The notes: generated from the letters alone by a model not told the origin. DNA of 64,000 nt from Epiperipatus broadwayi (GCA_028023455.1 JAQFVV010000005.1:21762001-21826000), one strand, 5' to 3'; positions 1 through 64,000 are shown, numbered from the stretch's first letter. Translations and numbers: made by a program.

Positions 1-412
1 TTTCCCTCAGTAGCGACTTGACAATGATCATCATAATATGGGATAAGGTAAGAAGATCATTAAGATAATTTCATATTAAGTGCATACACTTATTGCAGGA
101 CAGATTCTATGTTATTGTTTGTTGTTAACTAATATGGATGTTTCTTTTTTGGTATAAATGAGTAATCTTTTTGTGCAGATGCTCTTTTCTGTCAACAGTA
201 GAGAATTATACACATATATAGGGAGGTCCCCAAGAAGATCAAATACCGTTAATCGGAATTGGACAATAATGCTACTGCAAATGTACCAGCGTATCTTAAA
301 TTAGCTAGTTAGCTTCATGGTTGTTTTAATAATAATTTTTATTTGGGGGGGGGGGGGGCTTTGTAAATAATTTGTGCCATGACATACATTTCTGCCATTG
401 GGTCAAGGTTTA

Positions 413-551
413 GAATCGTAAATATATTCAATTATTGATATGGTAGAAATCCATCCTTGATGCACATAATTATACTGTTTTGGAATCATAAATATATTCA
501 ATTATTGATATGGCAGAAATCCATCCTTGACACACATAATTATACTGTTTT
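413..551. repeat. Local tandem duplication, 2 x ~70 bp
   Basis: GAATC(G/A)TAAATATATTCAATTATTGATATGG...TATACTGTTTT occurs at 413 and 483 with few substitutions. Confidence 0.9.
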
Positions 552-686
552 ATCTTGTTAAAGTTTTAATATTTTTTTTTTACTTTGTTTTGTTATCTAA
601 TAAATGTTGTAGAATTTATTCATATCAAACTGGTCTCTAGTTTATTAAAATCGTCTTGCATTCATTAATCAACTGCTAATCTATGA

Positions 687-783
687 TATGCAGACACACA
701 CACACCTCACTTATATAATAATAATGAAATATAATTATGCAGACACACACACCTCACTTATATAATAATAATGAAATATAATT
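687..783. repeat. Local tandem duplication, 2 x ~48 bp
   Basis: TATGCAGA(CA)nCCTCACTTATATAATAATAATGAAATATAAT at 687 and 736; the copies differ by one CA. Confidence 0.9.
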
Positions 784-1599
784 GGGCAAATATTTAATCA
801 ATTGTAACCTATACAGAGGTGCAGCAGTTGTTAACTTGTATAAATTTATCCCTGAAGAGAGTAAAAGGTAAAATCCTCCGAGTTTGAATACTGAGGCCTA
901 ATGGAGCCAGAAAGGGGGTGAGATATGGGTGAACTAGCCCAAATTGTATCTAGATTTAATGAGTAAATACAGAGATAACCCAATGGAGGTAGATATGATC
1001 ATAGGTTATGTATTTCATCGCACCATTGACAGCATCTACCCTAGATCAGATGGTAGTGAGACATGCTCTCCCTCTCTCATGGAAATGCCCAGCCCATTAC
1101 TACTGGCATCAAACATTAGGGACACGAAACAGAAGTTACTAGGAAGATCAAGCCATTGGAACTGGTAATTTTTTTAAAAAAAGTTTTGTTTTTTTTGTCA
1201 AATTTCCATAGTATGAAACCATAATGAATTTACACTATAACAAACAATTAGTACAACCAACTACAAAAGAGTGAATCTCATAAATCTAAATCACTCCCAA
1301 ATAAATATATCAAAAGAAAATCACATATGAAGCATTGAATGCAAGTTAAATGAAGAAAATGAAATAATAAACTGAGACCAACAATAAATAAATAATTAAT
1401 GAATAAACAAAATTAAAATAGATGAGTTAGGTAAGGGTAAGGGGTTCATGACCAAGATTAGTAACCCTTCACAGGTACACGTCATAAACCGAGCGACACC
1501 TCAAACTCAGAAGCACTCAACAATGAGATGGCTCAAGTATCTGAAACTGGAATAGCACAGGTTGTGGAAGATAAGATGACAATGGTACGAATGCTCTAA

Positions 1600-2800
1600 A
1601 TGATCATGGAAATGAACCAGAAATTGGAAGCAAAATTGGACAGCAACCTGGGCAGCCTGAGAGATGACATGAATAGAATGTACAATAAGACAAGCAGTAT
1701 AAAAGCAAAGATGCACAGCATAAAGGAAAAAGTAAAAAAAAACATGAATAATATAAAGACAGATCTGAAAATGGAAATGAAAGAAGAAACTAGATGGTCA
1801 GCAGATATGGAACAACTGTCCATAAATCTAAATAATGTCCAGAGGGATAATACTGAACTGAAGCAAGCAGTAGGGGAAATGAGAAGAGAAATAGATGAGA
1901 AGAATGTGCGATGCCAACAATGACAGAGTTCAAATGTAGCATCGTTAGTCAATTGGACCTTAAGTGCGAAGAGATATATCAAAACCATGATACTTTTAGG
2001 GATGAAGTGCACACGGACCAAGAGAAGCACCAAGCTGAGGTCCAGAGTGAATTCCAGGACATCCACATGCAATAGGCAAGACCTTAGAGACCATGGGCCA
2101 CAATTTAAAGTATCTGAAGGGCAGGATGGCCTCAACTGATATGGAAACAATCTTGGACAAGGCAACTAAAGACAAAGTGATAGAAAACCCAAATGAAACA
2201 TTGTGATCAAATCGGCCATATGGAGGAAGCCATCAGCCAAAGATTTATACTTATCAAATCCCAGCTATGCCAAAAAACACCAGCCATTGGGATGGGGCAG
2301 ACTGAGATGGGCCAAAGGACTCATAATAATGAGGAAATGGAATGACACAGGGAACAACCTAGATTGCTATTAAGGATCTTAATAGGATGAGTGACCCTGT
2401 TTGGAATCCACTCTCCTACATCAGACGATGCCCGGAAAAGAAGTGAAATAATTAGAATCATTAAGAGTAATTTACCCCTTAGGATTGAACAGTCACTTTT
2501 GTGTACAAATGCTAAAAGCATTGAACAAGTGAGTGAGTTATTAAACAGCATTGACTTGAACAACAATATGTTCACTAGAGCTTCTGAAAAAAGGAAGGAA
2601 GCAACTGTTAATGCCATATTTTACAAAAGAACAATAATGACCCTAGCCATTGGAAGGGGAAATCACTACGGTGAAAATCCCCATACATATGGTCACTAAA
2701 CAAAAACCAAACCAACAATGATAAAACCAGAACAAATCCTCCCCATAGTCCAGGAAAATCCCCAAACCAGGGTGCAGCAACCACACATACAAAGTCCAAC
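1600..2800 (+). mobile_element. Decayed Ty3/gypsy-like gag region
   Basis: Coiled-coil-like ORF 1600-1923, then ORF 2391-2699 with a gag-like stretch (LPLRIEQSLL..AKSIEQVSELLNSID). Stops and frameshifts lie between them. Collinear gypsy pol fragments lie downstream at 6160-7305. Confidence 0.55.
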
Positions 2801-3233
2801 TGAAATCAAACTAGAATTATATTTAAGGCCATGTTCCTGACCTCAAGAAACCAAAAGAACAATGAGGAATATAAACCAAAGTGTGAATGAAGAAATCACT
2901 AATCTAGTGTGTTCATGGTAAGACAAAGCAACTATTTTCGCTTTACAAAGCTGCCCCATGATAGAGATTGTGGGTCATACATCATCTAATCACTCACACC
3001 ACTCGATGGCGTTGTTGCTAGTGAAAAACAAATAGATATAATGTTACAGGGCTGTTTTATTTTGTTGATTTATGTTTTTAATTTTTGGATGTTTTTTTTT
3101 TGTTTTATTTTTTTAACCGGTTTTATGTACACCCAGGTCTCGTTTTATGCGGATTTATTTAATGCAATTTTGAAGTTATGCGATTCATGATTCTTCTTAA
3201 TATCTTAGTATGCGGTTTTCTTTTATGCGATAA

Positions 3234-3397
3234 AAATTATTAGATCAGAAGTCGAGCTCCGATAATGTGCAATTACTTTAAATATTATAAATTTCGCGCA
3301 CTCACATCATATTTAAAGTAATAGCGCATTATCGGAGTTCGACTTCCATCTAATAATTTCAATATTTTCAGCGCTTTATAATAGTACTGTAATAGAT
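3234..3397 (+). mobile_element. Family D foldback insertion (short copy)
   Basis: ~55-bp inverted arms (3234-3290 / 3318-3360) plus a tail on the right arm; homologous to 48526-48975. Possible decayed TSD TTTATGCGATAA / TTAATGTAATAA. Confidence 0.7.
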
Positions 3398-3467
3398 TTA
3401 ATGTAATAAAGAAGTTCATAATTCACATAAAATCAAAATTTCCCCATTTTATATACACACATTAATT

Positions 3468-3762
3468 TTTACAAGATTATAATGTAAATCTGTTCAAACA
3501 TTATAGATGAAAAATACTGTTTGTTGTTGTTTTTGCATTTTAAATCACGTTCTATTTTTGCTTTTTATAAAAAGAGTACGTAATTAATTAATCATTTAGT
3601 GTCCGCAAGTAATAAATTTTACAAGATTATAATGTAAATCTGTTCAAACATTATAGATGCCTATACAATGTATGTTGTTGTTTTTGCATTTTAAATCACG
3701 TTCAATTTTTGCTTTTTATAAAATGAGCACATAATCAATTAATCATTTAGTGTCCGCAAGTT
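3468..3762. repeat. Tandem duplication, 2 x ~149 bp
   Basis: TTTTACAAGATTATAATGTAAATCTGTTCAAAC...GTGTCCGCAAGT occurs twice in tandem. Confidence 0.9.
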
Positions 3763-3782
3763 TATTTTTAAAAGGTGAGTAA

Positions 3783-3977
3783 CAGCGGTGGGCACAATTA
3801 AATATGACAATTAAAATCTGATTTTTAATTGTAATTAACAATTTAAAAATTACGTAACGAGATGATGTGAAATGATGAAATTTGATTTTTAAACGGAATT
3901 GAAAATTAAAAAATTAAAGACAAAAATAAGAATTTAATTTTTAATTGTTAGTTTTAATTAAATTTTGCCCAACAATG
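3783..3977. mobile_element. hAT-type MITE
   Basis: TIRs CAGCGGTGGGCACAATTAA / TTAAATTTTGCCCAACAATG; 8-bp TSD GTGAGTAA / GTGAGTCG. Confidence 0.7.
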
Positions 3978-4877
3978 GTGAGTCGGTGTCTTTTTATTAT
4001 TGTAAGTCTAAGTTCTCATTTTTATTTTAAACTTTTAGTTTACTCTAACAGAGAGTAAAAAAAAGCACCCAAGAAAATGAATTTCTTTGGAAACAAAAAT
4101 TTCAATTTTAGATCGCTTAGCAAAATGGGAAGGATCAACAGCGATTGGAAAATGTTTTAGTTGTATTTCCTCTTGACTTCGTTTAAGGAGAAGCTACAGT
4201 ACCTCACATCACATCACAATGAATCTGATGTCTCAAATAGCGATAATAATTAAAATACCGTACATGTATGAAAAAAATGTAACGCATAAAAATATATTGC
4301 TTTGAATAAAATTAAATACTGTAATTAATAAAAAAAGTAAAAAAAAGTTTGTCTTGTATCAATTTTTTTCAAATTTGAAATTTTTTATTACTCATATTTT
4401 ATTTTCTTATTTTTTTTTTATGCGACTTTTACGTTGTTGGTTCGCTTTTATGCGATTTTTGGAAAATTACAGTACGTATCCCCCTTTTTCAAGATAAGTT
4501 AAGTCTATTTTTGTGCGATTCCTTTTGTGCGCATTTTCTGAGGAACCTATGTACCGCATAAAATGTGACTCAGGTGTATATTTCTTAAAAATAAACATTC
4601 AGTCTTTTTTTAAAAAAAAACAAACAAATATTTCTTTTTCCCGGTCTTTTTTTTTTCCAGTCTTTTTTCTTGTTTTTGAAGAAACTTTTTTTTTTGTCAT
4701 TTACCGTGTTTTTATTCATAAACAAATACACAGAAATTGCTTTTTTACTTTTTTTTTGTTCAAATTTTATATTTACATTATTTGGCTTTCAACTTAAACA
4801 ACCAAAAAAGAAAATATAAAAACGGTTGCAAACAAACAACAACAAAAACTTTCGATTTCATAGAGACACAAACAATA

Positions 4878-5699
4878 TCATTTCACTGCTGTAAATTCAT
4901 CTTCTAAGATGGCACAGAACACGTCTTGATTCCTTTTCAGATGTCTCCACAGAAATACTGCTATGTAGTTGTCAAGATCTTCTGTTTGTGTGCCTCATGT
5001 TCGTTTGTTTCGCCATTTGAGAGAACCCCAAAGACGTTCAATGGTCTGGGTATGCACACCAGTATCAGTGTGGCATATTGCCAAAATTGTGTTTGTGATT
5101 GACTCTCATGTGGTGAAATCCGGAAGCCTCCAATTCAGAAGTTCTGAATCCTTTCCAGCAATCAGAATAGATGCTGGAACCAGGCCTGATGTTCTCACGG
5201 ATGGACTGCATAAGGATCGGGAGGTTTTAGCTACCACAAAATACAATCACCTGTCTCATGACAGCCGCTGCCCTGGTGATTTTTTCCATCGACTCAACAT
5301 GGTTTTGTCGACTAAACCCCCCATTTGGCGGCGTGGATGAGAAACAAGGCTTTCTCAACAGAGTTCTCTAAGACCCATCGTCATATTCCTTAAGGTATTT
5401 TGACACATTTCCAACTCAGCTCCAATACACTTCACTGTAAGCCCATTCCGGCTCCAATAATAAATTAGCCGTTCAGCAGCCCTCAAAGCACGTTCCATGA
5501 CCGAATGGAACACCGGTGACACTTTGAAGCAATTGACATTCCATTTCAGATGTTTGACAATGCCTTAATTTCATTAAACCACCAAAAGACAGTTTTTCTG
5601 GGTGGGTAAAAGATTTTTTTTGGTTGAAGGAAGAGCTACCGCATCTGCTTCTGTAGCAGATAAATCTCAAAACTTCAACGCTGAACGGACGTCTGACAT
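4878..5699 (-). pseudogene. Merlin (IS1595/ISXO2-like) DDE transposase pseudogene
   Basis: Minus-strand translation gives IRENIRPGSSIYSDCWKGF..LEASGFHHMRVNHKHNF, DTGVHTQTIERLWGSLKWRNK and DLDNYIAVFLWR, typical of Merlin/IS1595 transposases. Several frameshifts and stops. Confidence 0.9.
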
Positions 5700-6159
5700 T
5701 TCAACTGTTTTGATCTCAAAAAAAGTATTGGAAAGTGTGTGACATATTGCCGAATCGTGACTTACACTCTTCATTTAGTGAATTGTGACCCCTGAGAATG
5801 AAAGTAGGTGTGTTTGAGAATTCGTTACAATTTTTACTAACTCACATAAATTACAATACATTTAACAAAAAAAAAAAAAGTTCTAATATACTTTTTGTCA
5901 TTACAACTACAGAAACCTTCATATCATACACTGTACAATAGTCAAGAGTAATGTCTAGAGAGAGTGTCGCAATTCGTCCCTAATAATGTTCACATGCTAG
6001 CGATGTTGGGGAAGAGTGCACTTCAACAACATCTTAGTGTTTGGAACAGTTTACAGGCCGTAAGACCTATGAGTGGCCTTGTAAACAGCACATTTCTGTG
6101 CTTTAGTATAGAAACAGCACCATCGAGCAGTGTGGATAATCAGACGATGTATTACCAGA

Positions 6160-7305
6160 TTTTGTTTGAGAGTTTGCTAGTTAAAGCAGTGTTAGACTAG
6201 ACTGGTAACCAGATATCAGTGGTGTCAAATCACAAAATTCAGACTAATAACCCCAACATCAAAACCTTGCCACTAAAATCGATTCAAGTTACTATGGCTA
6301 ACAATAGGAAAGCTAAGCTAGCACAAAAACAGATATGGGTTCTATTGAAAATAGGCCACACAATACTCTATCACGTGTTTCTCATCCTTCACATGAACGA
6401 TTGTACTATTGATTTCTCTGGTAAGACAGTCAGGGTAAACAATGAGATCTTGTAGATAACATTGCTTCTGAGATGTGACGTTGACTGCATAATAATATCT
6501 ACCATACCAGAAGCACTCATGGAACACAAAATCGCAGAAACCAATCTACTTGAAAGCGATGATGCATCAAAATTGTGATCAGTTATCTATGAATTTAGTC
6601 CGATTTTCTCCGAGATACTAGGAGTAAGAGGGTTTCCAATAAAGTAGGGGTGGGCAATTGTTTTGGCTCGGGGGACACAGAGGTTGGCAGAGAGCCGCAT
6701 CGGGGGCCACTTTGTGAAAGTGAAGGTTAGCGGAGGGCCACACCTTTTTTCATGACCCAATAAACACACTGCTTTATTCCCTGTATTTACCAAAGAACTA
6801 TTTGTTTGTCCATTCTTCATTAAACACACGACATTCATCACTGATTTTACATTTTTTTGGAGGGTTAATGGTTTCATTAAAGTTGGAAATGTATATATTT
6901 GCTAATGCAAAGACAAAATTAAAATTAACCAGATCAACTGGAAAAGCCTGCACATAGTATCTACACTGCACATGTGTATTGACGTGACCATCCTAGTGGA
7001 AAATACAAGGCGAATTTTCGGTCGCGCATAGGAAGGAAATCTCAGTTCAAGGTGGATTTTTCTGATTGTCTTGGTGGGCCGCAAAAAAACTCTTAGTGAG
7101 CCGCATGTGGCCCTTGGGCCGCTATTTGCCCACCCCTGCAATAGAGAATAAAACTGATCTGTGACCAACCCTTCCAATCCAAATCGTACCCTATTCCGTA
7201 TCAATATCGAGAAGAGACAACCAAGCAGATTAACACAATGCTGGATCGAGGGATTATTTCCAAATGTTGTTACACCCTACTGTAATCTAGCTGTAACTGT
7301 AAAGT
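6160..7305 (+). mobile_element. Ty3/gypsy pol fragment (aspartic protease to start of RT), split by a hAT MITE
   Basis: VKAVLD-TG-NQISVVS protease motif (disrupted by a TAGAC duplication), then IFSEILG, and after the MITE KLICDQPFQSKSYPIPYQYREETTKQINTMLDRGII, typical of the gypsy RT N-terminus. Confidence 0.8.
6645..7138. mobile_element. hAT (Charlie-like) MITE
   Basis: TIRs TAGGGGTGGGCAA / TTGCCCACCCCTG, subterminal GGGCCGCA motifs, 8-bp TSD CAATAAAG / CAATAGAG. Confidence 0.9.
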
Positions 7306-7334
7306 TATATACCAAATACCTAAATACTGCAAAG

Positions 7335-8660
7335 TTATATAATAAATACCTAAATGATAAAGATGGACCAGATGATTGGAAGAATGCAGTATTAATATTA
7401 ATATTTAAAAAAGGTGATATAAGAAGGTATTAGAAATTACAGACCTATCAGCCTTCTATCAGTTTTATACAAAAATTTTACAAAGATAATTGCAACTCGT
7501 TTAGAACAAGCTGGTTTTAAAAGTGGTTTTAGTACAGTAGATCATATCCAGGTATTGAAAGAAGTTATAGAAAGGGCAAATGAATATGAGTTGCCATTAT
7601 GCTTTGGATTTGTAGATTATGAAAAGGCATTTGATTCTATAAATATTTCTTCAGTGATTAAAGCATTGGATCATCAAGGTATAGATCCAGGATATTGTCA
7701 TATTTTAAAGAATATTTATAAAAATGCAACAGCAACAATTAGATTACATAATGATACTAGGAAAATCAACATTGAGAAAGGTGTAAGACGGTGACTCCAT
7801 ATCTACGTTTTTACAGCAGTGCTGCAATAAGTATTTTGTGGATTAAAATGGGAAGCTAAAGGAGTGAAAGTAAATGGAGATTATTTAAGTCATTTAGATT
7901 TTGCAGATGATGTAGTTGTTTTTGAAAATAATGCTTTACAGTTGCAGGAAATGTTGCAAGGGTTATCAGATGAAAGTAGGAAAGTAGAACTAAAGATCAA
8001 TGTTAAAAAGACTAAAGTAATGTTTAATGGATTTTCTCAAAATATAAAAATAAAGATTGATTATGATGAGTTAAAAGAAGTTAACAGTTACAAATACCTT
8101 AGCAGATTATTAATACAGATGGAAACATAATGGATGAAATTAATCATAGAATTAAACTTGGTTGGAGTGCTTTTGGTAGAAATAACTTGATACTAAAAGA
8201 AAATATGCCTACGTGTTTGAAAAGGAAGGTTTTTAATAAATGTGTTTTATCCGTTCTTACTTATGGATCTGAGACTTGGACATTTAATAGAAGAGCAATA
8301 CAGACTTCAGACCACTCAAAGAAGTATGGAGAGATGCATGTTGGGAATAACAAGAGATCGAAAATGCAATATATAGGTAAGAGAACAAACAGGTGTTATT
8401 GACCTCAATGAAAAAATTTAAAAGACTGAAGTGGATTTGGGCTAAGCATATTTCTAGAAGAGATAATAATAGATGGACAATTGAAATCTTAAACTGGATT
8501 CCAAGAGATTGTAAAAGACCCAGAAAGAGACCACGTGTGAGATGGATAGATGGAATAAGAAAATGTGCAGGGGTGATGTGGAGAAGAGATACTAGAGATC
8601 GGAGAAGATGAATTGAACTTGGAGAGACCTTCATCCTGCAGTGGATTGATGATGATGATA
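7335..8660 (+). mobile_element. 5'-truncated RTE-clade LINE (RT and 3' end)
   Basis: Fragments PDDWKNAVLILIFKKGD, YRPISLLSVLYKIF, FVDYEKAFDS, LDFADDVV, WAKHISRR..RW..EILNWIPRD.KRPRKRP.VRW; (GAT)n tail at ~8647-8660. Confidence 0.92.
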
Positions 8661-9010
8661 TCATTACTTCCCAAAATCTTAAAGGTCTTTTATTTAGGAA
8701 CAAAACTTCCTTCCCTTCGCAGATTTTTATCTAAAAAAATCATGAGCAAGAATGAGGAGCTATTGAACTATTTGAATTAAAGCTTCTACGTCTGGTCTAA
8801 TTTGAGCTCAAGCCATAAGTATTATAAATAAAAAAAATTTATTTCAACAATACTGGTAATATACACAGTAAATTGTTTAAGTCTGTAACAATAATATAAA
8901 AACAGGCAAAACTCACTATATATATTGCCACACACAGCAAGCTAGAGTAATCAATGGATGCCAGAAAGCTTGTGCATAAAATCTCATCTAGTGCCTACTC
9001 ATCCAATATT

Positions 9011-9049
9011 CTCAGACTAGTTTCTGGCTTATGGCCTTCGTCAGTGAGG
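9011..9049 (-). ncRNA. Type I hammerhead ribozyme (family A)
   Basis: Minus strand CCTCA-CTGACGA-AGGC-CATAA-GCCA-GAAAC-TA-GTC-TGAGA; one mismatch in stem I, A.A at the base of stem II. Confidence 0.8.
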
Positions 9050-9148
9050 AGCCTCGGATCTGAGAGCACTGCATCTAGATCTTAGGAGCACTGCATCTAG
9101 ATCTTAGGATCCCTAAGATCTAGATGCAGTGCTCTCAGATCCAAGGCT

Positions 9149-9188
9149 CCTCACTGACGAAGGCCATAAGCCAGAAACTAGTCTGAGG
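9149..9188 (+). ncRNA. Type I hammerhead ribozyme (family A)
   Basis: CCTCA-CTGACGA-AGGC-CATAA-GCCA-GAAAC-TA-GTC-TGAGG; predicted cleavage after C9183. Stem I extends through a GGC/TA internal loop into ATCCAA/TTGGAT. Confidence 0.88.
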
Positions 9189-9639
9189 ATATTGGATGAG
9201 TAGGCACTAGATAAGAATTTTATGCACAAGCCTTCTGGCATCCATTGATTACTCTAGCTTGCTGTGTGTGGCAATATATATAGTGAGTTTTGCCTGTTTT
9301 AACAACAGTTATACACAAGCATAAGAGGAGGTGGTCATGTGATGTTTATTGGCTTAAAAACAATAATATAATGAATAATGCAATTTTTCTTTTACATAAA
9401 TATTTTTTGTTTCCTTCTATTATATATATATAAAAAAAGGCAAAATTAAAAAATAAAGTATACGGTAAGATTTGCAAAAATCACAAGACATTACCATATT
9501 TTTTTACTTCGCCATAGTTATGTCAACTGCTGTAAACTTTATTATGACCAATGAAAGAAAAAAATACATTATTAAAGTAGCAAAGTAATAGCTGGAGTTG
9601 TATGATAGAATTCTGTTGTTTTATTAATCGTTATATTTC

Positions 9640-9900
9640 CATTCTATTGCAGTACTCCAGAGATATCTATTGTAAGCTTGAATTATAAAGAAAATTAGAT
9701 GGTAATGCTACTCAAATCCTCAGACTAGTTTCTGATTATTAATAGTCTACAATGAAGAGGACTGATTTTTCACATACTCTCCCAATATGCATTCCAAGTT
9801 AATAATTTAAATTTTAAACAGCCCAGGCCTTTGAACTCAGTGCTACTTGCTTACAAAGCTAAATCACATTTTGGTGGCTGCAGTTATATGCAACATATGC
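9640..9900 (-). repeat. Old diverged relative of family A with a decayed hammerhead (9718-9760)
   Basis: Minus strand keeps GAAACTAGTCTGAGG, but the CUGANGA box reads TTGTAGA. Confidence 0.5.
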
Positions 9901-11109
9901 ATTAGAAGCGGTAATCCACTCTGTTATTCTACTGAAAGACATTAAACTTTTAAAATGCCTAATTTAAAAAATTCTACTAGCAGGATTTTAAATTACTTTA
10001 AATAAAATTTTCTCATTTAAATATTTCAAATCCATTATAATTTCTTAACATAAAAATATATTTTAGAAAAATTTTGAATATAAAAAGATAAAGATTTCTT
10101 TTTAAAAAATATTTATAATAAGCAATTAATAATAGTAAAAAAAAAAAAAAAAACCAATTTCAAATGGCATTTAATTAATCTTGGTTATTAATGTTAAAAA
10201 TTAATGAATATACAATACTTTAATACACAAATTTACTAAAACTCGACCTTTATAAGCTAGTTTAAACCCTATAATTCTGTGTTACTCAAATAGAATGGAA
10301 TCTGTATGTTTTATTGTCTTTATTCTTAGATTCGAAACTTAGGAACTAACAGAATTCAGGGTTTCTTGAATTAACTAATATTTTTTAATATATATCTTCT
10401 CTAATAATGCTAATTCAATATCTGAGTTATTTTCTAATATTTAAAAAAAGAAAAAATATTGAAATTTCAATTGCATGTAGGTAAAATGGTTTACGCTATA
10501 AAGTGCTTATGGCTAATTCACTAACGAAGTCTAAATCATGATCCTATTATCGAATTACCCAATTTGCCTTTGGAAAAAGAATAAATATATTCTTCAACAA
10601 CATACTGATGATAAAAAAAATATCAAGTATTCATATATATAATAGTTATTAACTTCATCAAAATATTGCATTACATATATTTAAAAGTAAAACACGCTTA
10701 CATATATAAAAAAAAAATGCATTAAAGTTAAATTTGTCATAAACCCGTTAGAACTTTATTAAAGAACTTAACAATAATCTACGTTAAAATACTTTTTAAT
10801 AATGCCCTGTATATAACAATTGTTAATATATCATTTAAAAATAAACAAAATACTAAGCTAATATTATTACTTCATCATTTTTAACACTATTACGAAATAG
10901 CGAGAATTTCGCATCCTTTCGCTTACATATATATAATTGTTTATATGCATATATTAATTTAGATCTTTAGGAAGATATACATGCATATAAATGGAGAAAT
11001 TGATGTTTTCCATTTAATATGCATAAATGGAGGAGGCGTTGTCCCCAGACAATGGATTGTTTTAGGACTCCCGTACGTAATTATCGTTTTTTTAAGAAAA
11101 AATACTCAC

Positions 11110-11158
11110 CAGATATTACAAGAGCTTCATTGGGTCCCACAGTGAATATGTTGCCCAT
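11110..11158 (-). CDS. FLOT2: Flotillin-2, first coding exon (49 nt); later exons not seen, presumably left of the window
   Basis: Translates MGNIFTVGPNEALVISG, matching the conserved flotillin-2 N-terminus (MGN.HT.GPNEAL..SG), followed by donor G|GTGAGT at 11109. Confidence 0.88.
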
Positions 11159-11159
11159 A

Positions 11160-12340
11160 ATGATTAAATTTCTTTTTACTTAAGCAAGGAATTTAATATG
11201 GTACATAAGCAATTATGTGCTGGAATACGAGGCCAAGTGCGTACTAATGCTGTCGCTAGATGGCAATAAGATATAAAAACAATATTTTGTTTGTGTTCTC
11301 GAAAGCATGTAACTAAAATATTAAAAAATATATTGCACTAATTGCAATTTTTCTTCTATATTATTAAACGTAAATAAATATTTTATTAAAATATATTAGA
11401 AATATTTTATAAAAATATATGTTGTTATTATTCAGTCTAATCTTTACATAAATTAATAACTTATGGATTCTTTATTTTTGGATATTTACAAATTTATAGT
11501 ACACTTTTTTAAATTTATTAAATTTTAATTACGTTCACTTTCAGCATTTTAATAATTATTCGAAACTAAAATATTAATTGTGAAATGACATATTTATTTT
11601 TTTTATTAGCTTTTTCGATTAGTCTTTTTCGTCATCCTTTGACGTAACTAATGTGAGTTCGACTAATTTATTGGAGGTTGCTGACCGTGGTGGTTTTTAT
11701 TATGTGAGTTTATCTTTACTTTTTACTTTAAATAACTAGCTTATTTTGATTTATGAAGTGCTTTTCAACAGATTTTATATAACGGTCTTGTCGCAAATTT
11801 TCTATCTTATAAATTAATTTTCGGTTGTTACTGCCATTCGCTCTATCCGTTTTTTTTTTTTTTAATTTATGCTTTGGCCAATTCTTTGCAGCTTCATGCA
11901 TGAAATGTTTTTTAATGTATTGCTCATGTTTTGTTTCATTTAGTTTTATATCATTTGATTTTATTCGTAATTGTGCACATGCGATTTAATTTATACCGGC
12001 TTTGCATTGTACCGTAAGTGCTCTGAGTAATCTTATTTATTAAAATAATTTACAATATATATGTGGTACAATCACAATTTATATGTATGAGAGTATTTAT
12101 TGATTGTAAATATTTACATTGTCTTCACCCTTTCCTCTTCATGCTATATGATTTTACTTCCGCTTCAATTGATCTTACGAAATATTATTCCTCATGATTG
12201 TAGTGAGGAGTATGCGTAATTATACAAGTTTCATAATATTTATCAACTAAATCTTTGTTAGACTTACGCATTTAAGTTCGTGGAGTATTTAGATATTACT
12301 TGTCGATATATTAATTATTTTATCTTTACTATAGTTCAGG
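11160..12340. promoter_or_regulatory. Probable divergent promoter zone: flotillin-2 5' UTR leftward, unknown plus-strand gene rightward
   Basis: Locally CpG-richer patches, ACTTCCG (ETS-like) motif near 12156, plus-strand donors at ~11653, ~11704 and CAG|GTAAAA at 12340. Confidence 0.45.
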
Positions 12341-12750
12341 TAAAATTTATTTCAAATATTTGTTTTATTATTTTAAAAGTAAAGAATTTGTGTGGCGAAA
12401 GTGCTAATGGTTTATGCATTATATATATATAGGGTGAAATAGTTATTTAAATTTCCGTTATTTTCTAAAAGTAATGTTGTCGGTATTTAAATTAATTTTA
12501 AAGATTTAATTTGGGGATTTGGAAAATTAGTATAAAAATAATAAAATTAAAAACATTTTTCATTTGTAATTGGCACTGGTGGATTTATTAATACGCTACG
12601 TAAGCAGTGCCTTAAATATTGGGCAACTTTTACCCCGTACAATTTGGTGCATTTTGTTATAGGATTAAAACTAATATAATCATCTTAAAAAAAAGTAATA
12701 TTTATGAAACGAATGGATTAGTCAATCAGAGCATTGATTAAATGTTAATA

Positions 12751-12815
12751 CCCGTGGTAAGTTTATTAGCGCATCCGCTTGGCATGTTTTCATCCCGGGC
12801 TTCGAATCCAGTTGA
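12751..12815 (+). repeat. Degenerate tRNA-like (SINE-head-like) sequence
   Basis: B-box-like CCCGGGCTTCGAATCC and Ala-like loop TTGGCAT; the cloverleaf stems do not pair. Confidence 0.3.
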
Positions 12816-14134
12816 AATTTGGCATTTTGACTTATATCCCTAGCAGGCTTAAGAATTTTATTATATAGTAAATGAATGTTTTATTAATCTTTTAAATTTT
12901 GTCTTCTCCATAACTTTTTCTATAAAGCTTTCTGAAGATGTCATTTCTTTACTAGTATGTTATTTTCAAATTGTTTTATCATTTGTTAATTATATGAAAA
13001 TGAAAGGTACAAAACATTTATACTTTTTTAGTTATAAAATATCTTTTTTTTAAAAAAAAAAAAAAAAAGATCATTATTGTTTTGAGACATGGAGTCTTAA
13101 TTGTGCGATTATTTGTTCATTTGATAAGATGTGACCATATTTTTCCTTTATTCCCTTATCTACACCCAGTGAAATATATATATATATTACAAGATACATG
13201 TATACATTTATCTCTTAATAATGGGGGGGGGGGCTCAAATATCAGTTATAGATAGAATAGTCCTTATAATTTAAATTTTTAGTTGTATTTGCTTTACTTA
13301 TCATTTTGTATATTTATTTTTCAATTCAAATTTATGAATATATTAATGATCAAATATCATTGCTTAGTTATAATATTCTGTTGCCTAATAACTCTTTCAG
13401 GCAGAAAACTAATGTAATTCATGCATGCATTTTTTAAAAAGTGGTGTGTATATTGTATACATATTGTCTGGTACAAAGCAATTTGGAGTAATTCATTATT
13501 AAAATGTAGTCAAGCAATAACACTGAATCATTCTCATTAGTAGTTTGCTATTGCTTATATCGACACTTCACACTATTTGTTATAACAGCCTAATATTTAG
13601 AGTTACATCTTGCACTTTTATCAGAGGGATTTTAACTCAGACTTTCAAGCTCCTTTCAGTCATTCATACAACCGATACACGTGCTCACATACTACTTTTA
13701 ATGTATTCTTTGCCTCATTATTATCTGTCTTAATGAACAAGGGCTTGAAATGCTACAGCAAATTAATCGAATGACAAACATTAGCAATCTACTAATTATA
13801 ATGGACCTTTGTGGTTATAGTGCCTATTGTCTGAATATCCCAATTTGTCTTTGGAAAAAGAATATATCCAATCAAAAAGTTAGAGCATGTTTGACTTGTT
13901 ATTTTAAAAAATTATTATTTCCTCCCCCCTCCCCCTATATTTTTTTTACAGTATAATAGTGATATTTTTATTTAAAAAAAAGGCATTGAGAGTTCATAAG
14001 AAGCTCAAGTACCAGGACCGATACTGTCACCTCCCAAGTCAGATACTATCAAATGCACCAAATCATGCATAGGTATATTTTATATGTGAGCTATGAGATA
14101 TTAGGTAGTCTAAACAACAATGATATCATTTTTT

Positions 14135-14669
14135 ATAAGTAAATAAGCATTTATTTTTATATGACTCTATGCATACAATTGTATTACATTCAAAGATTAG
14201 CCTTTCAAGCTAATTGTGCATGCGTCTTCTGCGAGTGCTAAATAATAAATGAATACTTCACTCTACAATACAAGATATAGTATTTATGCAGGAATAAAAG
14301 GAATCTCTTATTCCTATGACTCAAATTCTTTTATATGAGCAAATCTGAAGTACTGTTGAGTAAAGCGTGAGAGTAGAATTCTCACTTTAAATTACTATCT
14401 ACGATGTTGGAATGAATGACGTCGGTGAAATTGTCTAGAATTTACTAAACGTCACTCTAAGTGAAAATCATAAGTAAATAAGCATTTATTTTTATATGAC
14501 GCTATGCATACAATTGTATTACATTCAGATTTGCTCATATAAAAGAATTTGAGTCGTAGGAATAAGAGGATTCCTTTTATTCCTGCATAAATACTATATC
14601 TTGTATTGTAGAGTGAAGTATTCATTTATTATTTAACACTCGCAGAAGACGCATGCACAATAATCTTTG
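14135..14669 (-). mobile_element. Foldback insertion of a 334-bp unit (family E), no intact ribozyme found
   Basis: Direct repeat 14135-14190 / 14469-14526, inverted arms ~14187-14349 / 14523-14671, 16-bp TSD AATGATATCATTTTTT at 14119 and 14670. Confidence 0.8.
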
Positions 14670-16811
14670 AATGATATCATTTTTTGTAGTCTTTCTGATT
14701 ACTTCTTCATTGATTTGAGTTTTATTCAAACTATTTATAGATCTTATAAAGAATACGGTCTTGTTTCCTATCTAGAAAAATGTTTTATGAATTCTGAACT
14801 GCTTGTCAGCAAAATACTATAATGAGATAATACTTTTTTTTATCACTGTTGATAGTATACAATCATTTGCAGCTTCTTGGGATTTTTCTTTTTTTTGTCA
14901 GAATCATTGTCTTAAATTATGGGCAGCAATATTTAGATTGCAAATTATAATCATTAGAGCATTGCAGACAGTTAGGAACTTAAGATATCTGTTTCATCAC
15001 TGGTGAATATGTTTGTTTTCTGCATTGTTTTAAATTATATGAAAAATTATAAACTCACATATATATAAAATAACCCCAATTCAAAACTAAATCAAACCAG
15101 CCAAAGAAAATTAAACTCTAAAACACAATCATTGGTTTCACAGTTACAAGCAAGACTTCTCAAATGTAAAGGACTAAAACTTATCAACAAATATATATAT
15201 ATGGCTTTTTTTTTTCTTTATTGAAAATATCTGTACATTCATTTGAGATATTTAACAAATTAGATTGTGACATGCTTTTCTATGTGTATAATATACATAT
15301 ACAAATAAAGATTGTAGTTTAACCAAAATTTTAAATAATAAATAATAATAGTTATTAATAATAAATGTACATATATTTTTGCTATGTGTATGTGTTCGAG
15401 TTCATTCAAAAAATGGGGAAAAAGTTAATAACTTGCTTTATCATATCTTTATTTTTTTTCGAATAAAATAATTATGAATTTTCAGATTCTCATCACAATA
15501 TAAACATGCTCTGCATGATATTTCTTTTAAGAATTTTTTATTTTTCCTATTGAAATTATTAGTAGCAGTCTCATTATTAACAAATAATGGCCTTTCTAAT
15601 TGTTTTAATGTTTTTACGTCTATATTAGTTGCGGAATTTATACTATCATCTTTACTTGCCATTGCACATTTTAGATTCTTGGTTAAATTCTTCAAATGTT
15701 AAGCTTTTTAACACAATACAAGAATATTTTACAATCCTTATTTTTTGGCATTACTATAGTAATAACTTTCATTTTATTGCTTAAGAAAAATAATTTACAA
15801 ATTTTATTAAATTTCATAATGCTTGTAGCTTTACATTTAGAAAACATTTTATTGCAGAATACTGCATCACATCAAAGTGAATAATAAAATGAATTTGCTT
15901 TCAACTTAACTCGAAAAAACATTATTAATAAATGTGGTCATGCATACTTACTCCTAGGTGAAAAATGACTTGCTATATCGTAAATTTTTTAAATTTACAA
16001 ATATTAGTGGTTAAAGTTTTTTGTTTGTTCACAATTTGGGGGGGGGGGGGTATTTAAAAATTAAAATCGTAAGTTATTTGATAAAAATCATTTGTAATTA
16101 AAAGTCAATGTTTACTACATTTGAATGCTTAGTCCATTAAGTAAAAAAAAAAATAGTTGCAAACAAATTTTGGTTGAAGCATTCAGTTGATAAGGCTTTA
16201 TTTTGAATATATAAAAGGAATATAAAACATTCTTTTGATGATTTTGCAAAGAGGAAGCTATAAAGCATTGGGTGGGTGCTCATGTTGATTATTTCTCAAA
16301 AGAACAGCTGAAAAGGGAATAAATTGTAAATGTTATTCAGATAATAGTAGTTTATGGTAGTTTTACAATTTAGCGACAATTTATTCAAGTTTCATTGTTA
16401 TAGACTTGCTGTTTACTAAGGAAAAAAAGTATAAATCATAAATAAACATGCTATATTTTCTTATTGTTTAAATTTTGCTAGTAAAAATAATGATGGCTTA
16501 GAAGCTTAAAATCACTGTAACCCTTCATTCATTTTTTGTTGTTGTTGTTGTTGTTGTTTTGGCAGAGCTGTATTTGGAGATGATTAAACTGAAATTAGAA
16601 ATTAAAAGAATTTGCAGTGGAAATTTTTTAAAAATAAATAATTATGTAAAATACATCAATAGAAATATATTTTGTAAATTTAATATTTTTCACTCGTTTG
16701 GAAGTGAAAATATTAGAAACCTTTAATATTATTTTTGTATGTTTAACGAGTTTACATTTTCTAGATTCTAAATAGATAATTGATGTATCATTTTAAATTC
16801 TTATAATAATT

Positions 16812-17357
16812 AAACAAAGAGCTTTGCTAATTGCTCAACAAGCTTTGTGATAAATACTAACCAAGAGAAAGCATTTAAAATATCTCTATCAGAAACTACA
16901 CCCAATCCCCTGACCAATGGTTTCATGCTTTGGCACTCCTCAGAGAGGCACTAGGGTAATTTCAGAAACTAGATCTAAAAATACCAACCCAAAGCCAGCA
17001 TTTATTTAAGAATTAACCATCGAGTAGAAAATCTGAAATTTTCAGACACTTAAATATCTTCAAACCCAGCTATCTAACTCAAATAGCTATATGGGGCTGA
17101 GAGATCTTCAGCCAAACCATATATTAGTAGTCTTAGCAATATAATATCACTTAAGACTTAAAGCAAAGACTATGAATAGTCAATAAAAAATAAGAGTCAT
17201 ATATCACATGATCCCATTTCTTTTTTTAAGCTTGTAAAATGTAAACAAAGAGCTTTGCTAATTGCTTGTTGAGTAATTAACAAAACTCTTGTTTACATTT
17301 TACAAGCTTAAAAAAAAAGGAATGGGGTCATGTGATATATGACTTTTTTTTTTTTTA
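16812..17357 (+). mobile_element. Family B hammerhead retrozyme-like insertion (minus-sense monomer plus short plus-sense arm with tail)
   Basis: Direct repeat AAACAAAGAGCTTTGCTAATTGCT at 16812 and 17243 (431-bp unit), ~65-bp terminal hairpin 17187-17343, TSD TCTTATAATAATT / TCTTATTATAATT. Confidence 0.85.
16907..16948 (-). ncRNA. Type I hammerhead ribozyme (family B)
   Basis: Minus strand CCTCT-CTGAGGA-GTGC-CAAA-GCAT-GAAAC-CATTG-GTC-AGGGG; predicted cleavage between 16912 and 16911. Confidence 0.88.
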
Positions 17358-18559
17358 TCTTATTATAATTATTTTCATGTAAACTTAGTGAGATCTAGCT
17401 TATTATTTAATTAATAAGACTTTGGATATTAGAAATTAGGGTGTATTATTATTGATGATTGAGCTGACAGTTTTCTGTTCAATGAATTTCATGTGAAACA
17501 GTTTTATGAGATAAATGTGAATGGGTTACCCTCATTCTGGATTTAAACTTTTAAAGTAATATGTGTTTCCATAATAAGTGAAATATTGCAGTTGATTTTG
17601 TTCAGCTGTCAGTTATTTAATTTTCCAAGTCCTCTGTATTGCTTTTCTCTCACTAAATGGTTTATATATTCTTTTTAGTATATTAAAGTACATAAGTTTT
17701 TACCAGAATAATTGTATGATATGTCATTGTAATTATATATGCAAGACACAACTAGTGTTAGATCATAAGGAAATGTCGAATGATATGATAATGATTAGAT
17801 GTTTAAATGAACTAAGGGGTTGGATTATGATCTTTTAAAATATCTTATATGGAAATAATTTAAACTAGTGATTAAATCCTATATATTTTAAATTAATATA
17901 TTAAATACAATGCTGAATAAGTAGAAGTGATTCTCTTAAAACCCTAGCTATATATCATTAGTCCTAATATTAATCCTTGCTAACAAAAATGAATTTACTT
18001 TCGCTTGCAATCCATATAAAATCTTGGTCACAAATGAAAGAAAATTCATTTTTTATTTGCAAGATTGTTTATTTTGATGCTAGAGAGAAATTATATTAAA
18101 ATAAACACATTACTTTTGTTTTCAATTAAATTACATTTTTAGTAAAATGATTAGATCACATATCTAAAATTTCTATTTCAAATCTATATTAAATCATGAT
18201 TGTTATTTTATTGATTTTTAGAGTAGTAACTGAGTCATAAATTTCCTCTTAAAGTGTTGGCTATATATTAAAAACCTCTTCATTGGCAAAGCAGCCATAT
18301 TGAATATTTAAAAAATTATGTTAAGTCACAAATTTTATCATAACTTAAGTTCATATTATTAAAAAATGACATAATATATATTGTTTGAAATGTAAAGCAC
18401 CAAAGAATGTAATTAAGCTGAAAAAAATATTCAAAGTAATAAAAAAAGGATAAAATTTTAATATTACTAATAATTATTTTCATATTATTTCATAAATTCT
18501 AAATTTTTATGAATACATTTTAAAATTATATTTTTGTTAGTAGATTAGTTGCATTCATC

Positions 18560-19110
18560 ATTAAATTTCTAATAAATTGATACATAATAACACTTGCCCA
18601 AGGTAATCCATCACTTGAACACTTCGTACAATAAAGATATTGGTACCTTTCATTTTTCCTAGTAGCCCTTCAAAATGTTTTTCCATACAGGCATTTGCAA
18701 TGAATATGTCCTCCCAAATAACATTCCTAATAACAACTAGTTAATATTGATCAATAATTAGTATAATTTGAATATTATAATAAAGAACTTCAATAAAGTT
18801 TGTAATTTATTAAAAATTACTTACTAAAATAGTCACTATATACAAAATAAAATAATAAAACAATAAAAAGTGAATGAAATTACTAAATTCATTATAGTTA
18901 AGCTTGAGGTACATAAGTTAGTAGTTTAGAGTCAGTGCAATGTAGTATTATTTATGCTACCTTTATAAGTTTTGAGGGCTCATTGCTTCGTGCTACTATG
19001 ACCAGTAAATTTAGTAATAGCTTCATCAACTGCCACCTTGATATATTGCTTTGAAATTTGCATTCCAGTAGTCTATAATCAGCCTAAGTTTATATGCTGT
19101 CAAAATCTAT
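18560..19110 (-). mobile_element. Internally deleted piggyBac transposase remnant
   Basis: YKLRLIIDYWNANFKAIY and VAVDEAITKFTGHSSTKQ resemble the piggyBac DDD core; downstream C..C...YLYCTKCS resembles the C-terminal cysteine-rich domain. Stops and frameshifts. Confidence 0.65.
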
Positions 19111-19525
19111 TTTTGGCATTGGCATATTTTTATTATTATTAAAATGCAGACAAGACATTATAGAAAAAAAATCTGAATCGGGTCATAATATTTGCAAAAT
19201 ATATGTCTTTGTCTCATATCGGAACTCCAGATATCACATGATCACCATTTCTTATGCTTGCTCATAACTGTTATTAAAATACTATACAGAGTTTTTGCCT
19301 GCTTTAATAACTCCAGATATCATTTAATTCATATACTGGACATCTGGACCCAAACCCACATCATACCAAAAAAAATGCAGATAATTCATGATATAAATTT
19401 ACACAATCAAGAGCTATTTTTTTTTGATCAGCGTATACATTAGTTTCAATAATAATTTTTTCGTATATTTTTTTATCAAATATAAAATTCAAATAATTAA
19501 AAAATATATAAAATTAAATACTTAC

Positions 19526-19800
19526 CACTGGAAAACCTTCTGCTTCCAGTAATGTTCATTCATTATACAAACTAAGTAGATTGGTAAAATCCTGCATTTT
19601 TTCCAATGTAAATTTCAGGGCAAATCCAATTCCGTCAAAAATGAAAAAACTGAGAAAAGACAAAAAAATTCAATTTACTTGATCATAAAATTTTTAATTT
19701 TTATCGTAGAAAAATGAAACTTACCTTTTCTGAAACTAGAAAAAAAATGGAAACAAATATGTAAAAAACGCATGCATAGATTTCCGGTAGTTTTAAACTG
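19526..19800 (-). other. Candidate first two exons (~19800-19725 and 19649-19526) of an unidentified minus-strand transcript
   Basis: Strong donors AAG|GTAAG (19724) and TG|GTAAG (19525), acceptor TCTTTTCTCAG (19650), 75-nt intron, CpG-richer upstream region. No recognisable protein. Confidence 0.45.
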
Positions 19801-19871
19801 AAAACGGATGTTGCAAATTTGAAAATTCAAGAATGCATTGTGCAAGCGCAACTATGAAGAAATTAGCAGTA

Positions 19872-20610
19872 CAGAAGATAGGGGGTTAATCAGGGAGAAT
19901 CTGGGGTTACAAGGTCCCACAATTGGATAACCATTTGAATCTATTTAGAAAATTTTGGGGTTAATATGTGGAGAGTCTGAGGTTATAAAGTTCCACACTC
20001 TGGTAGCCATTGTAACAGTACACCACATTAGGGCTGAATTATGAGGAGATGGGAAACACCATCATCCCCAAATAAACAAAATATAAAATTAAATATAAAA
20101 GGATTGATAATAAATACAATGAGCATGAGAGATCAGCAAAGAACTAATTATAAGTTCTCCAGCATTACACAAAAGTAATAATCATTCATCATCATGAATG
20201 ATCAACAATAAAAATAAATCAACAATCAATCTTGTGACTGGATTTGAAAGTAGTCCACTACACTTTAGATCAGGCTTATTATCTAGCCCACTTCTAAACC
20301 TAGGGCAGGAATACAAACAATAATTATCTGGATGGTGCTATTCCATCAAAAAAAAACAATAAGTTAAATAATGCTGAGATACTAAAAACATCCTGGCCAT
20401 CATCAATGCTCTGGTTACTTTATATCATTAATGTACTGACCAACTATAAACTAAATTTCTAAAGACATAAATAAAATGAAATGTATTGCATGGACTTTAA
20501 AGGATATCGTTCTGCATCAGCTAGGATCATCTGAATGCCATAACACTAAACAAAATCTCCCAATCTATGTAACTTATATACAAATCTTGTTCAGGAGGCA
20601 AGAACTCAGT
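19872..20610 (+). repeat. Family C interspersed repeat, copy 1 (with ~80-bp internal tandem duplication at its left end)
   Basis: Alignable by eye to the reverse complement of 22345-23015. Confidence 0.75.
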
Positions 20611-21436
20611 AAACTATTACTGTGAGCAAGAGATAAATAAATAAAGAAGATAATAAAAAGAGAGACCAACAAAGAAGAAGATAAAGAGAAGCGGATAGAA
20701 AAAAAGAAGACCCAAGTGTCTGGTAAGAAGTAGATATTCCTAACTCAATTGTTGAAGAGAATAGTCAAGTCTTAATCTCAGCTGCCAAAGAAGAAACAAG
20801 CAGAAGTCTTATTTAACCGTTGCATAGAATGGCAGAAGTTTTAACCAAGCTTTTAGCATACTATGAGTTTAATTATAAAAATGGTTTCTACAATGAAAGC
20901 CATGTGCTAAACTCAGCTAAAAGCTAGACATCATCTTCCTCCGTGTAACTGGCCTTCACTGGAATAAAATTTAGAGAAGTTATTCTATAAAGTAATCTGC
21001 AATCTTCTCTTCAACTAAAAGCATGAGTCTATGTGTATTAGACCTGGGAAATTTATTAATAGAAAATGAATAAAATTTTGCTATTGTTAATAAATGAAAT
21101 ACTGCACACCAGGAAAAGGATAAAATAATCATGTTTATGTGTAGAAGTCTTCAAGAAGAAAACAATTGGAAAAAATGGAAATTATAATTGGGAAGGACTC
21201 CACTGAAAAATAAAATCATGATTAAGGGTATTTTTTGTGTGCAAAATATATATTTTATTAATGGTAAAAAAAAAAAAAAATTATATAAAAGTAATATATA
21301 TATATTTTGTAAGAATTGATAAATTTAAATATTTTCAGTAAGTTAATGTTTTCAAATTGTGAAACTTTTTTTTAATCCATTCAATTTTCTCTTAAAATTA
21401 TGAGGGTTTTTTTTTAAACTTATTTTTTTTTTTTTT

Positions 21437-21961
21437 GTGAAACATGTTTTTCACAAAGCTTGTTGAGCAATTGCAAATGCTCATTGTTTATATCTTACAA
21501 GCTTAAGAGAATGGGTCATGTGATCTATGACTCTTATTTTGACTATTTATAGTCTCTGCCTTAAGTCTTATGCCATGATATATCACTAAGACTACTAATA
21601 TATGGTATGACTGAATATCTCTTAACCCCATATAGCTATTTGAGTTGGATAGCTGAGTTTGAAGACATGTGTCTGAAAATTTCAGATTTTCCACTTAATA
21701 GATAACTTTTAGATAAATGCTGGCTTTGGGTTGGTATTTTTAGATCTAGTGTCTGAAGCTATCCTAGCACCTCTCTGAGGAGTGCCAAAGCATGAAACCA
21801 TTGTCAGAGGTTGTTGGGGGAGGGGGTCCTGACAGATATTTTAAATGCTTTCTCTGGCTAAGCATTTATCACAAAGCTTGTTGAGCAATTGGTAAATGCT
21901 CATTGTTTATATCTTACAAGCTTAAGAGAGTTGGGTCATGTGATCTATAACTCTTATTTTG
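21437..21961 (+). mobile_element. Family B hammerhead retrozyme-like insertion (monomer plus ~90-bp terminal redundancy)
   Basis: Direct repeats at 21451-21541 and 21869-21961 (418-bp unit); micro-foldback TTGTGAAA/TTTCACAA at the 5' end. TSD not resolved in the T-rich flanks. Confidence 0.85.
21770..21810 (+). ncRNA. Type I hammerhead ribozyme (family B)
   Basis: CCTCT-CTGAGGA-GTGC-CAAA-GCAT-GAAAC-CATT-GTC-AGAGG; perfect stem I; predicted cleavage after C21805. Confidence 0.9.
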
Positions 21962-22344
21962 CCTATATTTTTTCTTATCTTTGATTTATTTTTTTCTATC
22001 ATAAAACTTGTGATTTTTGATTTTTTGGAAAATGTTGTTTTTCCATCTCTTAGTTATTTTAAAGAATAACTTAATGATTAAAAGTTAATTTAATGAATTG
22101 GAATCAACTGGTTAATTAATATAATTTTTACAAAGTATTTATTTTTTTGATGAAATGAATGTTTAAAATTTCAAACTATCCTGTCAATTTCTTTTATTTA
22201 TTGTTAATTAGTTATTAAATAACTGCTTTAAAATATTTTTTAGTCTTTCCACCTCCTTACTTATAATAGGATAAACCTATGAATTATTTAAAGTGATTTA
22301 GAATAAACTGCTTTATTTATTTATCTTTTTCTTACTGTAATAGT

Positions 22345-23015
22345 CTATAGAATTCTTGCTTCTTGAGCTAGATTAGAGCATAAGTTAGTAATATGGATTA
22401 GGGGTTTAGATTCATGTTTGGACTTCAGATAACCTGGATGGTGCAAAGGTATATCCGTTATAGTCTAGGCACTACATTTTATTTATTATTAATTAGAAAT
22501 TAAGTTTATAGTTGGCCAGTACATTAATGGTACTTTATGTTCAGAGCATTGATGATGATCAGCATGTTTTATTATCTCAGCATTATTTGATTTTTTTGAG
22601 TGATGGATTAGCACCTGAGTCTGTGCATCCATATTATTGTGTTGTACTGCTGCCTTAAGTTTGGCAATGGTAAATAATTAGCCGGGTCAACAGTAGACCC
22701 ATTTCAAATCCAGTCACAAGGTTGACTGTTGATTTTTTTTTTTATTGTTGATCATTCATAATGAATGATTATTATTATTCTCTTTAATGCTGGGTAAACT
22801 TACAATTAGTTCTTTGCTGATATCTCAAACTCATTATATTTATTATTCCTTTTATATTTAATTTTATATTCTATTTATTGGGGATGATGATGGTTTCCCA
22901 TCTCTTCATAATTCAACCCTAATATGTCGTTCTATTACAAATGGCTACCCAATTGTGGGAAACTTGTAACTACAGAGTCTTCCTTATTAACCCTCTATTT
23001 TCCATATGGTTACAT
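22345..23015 (-). repeat. Family C interspersed repeat, copy 2 (inverted)
   Basis: Reverse complement of 19872-20610 with only one of the 80-bp subunits. Confidence 0.75.
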
Positions 23016-23129
23016 TATACTTTTTTAGATCTTTTAATAACTAAAATTAAATTAATTGTTATTTAAATCAGCATTTATTTATTTAGCATAGATTTTTTTT
23101 TAACAGCGTAACTATTAACAAAACATTAT

Positions 23130-23400
23130 AAACCTGTAGAGATATCAACCCGGTTACAATTACTAGTGGCTTTATCAAGTCCTTGAATTATGCCATTGTA
23201 GCGATTTTGTGTTGGCTCACATTTACATAGATCAGTGGCTGATAAATTCCACTTATGAAATAGGTGAGCGCAACGACCATGAGTTGTCCTGAATCTGTTG
23301 ATGAAACTCCAATTGCATCTAGGAAAATCAAATCCAGCTGACTTTGTTGTTGGATCTGAAAAAATAAATTTGTTAGAAGCATTGTAAGAATTCCAATTTT
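23130..23400 (-). mobile_element. 3' end of a Vingi/Ingi-like LINE ORF
   Basis: Minus strand DPTTKSAGFDFPRCNWSFINRFRTTHGRCAHLFHKWNLSATDLCKC resembles the DPT..PGFDLPR..W..LNR.RT..GRC...KW....C.C C-terminus of that group. Confidence 0.65.
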
Positions 23401-23861
23401 TTACACTTTAATTCTTTGATCATAGATTCTTGCTTTAATATCCAAAAGAAAGATCTTTATTTGAGATTTAATTGGTGATTTAAAGCTTTGTAATTATTAT
23501 TAAATTCTTCCATGAGTGTACTTAAGGTTTTTTCTTATGCATATTTTTATATCATGATATAAAGTGCCCTTCACATTTAAAAATATTTGCACTTTTTTTT
23601 TTGACCAAAGCATCAAAACTAGTAAAAATATCATCTTGAAGTAATTAGATATTGGTTTGTAAAGCAAATCATAGTATCCATAGAATATGAAACACATGAC
23701 ATTTATTAAAATCACTCACCAAATTTTTAAAAAATCATAGTGTGAAATGAAATTCAATATTTTGTCATCTTATCATATAAATAATTCTAATAATTTATTG
23801 GTGGGAGAGGGGTGGGTATTATTTTATCACATCTGCAAAATTTGTCACTGATCTTTTTTTT

Positions 23862-24027
23862 AAAACAAGGTAAAACTCTCCATACAGTAGTGCCAACGAG
23901 AGTAATCAGTGGATGGCATCCATTGATTACTCTGGTTGGCACAGGGTGGCACTACTGTATGTAGAGTTTTGCCTTGTTTGATAACAATTATGTGCTAGTA
24001 TAAGAGATGGTGATCATGTGATGTTTA
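23862..24027 (+). mobile_element. Family A short foldback insertion lacking the ribozyme
   Basis: ~50-bp inverted arms centred at 23916, ~49-nt tail; low-complexity TSD candidate TGATC(T)8A / TGA(T)9A. Confidence 0.8.
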
Positions 24028-26181
24028 TGATTTTTTTTTATATAAGAGAATTAATTTATAAGCTTGAGTAATCAGTAATATTTATTAAATCAAGGGTTCA
24101 GTGTACATTTATTTACAGATTATTTGTTTTTGAATATCATAATTTAATGAATACATTTTGTGACAAATTTATCAATTACATTAACTTCTAATCAGTTTTG
24201 TAAAATAAAAGGATTTTAAAATGCTATATGTGATTTTTTTTTTTGTTTTAATTCATTGTTATTGTATAGCTTGTAAATAATTATGATAGCTCTAAAATGG
24301 ATTAAAGGCACTATTTTCAATGGTTTGTCTGATTACACAGTATTAGTATTGCTTTTAATTTATTATTATATAAATTGAAGAGGTTTTAAACAGCAATTTT
24401 TCCTCAGAGAAGTTTTGAACCTTTGGCATTGGGTATACCATGTTAGCACATTACTTATAGAATACTGCACTAATCATCTTACAAAATCATTCCACTATTA
24501 GAGAATATAGATGTATAATAATATTTATTACTGTTTAATATTAATTAAAAATAATTATTGTTATTTTCATACATTGTGTATACTTATAACACCATATAAA
24601 TTTTAATTATTTGCAAAAAAGACATCTAAAAAAGATGTGCCATCTCCTTTCTCAACATATGCATGTTATGATGAGACAGCATTCTTCAGTTTTCCCAGGT
24701 TATAACTTGCCACATATCAACATTATCCTTAGTCAATGCTAAAACATCCCTCTTCATTGTGACACTATCCCCACCCTCTCCAGATAAATACTTTTAACAA
24801 TTTGTAGCAGTCATTTATTTAGATGTTTTAATTCATGTTATTAAAGTAGCATATATGAGTAAATTGGAAGTTATAAGATTTAAGTTATTACAATGAAAAA
24901 AATCGCAATGGAATTTAATTTACTCCATGTGGATGTATTTAATAATAGTAAAAATATTAATCTTTAATTAAAGTTTAAAATGTACATCTGAGTTGCAAAT
25001 AATTAATAAAAATTCTTAAGATATTTATCTGGTAAATGGGGTAGTAGTTGTAAGTGCAAGAAGTTTAACATCTAGATTAAATTTTAATAATTTGTTATTG
25101 CTAAACTGAGCAATTATAATGAAGATGTGAAAGTTTTCATACCTGGACCACATGAAGAGGGCTGGTATGAGGTGAAACAGAAAAGGTATAATTTAAACTA
25201 TTACTCATGGAAAACAGTTTGAAATAGAGTTTTCTCATGTTTAATAATAACAGATATATTGTATATTTGGGTTAGAAATGATGTGTTAGTTTCTAGCCTA
25301 ATGAATGGGGGGGGGGGGCTCACAATTGTAATGTGGGACATTTGGCACTATTAAATCATGATAATTTGAGATTATGTATATTGGATTATGTATTATATTT
25401 TAACAGGTCCTGCTCAAATATCAGGTTTTTTGGGCCTCAAATTGAGGTCCTGTGCTCGGAGGAGTTCTAGAAGCATTTTCAAATTTTTAAGAAAATTTGT
25501 GATGCCTCGGAGATATATTGCTGTGGGAAATATTTTTATTGAATTTATGTTGATTCTTTATTTTTTTATTATTGCCTGAAGCTGGTACCAGCAAAGACAA
25601 AAAGCACTGTCGAATATGAAGGGCTATTCATAAAATCTCAGAAAATATAAATAAAAAGGCAAGGGCAATTTTAAACAGATATAACACTATGCATAAGTAT
25701 TTTCTGATACTTAGATTAAATAACCAATAAAACAAATATCAACTTGTTTATTTTTGCATCACTCATAAAATTAGCATTCTGTTTACGAATAATAACTTTT
25801 CGGGAACACTATCAAGCAACTATTATACTTTATACCATCATAATTTAGCAGTGCTCAAGCAATATATTGTACGTGTGTAATTGCAAAGCAATGCATGCAG
25901 CACTGTTGTGCTCTTATGACAGTATAAAATCAACCTCATACTAAAACTTGCATATTACAAAAATTGTGTTTTAAAAAAAAAAATTGAATGAGCAAAGCAA
26001 GTTAATATTGATGATGTAATAGAAGGCAATACAAAAAATTACAGGAAATAATTAAAACTATAATTTTTTAATTACAGAGGCCAAACTCTCCATTCAGTAG
26101 TGCCACCAGTGTAAGCTAGAGTAATCAATGGATGCAAGGTTTTTGCATAAAATCCCTATCTAGTGCCTACTCATCCAATAT

Positions 26182-26222
26182 CCCCAGACTAGTGTCTAGC
26201 TTGTCACTTTAATCAATGAGGA
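26182..26222 (-). ncRNA. Inactivated hammerhead (family A)
   Basis: Core boxes mutated to TTGATTA and GACA; stems partly retained. Confidence 0.55.
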
Positions 26223-26686
26223 GCCTTTCTGAGAGCACTGCAGCTAGTTCTTAGGATCTAATGCAACCCTCCAGCAGCCACCTTTTACTTTATTAGGTAA
26301 CTATAAAGCTTTAACACCAAAATGAAAGACGCAATAATGTTTTTGATTCATGCTCTTTAGTTTGTATAGTTGCATATATCTGAAGTCAGTTCAGCATCCA
26401 TACTTTTTGGTATCTTTGGTTCTTTAATAACCACAATCACCATAATCCTATTGAGCAGGATTGGTTTTAATTAAACCACTAAACATAATATGATCACCAT
26501 TTCTTATATTTACACAAGCTGTTTACACAGAGGCTAAACTCTTCATATGATAGCGCCACCAGTGCAAGCCAGAGTAATCAATGGAAGCAAGGTTTTCATT
26601 TTGCATTCAAAGCTTTAAAGTTAGCTAATAAGGTAAAAGGTGGCTGCTGGAGTGTTGCATTAGATCCTAAGATATAGGTGCAGTGC

Positions 26687-26726
26687 TCTCACTGATGACA
26701 GCCACGAGAGAGAAACTAGTCTGGAG
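26687..26726 (+). ncRNA. Damaged hammerhead (family A)
   Basis: CTGATGA and GAAACTAGTC are intact, but stem II (CAGCCACGAGAGA) does not pair and the upstream stem I extension is deleted. Confidence 0.55.
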
Positions 26727-27068
26727 ATACCTTCTTGCACTGATGGCGCTACTGTATGGAGAATTTAGCTTCTGTGTAAACAACCTGTGTAAGCATAAGA
26801 AATGGTGATCATGTTATGTTTAGTGATTTAAAACCAATCCTGCTCAATAGGATTGTGGTGAATATGGTTATTAAAGAACCAAAGACACCAAAAAGTATGG
26901 GTGCTGAACTGAGTTCAGATCTATACAAGCTAATGAACTTGAATTGAAAACATCACTGTTTTCATTTTGCACTCAGAGCTTTATGGTTAGCTTATAAGGT
27001 AAAAGATGGTCGCTGGAAGTTTGCATTAGATCCTAAGATCTAGGTGCAGTACTCTCAGATCCAAGGCC

Positions 27069-27108
27069 CCTCTCTGATGAAAGCCACATGCTGGAAATTA
27101 GTCTGGGG
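27069..27108 (+). ncRNA. Type I hammerhead ribozyme (family A), partly degenerate
   Basis: CCTCT-CTGATGA-AAGC-CACAT-GCTG-GAAAT-TA-GTC-TGGGG; core intact, with mismatches at the bases of stems I and II. Confidence 0.7.
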
Positions 27109-27289
27109 ATATTGGATGAGTAGGCACTAGATAGAGATTTTATACAAAAACCTTCTTGCATCTATTGATTACTCTAGCTTACGCTGGTGACACTACTATA
27201 TAGAGAGCTTAGCCTCTGTGTAAATAGCTTGTGTAAGCATAAGAAATGGTAATCATTTAATTTTTTAATTTTATGTTGTTTTTAGTATA

Positions 27290-29990
27290 TGATTATTTTC
27301 AAATCATTATTAATCCACTTCAGCTTTTTGATCCATAGCTTTTATTGTCCACATCATACTAACAAATTTTCTTATTTTATCAATACATCTCACATACAGT
27401 CTCTACATTTATTACAATCTCTTGGAATCCAGATTAAGACTTCAATGGTCTATCTACTATCATCTCTTCTTGCAATATGTCTAACCCAGCTCCATTTCAG
27501 TTTCTAATTCTTTCAATGTTAGTAATGATACCTGTGTTTTCTTATCCAAGTATATTACTTTTGATCCCTTTTTGTCATTTCTAACATATGTTCTGAAGTT
27601 TCTATATTGCTTTTCTGTTAAGTGTCCAAATTTCAGATCCATAAGTAAGAACTAGTAAAACACATTATTAAAAATCTTTCTTTTCAAGAAGTTAGGCATA
27701 TTTCCTTTTAATACTAAGTTGTTTCTACCAAAAGCATTCCATCAAAATTCTGTGATTAACTTAATCCATTAATTCATCTGTATTAATAATCTGACCAAGG
27801 TAATTATAATTAATTATTTTTTATTTATAATTATTAATCTTTAATTATCTTCTGAGAAAATAATCTTTTTAGCATTTGTATTTAGTTCTACTTTCTAACT
27901 TTCATCTGAAAACTATTGCAACATTTCCTGAAACTCTGAAGCATTATTTGCAAAAACAACCACATTTGCAAAATGTAAATCTCCATGGGTTTTTTTCATT
28001 AGCTTACTATTTTTATCTACAAAATGTTTCATGTTAAACTGCTATAAAATGTTTCAGAGATATACTCTATCATACAACCTTATCAATATTAAACTTTTTA
28101 ATGTCTCTATGTAATTTAATCAATGCTGTTACATTTTGTTAAAATATTCTTCAGAATTTGACAATATCCTAGGTCTTTATTTTGATAGTTCAAAGTGTTA
28201 ATTACTGTGGAAATGTTTATAGAGTCAAATACCTTTTCATAAATACAAATTCAAAGAATGATGACAACTCATTCATCAATCCTTTCTATAACTTTCCTCA
28301 GTACTTGTATACGATCTATGCTGAAACTACTTTTAAATCTAACTTGTTCTTTTGACCGGTGTGAATCAAAAATTCCTTATAGATGAATTATAATTCTTTG
28401 TTAAAAATTGTATATAACATTGATAGAAGACTACTACATTTTCCAATCATCTGGTGTATCTTCATCATTTAGCCATTTGGTATATAGTTTCGCCAACAAT
28501 TTTTGGTGCTTATGTGTTTTCAAGTAAACCAAGATGGCAGTTGTATTTTTGATAAAGCTATAGTCCCCCACCTCCAAATGGTAACAAAAAAAATTCCTGC
28601 TAGAAAACGTATTTAATTATTACATTTTGTTTTTTATTACTGTTATTTTAAAAAAAGAAATCATTGTGGAAAAATTAATTACAGTATTTATGGTTTATTT
28701 TATTTTTTTCTGCATTAGCTTATGAACAGAAAAATGAAAAATAATTATAATATTTACATTTTATTTATGTTGATGGCATGCAATCATATCTTGATCATTA
28801 ACACATTTCTGGAAGGTGGAATCCTGTATCTTTGGAAATACTCTTCAGCATCACATTTTGTGACAGGAAGGTCCCAAATTTTTATCATCATGGTAATTTA
28901 CCAAAGAAACATGTTAAATTACGAGAATGTTAAGAGTGTCTCGGCGCTTCCCACGTTAAAACAAAAATTGAAATATAGCTTCTTAATGAAATTTATTGGT
29001 GTTTATTCCTTTTTAAATTTAACAATTGATTTATTAATTTTGTTTTAATTTAATAACTAACACATCTTTGGTAGATTATAGGCCCTCAAGACTACATTTA
29101 TCAAAAGTACAGGGAGACATACTGGTTTATTTGAACTCACAAGTACTCAGTTTATTATTTCTTCACCTCTTTTCAGATATCAATTATAATTCTATCATTT
29201 TCTAGAGAATTCCCCTTCTTAATAGATCTAATTGTATGTTTCATTATTTAAAATACTTGGTAATTCAATAGAAGTAGTAATTATAACAATTATTTTGGTT
29301 TTTTTATTATTTAGTTAACTCCTTATGGAATTTTTCCACACAATTTATAGGTCATCTTTTCTTTTTAATACTGAAACAGCTTTTCTTCTAATGTCAAGAT
29401 GTGTTATGTTTTTGAGATTTATTCTATTCTATAAATTTATTTTCTAGTTCAATTATATTTTTTTCATTTCAGTGTTGTCTCTCTTTTATATTCCAGATAT
29501 TCAATTCTTTTTAATGCTTCATTTTTAAATATTTTCATATTCCTTCTTTTCTTCATGTATTGTCTTGTGTCAATTGAAAATTTGTAGATAAATTGCTGCT
29601 TTTTATTTCAGCTAACTTTGTTGAGTTCTTAATAGATTATCATTTATCTTCTTATTGATCTCACTTAAGTTTTGAATATCATCAAAGTCTGTCTATATTT
29701 TAAAATGATTAGCAAATTCTTATTTCAGTTTATCTGAGTATTTCTGAAAATTAGGAATATCAACTGACAATTGTCTTTTTTAATAATTTTTTGTTTCTCT
29801 AGTTTTGCATTAACAGGATATCTTACTTACATCTTACTAATCCATGATCACTTTCTGTGTTCAATCTATCAAGAACATTATAACAGTTTTTCTGCAAATT
29901 TCACGAGTCTTATGTCCTCTCATTTCTGTCACCATAATCAAATTTTTACCAGCACCTCTTTCATTTTTCACTTAATTTCAAATTATATCC
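27290..29990 (-). mobile_element. Decayed RTE-clade LINE (endonuclease remnant at 29400-29990, RT and 3' end at 27290-28500), split by a TIR element
   Basis: Reverse complement is homologous to the 7335-8660 LINE; APE-like F.YGDRNER..LVKFAE and SDHGLVRC motifs near 29830-29960. Confidence 0.75.
28505..29147. mobile_element. Non-autonomous TIR element (family T), copy 1
   Basis: Homologous to 37609-38227; degenerate GGT(G/A)CTT termini; weak 8-bp TSD CAATTTTT / CAGTTTAT. Confidence 0.7.
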
Positions 29991-30473
29991 TTAAAGTTTA
30001 TTATGACAGTTATAAAATATTTGGTAGGATCAAAAGCATTTTGTATATCTACAAAAAAATGATTATCTCCTCTATCACAATAAAAACTTGTTGGGGCATA
30101 AACCTGAGGATATATGAAATATACTCCCCTTCCCATCTTTTATAAATCCCCCCCCCCTTCTTTAAAAGCAATAAGAAGTGAACTATGATTGGTATATGTG
30201 TAATGTTTGTAAATTTTTTTTAATAAAATTAATGATTTTTCGATAATAAAAAAAATTCCCCCAAATTTTCCAGGACCTTACTAATAACTTTTTCCCCGGT
30301 AGCCTCACAAAATATGTAGTCCTCCCTGTATATTAACATTCATTTATTTATGAATATTTTCATAATTTAATTTAGATATATATGCACATAGCTAATTGAT
30401 ATAAATAAAGCTAATTAAAATAATAACAGGTGTTTGGGTATTTTTGCTTTTATTTTGCAGATACTATTACGTA

Positions 30474-30499
30474 ATGGGTGACTGTAGCGATTTAGACAG
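30474..30499 (+). CDS. Possible first coding exon of a PP4 catalytic subunit (exon 30461-30499)
   Basis: TTTTGCAG acceptor, AG|GTATGT donor, ATG-initiated MGDCSDLD(R), similar to PP4C M..xSDLDR. The expected next exon (QIEQL..C) was not found in the window. Confidence 0.3.
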
Positions 30500-31699
30500 G
30501 TATGTAATGGAATTCTTTTTTAAGCTTTTATTGTTTACATTACATGATTTGTTCTCCATTAACCTACTCATATTTGTTTAAAATATTCAATAAAAAATTA
30601 TATAATGCGTTTCAATAAACCCAACTACTTAAATCTTTGATAAATTTTTCATCCACCCACTCCCCTTCCCATCTTCTATAAATCCCCTCCCCCCTTCTTT
30701 AAAAGTTAAATGATTTCAAAATCGGTTTAGAATATTGTTAATGGTATTGACTTTATTTAATACTTTTTTTTTTTTGTAAAACACATATAACTCCCACCCC
30801 CACCCAGCCTTCTATCTCTGAAGCTTATTGAATTTATATTTTATTGTATATTTTATATCGTGACCTATATTAGGTAGCTGGCTTAATAGCTGATTTTAGA
30901 ACATGAAGTTGCTGAATATTTCTCTTTGAGAAAAGTGTGTATGTGAAGGAGGGGTGGGGATTAGAGGGGAGGGGGATGGTTTAATATGTAATCATAGCCA
31001 ATGGCAGACTGAGTTAAAAAAATATTTGTTGCCAGGAGACAAAGGGGATCCACCCACATAAATGGAAAAAAGGTACAATTAAATTTTTTGCGAAATTTTT
31101 TTTTTTTTGAATTTTTAGATTTTCTTTTAATTTTAAATAAATGGGGGATATTTTTAAATAGTTTGCTTATACTGAACATTTTATACATTAACAGGTTGTT
31201 CAAAAGCATATTTCATGCAATTCACGTTATTAAGATCAATAGTTTGAATTTACTAGATACATGAAGTGCCAAAAATTTGCAAATAATGTTTATCAAATTA
31301 CTGACTTGCTGAAGAATTTTCAGTAGTCAAAAAATTAACATGAAATAATTATTACAGAATTTTATTGAGATAATTTTAAAAATTAGCATAGAATTTTACA
31401 AAGATGAATTATCATAAACATAAATTTTTGAATGAGATTTTCTTTTTGTTGTATGTTATATGTTAAATGTTTTATATTAGAATCCTATTTTGTCATTTTT
31501 AATAGTGCACATACCAAAATATATTCACCAATCATTTTATTTTTGAATCTTTTATAAAATTAACTTCTGAAAATAACAATTTATATGCATAAGTATAGCT
31601 GTCATTAGTATTTTTAAACAACTGAAGTTTCCAGAAATGTCATTCCAAGTTTTAATATTTTCTCTTCAGCATTTTTTATTATTATTATTACATTCAATA

Positions 31700-33330
31700 A
31701 TCAATCATTTTCAATAATTTCCAAGTTTCTCAAATCAACAAAGTTTTGTTTTCATATAGAGCTGAATTGAAATCAAGTAATTGCAAATTCAACTACAGTA
31801 CTTAGAGAATTTTCAAATTGAGTTTATCTGCTGATATTGAGTTTGGGTATAAAATAAATTTTGATGTTATTCAATTTGCCTGAACTAGGTTTCTCATGAG
31901 ATTCTATATCTGCAAAAAGTTTTTTTTTTTTGTATTTAGAAAATATTTAATTTGAAATAACCTCATAGTTAAAAATTTGTAATTTAGTTTCAAACATTTT
32001 GAATTAATTAAACATGATAATGACTGTTTTATTGATATCTTGCAATTTAATATTTAATTCATTTAAGTGAAAACATAAATCGGTAAAAAAAAAAAAAAAC
32101 TTCTTTCGAAAGCCATTCAGCATCTGTTGACTGTATTGTTTAATGATATTCTCATTATGTAAAAGAAGTCATAATTTCTTTTAAACATAGAACTTTTCCC
32201 TGACTTAACTATTGGATGTCATTGTATATATAATATGGGTTTATTTCATTTAATAGTTCTAGGAATTTTCATTTATTTAAAGCGTACGCAGGTATAAAAT
32301 TGTATAGTTTCGTTACAAAGTTCATAATATCTTCCATTGGCTTTAAACTAGTGCTGGCACATAAAGCCTGCTGATGTATAATGCAGTGAAAATCCAGAAT
32401 TGTATGTGAAAACATTTGACAAATAAACTGACAAAACTTTTCCTGTCTGATCATACAGTGAACGCTATCAATTGTTACTGATAAAGTTTTGGAAATGTTT
32501 ATTATTTTTTTCAATAAAAGCATTCTACAACTGTGTTGCAAATATCTATTTTGTTATTGCCAATGATGATAAACAGTTTAATTCTTCCTTGATATTGTTC
32601 CCAATATAATAACGGATAAAAATAGCTAAACAAGCTGATCCAGTTTTATGAGCAATCTCATCAAGACAAAGAGAAATGAAACTGGAATGTCTTATTATTA
32701 TTTATTTATTTTTGCTGATGGGTTATATTTTAAGCCGTTTCCAAGATTTTATCTTTTTATCATATTTTTAGACAAAGGCATATTTTCTTTGAATAATTTT
32801 ACTTTAATTTTCATAATCTTCAAAAAGAACTGGTGGACAATTTAATCATATTTTTTTTAGATATTCAATATCACCAAAAATGTTAGCAATTACATTTCAA
32901 GCACTATCACTAGCAGGAATTATATGTGACTTTCTGCCAATATATTTAATTAAGGATGGTGATTAAGTATTTCTACTTTTAATAGACATAGAATAAATTC
33001 TTTTTGTTCTTTTATTACGAAGAGATTTATGATTTGTTCGTAGTGCTGTTTTACTGACAAATTTCTGCAACATATGGTCCTTATTAATCATGCCATATTT
33101 TTCTGTCCAACAACTTTGGAATTTTCTGCTATTTGAGTCTGATAATATTTGTTTTTTTACTTACATTAGCTATGATAAGGCAAGCAGCAATTTTTTTTTT
33201 AAAAAAAAAAATGAGAAAAATCTCTTTGCAAAAATAATTTTTAAAATTCCTTAAATGTACAAATTTAATAATTACTTTTAAATCCATCCACATTGTAGCG
33301 TCTGTTTCTACACTTTGTTCCATAACTTAA
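31700..33330 (-). pseudogene. hAT Charlie/SPIN-type (GTF2IRD2-like) transposase pseudogene
   Basis: SVTIDS, FHCIIHQQALC...MEDIMNFVTKLYNFI.A.ALN, and an N-terminal KKIAACLI zinc-finger remnant; many stops. Confidence 0.8.
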
Positions 33331-33868
33331 TGCGCTTTCCACTTCCCTGACTCACTGGCAGTGCATTGTATAGTGTATTCTGGTTTCTGACATACTTATA
33401 AACACATACGTGATTAGAAATGTAGGAAGGGACATATTTATTACAAAACAGAACGCATCATAGTGAAGAAAATCAATTTTTGTTCATTTCTCATCCAAAA
33501 ATAAAATTTTCATAATAATTATTGAATAATTTTAATAAAATACAAGCTAATATCATTTATGCATGCCACCTGTAACTTGACCATAGATGCACTAGATGAT
33601 TGTGTGAATTTGTCAATAATTGCTTCTGTCTCCAATTTGTCTAACACTTCCTTTTCAGTGGATATAGCTACATATATGATTGCAATTTTTCTTCAGACAA
33701 TGAATTTCTTAGCTTTATTTTTATGCTTTTTAGCCTTAAAAATGTTTTCTCACATTGGTCTTCAGCAACTGATAGTATGCAGATAGTTTTATAAAGTTCA
33801 TAAAGATTATCATATGCCTTATGAAGTCTATTGGGTGCCAGAATTTTTAGTTTATATGATAGACAAAT

Positions 33869-34352
33869 CAAAACTCTCCATACAGTATTCCCACCCTGTG
33901 CCAACCAGAATAATCAATGAATGCCAGAAGGCTTGTGCATAAAATCCCTATCTAATGCCTACTCATCCAATATCCCCAGACTAGTTTCTGGCTTGTGCCA
34001 TCGTCAGTGAGGAGCTTTGGATCTGAGAGCACTGCACCTAGATCTTAGGATCTAATGCAACCCTCCAGCACCCACCTTTTACCTCTACTTAACTACAAAA
34101 CTATGAGAATGAAATTGAAAACACAAAAATATTTTCAACCTAAGCTCAATAGCTTATATAGTCATATGGGTCTGAACTCAGTTCAGCACCCATACATTTT
34201 GGTGTCTTTGGCTTTTTAACAACCATAGCCACCACTATCCTATTAGGCAGGATTGGTATTAAACCATTAAGTATCACATGATCACTATCTCTTATACTAG
34301 CACATAATTGTTTATAAACAATTATGTGCTAGTATAAGAGATAGTGATCATG
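33869..34352 (+). mobile_element. Family A retrozyme insertion: one full minus-sense monomer plus a 40-nt plus-sense tail
   Basis: 12-bp TSD TGATAGACAAAT at 33857 and 34353; perfect 42-bp-arm hairpin 34272-34357. Removing the insert restores the host transposase frame SKIYSICLSYKLKILAP. Confidence 0.92.
33974..34012 (-). ncRNA. Type I hammerhead ribozyme (family A), best-formed copy
   Basis: Minus strand CCTCA-CTGACGA-TGGC-ACAA-GCCA-GAAAC-TA-GTC-TGGGG; all core bases present, 4-bp stem II; predicted cleavage between 33979 and 33978. Confidence 0.92.
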
Positions 34353-36143
34353 TGATAGACAAATGCTGTAAATTTTAGACTTGTTGCAACTGGAGTGTAT
34401 ATTCTTACCATCATTAAGCAATAGCTTTAATAAATCAAAGTTTGAAACAAAAGAAAACAATTCCAATATTACTTGATCTTTGCTGGTTTGTGAAAACAGC
34501 TTAATAATATTAATATCTTCCAAGGCTTCATCTTCAAGACCCTTCTCTGCAAGTTTTAAACTTTGCTGGATTCAAGCAGGATAAATCTTTATATAATTTT
34601 TTGTGTTGTACAATTGGACAACGTATTCCATTATTAGATTAAACACATTTATTCAAAAATCAGCTGAAGAATCTGTGGAATTTCTTTCATTTACTATTCT
34701 TTTTTTGCTTCCTCTATCTTTTAACTGGCAATGTTGTTTCCAAAGGGTCAATTTCTAATGTTTGATTTTCATTCGTCTTTAATTGCCTTACTGTGAACAT
34801 TATCAAATGTTCTTGTTTGTTCTTTGTTGTAACTGAATCTGCTAAACTTTATGTAGTAAAAATATCTAAATCATCTCTCTGTAAATAATTTGATAACAGG
34901 GCTTCAATTTCAAATATATACAAGTAACTAAATACTGTGAATATTGTTTCAAACTTTAGAAGAATTTGAAGGAAAACATTTGCTTCTCATTTTCTTTTTG
35001 CATTAAACTTCTCTGAATCTTGCATGTCAATAGCTTTACAAAAGTATTGACAGTAGCATCAAAACATTCAAATATAGTTGTTGTCCTGCATTATATTTTT
35101 CTGACTATTTCATCTTACCATTTAGCTTTAATCGTTTAATTTTTTCTTATTCTAGATGTTTTCCAACAACTTCTTTCTATATAACCATTCTCTTTTATGA
35201 TGTTTCAACAAAAGTTACTAAATTCTGGAGTAACTTGCAAAAAGAAATTGCAGATGCACAACATTTTGTTGTTTCAATTAATACCAAATTCAAAACATGG
35301 GCATAGCATCATATATGAATATGATAATCTGCCATATCAGTAATTTTACTTTGTAAATCATTAGACTGGCCATGATAATTTTTAGATCCATCTGTACTAT
35401 TACATAAATATTGTTTTAGGATCAATTTTAAGATGCTGTAATGTTTTAATCATTATAGCAAAAACTCCCTATTTTGTACTATTGTTACTTGGCACTGTTG
35501 AAAATAGTTGCTCGCAGAGAACATATTGAATAATAATCCTAGGCTGATCACTGAATGAAGCATCTTGTGTTAAATCAACTTCAATAGAATAATGTTTTAC
35601 TTGAGAAACTTTATGACTAGGTTGTTTTTTTTTTATTTTAATATATTAATAGTTATTTTACTCAGGTACATAAGAAGTTCGCCATAGCCTGGGATCATAT
35701 TTGCCATCAACTGTACTATAGTTAAAAAAATTGTCATACTTCAGAATCTCATTATTCATAATATAGGCTGATTTCATTTCTATAACTGCAAAAAAAGTGT
35801 TTGCTTGTCTGACATCTTTATAATGCCTATAATTCCCATGACAGGATTCCTCTGCTTTAATACTTGTTTCTTTTTAATTATTGAAGATTGCAAAAGAATT
35901 ATCTGAGGTTCTATCATTAACCACACTGATAAATTGCTGAACATTGTTGTTGATTTGTGTAACGCCAAACTCTGACCAATACTATTCCAATCACTAAAAC
36001 CATATACACAGAGTAATGGGTTACAAATATTGGGAAACTCAAAGGCCAAACAGTATGAATAATATAAGCACTTATTTTATTTGTTATATGTTAGCCATTT
36101 TCTTGGGACTAAGTCATTCATAATTTTCCTCATCATTCAAACT

Positions 36144-36727
36144 TAGAGTGATCAGACTGGTTCGATCAAAAATCGGGACATAACGACCAATCATTTTTAC
36201 GTCATTGCGTCCTTTTTTTATAAAACTCCATTCCTTTGTATATTCATTGTTGTAAGTATACTTTCTCTTTGGCATATTGTCTATTGTTTAGGGTTATTAA
36301 TATTCATATTAATTTTTATCACAATGGAAAATATTAACAAAGAACTAGTAAAACTACACTGTCAATCAAAGCAGGTGCAAGCGCAGTTCAAATTTTAGCC
36401 TACAAAAATCCAGTTGCACATGCTTCAAGGCGAGGTTGGACATGAGAACGCATCTAGTTTGAGAACCCTGCCATATAACATAATAGCGATCTTTATTTTG
36501 TGTTAATTTGTCAGAAGTTTTTATAGTATTATTGTAGAGACTGAAATGGGTAGAGAGAGCCAAGAAACTACCATTTTTGTAATGATTTGTTTATGTAAGA
36601 CAAATAATAATTATTAGTATTTGAAAATTGGCATATACAACGGTCTCAAATAGATATTTCGGAGACACTCGGACATTATTCAAAAATAGCGACAAATCCC
36701 GAAAAATCAGGATGTCTTGTCACCCTA
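36144..36727. mobile_element. hAT (Tip100-like) MITE
   Basis: TIRs TAGAGTGATCAGAC / GTCTTGTCACCCTA; 8-bp TSD TTCAAACT / TTCAAACC. Confidence 0.8.
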
Positions 36728-37608
36728 TTCAAACCAGCATTAAACAACAGATTATAAAGTATTAGAAGTGGATATTCAATAAAAAAACTGTTTTAGATTT
36801 GCTCATGATGGAAATTGGAAGATTCCTATAGCTGATTTTTTATTTTTTTATGTACATTTATTTATAGGATGTGCATTAGAAATCCAAGTCATTTATGCCT
36901 GAAGGTATATATGTTTCCCTGTAACTTAGTTGAGACTATGTTCAGATGTTGCAACTATAGATAGTACAGGTATTAGAACAATAAAGCCAGAAAAAGTACT
37001 GGATCTGGCTTAGTAAATAAAGAATGTTATTATATTTATCTCTACATTGAAAGTAACTCTTTCCTGTTTTTTCAACTTACAAGTCATTGCATCATCACTA
37101 TGAGTTGTTTCTCAATTCTTGATTGTTTATTGTGGAAAGTAGTTGTGGTATTGTAAAATCTGTAATAAACCTACGTCGGTTGACTGATTTTGCCTTTTTC
37201 TCTGTGCATTTCAGTAATCCAGGTGTATGCCTTTTTTCCCCCATGCTGATAGGAATAATATTCCTGAAATTTAAACTTAATTAAAAATACTCCCATGTTG
37301 GAAAAATAAACATCTACAATTAAATGTTGAATCCAGCCTTTGCCATAAGTTGACTACTTATATATTTGCATTCAATAATAGAAATTATTATTGTTGTTGT
37401 TATAGTGCATTCTGCATTTTGTTTGTAAATTGTTGTAGTGTATTGTAACAAATTTCTCTAATACAGTAGCGAGGTCTAGAAATACATAATGAATTTCAAC
37501 ATAGTAATGGAAATATGTTTTTAAACTCTAGAGTAAATAGAAGGAATTATTTATTGAACCTGCATTGTGCATATGTATTATTATTTGAGACTGAAGCCTA
37601 AATATATT

Positions 37609-38227
37609 GGTACTTGTGAGTTTTTCATTAAACCAAGATGGCAGCCCATATTTTTGGTACCAGCTAAGAAAAGTTTTATTTAATATTTAGACTTTATTAT
37701 TTATTACTATTATTTTAAAAAATAAATCATTGTGGAAAAATCAGTTACAATCTTTACAGTTTATTTTTTTTGGATTAACTTATTAACATAAAAATGAAAA
37801 AATATATATATAAATACAATATTTACATTTTATTTATGTTGGTGGTGTGCGGTCATATCATGACCATTAATGCACACTTTTTGGGAGGGCATGATCCTGT
37901 ACCTTTGGAAATAGTTCACTGCATCATGTTCTCTGACAGGAAGGTTCCAAATTTTTATCATTATGACAATTCACCAAAAAAACTGCTGACAAAAAGAAAC
38001 GCTGAATTGAACCAAAGTATGACAATGTTAAAGCATCTCATCGCTTCTCATAGTATAAGTAAAAAAAAAAAATTTGAAATAGTTTCTTAATGAAATTTAT
38101 CAGAACTTATTTCTTTTTTTTAATTTAACAATTGATTTATTAATTTTGTTTTAATTTAACAATTAACATATCTTTGGTAGATTTATCAAAAATATGAGCT
38201 GCCATTTTGGTTCTCACAATAAGTACC
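37609..38227. mobile_element. Non-autonomous TIR element (family T), copy 2
   Basis: ~45-bp imperfect TIRs starting GGTACTT and containing AACCAAGATGGCAGC; 8-bp TSD AATATATT / AATAAATT. Confidence 0.8.
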
Positions 38228-38827
38228 AATAAATTTAACTACCTAGTATTTTTAAAATAATTTTATATAATGAAAGAAAACACATTACATTTAAATTAAA
38301 GGTGGTGAGGGTTACAGAATATAAAAAGTATTAATTGAATACTTACTTTTAAAAACACAGAAAGCATGATATGAAGAACTGTTGAATCACATTCAAACTA
38401 ATGCCAATGTAGTGAAAAATATTTGCTTTTATAATATATGCAACAACTCGATATAAAAGTTGACTTATGAACCCATGCTGGGAATTGCCATTGGATAACC
38501 TATGTGTATTCTTTTTCATCTATTATTTGAAATATATTTTATTTTTCTCTCATTTTTTTTATTTTTTTATAAGGATATCTTTTTTTAAAATCTTTATTGT
38601 GTATTTTCTGTTTTATCATGTTATTTATTTGTTTTGTTTATTTTTCTTATATTTTTAACTAATGCTTATAAAAGTTATATTTGGATTTAGCTGTATAAAA
38701 TTATCAGTGATATTGTATCGACGTTTCAATTGGATCCCATCTACCATCATTTGCATAAAAAAATATTATTTTAAAATATTTAGAGGCATAACAACAACAC
38801 ATGGAACAAGACTAAAAATTCATCAAA

Positions 38828-39054
38828 TAGTTGTTTTGTTTGTTTTTGTTTTTTTTTTTTTGATATGGCAAAATGTAGTAACAGTAGATGAGTAGTCCGA
38901 TAACTTAACAGTCATTTTGAGTAAGGGAATTTAAGAATTTTTTTCCATAGTTGTTTTGTTTTTTTTTTTGATATGGCAGAAGCTAGTAACAGTAGATGAG
39001 TAGTCCGATAACTTAACGGTCATTTTGAGTAAGGGAATTTAAGAATTTTTTCCA
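38828..39054. repeat. Tandem duplication, 2 x ~110-120 bp
   Basis: TAGTTGTTTTG...GATATGGCA...GTAGTCCGATAACTTAAC...GAATTTTTTCCA occurs twice. Confidence 0.9.
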
Positions 39055-39891
39055 AATGGGATGCAATTTAGATTTATCATCATGTTTGTAGATACGGTCT
39101 GATCTCGTAAGAAACTTAATCGTCTCCAATTTTATTTTATTTTTGTAGTGGTGCTATATCTTGATAGGATTCTTGTGTTAGAAAATCCATAATATGAAAT
39201 GAGGTTACTTCTTTATTATATTAACATATTCGTCCTTATTAGCATTGTTATTGTCATAATGATTACTCATATTAACATAAGAAGGATCCACAAATTTCAT
39301 GTGTGTTTTCATAAATTTTGAGGATCTCAAGAAGGATAGAATCCTTAAATTTGGACTAATTTTTGATTAGTAGTTTACGTAACTTTTATGTTAAGCATTT
39401 CATATTAAATCTAATATTGTTTATAGTTTCTTTTATATATGGAACACAAGTTCTAATGAGTTGGGTTTTTTTTTTGCCTTCATTTTTTTATTATCATTGT
39501 ATATATTTATGTATATATTAGGCAGCAGCAACATAGGATGATCTTGATGACAATTGATTATATCATGTTATTAACAATACATTATTTCAGTTATGCAAGT
39601 TTGAAAACTTATTAATTTTGCAATTATGTAGAATGTTTTCATATGATCATAAAGATTTGTTGTTTAATTATCAGTGCCTAATAATAGTATTATCAATCTG
39701 TTTAGAACTGTCATTCTCTGCCGCCATTTTTTGTTAGTCAATCAACTGCTCTTATCATGAGTAAATAAATGTTCTTTTTTCTATCACATCCAGATTTTGT
39801 CAAACCAATACTGCATGTATCATTTTATCGCTTTGTTCTTTATAATGAAAATAAAAGATGTAGGGGCAATATCAAAACAAAAAAATAATAG

Positions 39892-40132
39892 ATATAATTT
39901 GTCCAAACTTCAAACACTTTTTAGCAAAACTCTTTATTTGTACACACACAGACACCTACGTTTCGACTGACCTGCAGTCTTCTTCAGAGCAAGACTGCAG
40001 GTCAGTCGAAACGTAGGTGTCTGTGTGTGTACAAATAAAGAGTTTTGCTAAAAAGTGTCTGAAGTTTGGACAAATTATATTTATAGGATATTACGGCAAA
40101 CATAAAGAAAAGTGTGATTTTGGTAATATTTA
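39892..40132 (+). mobile_element. Palindromic Penelope pseudo-LTR-like insertion (family P)
   Basis: ~90-bp arms (39892-39982 / 39991-40080, one mismatch), 52-nt tail, 13-bp TSD AAAAAAATAATAG at 39879 and 40133. Confidence 0.88.
39953..39990 (-). ncRNA. Minimal type I hammerhead of the Penelope-associated kind
   Basis: Minus strand GCT-CTGAAGA-A-GACTG-CAGGT-CAGTC-GAAAC-GTA-GGTG; loopless palindromic stem III (ACGT), 5-bp stem II, stem I truncated by the foldback junction. Confidence 0.75.
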
Positions 40133-40189
40133 AAAAAAATAATAGTTTCTGGTGAAAATAAGGATAATATAAGTTTGTAATTAGGTCAG

Positions 40190-40700
40190 ATTGTTCAGAA
40201 TTTTAACAAAAGTCTTCCATCATTTTATAATCTCTGATTTCCAAGTTTTTTGTATTAAAGAATCTATCTCTCTTTTTTTTTCTTCTAATACCCACATGAT
40301 GGCAATTTTGAAATTGGTTTCTATAGAGATTACAGTCAAATATAGCTTATCTTGCTTTTTGTTTACTATTTCCTCTGTTTTTTTATAATCTTAATGTTTT
40401 TATATAAAAATTGCTTGCAGTAACTAAAGCACTTTCATAATTGGTCGTGAATGAACAATCATCTTTTTTTTTTTTACCCAAAGTTAATAGCATTGATTTA
40501 ATCATTTAGCATTTTTAGTGACAATCCCAAATATTCTCGATCCATTTCAAATTGTTGAACGTTATATCCATTTTATAGCTCTTTATTTAAATATATTTGA
40601 TAATTCAATCTAATGATATGGAAATTTTAGCATCCTAAGATTTTGAATCTTTGCCAGTGTGTTTGTTTAGCTAATTAGACTTGAAATTAATTTAGAACTA
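40190..40700 (-). mobile_element. Highly decayed RTE-like LINE fragments
   Basis: Motif spacing resembling the RTE RT N-terminal region and C-terminus on the minus strand. Confidence 0.4.
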
Positions 40701-43700
40701 TTAATAACAATGGCAAACAAATTACCAACATTTTTAACATTTTTTTGAACAGAATGTTAATTGCTTAGAGGACATGTGATATTCGAGCACCTGAAATGGC
40801 ATATCCTGAACTTTTAATTCTCGAGTTCATCAATCAGTCACTGATAAACTATTAGAATGATTGTATTGCCAAATATAAAGTATCACATGGCTTTCTAAAT
40901 ATAAAGTTAAAATAGAAAATTGTGATCTTTAACATATTCATATAAATCTAGTGTGCTTGACTGTGATGATGAAAGACAGCATTATTATTAATGCAAATTA
41001 TGTTTTTGAAATAATAAACATTTGGGGGGGAGGGAGAGAAAGAAGGCATATTGCTATTATGAAGTGTAAACCTGCAGAGTTATAAAGCTGCTACATCTGC
41101 AAACTTTTCAAATTCATCTGTCAGATTTTTTTATCTTTGTATTAAAATTTTTATGTTTATCATATATATATTGTGAGAGTACGTCAAACTCTTCACATAT
41201 ATATATCAAAATAAAAAAATGCAACACACGCCTATCCTGAATATCATTGTTAACTATAATCATTAAATATTTTATTATTGATTTTATATATTAATAATTA
41301 CGTATAAATTGTTACGTTAAAAATTATAACTTGAAGACTTATTAACTATACTAACGTGTAGATAATCACCTTGTAAAAGAAATACATATGAACCCTAAAA
41401 TTATTAAAGGAAAGAAAAAAATATTAAATTTTAATCTTTGTTTGTAATTCATTTATTAATAAAATACATTATAATTGAAACAAGAAAAATGTGAATTAAA
41501 ATCAACAAGAGATATAGAATGGTTAACAGAAAAGAAAAATAAATGTTTTTTTTCTTCCTCTCGAAAATCAAAAGGGAGACTTAAATACAACTCTGATTTG
41601 TCACAAAATTTGGAGTAAAATATAAATTCTGAACCACTATTCAGAATCAATTCGACAACAATTAGAAAATTATAAAATCTTCAAAAAGGAAAACAATTTT
41701 GGAAAATAAACAGGAAAACGTGCTTATTAATACAGATTGATTTTACCTACGTAAAAGTACATTTTACAAATACCATCAAGAAAATCTCTTTTGGAATCCT
41801 ATTGAAGCTGAATATTAAAAGAAATCAATTACTTCATTATATATATAGAATCATATAAAAAAAAACCACATTATCAAATTTCAATAGAATTAGTAATTTT
41901 AAATAACAGTGGTCGGCTAGAAGGAAAGAAACATCGTGGACATGGAATGTTAACTATACTTCTATAATGTCAAATCTAACTTCACTGAAAATCAAATCTA
42001 TCTGCCGATGATAAACGTCAAATAAGAAATGAATTGCTACAAACCTTAGGAAATCCTTAGATGGAAATAACTATCATAAATGGAGGAATGAAGACACCAT
42101 CTGGATACTTTGAACAACAGCATTCAAACATGGATTTGTACATATTGAAAAATGAGAAAGAAAGGATCCTTAAAGTGGAAAGTTATTCCATCTGTCAATC
42201 TAAATCATTTCTAAATTCTAGGCTCGACTACACATTAATATCATATATATATATATGATTCTCATATTTTTATTTTTATTTTTTTCTTTCTTTTAAGAAT
42301 AGGGCAAACATCATTCAACTCTAACCTAAAGTTATTAAAATTCTTATTAATAAAATGTAAAGATAAAGTTCCCAAGGTAAATTAATAACATTGTGACTAT
42401 CAACAGACTAAAAGGGTAAGACATTACTCTAGCTAATTTTAATTATATGTACTATGACAATTATAATATTATGAGTGTAATTTGTTTGTTATAATTAATA
42501 TATTTATTAAAATTTTGTTTTGTTATTCAGAATGAATGATTAACATTTTGGTATAAATGATCTATTCTATCATATGTTAACATCAAGAATAGAATTCAAA
42601 ATAAAGGATATTGTTAAGTTATATTCATGTGATATGACTTCCTGGCAATAGGAAAATCCATTATAAAATACAGATCTTTACTCGGATGAATAGCAAGTTT
42701 ATTTTATCTTATAATAGATCATTTTGTTCAGATAACCAAATGATCATCCATCCTAATAGTATATCAATGACAGTGTACTATATAATAGAGAAGTAAGAAT
42801 GAAGGATGATCATATTTATTTCATTTTACATGTTTCTTTTTTATAACTTATATTATGTTACATTGAGTTATGAATATAGTGTATTATCTATATGATTTAT
42901 TAAACATTAGTTAATATAATTATATTCGTAATTATTTATCTATTTTGCAGTTCATCACATTACCATATATTGTACAAACATATAACTGATATACAAGCAG
43001 GATATAATCTTATCCCTGAACTAGAACTCATATATATTCTTCCTGAGTTCGAATTCCGTGGAATGAGAACAGATTAGGGAGTACATGAAATAAACAAATA
43101 ATATGAATTTCCTACTATTTTAATATGATAATTTCCTAATTATATTGATGAAATAACATATATTATTCCGTTGCATATAGTATTTGATGATTAAATTATT
43201 TTTGTTTGTCTATACACATGTTCAATCTGTCCTAAATGCCTCTTCCATTACACATATTATTCTAAAGTAACAGATAATCATATGAGGGTAAAGTGACATT
43301 TTTGTCGTCCCGTTACAATCGAAAGGGCTAATTCTTTACACATATATAAAATATGATCATGCTTTCATTTTCATACTCATATTGACTTGTTTTTATTCTT
43401 TTTATTTAAATTATAAATAATCATATAACAACTGGTAGAATATCAGCTCTGTATGGAAACTTCTACAAACTAGACAAAATTGCAACAGGAATATAGCTTT
43501 GAATTTTCATAACTCCTAGACTTGATTATTTTAGCAAGATTTATGATTTGCCTAATTAATATTTTTTATTTGATTTTGAATGCATTTATTTTTAAAATAA
43601 TAAACATATTATAATAAAAAAAATATGGTTGTTTTACAATAGCGTGTTGAAACTGCCGGAGGGCGTTATTCTATGATAGCGCACAGAAATATGCCGTTTA

Positions 43701-44399
43701 GGCGGCCTCCGCCGCTATCGAACGTTCTATTTCTAATGCGTAAGCCTAGAAATAGTCCGTTGATACGGGGGGGGGGTGGCTACTGTGTTTATATCTATGC
43801 TAATGCACAGAAACATGACATTTAATCTGCCGCAGAAGCTATCGTGTCAGCTTACAGCTCAGATTTGAGCTAAGCATTTTGGATGTGCGATCACATTTCA
43901 CTTTTGGCTAAGTATTGTCTGAGGGTGGCTGGAATTCCGATTGTCAAAACTATTTTAATATTCATTAAGACTACCTCTCCCTCTATCTCCCCTGTTTTAG
44001 GAAGGTCTACTAACAATTACGAGCAGAGTCTCATGCTTCCCTAGCCCCCATTTCCTGCTGAAAAAATTGGGCAAGTGTAGGTACAAACGCGATTCCTATC
44101 AAATCATGCTGTAAGTCATGTTTCGTGCGAGAACAACTGCCAGCTGAATCAAATGGCTGAAATAGGAAACTTTACGAATGTCAAAGAAAGAATTGTTCTC
44201 TGACTGCTGGAACCGGGTTATCAAACAAAACAGCTTGAAGCTGCATGTGTGCTGTTTTTTTCCTGAAGAGCCCAAAAAGTTGGTTTTAATTGCCGTATAT
44301 ATGTATGTGTTTGGTAATTACCATCAAAACTTTGTCTACCTTTGAGTTTTTTGTGTTCCCTTCTGTTAGCAATTGGAAACACCCTCCCCCCCCCCTTTT

Positions 44400-44700
44400 C
44401 CCCCTCTCCCAAAGTTTGACTTTGGCTTGTAAATGTTACCGTTAAATGGAAATAGATTTATTTATAATTTATAAAAATAAAACAAACAAACATAAAAAAG
44501 AAGAATCGGCTGATTTTTTTGTCGTAGAATACCGAACCGAAAATATAAGGGTTTAATGAGAAGAATAAAAAAAAAAAAGTGGTAACTACTGGGGGAAAAC
44601 CTCGAAAGCGCTCGGCCCATTTAATTGTTTTTGGTTTTTGCAGCTTCTTCGTTAGCGGGTAAATCGCTTTTATATGCTATTTTTAATTGATGTATTTTTT
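44400..44700. promoter_or_regulatory. Probable divergent promoter zone
   Basis: CpG-richer region; minus-strand donor ACG|GTAACA near 44439; plus-strand small exon TTTTTGCAG|CTTCTTCGTTAGCGG|GTAAAT at ~44644-44658. Confidence 0.45.
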
Positions 44701-45089
44701 GGGGGGGGTTGCCAAAATTGATTTGATAGCCGCCGTACTTTTTAAATGTGATAAACAACAACAAAAAAAAAACAACAAATAAATACATAGACCGGAAGAA
44801 AAAAACCCAGCCCCCGAAAATATAAATAATGAAAAGAATTAAAAAAAATAATTAAGTACTTTTACATGTAAATTCATTTTTTTTAATTTTTTTATGCATT
44901 TTTTTTTTGGTTGTGTTTAAAAAATTGATTTGATATTACTTTTATAAATGTGATAAACAAAAAACCAAAAAAAAAAAAGAAACCCGGCCCCGGAAACATT
45001 ATATTTATCTTGTTTACAAACAAACCACGCCCTCCGGCGATATCAACATGCTATTATAAAACAACCAAAAATAATTTATCATTTTCAAC

Positions 45090-45550
45090 TATTAACAATC
45101 CATTACAGGATGAAAATCTCTTCAAGTTTAATTCACTCTCTCCCATATCTAGTCTTCTTCTAATCATCCCTAATAAAATTTTATTATTTCATCTATTCAT
45201 CTCACATATGGTCCTTTTTTGGGTCTTTTACAATCATTTGGGATCCTATTTAATTCTATATATCTAGCTTAAAAATATTTTTTTTTAAAAAAAAGACATC
45301 AATAAATACTTATGAATTAATAAATCACAATGATGTGAACCATATATTTCATCATCATTTTCAAACATTATTGATCTACTGCAGGATGAAGATCTCTCCA
45401 AATTCAATCCATTTTCTCTGATCTTTAATCACTCTTTTCCATATCACTTTAGCACACTTTCTTATTTCATCCATCCATCTCTCATATGGTCTTTAGGACT
45501 TTTACAAACACTTGGAATCCAGTTTAAGATTTCAACTGTCCATCTATTAT
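45090..45550 (-). mobile_element. Two adjacent RTE LINE 3'-end fragments
   Basis: Reverse complement matches the 3' ends at 8480-8660 and 62130-62316. Confidence 0.75.
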
Positions 45551-46437
45551 ATATTTATTTATTTAACTAAAAAAGAAGTGTTATCTTTTATAAATTATAA
45601 TTGAATAAGAATTATGATAAATTAGAAATTGTAGTTGAATAAGAATTTGTTTGAAGACAGAATTAAGTGGGTATTAAAAAAAATCAACTTGAATATGAAA
45701 TGTGCAAACAATTTTAAAAATAGATTTCTTTTAAAGAATTTGAACTGATTGGTAAATTTTGTTTCTTTTATTATATAAAAAAAGTGTATACAAAATCTAA
45801 GTATATATTACATTTAACTTTTGTTTAAGTTTCCATTATTATATGAATGTTTTAAAGATACAGGGTATTTATAATGAGGACAGGATATAAACGTATTGTT
45901 GAATTATTCTTAATTGGAAAAAATCACTAGTCCAGAAAAGTTTCTGTAAGCATCACCTTAAGACTATGCACCTGAACTTCAATAGAGTGAAGATAAAAAG
46001 ATCCACTATGATGTCATGCTTTTCCAGATCTGACCATAATGGAATAGCAAAAAAAAAATCCATTTCACCAGACTAGTCAATTCCCAAATAGAAGTAGGTT
46101 TTTATTTTTTATTTTGACCTATACTTAATAATAGTTAAATAACAAATTTACCATCCAGTAATTGGTCAACTACTTCTCAGAAACAAAAATTTTAAAACTT
46201 GCTTAGAAATCTTCACTTATGTAGAGGGGGAAAATAATCATGTTTTACTCAGATTCAAGCTCCTGGTTCTGAGCATTAAGGCAGATAGATGTGCTAACCA
46301 CTCTTTATAAACTTTAAGCATAATCATATATAGTCTATGATTTTGGTTTCAAAATTGGCTGCTGAGTTATTGTTTTTTTTCTATCTGTGGACAAATAAAG
46401 GATTAAAAAACGATTTTGTTATTGTTCTTTGTTGCAG

Positions 46438-46654
46438 CTGGGGATATTATTATTTCTAAACCAGAACATCATATAGTTTATGGCTCGAATGGTCATATGA
46501 CATTCAAGCACTCAAATGGTTTTATTGTTCAGGAGTTTGTAAGAAGTTTCAGCACCAAAAATGCAACTGGATATCTTAAGTTTCCAAGTCTGCCTTTCTA
46601 CCACTGCATCGAACCACTCGTGGCAAAAAGAAGGCGAATGATTTTATTGTTTAG
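46438..46654 (+). other. Candidate internal exon (217 nt) of the plus-strand gene starting near 44600; product unknown
   Basis: Acceptor TTCTTTGTTGCAG, donor AG|GTATGC, higher GC than flanks, one frame open throughout (ATG at 46497), and several short uORF-like frames. Confidence 0.4.
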
Positions 46655-48525
46655 GTATGCCAAACAAGTGCTGGAATTGATAGAATTGAACTACAGTCCA
46701 TGGATATTGAGTTCCATTGCTACTTTACTACTGCACCAAACTATACTGAGCACCAGTTTTATTAAATTGATCAGACTAAGATATGTATATACTGGGCTGA
46801 GAATTGATTTAGGACTTTAGCCCCTCAGCTAGCTATTCAGTCAATGTTCTAAATTTCATAGAATTATTTTTGAAACACATACTTGAAAGGATAAATTGGT
46901 GCATTTTGATTTACATGTGTTAAACTTACTCCATCCACAACTTTGACATAATCCACTTTAGATACAAAAAATTTTTAATGATTATCTCATTTATTAGACT
47001 GTCTCTAGCCCAGAAATAAACTTTAAATCTCAGTTAAGGATTAATATATGTTTTTAATTAAACACACACATGGAGTAATGCAACTTTTTTTTTTAACTTT
47101 TTAAACAAAAGGGTTTTTTTTTAAACTAATTATAAACAAAAAACCAGAAGGATTATTTTAGTTTGACATTGAGTCTGGAAAACAGCTGTTTTAACTTTAA
47201 TTAAATATTTTTCTGCAACACAATTTGAAATCTCTCTTCACACATACACACACTTGTTTGCATCCATTTAAAAATAAAACACCTTGCAAAAATATTTAAA
47301 ATTTGAATTATAAAAAAGCTGTTTTATTTAAAGAAAAAATAATTAACTGCATTTTCACCCACCCCCCTTCATCATTTTAAAACAACTTTTAATTAAAATA
47401 AACCAGTTTGAAATAATTGTGTGTGTGCGCACGCACTTCTATTGCCTATATATGCAGAGTAACTAAAAACTTCATTTTTGTTATATATTGCATTTAATTG
47501 AAAATAAAATATTTAAAATTCAATTTGTAATTATTTTATAATTAAAATGGTAGTTGAAATAAATTCCCATATTAAGTTGTTTTTGTAAATGCATATAATA
47601 ATAAGTCAAGTAATTAAAGGATTTACTTGAGGAAAAAATAAGTTTGGAAAACAGGTAAATTGGGATTGTAAAATAAAAAAGGACTTGTCACAAGCATTAA
47701 TGCATGATGAGTAGCTACATCAGGCTGTAAGAGAAAGGTGAGCCATCTCAGCTATGAAAAATAAATCATTTGAACTGAAGATGACCTTGATTTTTTTAAA
47801 AAATATATATATAAGAATAGTATATACCTGGGTATTTTATCTGATTATCTAAATTAAATTGCTTTTTTATTTAATTTATGACGTTGTAATTATTTTTATT
47901 TCCCACCATAACAAATGGACTATTTATTCCATCTGCATAAGAAATTAGAGCATAATAATATGTTCTAGCTTAAGAAAAGAATTTTGAAAACTTGTTGCAA
48001 CACAAAATAAAGAAATAAGCAGTTTAATTTATCTTACATCAAAAATAAGTATTCTAGCACCATTTTGCCAACCAAAATTATAATTCTTTGAATGTATCTA
48101 TTCATATCCATGCTTGGGTAAATTTAACCATGGTGAAACTTTTCTGAGAGGTCATAAAATTTTATTTTCACACTTGGGTACTTGCATATTAGTCTGCAGT
48201 GAAATTCCACTCTTCATTACTTATGATTATTTATGATTGCTAAATATTTGATAGTATGTTTTATTTAAATAATTAAGTAAATTTAACTTTCAAAGATATA
48301 AAAAATCATTTTTAAGGAAGTTGTAAATAACAACTCCACTTTCTGTATTAATGTCAATTTATTTACATAGCAAAAGACAGCTATCTTTAAAGCATAAGTA
48401 AGTCAGTTATAGCTAGAAGTTAATAAAGAATGTATAATAGATATAAAATACTCTAGAGATCTTCAATAACTTATCTTTGAAAATTAAATTCACTTAATTA
48501 AATAAAATGTACTATCAAATATTTA

Positions 48526-48975
48526 AAATTATTAGATCGGATATCAAACTTCGATAATGCGTTGTTACTTAAATATTATAAATCACTCACACGTCAGTAA
48601 GAGTTTAAAAAACTTAAGTGAATCACTTAAGTTTAGAGTGCATTTCTATATGTACACCAATTTTCACTGACCATGCTAAATCAGGGCTTGAGTTTATTGT
48701 GTACCTGATGTTATAATCAAATTTTGAATTGCACAAATCCATTTAACCTATCACAGGAGAACGAGTGCCTTATTTTTAATTACCCACGATCAGACAAATA
48801 CGACTTATAAATGTAAATCTATTATTATAAAGTGCTGAAAATCTTGAAATTGTTAGATCGGAAGTGAAACTCCCATAGTGCATGGAGATTTGTAATATTT
48901 AAGTAATAGCGCATTATTGGAATTCGACTTCCGATCTAACAATTTTAAGATTTTCAGCATTTTATAATAATAGAT
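48526..48975 (+). mobile_element. Family D foldback insertion (321-bp unit)
   Basis: Direct repeat AAATT(A/G)TTAGATCGG at 48526 and 48847, inverted right arm with 30-nt tail, exact 13-bp TSD TATCAAATATTTA at 48513 and 48976. Confidence 0.8.
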
Positions 48976-50241
48976 TATCAAATATTTAGCGACCACAGAT
49001 AATCAATGATTTTAATAAAAAGTAAAATTCACCACTGAACTAATATGTAAGTACTCAAACCTCATTGGTTTTTGATATGGTTTTATACATTTTGTTACTG
49101 AGTTCCACAAAATATCACTGAAGATGCTGAAAAATACAATATACATGATTAAATTATTTTAAAATGTATACATTTGTCACAGTCTTCAATAAAATGTTTG
49201 GCACAATGGAGTTTTCATGGCCAAAACTAGTCAATTCATTTGTGTTGTTTCATAACTGTAATGCACTTTACTGGATCATTATTTCTACAATTGCCTTACT
49301 ATTTTTTTAACTACAAGATTTAGTACCTTTTCTTTGAATCTATAATCTAATTTGTCATTAACATGACTCATCAGCTAATATGTGTAGTCGAAATCTCTAT
49401 CAACTCCTTATTTTGAATAACATTTTTATTTCAAACTGGTTCTTGTTGCTTAATCCAATGTAAAAATATTAATACATGTGCTTTACAACAGATAATACAG
49501 CTATATATATATATAATATTCGAAAATGTGATTGACACTATTCTTCCAAACAATAGCAAAATAGGATTTAAAATAAAATGGTGTTATATAAATTCTTTTT
49601 ATGCCTCCTATTATTCCTGCTTTTTTTTTTTTGATCATAGTATATGACTTTTTTTTATTTTTTTGTTCGTTATGTATAAAATTCAATATATATGAACATT
49701 TTTATAATGCATATAGAATTATGTCTTCAAAAAAATAGGAGAAATAAATTACAATCAAGATTTTAATTTTTTAAACATATATAAAGAAAAAAACTTTATG
49801 TGAATTCTTGATCCAGCATTTTTCCAGGAATCGGTAAATAAACAATTGATATAGTATAACATTAGAAGGAACACTATTAATGATTCTTAATTAAAACAGA
49901 TTAATGATTATTCATTGAAATATTTGTAAAATATAACCCAAATTTCATAATTTGAAACAATAGCACAATTATTATTTGCAAAAAACATATGCATATTTAT
50001 ATGATTTTAATATCACAGTAATTATATATATTTAAAAAAATCACAATTAATATTTATTAATGATTAGTTGTTATTTTTTCTAACAATCTTGTAAAATAAA
50101 ATCATTATGAGTTATCCTTGATTTCAAAGTCTTTTATTAATAGTGGCTTTTAATCTCATTCATGGGCTATACAAAATTATCGACTTAAAATTTCGCTTAT
50201 TATGCTTGATCAAAAATTTAATTAATTTATCTCTAATCATT

Positions 50242-51143
50242 GAGGATGGGTAACCTTTTCAACTGGCAGGTCAGTTTTAATTGTCCCCTTTTAAACGAAA
50301 GGCCATAATTTTTTTGTGAATTAAAAATGAAGTAGTAGCATTATTATTAATGACTTTGCACATTTAGTGACAATTTTTCTGATTAGCTTTGAACCTATCA
50401 TAGTGACATATATTCTCAAGTTAACGATTTTGAATTCTTGGCTTTTTTTTTAATAACTTGCCCTCAGAGCTTTCTGACTTGTTTGTACTTTTTAAAAAAC
50501 ATGTCAGTTACTTGATAAAGCTCTTTTTCAAGTTTTCTATTTTGATCTTTCCCCCTTCCTCAATAATTTTGTTGTAGTCTGAATGTTTTGATAAATAGTG
50601 TCTTATAATGTCTCCTTTATTATCATAAATATTTCCCAGACATATCAGGCACATCAGTTTACTATTTTTTTCAACAAAAAGAATGTGCATTGTTCCATTT
50701 CTTTCAAATATGATTTTTTGTATCAATTTTTTTTATCTTACTTCATACAGTATCCTAATAGAAAAAAAATTAAATACAAAATAGTAATAATAATGTGAGA
50801 AAAAAAATTGAGTTTTATTTTTGCTAGTTATAAGTTCATCTGCGAAAATCACTATAAGAATAAACAAAACCACATAATATAGATAATTTGTTGGGATATT
50901 CCACCTCTGATAGAATGAAGTAGAATTATTATAAATGTTGGAGAGAGAAAAAGATGTAGTTGAGGAAATAAATATTTTATTTTACTTAACACTTAATTCA
51001 ATATTTGTACTGCACTACATGCATGTTTACATAGAAGTTTTACACAGATCCATTTTATATACATTTGGAAAAGCGTTTGAGGTCCGGATTGAAAGCTTTT
51101 GAGGGTTGAACTTGGCCTATAGGCCAGAGATCCCCCACCCCTG
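50242..51143 (-). mobile_element. Internally deleted hAT Charlie/SPIN-type element
   Basis: Minus ORF 50508-50726 with CLIC...RHYLSKH...KIENLKKSF zinc-finger N-terminus; TIR remnants GAGGATGGGTAAC / CCCCCACCCCTG. No TSD recognised. Confidence 0.7.
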
Positions 51144-52811
51144 ATTTAAAGTATAGAAATTTATTGTACTTATATGAGATAGAATTAGAGAAGTTTAATA
51201 TATTTAAAGCATTATAGGGCAAATAAAAGATTGTGTGATAGGACTTTATCTTTTAATTCTATTAACTACTTTTTATAGTTCTAAAATAAAATTTTAGTCA
51301 TAAAAGAAATCAATAAAACTATTAATGAATCTATCTTATGATGTAAATCTTTAGAGATTCTTTTACATGGTTTGTTAATATCCTACATATCTTGATGGAG
51401 AAGCGGACTATAGAATTGAAGGTTCATGACTCTGCTCCATCACTTCTCCTGATCAAATTTCTTATGAACTCCCAAGTAATAAAGCACCAATTATTTTATT
51501 GTTTATTAATAATTAGCTATCTAAAAAAAAAAAAAGATCTATATGGTAAATAAAAAGATTTGAAAGAAACTTATTAACTTGCAAAAATGAGGTCCGACAA
51601 ATTAACATGACTATTTACTTCAGAAATGTCATAATAGTTCTGCCGCTTCAAATTGCAGATTATGGCTATCTGTAATGATATTTCCAAGGTTTTTTTTTAT
51701 TAAAATGTCAAAACTACAAGCTAACGAATATTCAAAAAAGAAAAATCTGAAGACGTCAGCATTGTCTGTAAAGATCAAAATGTAATTAATCCAATCTCCA
51801 TATGTGTAATCCTGCCTCTATGTCTTTGATGGTTTTGGTTCTTTGTAATCTGATTTCCACAGCATTTTGAGATTACTTTAAGAAAATTTTTGGAATAACA
51901 AAAAATATGAATTGCTATGTAATTTATTAAATATTTCTCATTATTTTTACAATGATTGTATAGTAATTATTTAAAACTAGAAAAATACATGTGTACAACT
52001 TGATTTTATTCATATATCTTTTGTTTTTAAAAATAAAAATTAATAAATTTGACTGTAGTGTTAAAGAAAATTACGGACAATAAGATGATCGCAATTTGTG
52101 ACATTGATCACGTAACGTCATTATTGACACTATGTCAAATCTTTTGAGATATTCTAAAAATTATAAAGCAATTTTAATATTTTAAAACAGAATTTTCTAG
52201 ATTTATTGGAGATTAACATTTATTCATCCACAGTTTAAGAATAAATTTCAATCAAAGAAGATTTTGACTTTCTGGAGGATCACCTTAGACTATTTTTTTG
52301 CCTGCCATTGAATGAAAAAAAATCTTAGCATCATTACATACTCATTTTTTTAATATTTGCAAGTTCAAATATAATTTTTTTTAGAATGTTTTTCATTAGT
52401 AAATTTAAATTTCTAAGAAATCAATTAAATTTATTGAGTTTTAATGTAAAATAAAGATTTTATATTGATATTAAATGTTGAACATTGACAAAAACCGCTG
52501 GCAGAGTTAACAATAGAAAATATCAACCTGTTAGAGAGTTATGAAATAGTAAAAATTAACTTAAATTTTGTAATATTAAAAACAAGACTAAAATATTTAT
52601 ATAAATTTTAGATTTAGAAAAAAAATTATCAAAGTATACAAGCTGTTCCCTTTATACATAAGCCAGATATTCAAATCATTTGCTTAAACAGGGTCTGTCA
52701 AACATACATAAAGGTTACTTATGAAATAGACTCTTTTTTTAATTATATTTTTATTATATCTTTATGATATGCTGATAATATATGTATATTGAAATGGATT
52801 TCCAGTTGTAC

Positions 52812-55800
52812 TCCCCTTTTAGATTTATATAATTTTATAAATGAAGGTATGATGATTTAAACCCAGGTGTCAGTGTTAGGGATAACCATATTGATTATTT
52901 TTGGATTTAGTATCCTAGCTACTGATGGTCAGATTGGGTATCCAGCCACCTTTCCTGATTCTTATCAAATCATGTCTAAGTATAGAGATGGTCTATCCCT
53001 TGCCACTAGATGTTATTTATTTATTTAAAACACAGCTACCATCTTGTAGATTAGACCATGCTTCAAAAGAAAGACATGGACAACTCGACTCAAAATATAA
53101 TCATAATAAAACATCATTCCTAGTATTTTAGATGTTAGCTCCTTCATTTATCAACTATTTCTTCAAAAGAAAGACATGGGCAACTAGACTCAAAATATAA
53201 TCATAAAACAATTTATTTACAGTATTTACATTCCTTATATGATACTTAGAGATGAATCCAGCTCATTAAAAATACATATATATATATATATTTAGGCAGG
53301 TGTGAATTCGACTTATGAGCTTCAATATGCTTACATCCCATATAAAATGTACATATAATTATTATTCAATTATCACTTTAACCATACAAATAAAGATTGG
53401 GCAAAATATCAATCGATAAACAGATATATATGTTATATAAATTAGATACCAACCAGTAACCACCTAAACATTCACAGTAATCAATATCTCTCACTGCTGT
53501 CAAGGCAAACCTTCACACCTTTTAATAGCAAGAATGGAAATCATTCTTACTAATGGTCCATTGAATATATATGGACACTTAAAAATTGCAACTAGACTTC
53601 AGAGTATGAAATATTGATACAATGAAGTTTAAATAAACCTCTTTAAACATGAAATAAACATGTCACTGTAATGCATACTAATAAATAGTCAATTATAACA
53701 TTACAAACTGCAATACTTTTAAATTGCTCATGTAAAATATTAATAATTGAATAAGAAATTATAAATTCTATTTCCTTTAATGTTTGGGGGAAAAAATTGC
53801 ATTAAGAAGAGAAAAAAAAAATTAAGTACATATTTAAGGGGAAAACAAAATAATAAAATATTAATATCAATTTTAATATTTGGTATAAATATTATTATTA
53901 TTTGCTTTTATAAGGCCATTTATTTTAAATAAAAATTTATCTTACCATGGCATCAGAGTTCTGATTTTGTCCTTTAATCTGCTAAAAATATAGATTCAAC
54001 CCTGTTTGAAAACAACATAGATTTATAGAATAGTCATTATCAGGAAAATTCAAGGCTTTATTTTTTATACTTTTCTTGATGTCTTTTCCATGTAGAATGA
54101 TGATATGACCGGATTATGCATTCATCATGGATAGGCTGATAAAAATCATGTGATGTGACAGATACTGCTTGTTAATAGTTCATCAGTGATTAGTGCATAC
54201 AGGAATGGCATGTTTTTAACATTGACATCTGCAGGAGACTACATAATTCCGGTTTGGTTAAGCAATGTACTAATAAAAATTTTCATCCCAGCATAATGAT
54301 ATTTTTAGTTATTGTACCATTTTCCATATTACCTGCTGTTAAATAATTTACTAGTTCTTAATTAACTGAAAATGCCATTCTATCATTTCAACTTTCTGGA
54401 ATCCTGTGAACAGAGTTTTTGCAGGTTGGTGTGATCCAAAAATCGTGGATAATGATGATATTACGGCTTTCTTAAAGAAAGCTTTCTCTCTAAGCACAAC
54501 GATGCCAATGCTATTCAAGATTATACATAATAAATCTGTGTACCTTTATCTATTATTACAAATTAATATTTAAAAAAACAATTTTCTTTTTTAATATATA
54601 TATCTTGCTGGTATAAATAAGACTGAAAGAAATAAATAGCTTGCAACTTTTAGAAGTGGGAAAAAAATCTTTTGCTTATATTATTTTTTTCCTTCTGTCT
54701 TTTTTTGTATATCTTTGTGTGGGGGTAATATCAGACTAGCTTTATTTCTAAAAGGAATCCAAACCGATTCATATCCCAATGGCCAAAGAAATGTGGTAAT
54801 GAATTTGTGAGTATATATTTCCATTTTTCATTGCCACATTTAACCTTTGTTTTGGATGCATATTCACTAAACAGCCTTGTTTTATGTTATATATCTCAAA
54901 ATAACAAAAAAATTCACTTCTCTACTTAAACTTCTTTTTTTATTGGAAGATCAGACCAGCATTTGTCTATCAAGAGAACGAATCTCAATCTGCAATTCTA
55001 GGGTGTATAAGAATCCATCACTAGCCTAAAAATAGCCAATGCAGGCATGAATGCTGCTAGAATTACCTCAGTTTTAACACAAGGAACAAAGAGAAAATAC
55101 ATATCAATATAATACTCTTGCTTGATGAATAATCTGAGACTTCGAGGAAGATTTATATAGAGAACCGAAACTAATAATCCATTGCATACCTGAGCCATGT
55201 TTCATTAAGTCCTAGTGTCCAGTCTACATGTGAAATGCATTTGGATTTTGAAATGCCTTGCCTTTATAATTAGACTTAAAAGCAAATAAGTAATAATACT
55301 TTTTAAAAAATGTAGTTATATAAATGAATTGATGCAGTGTCTGAGATAAAACTTAACATGGAATACCATGACAATGTCAAGTCCTCAAGTCAATGCTAGA
55401 ATCCTCATTCCATGACTAGCAGAGAAGGTACAATTAAACCAATTCCTGTAGCACAATGCTACCTTCTTCCCTCAAAAAAATAAATTAACAATAATAAAGA
55501 TAATCGATAACTTAAAAAATAATATAAAAATAATAATATTTAAATGATCATTATACCTCTTGCATGATCAGTTTCTCAATTATTTAAATTTGTTTCCTTT
55601 TTTTTTTTTTCAGTTTTGATCTTGTAATCATTAAATTATTGGGAATTATATTGGTTTAATCCTATCCTTTGTTATTATTTAAAAACTTCTATTGATTACA
55701 TAAAATTAGTACACTAGTCTACATTCTTACTATATAGCACTCATTATCTCCAACTTGTCTCTGCCTTGACCACTACCTTATTTAATTAACCTATTTATTG

Positions 55801-57810
55801 TTTATCATTTTGCCTACCTATCATATCTCTATCCTTGTACTCTCTTAATATCTATTTTTTTCATTTCATTTACTAATGCCAAATGTCTCTAATTTCATTA
55901 ACTAATCCCTCATTATTATTTCTCTATTATATATGTATTGGACATGTGTTAGCACCAAATGAATATATATATTGGTTCAATGTTAGTGGCTTTATTGGGT
56001 TGATCTATAATAGCTGTCAAATTTATTAAAGCCTCTGGTTAAGAATGATAAATGAAATAGTCTAAATGTGTAGTAAATAAATTTATTCAAGTCCACATTG
56101 GGCACCAAATCAAATGGGCATTTCTGTTTAGATTTATACAATTCTATATGAGAATGTATGAGCATTTAAGCTCAAGGGTTAATGAGTATTAGGAATGATT
56201 ATATTGACTATCTTTAGATTGAGTATTCAAACTAATGATGGCCAGACTGGGTATGCAGCCATATTTCTTGACCATCATTCTCATCAAACATGTCCGAGTA
56301 TCCCTTGCCACTATAAATATTTATTTATTTAAAACATATTTGCCATATTGTAGATTAGACCATTTCGAAAATGAAAAATATATAGGTTTGTTTCAAATTC
56401 TTCCCACTGCTAGCTGAAAAAACATGGCAGTGCATCATAGGAGTATAGGTTTGGGATGAGAAAGAATTTGGATAACTAGACTCAAAAATAATATGAATAT
56501 AAAACAATTTATTTACAGTATTTATACTTATATGAAATTTAAGGATGAATTCGATGCATAAAAAATATATATTTTGGTAGATATGTATTCAAATTGGATT
56601 TCTCCATTTAACTATATTGAATACAACTTATGAGCTCCGATATAGTTACATCCCATACAAATGATCATATAATTATTATTATTGAATTTCAACTTTAATC
56701 AAGCAAATAAAGATTGGCAAAATATCAATCAGTCGATAAACAGATATATACAAATTATAATAAATATTAATAATTGAATAAGAAGTTAATTATAGATTCT
56801 ACATTTATTAGCTAACAGAAAAAAATTTTAAGTTAAGAAGAGAAAGTATATATTTAAGGGGAAAACAATGCTAAAATTATTCAGACAATATTAATTTTCA
56901 TATTTGCTATAATTTTTTTTTTCGTTTTATTTGTTTCTTATCTTACCATGTCATCAGAAATCTGATTCTATTCTTTAACCTATTATAAATATAGGTTCAA
57001 ACCTGTTCGAAAACAAGACTAATTTATAGAATAGGCATTATCAGGAAAATTCAAGATTTCATTTGTTGTACTTTTCTTGATGTCTTTTCCAGTAGAATGA
57101 TGGTATAACTATGCATTCATCATGGATAGGCTGACAAAAATCATATGAAAGATGACAGGTACTGCTTGTTCTAGTTCATCAATGGTTCATGCCTACAGGC
57201 ATTACCCATTTTTAAAACTGACATCTATAGGAGACTACATAAGTCCAGGTTTAGTTGGCCAGTGTGCTAATAAAATTTTGTACTCCAGCATACTGAGATT
57301 TTCAGCTATTGTACCATTTTCTATATTAGCTGCAGCTAAATAGTTTGCAAATTTGCTGCTTCTTAAGTAACTGAAAGTGTTGGTCTATCAGCTCAACTTT
57401 CTGGAATGCTGTTAAAGAGTTTTTGTAAGTTGGCATGATCCAAAAATCTTTGATAATGATGATGTTACAGTTTTCTTAAAATAACAATTATAAAATTAGC
57501 ATCTCACAATTTTTTTCTTACCAGTGTTATTCAAGATTATACATAATAAATTGGAATATCTTTATTATTACAAATTACTTTTTTTTGTTAAAAAAATTGC
57601 AATCTTTTTTTTTTTAAATATATATATATCTTGCTAGTATAAATAAGAATGAAAGAAATAAATTGCTTGCCATTTTTAGAAAGAAAAATTAATTCCATCC
57701 TGGATACTTTTGGTTAAACTATTTTTTTTCTTTTTTATATACCTATTTTAGTATGTGAGTGGAAAGCTTGTATGATCAGACTAACTTAATTTCTAAAAGG
57801 ATTCTGAACC
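52812..57810. repeat. Old tandem segmental duplication: ~52812-54770 and ~56127-57810
   Basis: Collinear similarity over about 1.7-1.9 kb, including a conserved minus-strand ATG|GTAAG donor (~53946 and ~56947). Confidence 0.85.
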
Positions 57811-58799
57811 AACAATATGTACTTACAGTAACTGCATAAAATAAGTATATCATGTTTAATTGAATAACAGTTCAGTTTAGCAGTATGAAACGAGACAATG
57901 TCTTTTTATTATCAGCAAACTATTTTTCATTTGGTTTTGGAAGCAAATTAATTTCTCTTCTTATTTCTACTATTTATATGAAAAGATGAGATCTTTCTTT
58001 TATTTGTTAGCAAAAAAAATAGCTTGACTTATTGTATCATTCAAATTTGAGTAATAATACAAATAAATAATCGAATGAGGTTTATTGCTTAGGAAAATTT
58101 GAGCATTAAAAATGTCATTTGGGTCATATTCTGTAGAACTTCAGCTCCAGAATCTGCCATACTACTATTGTACCAAACTATGCGATGATAATAAATTATT
58201 TTTATTAATTGCATGGAATCTATTATTTTCAATTTCTATTAGAAATGTAATGTTTTAACTAATGTACAGTGAAATCGCAAACTATGCTGTATTAAAGAAC
58301 ACAACTTCAGTTATGTGCTATCCAATAAAAAATATAAACATCTAACAAAAATGTAAATAAGCAGAGAAAAAAACCATTAAATTTATAATTTACTACATTT
58401 TATGATGTGTGAGCAACAATTTTTCCATCTCTGAGTGCCATATGCAATCATGTTTAAAAAATAAATAAAATTTGTAAATATATTTTATAATACATCTCGA
58501 TGTGCTATGCAAGATCATATTTATTATATTTTTTTAGATTATATTGAAAGCACATACATTTTATTCTTCCTCTATTATCCTTTCCAAATTTGATGTGCAG
58601 TAATTTGTGTAATAAAATATGTTTTAATTCTCATATTAAAAGGTTTACAAAATTTTTAAAACAGACTAAAAGTTGATACTGATTTAAAAACGTCAAAACA
58701 AATTAGAGCAATCCTAATTTCTTGATAACAGGAATACTATCACATTTCTATAAGAGAAAAAAGTTATTGAAATAAATATATTGTAGCAGTTATATTGAC

Positions 58800-59520
58800 C
58801 ATGCCAAAGTTACATTATTATGTATTTGTTAAAAATAAAATATGTTAAATACATTGTTGAGATGACCCCAAAAAGATTTATAAAAATACAGCTAAAGTGT
58901 TGATTTGTAAATCAAGTGGTACAATATTAAAATGAGTTAGATCTTTATCTATCAAATAATCCTTTTTATATACATAAGAAGTTAAAAAAATTTTTTTTTT
59001 AATTAAAGGGGTGGAAAGATTTTTTGTTGTGAGGTTTGCATGGAACGTGAAGTACTCAGTTAAAATAAATAGCTTGTTGGTTTCTATCCTATTACAATTC
59101 TCTAATATACATTCCTTATCAACTGTTTTTAAAACTGCTAATGGTAAAAGCAACTTTGTAAATGAAGTTTTAGAGAAGAAAGAAGGATATGAATGCTGTA
59201 TACATCCTTTAACATTTCACTTAATGATACAAAAAGAAAAATATTTATGAGGAGAAAAGACTTTCCAAGAAACAGTAAGATATTCTAAAATCAGAACTTT
59301 TAATGTTTTGACATTGTTTGCTATTATGAATATTCAGAATAAATAAAGGAAAATAATATTTATGAACTTTTAAAAAAATTAAAGAATGAAAACTATTTTC
59401 GAACTTGTCAAAATGATATTATTTTCCTAGTCAAAAAGGAACTATAAAGATATAACATTTGGACTAGAATTCTTGAGAGTACCGTTACAATATATTACCC
59501 GGAACATATTTAATAGTGGC
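58800..59520 (+). mobile_element. Possible hAT (Charlie-type) transposase remnant
   Basis: Scattered motif similarity only (IHC, ERFF, FP..V..LK, LES). Confidence 0.3.
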
Positions 59521-61879
59521 AAAAGTTTGACATTTCATTATTTACTTATTTTATTTAAAAAATAAAAATAAGTTACAGTTAGTTTTTTTATTGTTATTGT
59601 TTCAATGAATGAATTTATGAATATATATTTAGTAAAACATATAAATGTGTCTCCTCAATTTATTATTAATAATTGTATTTTTTTAATTTTGTTTCTATTG
59701 TAATTTTATTATATGTGCATATTATACATATAAAAAAACCTTTTGTTATATATATGTATATGTTGAAAGTGATATATACTTGCAATTTAATTAATAATAT
59801 GCATTCTATTTTAATCATAATATTTCAACAAAACATGAGTTGTTCTGTTATATGCTGTATACATTTGCACACGAGAAAGACTTGGAATAAAATATAGCAG
59901 TTTGTGGTTCAACTGAACATTATTTTTTTTAATAACGTAATATGCTTTATAAGAACATTAATATATTAATCCTTTGTAAATATTATTTATCAAATAACAC
60001 TTTAATATATTAGTGCTATAAAGATTTTCAATTTTTTCCCAACATATTCTTATATTATGCAAAAAAATAGATTTTATATAATTAGGAACTGTCTATTAAA
60101 ATTTTAATTCTCTCAAAAATTTAGTGTCTATTATGCTCTCAAAAGTAGTTTTAATTTCTTTATTTCAATTCTTGTGTTTTTCCAATAATTGATGTCTTAA
60201 AAGTTTATCCTGTTTTTGTACAGATTTAATTTTTTGGTTCTTATCGGTCAGCCAGGCCAACTGCTTGATGTTGTTATTTTCTGTCAATTCCGGGCTGACA
60301 TTTTGCAAACTATTTTTAAACAATTCACACATTTTATTCGCCACAATTTACGAGCCAATATTACTTTCTAAAATGAAATAATTACATTTTAAAATTAGAT
60401 TAGACATTTTAGTCAATGCATAGCGCTGGAATGTGCAGGAGGGGGGGGCGATGGTTTTGCTGATCCGAAGGAGTCAAAAGATGCAGTAGTGTGATCAAAT
60501 CAAGATTATGATTTGCAAAACAATGTGCAACCTTACATTTTATTTGTCTCATATCTGTTCTTTCTCTGGAAAAAACCCACTATTATAACCATTACGGACC
60601 GCCTATTTCCTAAGTATTTTTAAACATTTTATGGCCCAACATTCTTTTTTAAAATGGAATAATATTTTTAAAGTACATTATACATTTTAGATAATTATTA
60701 CTATGTCAGATAGGGTGTAAGATCATTATTTAGAATGCATATTACAAGAGTTATGGCCACTTGAATTCCCCACACCCTCACATGATACGGTAGTGATCTG
60801 TTAAGTGTGTGCATTTGCATAGTGTTGCAAAGCAGTGTGCAATGCCATCTAGGCCTGCAATGGCTAATATGAACAGGACTGTTCTACAGGCCATAAGTTT
60901 CTCTGCTAAAAGCACAAATATTGGGCCGCATAAATGGCATATTACTGTGCTTTTGCAAAGAAAGAACACTACCAAGCGGCTGGTCTAGCCTACCGATGAG
61001 TACCAATTTTTTTTTAAAGATTTTCATTTATGTATATATTTGTTATCTCTTTGTGGATTTGTATGATGTGTATTTTTTTTACAATATATTTTTCAATATC
61101 TTTTCTTTTGTTTGTTATAAATACCATAAATTGTAAATAAATTTAATTTTCAATACAACTATTTGGTAGTGTAATGCAACATTAATATCACCTAAATAGT
61201 ATATCATTTACATTTAAATCGATTTATTATTTGGAAAAAGTTCGTTTTGTGCGTTGCAAAGTTTTTTTGTTCCCTTCAAATTATACAAGAAAAGATAAAA
61301 ACATATAAAAGGAAAATCATATATATATATTTCCATTGACTACAAATTTTTTTTTTTTTTTGCCTTCATATATGAAAATTTTTTCACAATATCCAAGCCT
61401 TTATATATTTCATTTTCTATTCTTATAATAGCCAAATTTTTAAATCACTAATGATCAGGGATCTCTCTGAAACTTAGACACATTTGGTGTGAATTTTTTA
61501 ATCTTTTTAGCATTCTTGATTTTCATTTTTCTATGGATAATCTGGATAATTGTTTTCCTTTTTTCTGAAATTTAATAAATGAAATAGGTTTTGAATTTAG
61601 AGTAATAGTTTAGTTGTGATATATACTGTACCAGTCGGATTTGTACGTTGTATAACAAGATTATAGAATCTGAGTGAAAGTACCTAGAACTCAATCATGA
61701 ACCCTGCCCTGTTTTTCTATCTTCCAGACCTATCAACTTATGAGCAATAATTCCGATGATAACCGATCCATTTCATCCTTCCTGGCTGGAAGCACAGCAG
61801 AGAAACAAGAAGACTCTAGTTGAACATTGAAAAGGAAACCATTTTTACAATAACCTACACATATTAAAGTGAAATATGT

Positions 61880-62316
61880 CTATGTGTTTGAAAAGGAAAG
61901 TTTTTAATAAATGTGTGTTACCAGTTCTTACTTGAACACTTAATAAAAGAGCAATATAGAGACTTCAGAATACTTAAAGAAGAATGCAGAGATGCATGTT
62001 ATAAGTAAGAAGAGATCGAAAATGAAATACATGGGTGAGAGCACAAATAGGTGTTACCGAAATCATTGAAAGAATTAAGAGACTGAAGTGGAGTTGGGCT
62101 GAACATATTGTTAGAAGAGAATAGACAGTTGAAATTTTACACTGGATTCCAAGAGATTGTAAAAGACCTAGAAAGAGACCACATGTGAGATGGATAGATG
62201 AAATAAGGATGTGAGTTGGGGTGATATGGAGAAAAGAAGTTTGAGATTGAGAAGATAGATTAAACTTGAAGAAACCTTCATCCTACAATGAATCGATGAT
62301 GATTGATGACGATATC
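61880..62316 (+). mobile_element. RTE LINE 3' fragment
   Basis: Collinear with 8215-8660; ends in a GATGA-type tail. Confidence 0.88.
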
Positions 62317-62799
62317 CATTAAAAAATATATGTAATAACTTTACAATAATGGTAAATATTAAGTAGTAATCATATATAAATTAAACAGAAGTACTTTTAA
62401 TTATGAAAGTATTGCTTAATTTATATATTATTACTATTTATTGTTTATCATTATTATAATTTAAAACTTACATAAAGTACAATTATGTTTAAATTTCTAA
62501 AAAAATATGCTCACTATCTTATATCATTGCCAGTCTATTCAAAGGTAGCATTAGTTGCAATTTACTTCATGATTCTTAGGGAGGTTTTCTGAACATGACT
62601 GCCCATGCTTTTATTTAGGAAAACTGATTTTTTTAGTGCATTTTATGTGAATAGAAGCATTTATTTAATTTTATTTTTGTTCAAGAAAATATTTTTAATA
62701 AATCTGTCTGAATAACTTAAATTTAAATAATCTGTATAAAATTTCTATTTTAACCCAGTATTAAATGAATAATTCTATCTTTTATTTCTATGACAAAAA

Positions 62800-64000
62800 T
62801 TATATAGAGCTGCCTTTTGAATACTGCAAACTGATAACTAATAAAAACTTTTTATTTTTGAAAAACCTAATAAAATCTAAGTTAATACTATCCGAAATAT
62901 ATTTCATGGAGAGGCTATAACTATTAAATTTGATCAACAACTCTTTCAACTTCTCATTATTATAAATGATCACATGATCTAACAATTTTAAAAAGTAATA
63001 ATCCACATCAATAACCTTTTTTAAAAAAAAAAAAAGTTATATAAGCATTTACAACAAATCAAAAGAAAAATAATTATCCAAAAGCATTTTTATAATTTTT
63101 AATGTGTTTATTGCTGATATACATTTCAATACCCAATTATCTTGACGCTTGAAATTATTAATTCTATCAAATGCCTCAAATTGTGAAACGAAGTATATTT
63201 ATCAAAACTAATATTAATAAGAAATTAATAAGAAAATATCAAATTTTATCAAACATTCTCATTAAAATCAAAAATAAATTTAAAGATCTTATCTGGCTTA
63301 TAAATCTTAACATTATTTAGCTATAACTAAATCTCTAGAATAAGAACTCAAATTATCTATTTAAAATATTATGCTTTTTAAAATTCCTGATTATACAAAT
63401 TTTTATTTTTATATACAAACCACAGGATTTTTATCTGAATAAATATTTATTTTTATTCATTTTTTATCTTAAAATTTAATCCTTTTACAATCACACATCT
63501 CCTTTATTTTTTTTTTAATAAGATAAATATCATTAGTTTCATTTATCTACTTCAATAGAATTTAATCTAGAACATTCTTTTTAATCCTCCATTCCAATTA
63601 GCCAACTATCTTTTAAACCACTGTTTTATAATGAAAAGCACATCCTTAGAATCTTTATAAAAATATACAGTTTTCTTTCATTAAAATTAGCATTGGAATG
63701 ATTAACAATATTATTATTAATGAAATATTAACCTTTCTCCTCCTATCCCAATTAATAGACTTCATATAATATTTAATATAACCAATAGGTTTATATTTTC
63801 TTCATATTTAAACAATAACTATTCTAATTTTTTAATACAATGAACCTAAATGAAATCTACATCTAATTGACATTTTAATAAAGGAATTTTAAGTATTTTA
63901 CCTAAAATAAATTTCTTAAACTGATCTTATGTTAGTTGCATTTGTAGACTACATATTGATGGAGCCACTATATACACAATAAAATAAATAAGAATAAGCT
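62800..64000 (-). mobile_element. Possible very old L1/Tx1-like endonuclease region
   Basis: Strand-asymmetric, coding-like composition and a weak IN.Y.TN motif near 63940; heavily mutated. Confidence 0.25.

What the first reader, a model, noticed from the sequence alone, without database searches (positions are those of the whole stretch)
8899..40145. Three unrelated repeat families each carry a type I hammerhead ribozyme: a local retrozyme community
Seen: family A (unit ~453 bp; cores at 9011-, 9149+, 27069+, 33974-, damaged at 26182- and 26687+), family B (unit 418-431 bp; cores at 16907-, 21770+) and family P (39953-) all show stem I-CUGANGA-stem II-GAAA-stem III-GUH-stem I. Stems are kept across copies while loop II varies (ACAA, CATAA, CACAT). 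Units have no ORF and occur as monomers with terminal redundancy or as tandem multimers. Established: non-LTR retrozymes in animals are short tandem non-coding repeats with type I hammerheads that yield circular RNAs and are thought to depend on Penelope-like elements. Inference: these are retrozyme-type elements, possibly undescribed families, giving ~420-455 nt linear or circular RNAs.
Basis: partly seen in the sequence, partly recalled or inferred. Interest (0 to 1): 0.92.

Follow-up and report, generated by a model that had tools for sequence, protein, structure and literature searches.

The report
Hammerhead retrozymes moved by Penelope machinery
This stretch of a large animal genome holds dead copies of short, non-coding jumping elements that carry self-cutting "hammerhead" RNA motifs and were pasted in by Penelope-type retrotransposon machinery. 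This class is already described, so these are new families of a known kind.

Summary
The motifs and repeats are real. Family A (457-nt unit) and family B (~419-430 nt) are non-coding repeats with thousands of copies in a 5.6-Gb genome.

- **Family B:** it carries a type I hammerhead. A consensus-like copy passes Rfam's cut-off (35.1 vs 34 bits); the two window copies score 26 and 19.7.
- **Family A:** Rfam misses it because the 10.1-11.1 pair is U-A or A·A instead of G-C. A covariance model built only from sibling families finds every A site (up to 40.8 bits, E about 5e-10).
- **Covariation:** six stem pairs show compensatory changes across families A, B, D and E.
- **Not unrelated:** A and B are homologous over the whole unit.
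- **Family P:** it is not a retrozyme. It is a head-to-head pair of 5'-truncated 3' ends carrying a Penelope-type minimal hammerhead motif.

All three families show the Penelope insertion signature: 5' truncation, partial tandems, inverted arms, a ~50-nt tail on one side only (24 of 24 A pairs, 9 of 9 clear B pairs), and 12-13-bp target duplications.

Self-cleavage, expression and circular RNA remain untested, because no RNA run was available. The verdict is new members of a known kind (non-LTR retrozymes). The scan had already noted such families elsewhere in this genome.

The parts
8887..8899 (.). Left copy of the 13-bp target-site duplication (AACAATAATATAA) around the family A palindrome
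   Evidence: Exact repeat also at 9359-9371.
8906..9087 (-). Family A arm (unit positions ~273-456), left half of a head-to-head pair. Hammerhead at 9009-9050(-), with one helix I mismatch.
   Evidence: BLAST to the A unit. Sibling-family model scores 34.2 bits, E 5.7e-8.
9112..9358 (+). Family A arm plus its one-sided tail (unit ~274-457, then 1-~65). Hammerhead at 9148-9189(+), C17 at 9183, with A·A at 10.1/11.1.
   Evidence: 40.8 bits, E 5.1e-10. Tail match.
9717..9758 (-).
   Evidence: Model R1 scores 17.8 bits, E 0.0066. The core is mutated.
16829..17256 (-). Family B unit (83% identical to the other window copy). Hammerhead at 16906-16949(-), C17 at 16912.
   Evidence: Rfam Hammerhead_1 scores 19.7 bits.
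17289..17352 (+). Short inverted tail arm of the same B insertion (unit ~15-71)
21447..21966 (+). Family B insertion of 1.24 units (unit 391 to 419, 1 to 419, 1 to 72). Hammerhead at 21769-21811(+), C17 at 21805.
   Evidence: Rfam Hammerhead_1 scores 26.0 bits against a cut-off of 34.
23914..24028 (+). Strongly 5'-truncated family A 3' end with tail, no hammerhead
26080..26525 (-). Old family A unit (~78% identical to the young copy) with a broken hammerhead at 26181-26222(-)
   Evidence: 15.2 bits.
26527..27213 (+). Old family A partial unit plus full unit. Hammerheads at 26686-26726 (helix II lost) and 27068-27109 (mismatches at 1.1/2.1 and 10.1/11.1).
   Evidence: 20.2 and 23.9 bits.
33857..33868 (.). 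Left copy of the 12-bp target-site duplication (TGATAGACAAAT) of the young family A insertion
   Evidence: Exact repeat at 34353-34364.
33869..34321 (-). Young family A monomer (95-97% identical to other genomic copies). Hammerhead at 33973-34013(-), C3 at 34007, C17 at 33979, with U10.1-A11.1.
   Evidence: 38.7 bits, E 2.4e-9.
34322..34352 (+). Inverted tail arm of the same insertion. It meets the monomer head-to-head at a 14-nt palindrome and ends in microhomology with the target.
39879..39891 (.). Left copy of the 13-bp target-site duplication (AAAAAAATAATAG) of the family P insertion
   Evidence: Exact repeat at 40133-40145.
39892..40132 (.). Family P: a head-to-head pair of ~100-nt 3' ends (palindrome 39888-40084) plus a 47-nt tail on one side only (about 40086-40132)
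39953..39991 (-). Penelope-type minimal hammerhead motif in P. It has a CUGAAGA core, one unpaired A, a 5-bp helix II closed by G10.1-C11.1, GAAA, the palindromic pair C15.2-G16.2, U16.1 and A17 (at 39957). Helix I has 4 pairs, three of them G·U.
   Evidence: Minimal descriptor gives 1 hit against 0 in 300 Markov resamples. Rfam and model R1 do not find it.

Best explanation
Families A and B are homologous, high-copy, non-coding, non-autonomous retroelements of the animal 'non-LTR retrozyme' class. Each unit carries a type I hammerhead with a 6-bp helix I, a 4-bp helix II and a very short palindromic helix III. That form cuts best when two tandem copies pair.

**Likely life cycle**
1. Tandem copies are transcribed.
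2. The hammerheads cut the transcript into unit-length RNAs.
3. A host RNA ligase closes these into circles.
4. The reverse transcriptase-endonuclease of a Penelope-like element copies the RNA at a staggered chromosomal break.

Copying starts in one of two fixed zones about 50 nt apart and often runs for more than one turn. This gives the terminal redundancy. When both DNA ends prime, it gives two inverted arms.

**Shown here:** the repeats, the motif and its covariation, the Penelope-type insertion architecture, the 12-13-bp target duplications, and abundant Penelope endonuclease genes in the genome.

**Inferred:** self-cleavage, circularisation, and which Penelope-like element supplies the enzymes.

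Family P is a separate case. It is a pair of 5'-truncated 3' ends of a Penelope-type element with a minimal hammerhead motif.
For: - **Motif beyond chance:**
- **Rfam:** Hammerhead_1 is passed by a consensus-like B copy (35.1 bits, cut-off 34). It is also passed by sibling families D and E elsewhere in the genome (35.4-40.2 bits).
- **Independent model:** a model built from B, D and E alone finds all A sites far above noise.
- **Covariation over 11 sequences:** 92.4% of cells are paired against 75.8% in shuffles. Six pairs change on both sides. The score is 0.494 against 0.209 +/- 0.037, reached by 0 of 500 shuffles. Slid controls pair only 30-44%.
- **Homology:** A and B align over the whole unit.
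- **Cross-species helix II change:** contigs of four coded organisms carry A-U in place of G-C at 10.2-11.2.
- **Insertion architecture:** variable 5' ends and arrays of 1.1-3 units. All 24 family A head-to-head pairs, and 9 of 9 clear family B pairs, have one arm ending at unit position ~5-9 and the other ~50 nt further on. This matches the published Penelope structure of partial tandems, an inverted 5'-truncated copy and a one-sided tail (PMC8557442).
- **Target duplications:** 12, 13 and 13 bp.
- **Penelope genes:** at least 10,242 GIY-YIG candidates; all 150 scored pass the cut-off; open frames reach ~900 aa.
- **Circular folds:** z = -7.7 (A) and -3.6 (B).
- **Intact cores in sampled copies:** 54 of 78 (A) and 30 of 56 (B), with CpG decay in the rest.
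Against: - **No RNA evidence:** no listed run is on record as RNA, and contigs cannot show ends or circles.
- **Rfam:** it does not report family A at all, and no window copy reaches the cut-off.
- **Family A core:** it lacks the conserved G10.1-C11.1 pair. It has U-A in the young subfamily and A·A in most others.
- **Insertion ends:** they do not lie at the predicted cleavage site, and 5' ends do not pile up there. The insertions therefore carry no footprint of cleavage.
- **Partner not found:** no autonomous Penelope-like element with a matching 3' module was found.
- **Published activity:** dimer-type and minimal hammerheads cut poorly in vitro (PMC4209133).
Confidence: 0.78

Rival explanations
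1. The elements are Penelope-derived short repeats (pLTR-derived SINE- or satellite-like) in which the hammerhead is a passenger or an inactive relic. They spread from linear multimeric transcripts, or by unequal crossing-over, and no circular RNA stage exists.
For: - Insertion ends ignore the cleavage site.
- Insertions contain uncut hammerhead sites.
- Family A lacks G10.1-C11.1 and is invisible to Rfam.
- Hammerhead-free Penelope clades proliferate well (PMC8557442).
- Published minimal or dimer-type motifs cut weakly.
- No RNA data are available.
Against: - The core is intact in the consensus of every subfamily and family compared, although the units are only ~55-60% alike, and the stem changes are compensatory.
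- Helix III is palindromic in A, B and D, as in active dimer-type hammerheads.
- Tandem loci with two or three same-strand hammerheads exist.
Confidence: 0.17
2. The palindromic copies (8900-9358 and family P) are DNA-level foldback or MITE-type transposons moved by a transposase, and the hammerhead-like strings are incidental.
For: - Long, near-perfect inverted arms.
- Short size, high copy number and target duplications.
Against: - The same sequences also occur as direct partial tandems and as solitary 5'-truncated copies.
- The central junction differs from copy to copy while the outer ends are fixed.
- One side always carries an extra ~50-nt tail. A transposase acting on terminal inverted repeats would not produce that.
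Confidence: 0.03
3. The motifs are chance matches in AT-rich repeats.
For: Three other core-only matches in the window (28283, 33746, 56934) look like chance.
Against: - Shuffle controls give 0.06 and 0.0 expected hits.
- Covariation is present.
- Sibling copies pass Rfam.
Confidence: 0.01

Closest known systems
Metazoan non-LTR retrozymes (Cervera & de la Pena 2020, PMC7229834; Li, Clavereau & Pollet 2026 preprint, 10.64898/2026.07.22.740005)
   Same: - Short non-coding repeats of low G+C with a type I hammerhead.
- Tandem arrays.
- Target duplications longer than 4 bp.
- Predicted self-paired circles.
- Co-occurrence with Penelope-like elements.
   Different: - The units (419-457 nt) lie at or just above the published 150-450-nt range.
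- Most copies here are dispersed insertions of 1.1-1.4 units or inverted pairs rather than long arrays.
- Family A has U-A or A·A at 10.1/11.1.
- Expression and circles are not shown here.
Penelope-like elements and their pLTR minimal hammerheads (Cervera & de la Pena 2014, PMC4209133; Craig et al. 2021, PMC8557442)
   Same: - Insertion architecture: 5' truncation, partial tandems, an inverted 5'-truncated copy and a one-sided tail.
- P's motif has the unpaired base after A9, G10.1-C11.1 and the palindromic 15.2-16.2 pair.
   Different: - A, B and P encode no protein.
- The tails are ~47-75 nt rather than the published 30-40 bp.
- P's helix II is 5 bp (6-8 bp published).
- No link to a coding parent was established.
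Hammerhead satellite DNAs: newt satellite 2, Schistosoma Sm-alpha, Dolichopoda pDo500 (PMC6155905, PMC2837043)
   Same: - Type I hammerhead with a short palindromic helix III that works as a dimer in tandem transcripts.
- Compensatory changes in stems, including at 10.1/11.1 in pDo500.
   Different: - No sequence similarity was tested.
- The present families are mostly dispersed and carry clear retrotransposition marks (target duplications, truncations).
Plant LTR retrozymes (PMC4918200)
   Same: Non-autonomous, hammerhead-bearing, and proposed to use a circular RNA intermediate.
   Different: The plant elements have type III hammerheads inside LTRs, PBS/PPT motifs, 4-bp target duplications and Gypsy-type helpers. 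No LTRs are seen here; PBS and PPT were not scanned for.

Membership tests
Rfam Hammerhead_1 (RF00163) | Score at or above the gathering cut-off of 34 bits | tested here: not met
   - Window copies: B scores 26.0 and 19.7 bits; A is not reported even on 499 bases.
- Met only outside the window: a consensus-like B copy at 35.1 bits and families D and E at 35.4-40.2 bits.
Hammerhead ribozyme, type I (structure) | Conserved core (CUGANGA, GAAA, UH) framed by helices I-III with covariation, helix I open | tested here: met
   - Descriptor hits 4 against 0.06 expected.
- Six pairs show double changes; 92.4% of cells paired; 0 of 500 shuffles reach the score.
- The sibling-family model finds A at 34-41 bits.
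Hammerhead ribozyme, type I (structure) | Conserved G10.1-C11.1 pair | tested here: not met
   Applies to family A only: U-A in the young subfamily, A·A or A·G in the others. The pair is present in B, D, E and P.
Hammerhead ribozyme | Self-cleavage 3' of position 17 | not testable with these tools
   Needs in vitro transcription. Insertion ends give no footprint of cleavage.
Animal non-LTR retrozyme | Non-coding tandem repeat of ~150-450 bp with G+C below 50% and without LTRs | tested here: met
   - Units of 457 and 419-430 nt with G+C 0.38 and 0.37.
- Longest stop-free stretch 86 aa.
- Arrays of up to 3 units for A, and a ~3-kb array of roughly 7 units for sibling E.
- A is marginally over 450 nt.
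- PBS and PPT were not scanned for.
Animal non-LTR retrozyme | Target-site duplications longer than 4 bp when present | tested here: met
   12 bp at the young A copy and 13 bp at the A palindrome.
Animal non-LTR retrozyme | Expressed as unit-length linear and circular RNA | not testable with these tools
   No run on record as RNA. The runs are contigs of unknown library type.
Animal non-LTR retrozyme | Predicted stable, highly self-paired circle | tested here: met
   Circular minimum free energy is -142.7 (z -7.7) for A and -114.5 (z -3.6) for B against mononucleotide shuffles; 70% of bases are paired.
Animal non-LTR retrozyme | Co-occurrence with Penelope-like elements | tested here: met
   - At least 10,242 GIY-YIG candidates; 150 of 150 scored exceed the cut-off; open frames reach ~900 aa.
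- Reverse transcriptase and endonuclease fragments occur in L036 and L042.
Penelope-type insertion | 5' truncation, partial tandems, adjacent inverted 5'-truncated copy, extension (tail) at one end only | tested here: met
   - A: 24 of 24 pairs have one short and one long end. B: 9 of 9 clear pairs. P: a 47-nt one-sided extension.
- The tails are longer than the published 30-40 bp.
Penelope pLTR minimal hammerhead (for P) | Core, unpaired base between A9 and 10.1, G10.1-C11.1, palindromic 15.2-16.2, helix I of 4-5 bp, long helix II | tested here: inconclusive
   - All features are present except that helix II is 5 bp and three of the four helix I pairs are G·U.
- 1 hit against 0 in 300 resamples, but the descriptor was written after seeing P.
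- No covariation data.
Penelope pLTR minimal hammerhead (for P) | Lies in the terminal repeat of an element with an RT-GIY-YIG gene | not tested

The most novel reading that the evidence does not exclude
The insertion architecture may directly record how Penelope enzymes copy a retrozyme. In every head-to-head pair, one DNA end primed at unit position ~5-9 and the other ~50 nt downstream. The template was longer than one unit and still held an uncut or religated hammerhead site. This would fit two-ended target priming at fixed internal sites of a circular RNA. It would also imply that family A's hammerhead, which lacks G10.1-C11.1, is a working natural variant.
Probability: 0.3. Interest if true: 0.6.

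Novelty: new member of a known kind. Interest (0 to 1): 0.36.

Why it matters
Animal retrozymes are proposed to be non-autonomous partners of Penelope-like elements. The papers read here argue this from co-occurrence and sequence relatedness.

Here the insertion sites carry the Penelope signature at base resolution: fixed 3' zones, a one-sided tail in every pair, and 12-13-bp duplications. This is a modest independent line of support. It also gives concrete constructs for testing the still unknown integration mechanism.

Family A offers a natural test of how far the 10.1-11.1 pair of the hammerhead can vary. Otherwise the finding is ordinary for this genome, where the scan has already noted similar families.

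Tried and rejected
- **Rfam on the window:** no hit on the whole window at gathering scores, and no hammerhead hit on 33 kb at E up to 10. Hits appeared only on short pieces.
- **Local folding:** folding energies of the hammerhead segments are not unusual (z from +0.7 to -2.4).
- **5' ends at the cleavage site:** junctions scatter over unit positions 328-381, and only one lies at 346. There is no footprint of cleavage.
- **Arm-to-arm identity:** 95.1% within pairs against 93.9% between loci. This cannot tell whether both arms came from one template.
- **Search for the autonomous partner:** The Penelope endonuclease fragment 590 nt from a B copy in L042 shares no 3' sequence with A or B.
- **tRNA-like head:** ARAGORN found none. 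A- and B-box-like strings in the A unit were seen by eye only.
- **P against A and B:** no significant similarity (z about 0).
- **My first verdict on P:** I first judged P a chance match. I withdrew this after reading the published minimal hammerhead layout.
- **Sequencing runs:** all are contigs of uncertain library type, so they show presence in several related organisms but not expression. The stretch laid was 1201 bases.
- **ORFs of 110 aa or more in the window:** no Pfam family.


Full report
**Setting**

The window is G000:C5:21762001-21826000 of a 5.6-Gb assembly and has about 28% G+C. The window holds few long open frames. A decayed LINE reverse transcriptase lies at 7161-8780.

**Are the repeats real?**

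Yes.
- The young family A copy (33880-34360, minus strand) has at least 3529 first-look candidates in the genome, and the best are 95-97% identical.
- The family B copy (21470-21900) has at least 5307 candidates at about 90-92% identity.
- Family P (39860-40160) has at least 1515.
- Tandem copies give a unit of 457 nt for A and 419-430 nt for B.
- Neither unit has a stop-free stretch longer than 86 aa, even when read as a trimer.

**Are the hammerheads real?**

Rfam gives no match on the whole window at gathering scores, and no hammerhead among matches up to E = 10 on 33 kb. On short pieces the picture changes.
- A consensus-like B copy from another contig scores 35.1 bits against Hammerhead_1 (cut-off 34). 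The two window B copies score 26.0 and 19.7.
- The genome also holds other Hammerhead_1 matches above the cut-off. These define sibling families that I call D and E.
- Family A is not reported by Rfam at all.

Three independent checks support family A.
1. A strict descriptor finds four sites in the window (two A, two B) against 0.06 in 200 dinucleotide shuffles. The bare core pattern occurs 11 times against 1.5 expected.
2. A and B are homologous along the whole unit: global score 170 against 56.6 +/- 10.9 for shuffles. D shares the same conserved blocks. Comparing their hammerheads is therefore a fair covariation test. On 11 sequences, 92.4% of cells pair (shuffles 75.8%, slid controls 30-44%). 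Six of twelve pairs change on both sides, and the covariation score is 0.494 against 0.209 +/- 0.037 (0 of 500 shuffles).
3. A covariance model built only from B, D and E finds every family A site in an unfiltered scan of the window. Scores are 40.8, 38.7, 34.2, 23.9, 20.2 and 15.2 bits, while noise is about 12 bits.

Part of that score reflects plain homology, since D and A share the same helix I. The result shows that A's motif is the same structure, not that it cuts.

**What kind of hammerhead is it?**

- **Layout:** in the consensus, A reads helix I (6 bp), CUGACGA, helix II UGGC/GCCA with loop CACAA, GAAA, then ACUAGU and C17. B has helix II GUGC/GCAC and ACCAUGGU.
- **Helix III:** it is 2-3 bp and palindromic in A, B and D. 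This is the published mark of metazoan type I motifs that act as dimers in tandem transcripts (PMC4209133).
- **Helix I in A:** it continues beyond a small internal loop into a further 6-bp stem.
- **The deviation in A:** the 10.1-11.1 pair is U-A in the young subfamily. It is A·A in the 9149 type, A·G at 27069, and A·A in most contigs of four related coded organisms (34000 A>T in about 90-96% of depth). Those contigs also carry the compensatory helix II version AAGC/GCUA.
- **Significance:** the literature lists G10.1-C11.1 as highly conserved, although compensatory changes at this pair occur in the cave-cricket satellite. Activity of family A is therefore open.
- **Copy decay:** genomic copies decay as expected for dead insertions. 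In the samples, 54 of 78 A copies and 30 of 56 B copies keep the core, and CpG sites within the motif are a frequent site of decay, at C7-G8 in A and C11.1-G12 in B.

**Family P**

P copies are ~245-bp palindromes. Their centre differs from copy to copy while the outer ends are constant, and one side carries an extra 47 nt. P is thus a head-to-head pair of short 3' ends, not a unit that can form tandem arrays.

I first rejected its motif, because it fails my first descriptor, Rfam and model R1. After reading the published description of Penelope minimal hammerheads, I found that P fits it. It has one unpaired base after A9, G10.1-C11.1, no loop 3, and a palindromic 15.2-16.2 pair. A descriptor with these features hits once in the window and never in 300 resamples. 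Three caveats apply:
- the descriptor was written after seeing P;
- helix I has only four pairs, three of them G·U;
- I have no covariation data.

The 5' ends of P arms cluster within about 20 nt of the core, and I cannot explain this.

**How were the copies inserted?**

I mapped 50-odd family A arrays onto unit coordinates.
- The 5' ends are variable and the lengths run from about 1.1 to 3 units.
- The 3' ends fall into just two classes. One lies at unit position ~5-9, inside a 14-nt palindrome. The other lies at ~48-66.
- Most loci are head-to-head inverted pairs. In all 24 pairs, one arm has the short end and the other the long end.
- Family B behaves the same way, with ends at ~418 and at ~66-90, and 9 of 9 clear pairs are mixed. 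P has its one-sided 47-nt extension.

This is the structure described for Penelope-like elements: strong 5' truncation, partial tandems, an adjacent inverted 5'-truncated copy, and a tail at only one end (PMC8557442).

Three window insertions have clean target duplications:
- 12 bp around 33869-34352;
- 13 bp around 8900-9358;
- 13 bp around 39892-40132.

The genome has at least 10,242 GIY-YIG candidates. All 150 scored exceed the cut-off, and some lie in open frames of ~900 aa. The enzymes are therefore plausibly available.

**What does this say about the template?**

The tail is simply the next ~50 nt of the unit, and insertions longer than one unit contain an intact hammerhead site. The template was therefore longer than one unit. 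It was either a circle copied for more than one turn or an uncleaved multimer.

The ends do not coincide with the predicted cleavage site, and the 5' ends do not pile up there. The insertions are compatible with the published circular-RNA model (PMC7229834) but do not prove it. The units do fold as unusually stable circles.

No window locus has two intact same-strand hammerheads, so these copies are end products. Tandem loci with two or three motifs exist elsewhere.

**RNA evidence**

There is none. The run search found 14 runs from five studies and nine coded organisms that hold part of the A unit. None is on record as RNA, and all are kept as contigs. Laying four of them shows thousands of short contigs confined to the element, and the variants described above. 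This shows that the family is shared by related organisms, not that it is expressed.

**Comparison with what is known, and verdict**

A and B meet every sequence-level feature of animal non-LTR retrozymes that I could test. The 2026 preprint already argues that such elements are non-autonomous derivatives of Penelope-like elements. The scan's earlier notes describe similar 454-475-nt families and Penelope hammerheads on other pieces of this genome.

The finding is therefore a set of new members of a known kind. It has two points of modest interest: the base-level Penelope insertion signature, and a hammerhead lineage without the G10.1-C11.1 pair.

Noticed in passing
window 7161-8780 (+): Decayed LINE-type reverse transcriptase in several broken frames (RVT_1 31.2 bits for 7864-8130). 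An inverted copy of its 3' part lies at 27412-27749. Both lie next to old family A copies, which suggests an old inverted duplication.
   Followed up: partly
window 33668-33904 (-) and 34329-34523 (-): The young family A copy sits inside a dead frame with a weak hAT C-terminal dimerisation match (15.1 bits, below the cut-off of 21.4).
   Followed up: partly
family A unit, about positions 81-91 and 143-153 (window copy roughly 34231-34241 and 34169-34179, minus strand): Strings resembling Pol III A and B boxes about 50 nt apart. A T-run lies at the unit boundary, where the short class of 3' ends falls. ARAGORN finds no tRNA. Seen by eye only.
   Followed up: partly
L072 (G000:C809:202331-205374): Sibling family E forms a ~3-kb array of ~419-430-nt units in two inverted halves. 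Its hammerhead passes Rfam (40.2 bits) and has a 5-bp helix II.
   Followed up: partly
window 39892-40132 and loci L077-L095: The 5' ends of P arms cluster within about 20 nt of the 5' edge of the hammerhead core, upstream of the predicted cleavage site. No explanation found.
   Followed up: no
window 33910-34073 in runs X1, X2, X8, X11: Summed contig depth is about tenfold higher over the ~160 nt around the hammerhead than over the rest of the unit. More subfamilies may share this module, but contig depth is a poor measure.
   Followed up: no
window 38831-39046 and 3463-3761: Two-copy tandem repeats of 108 and 151 nt, unrelated to the finding.
   Followed up: no
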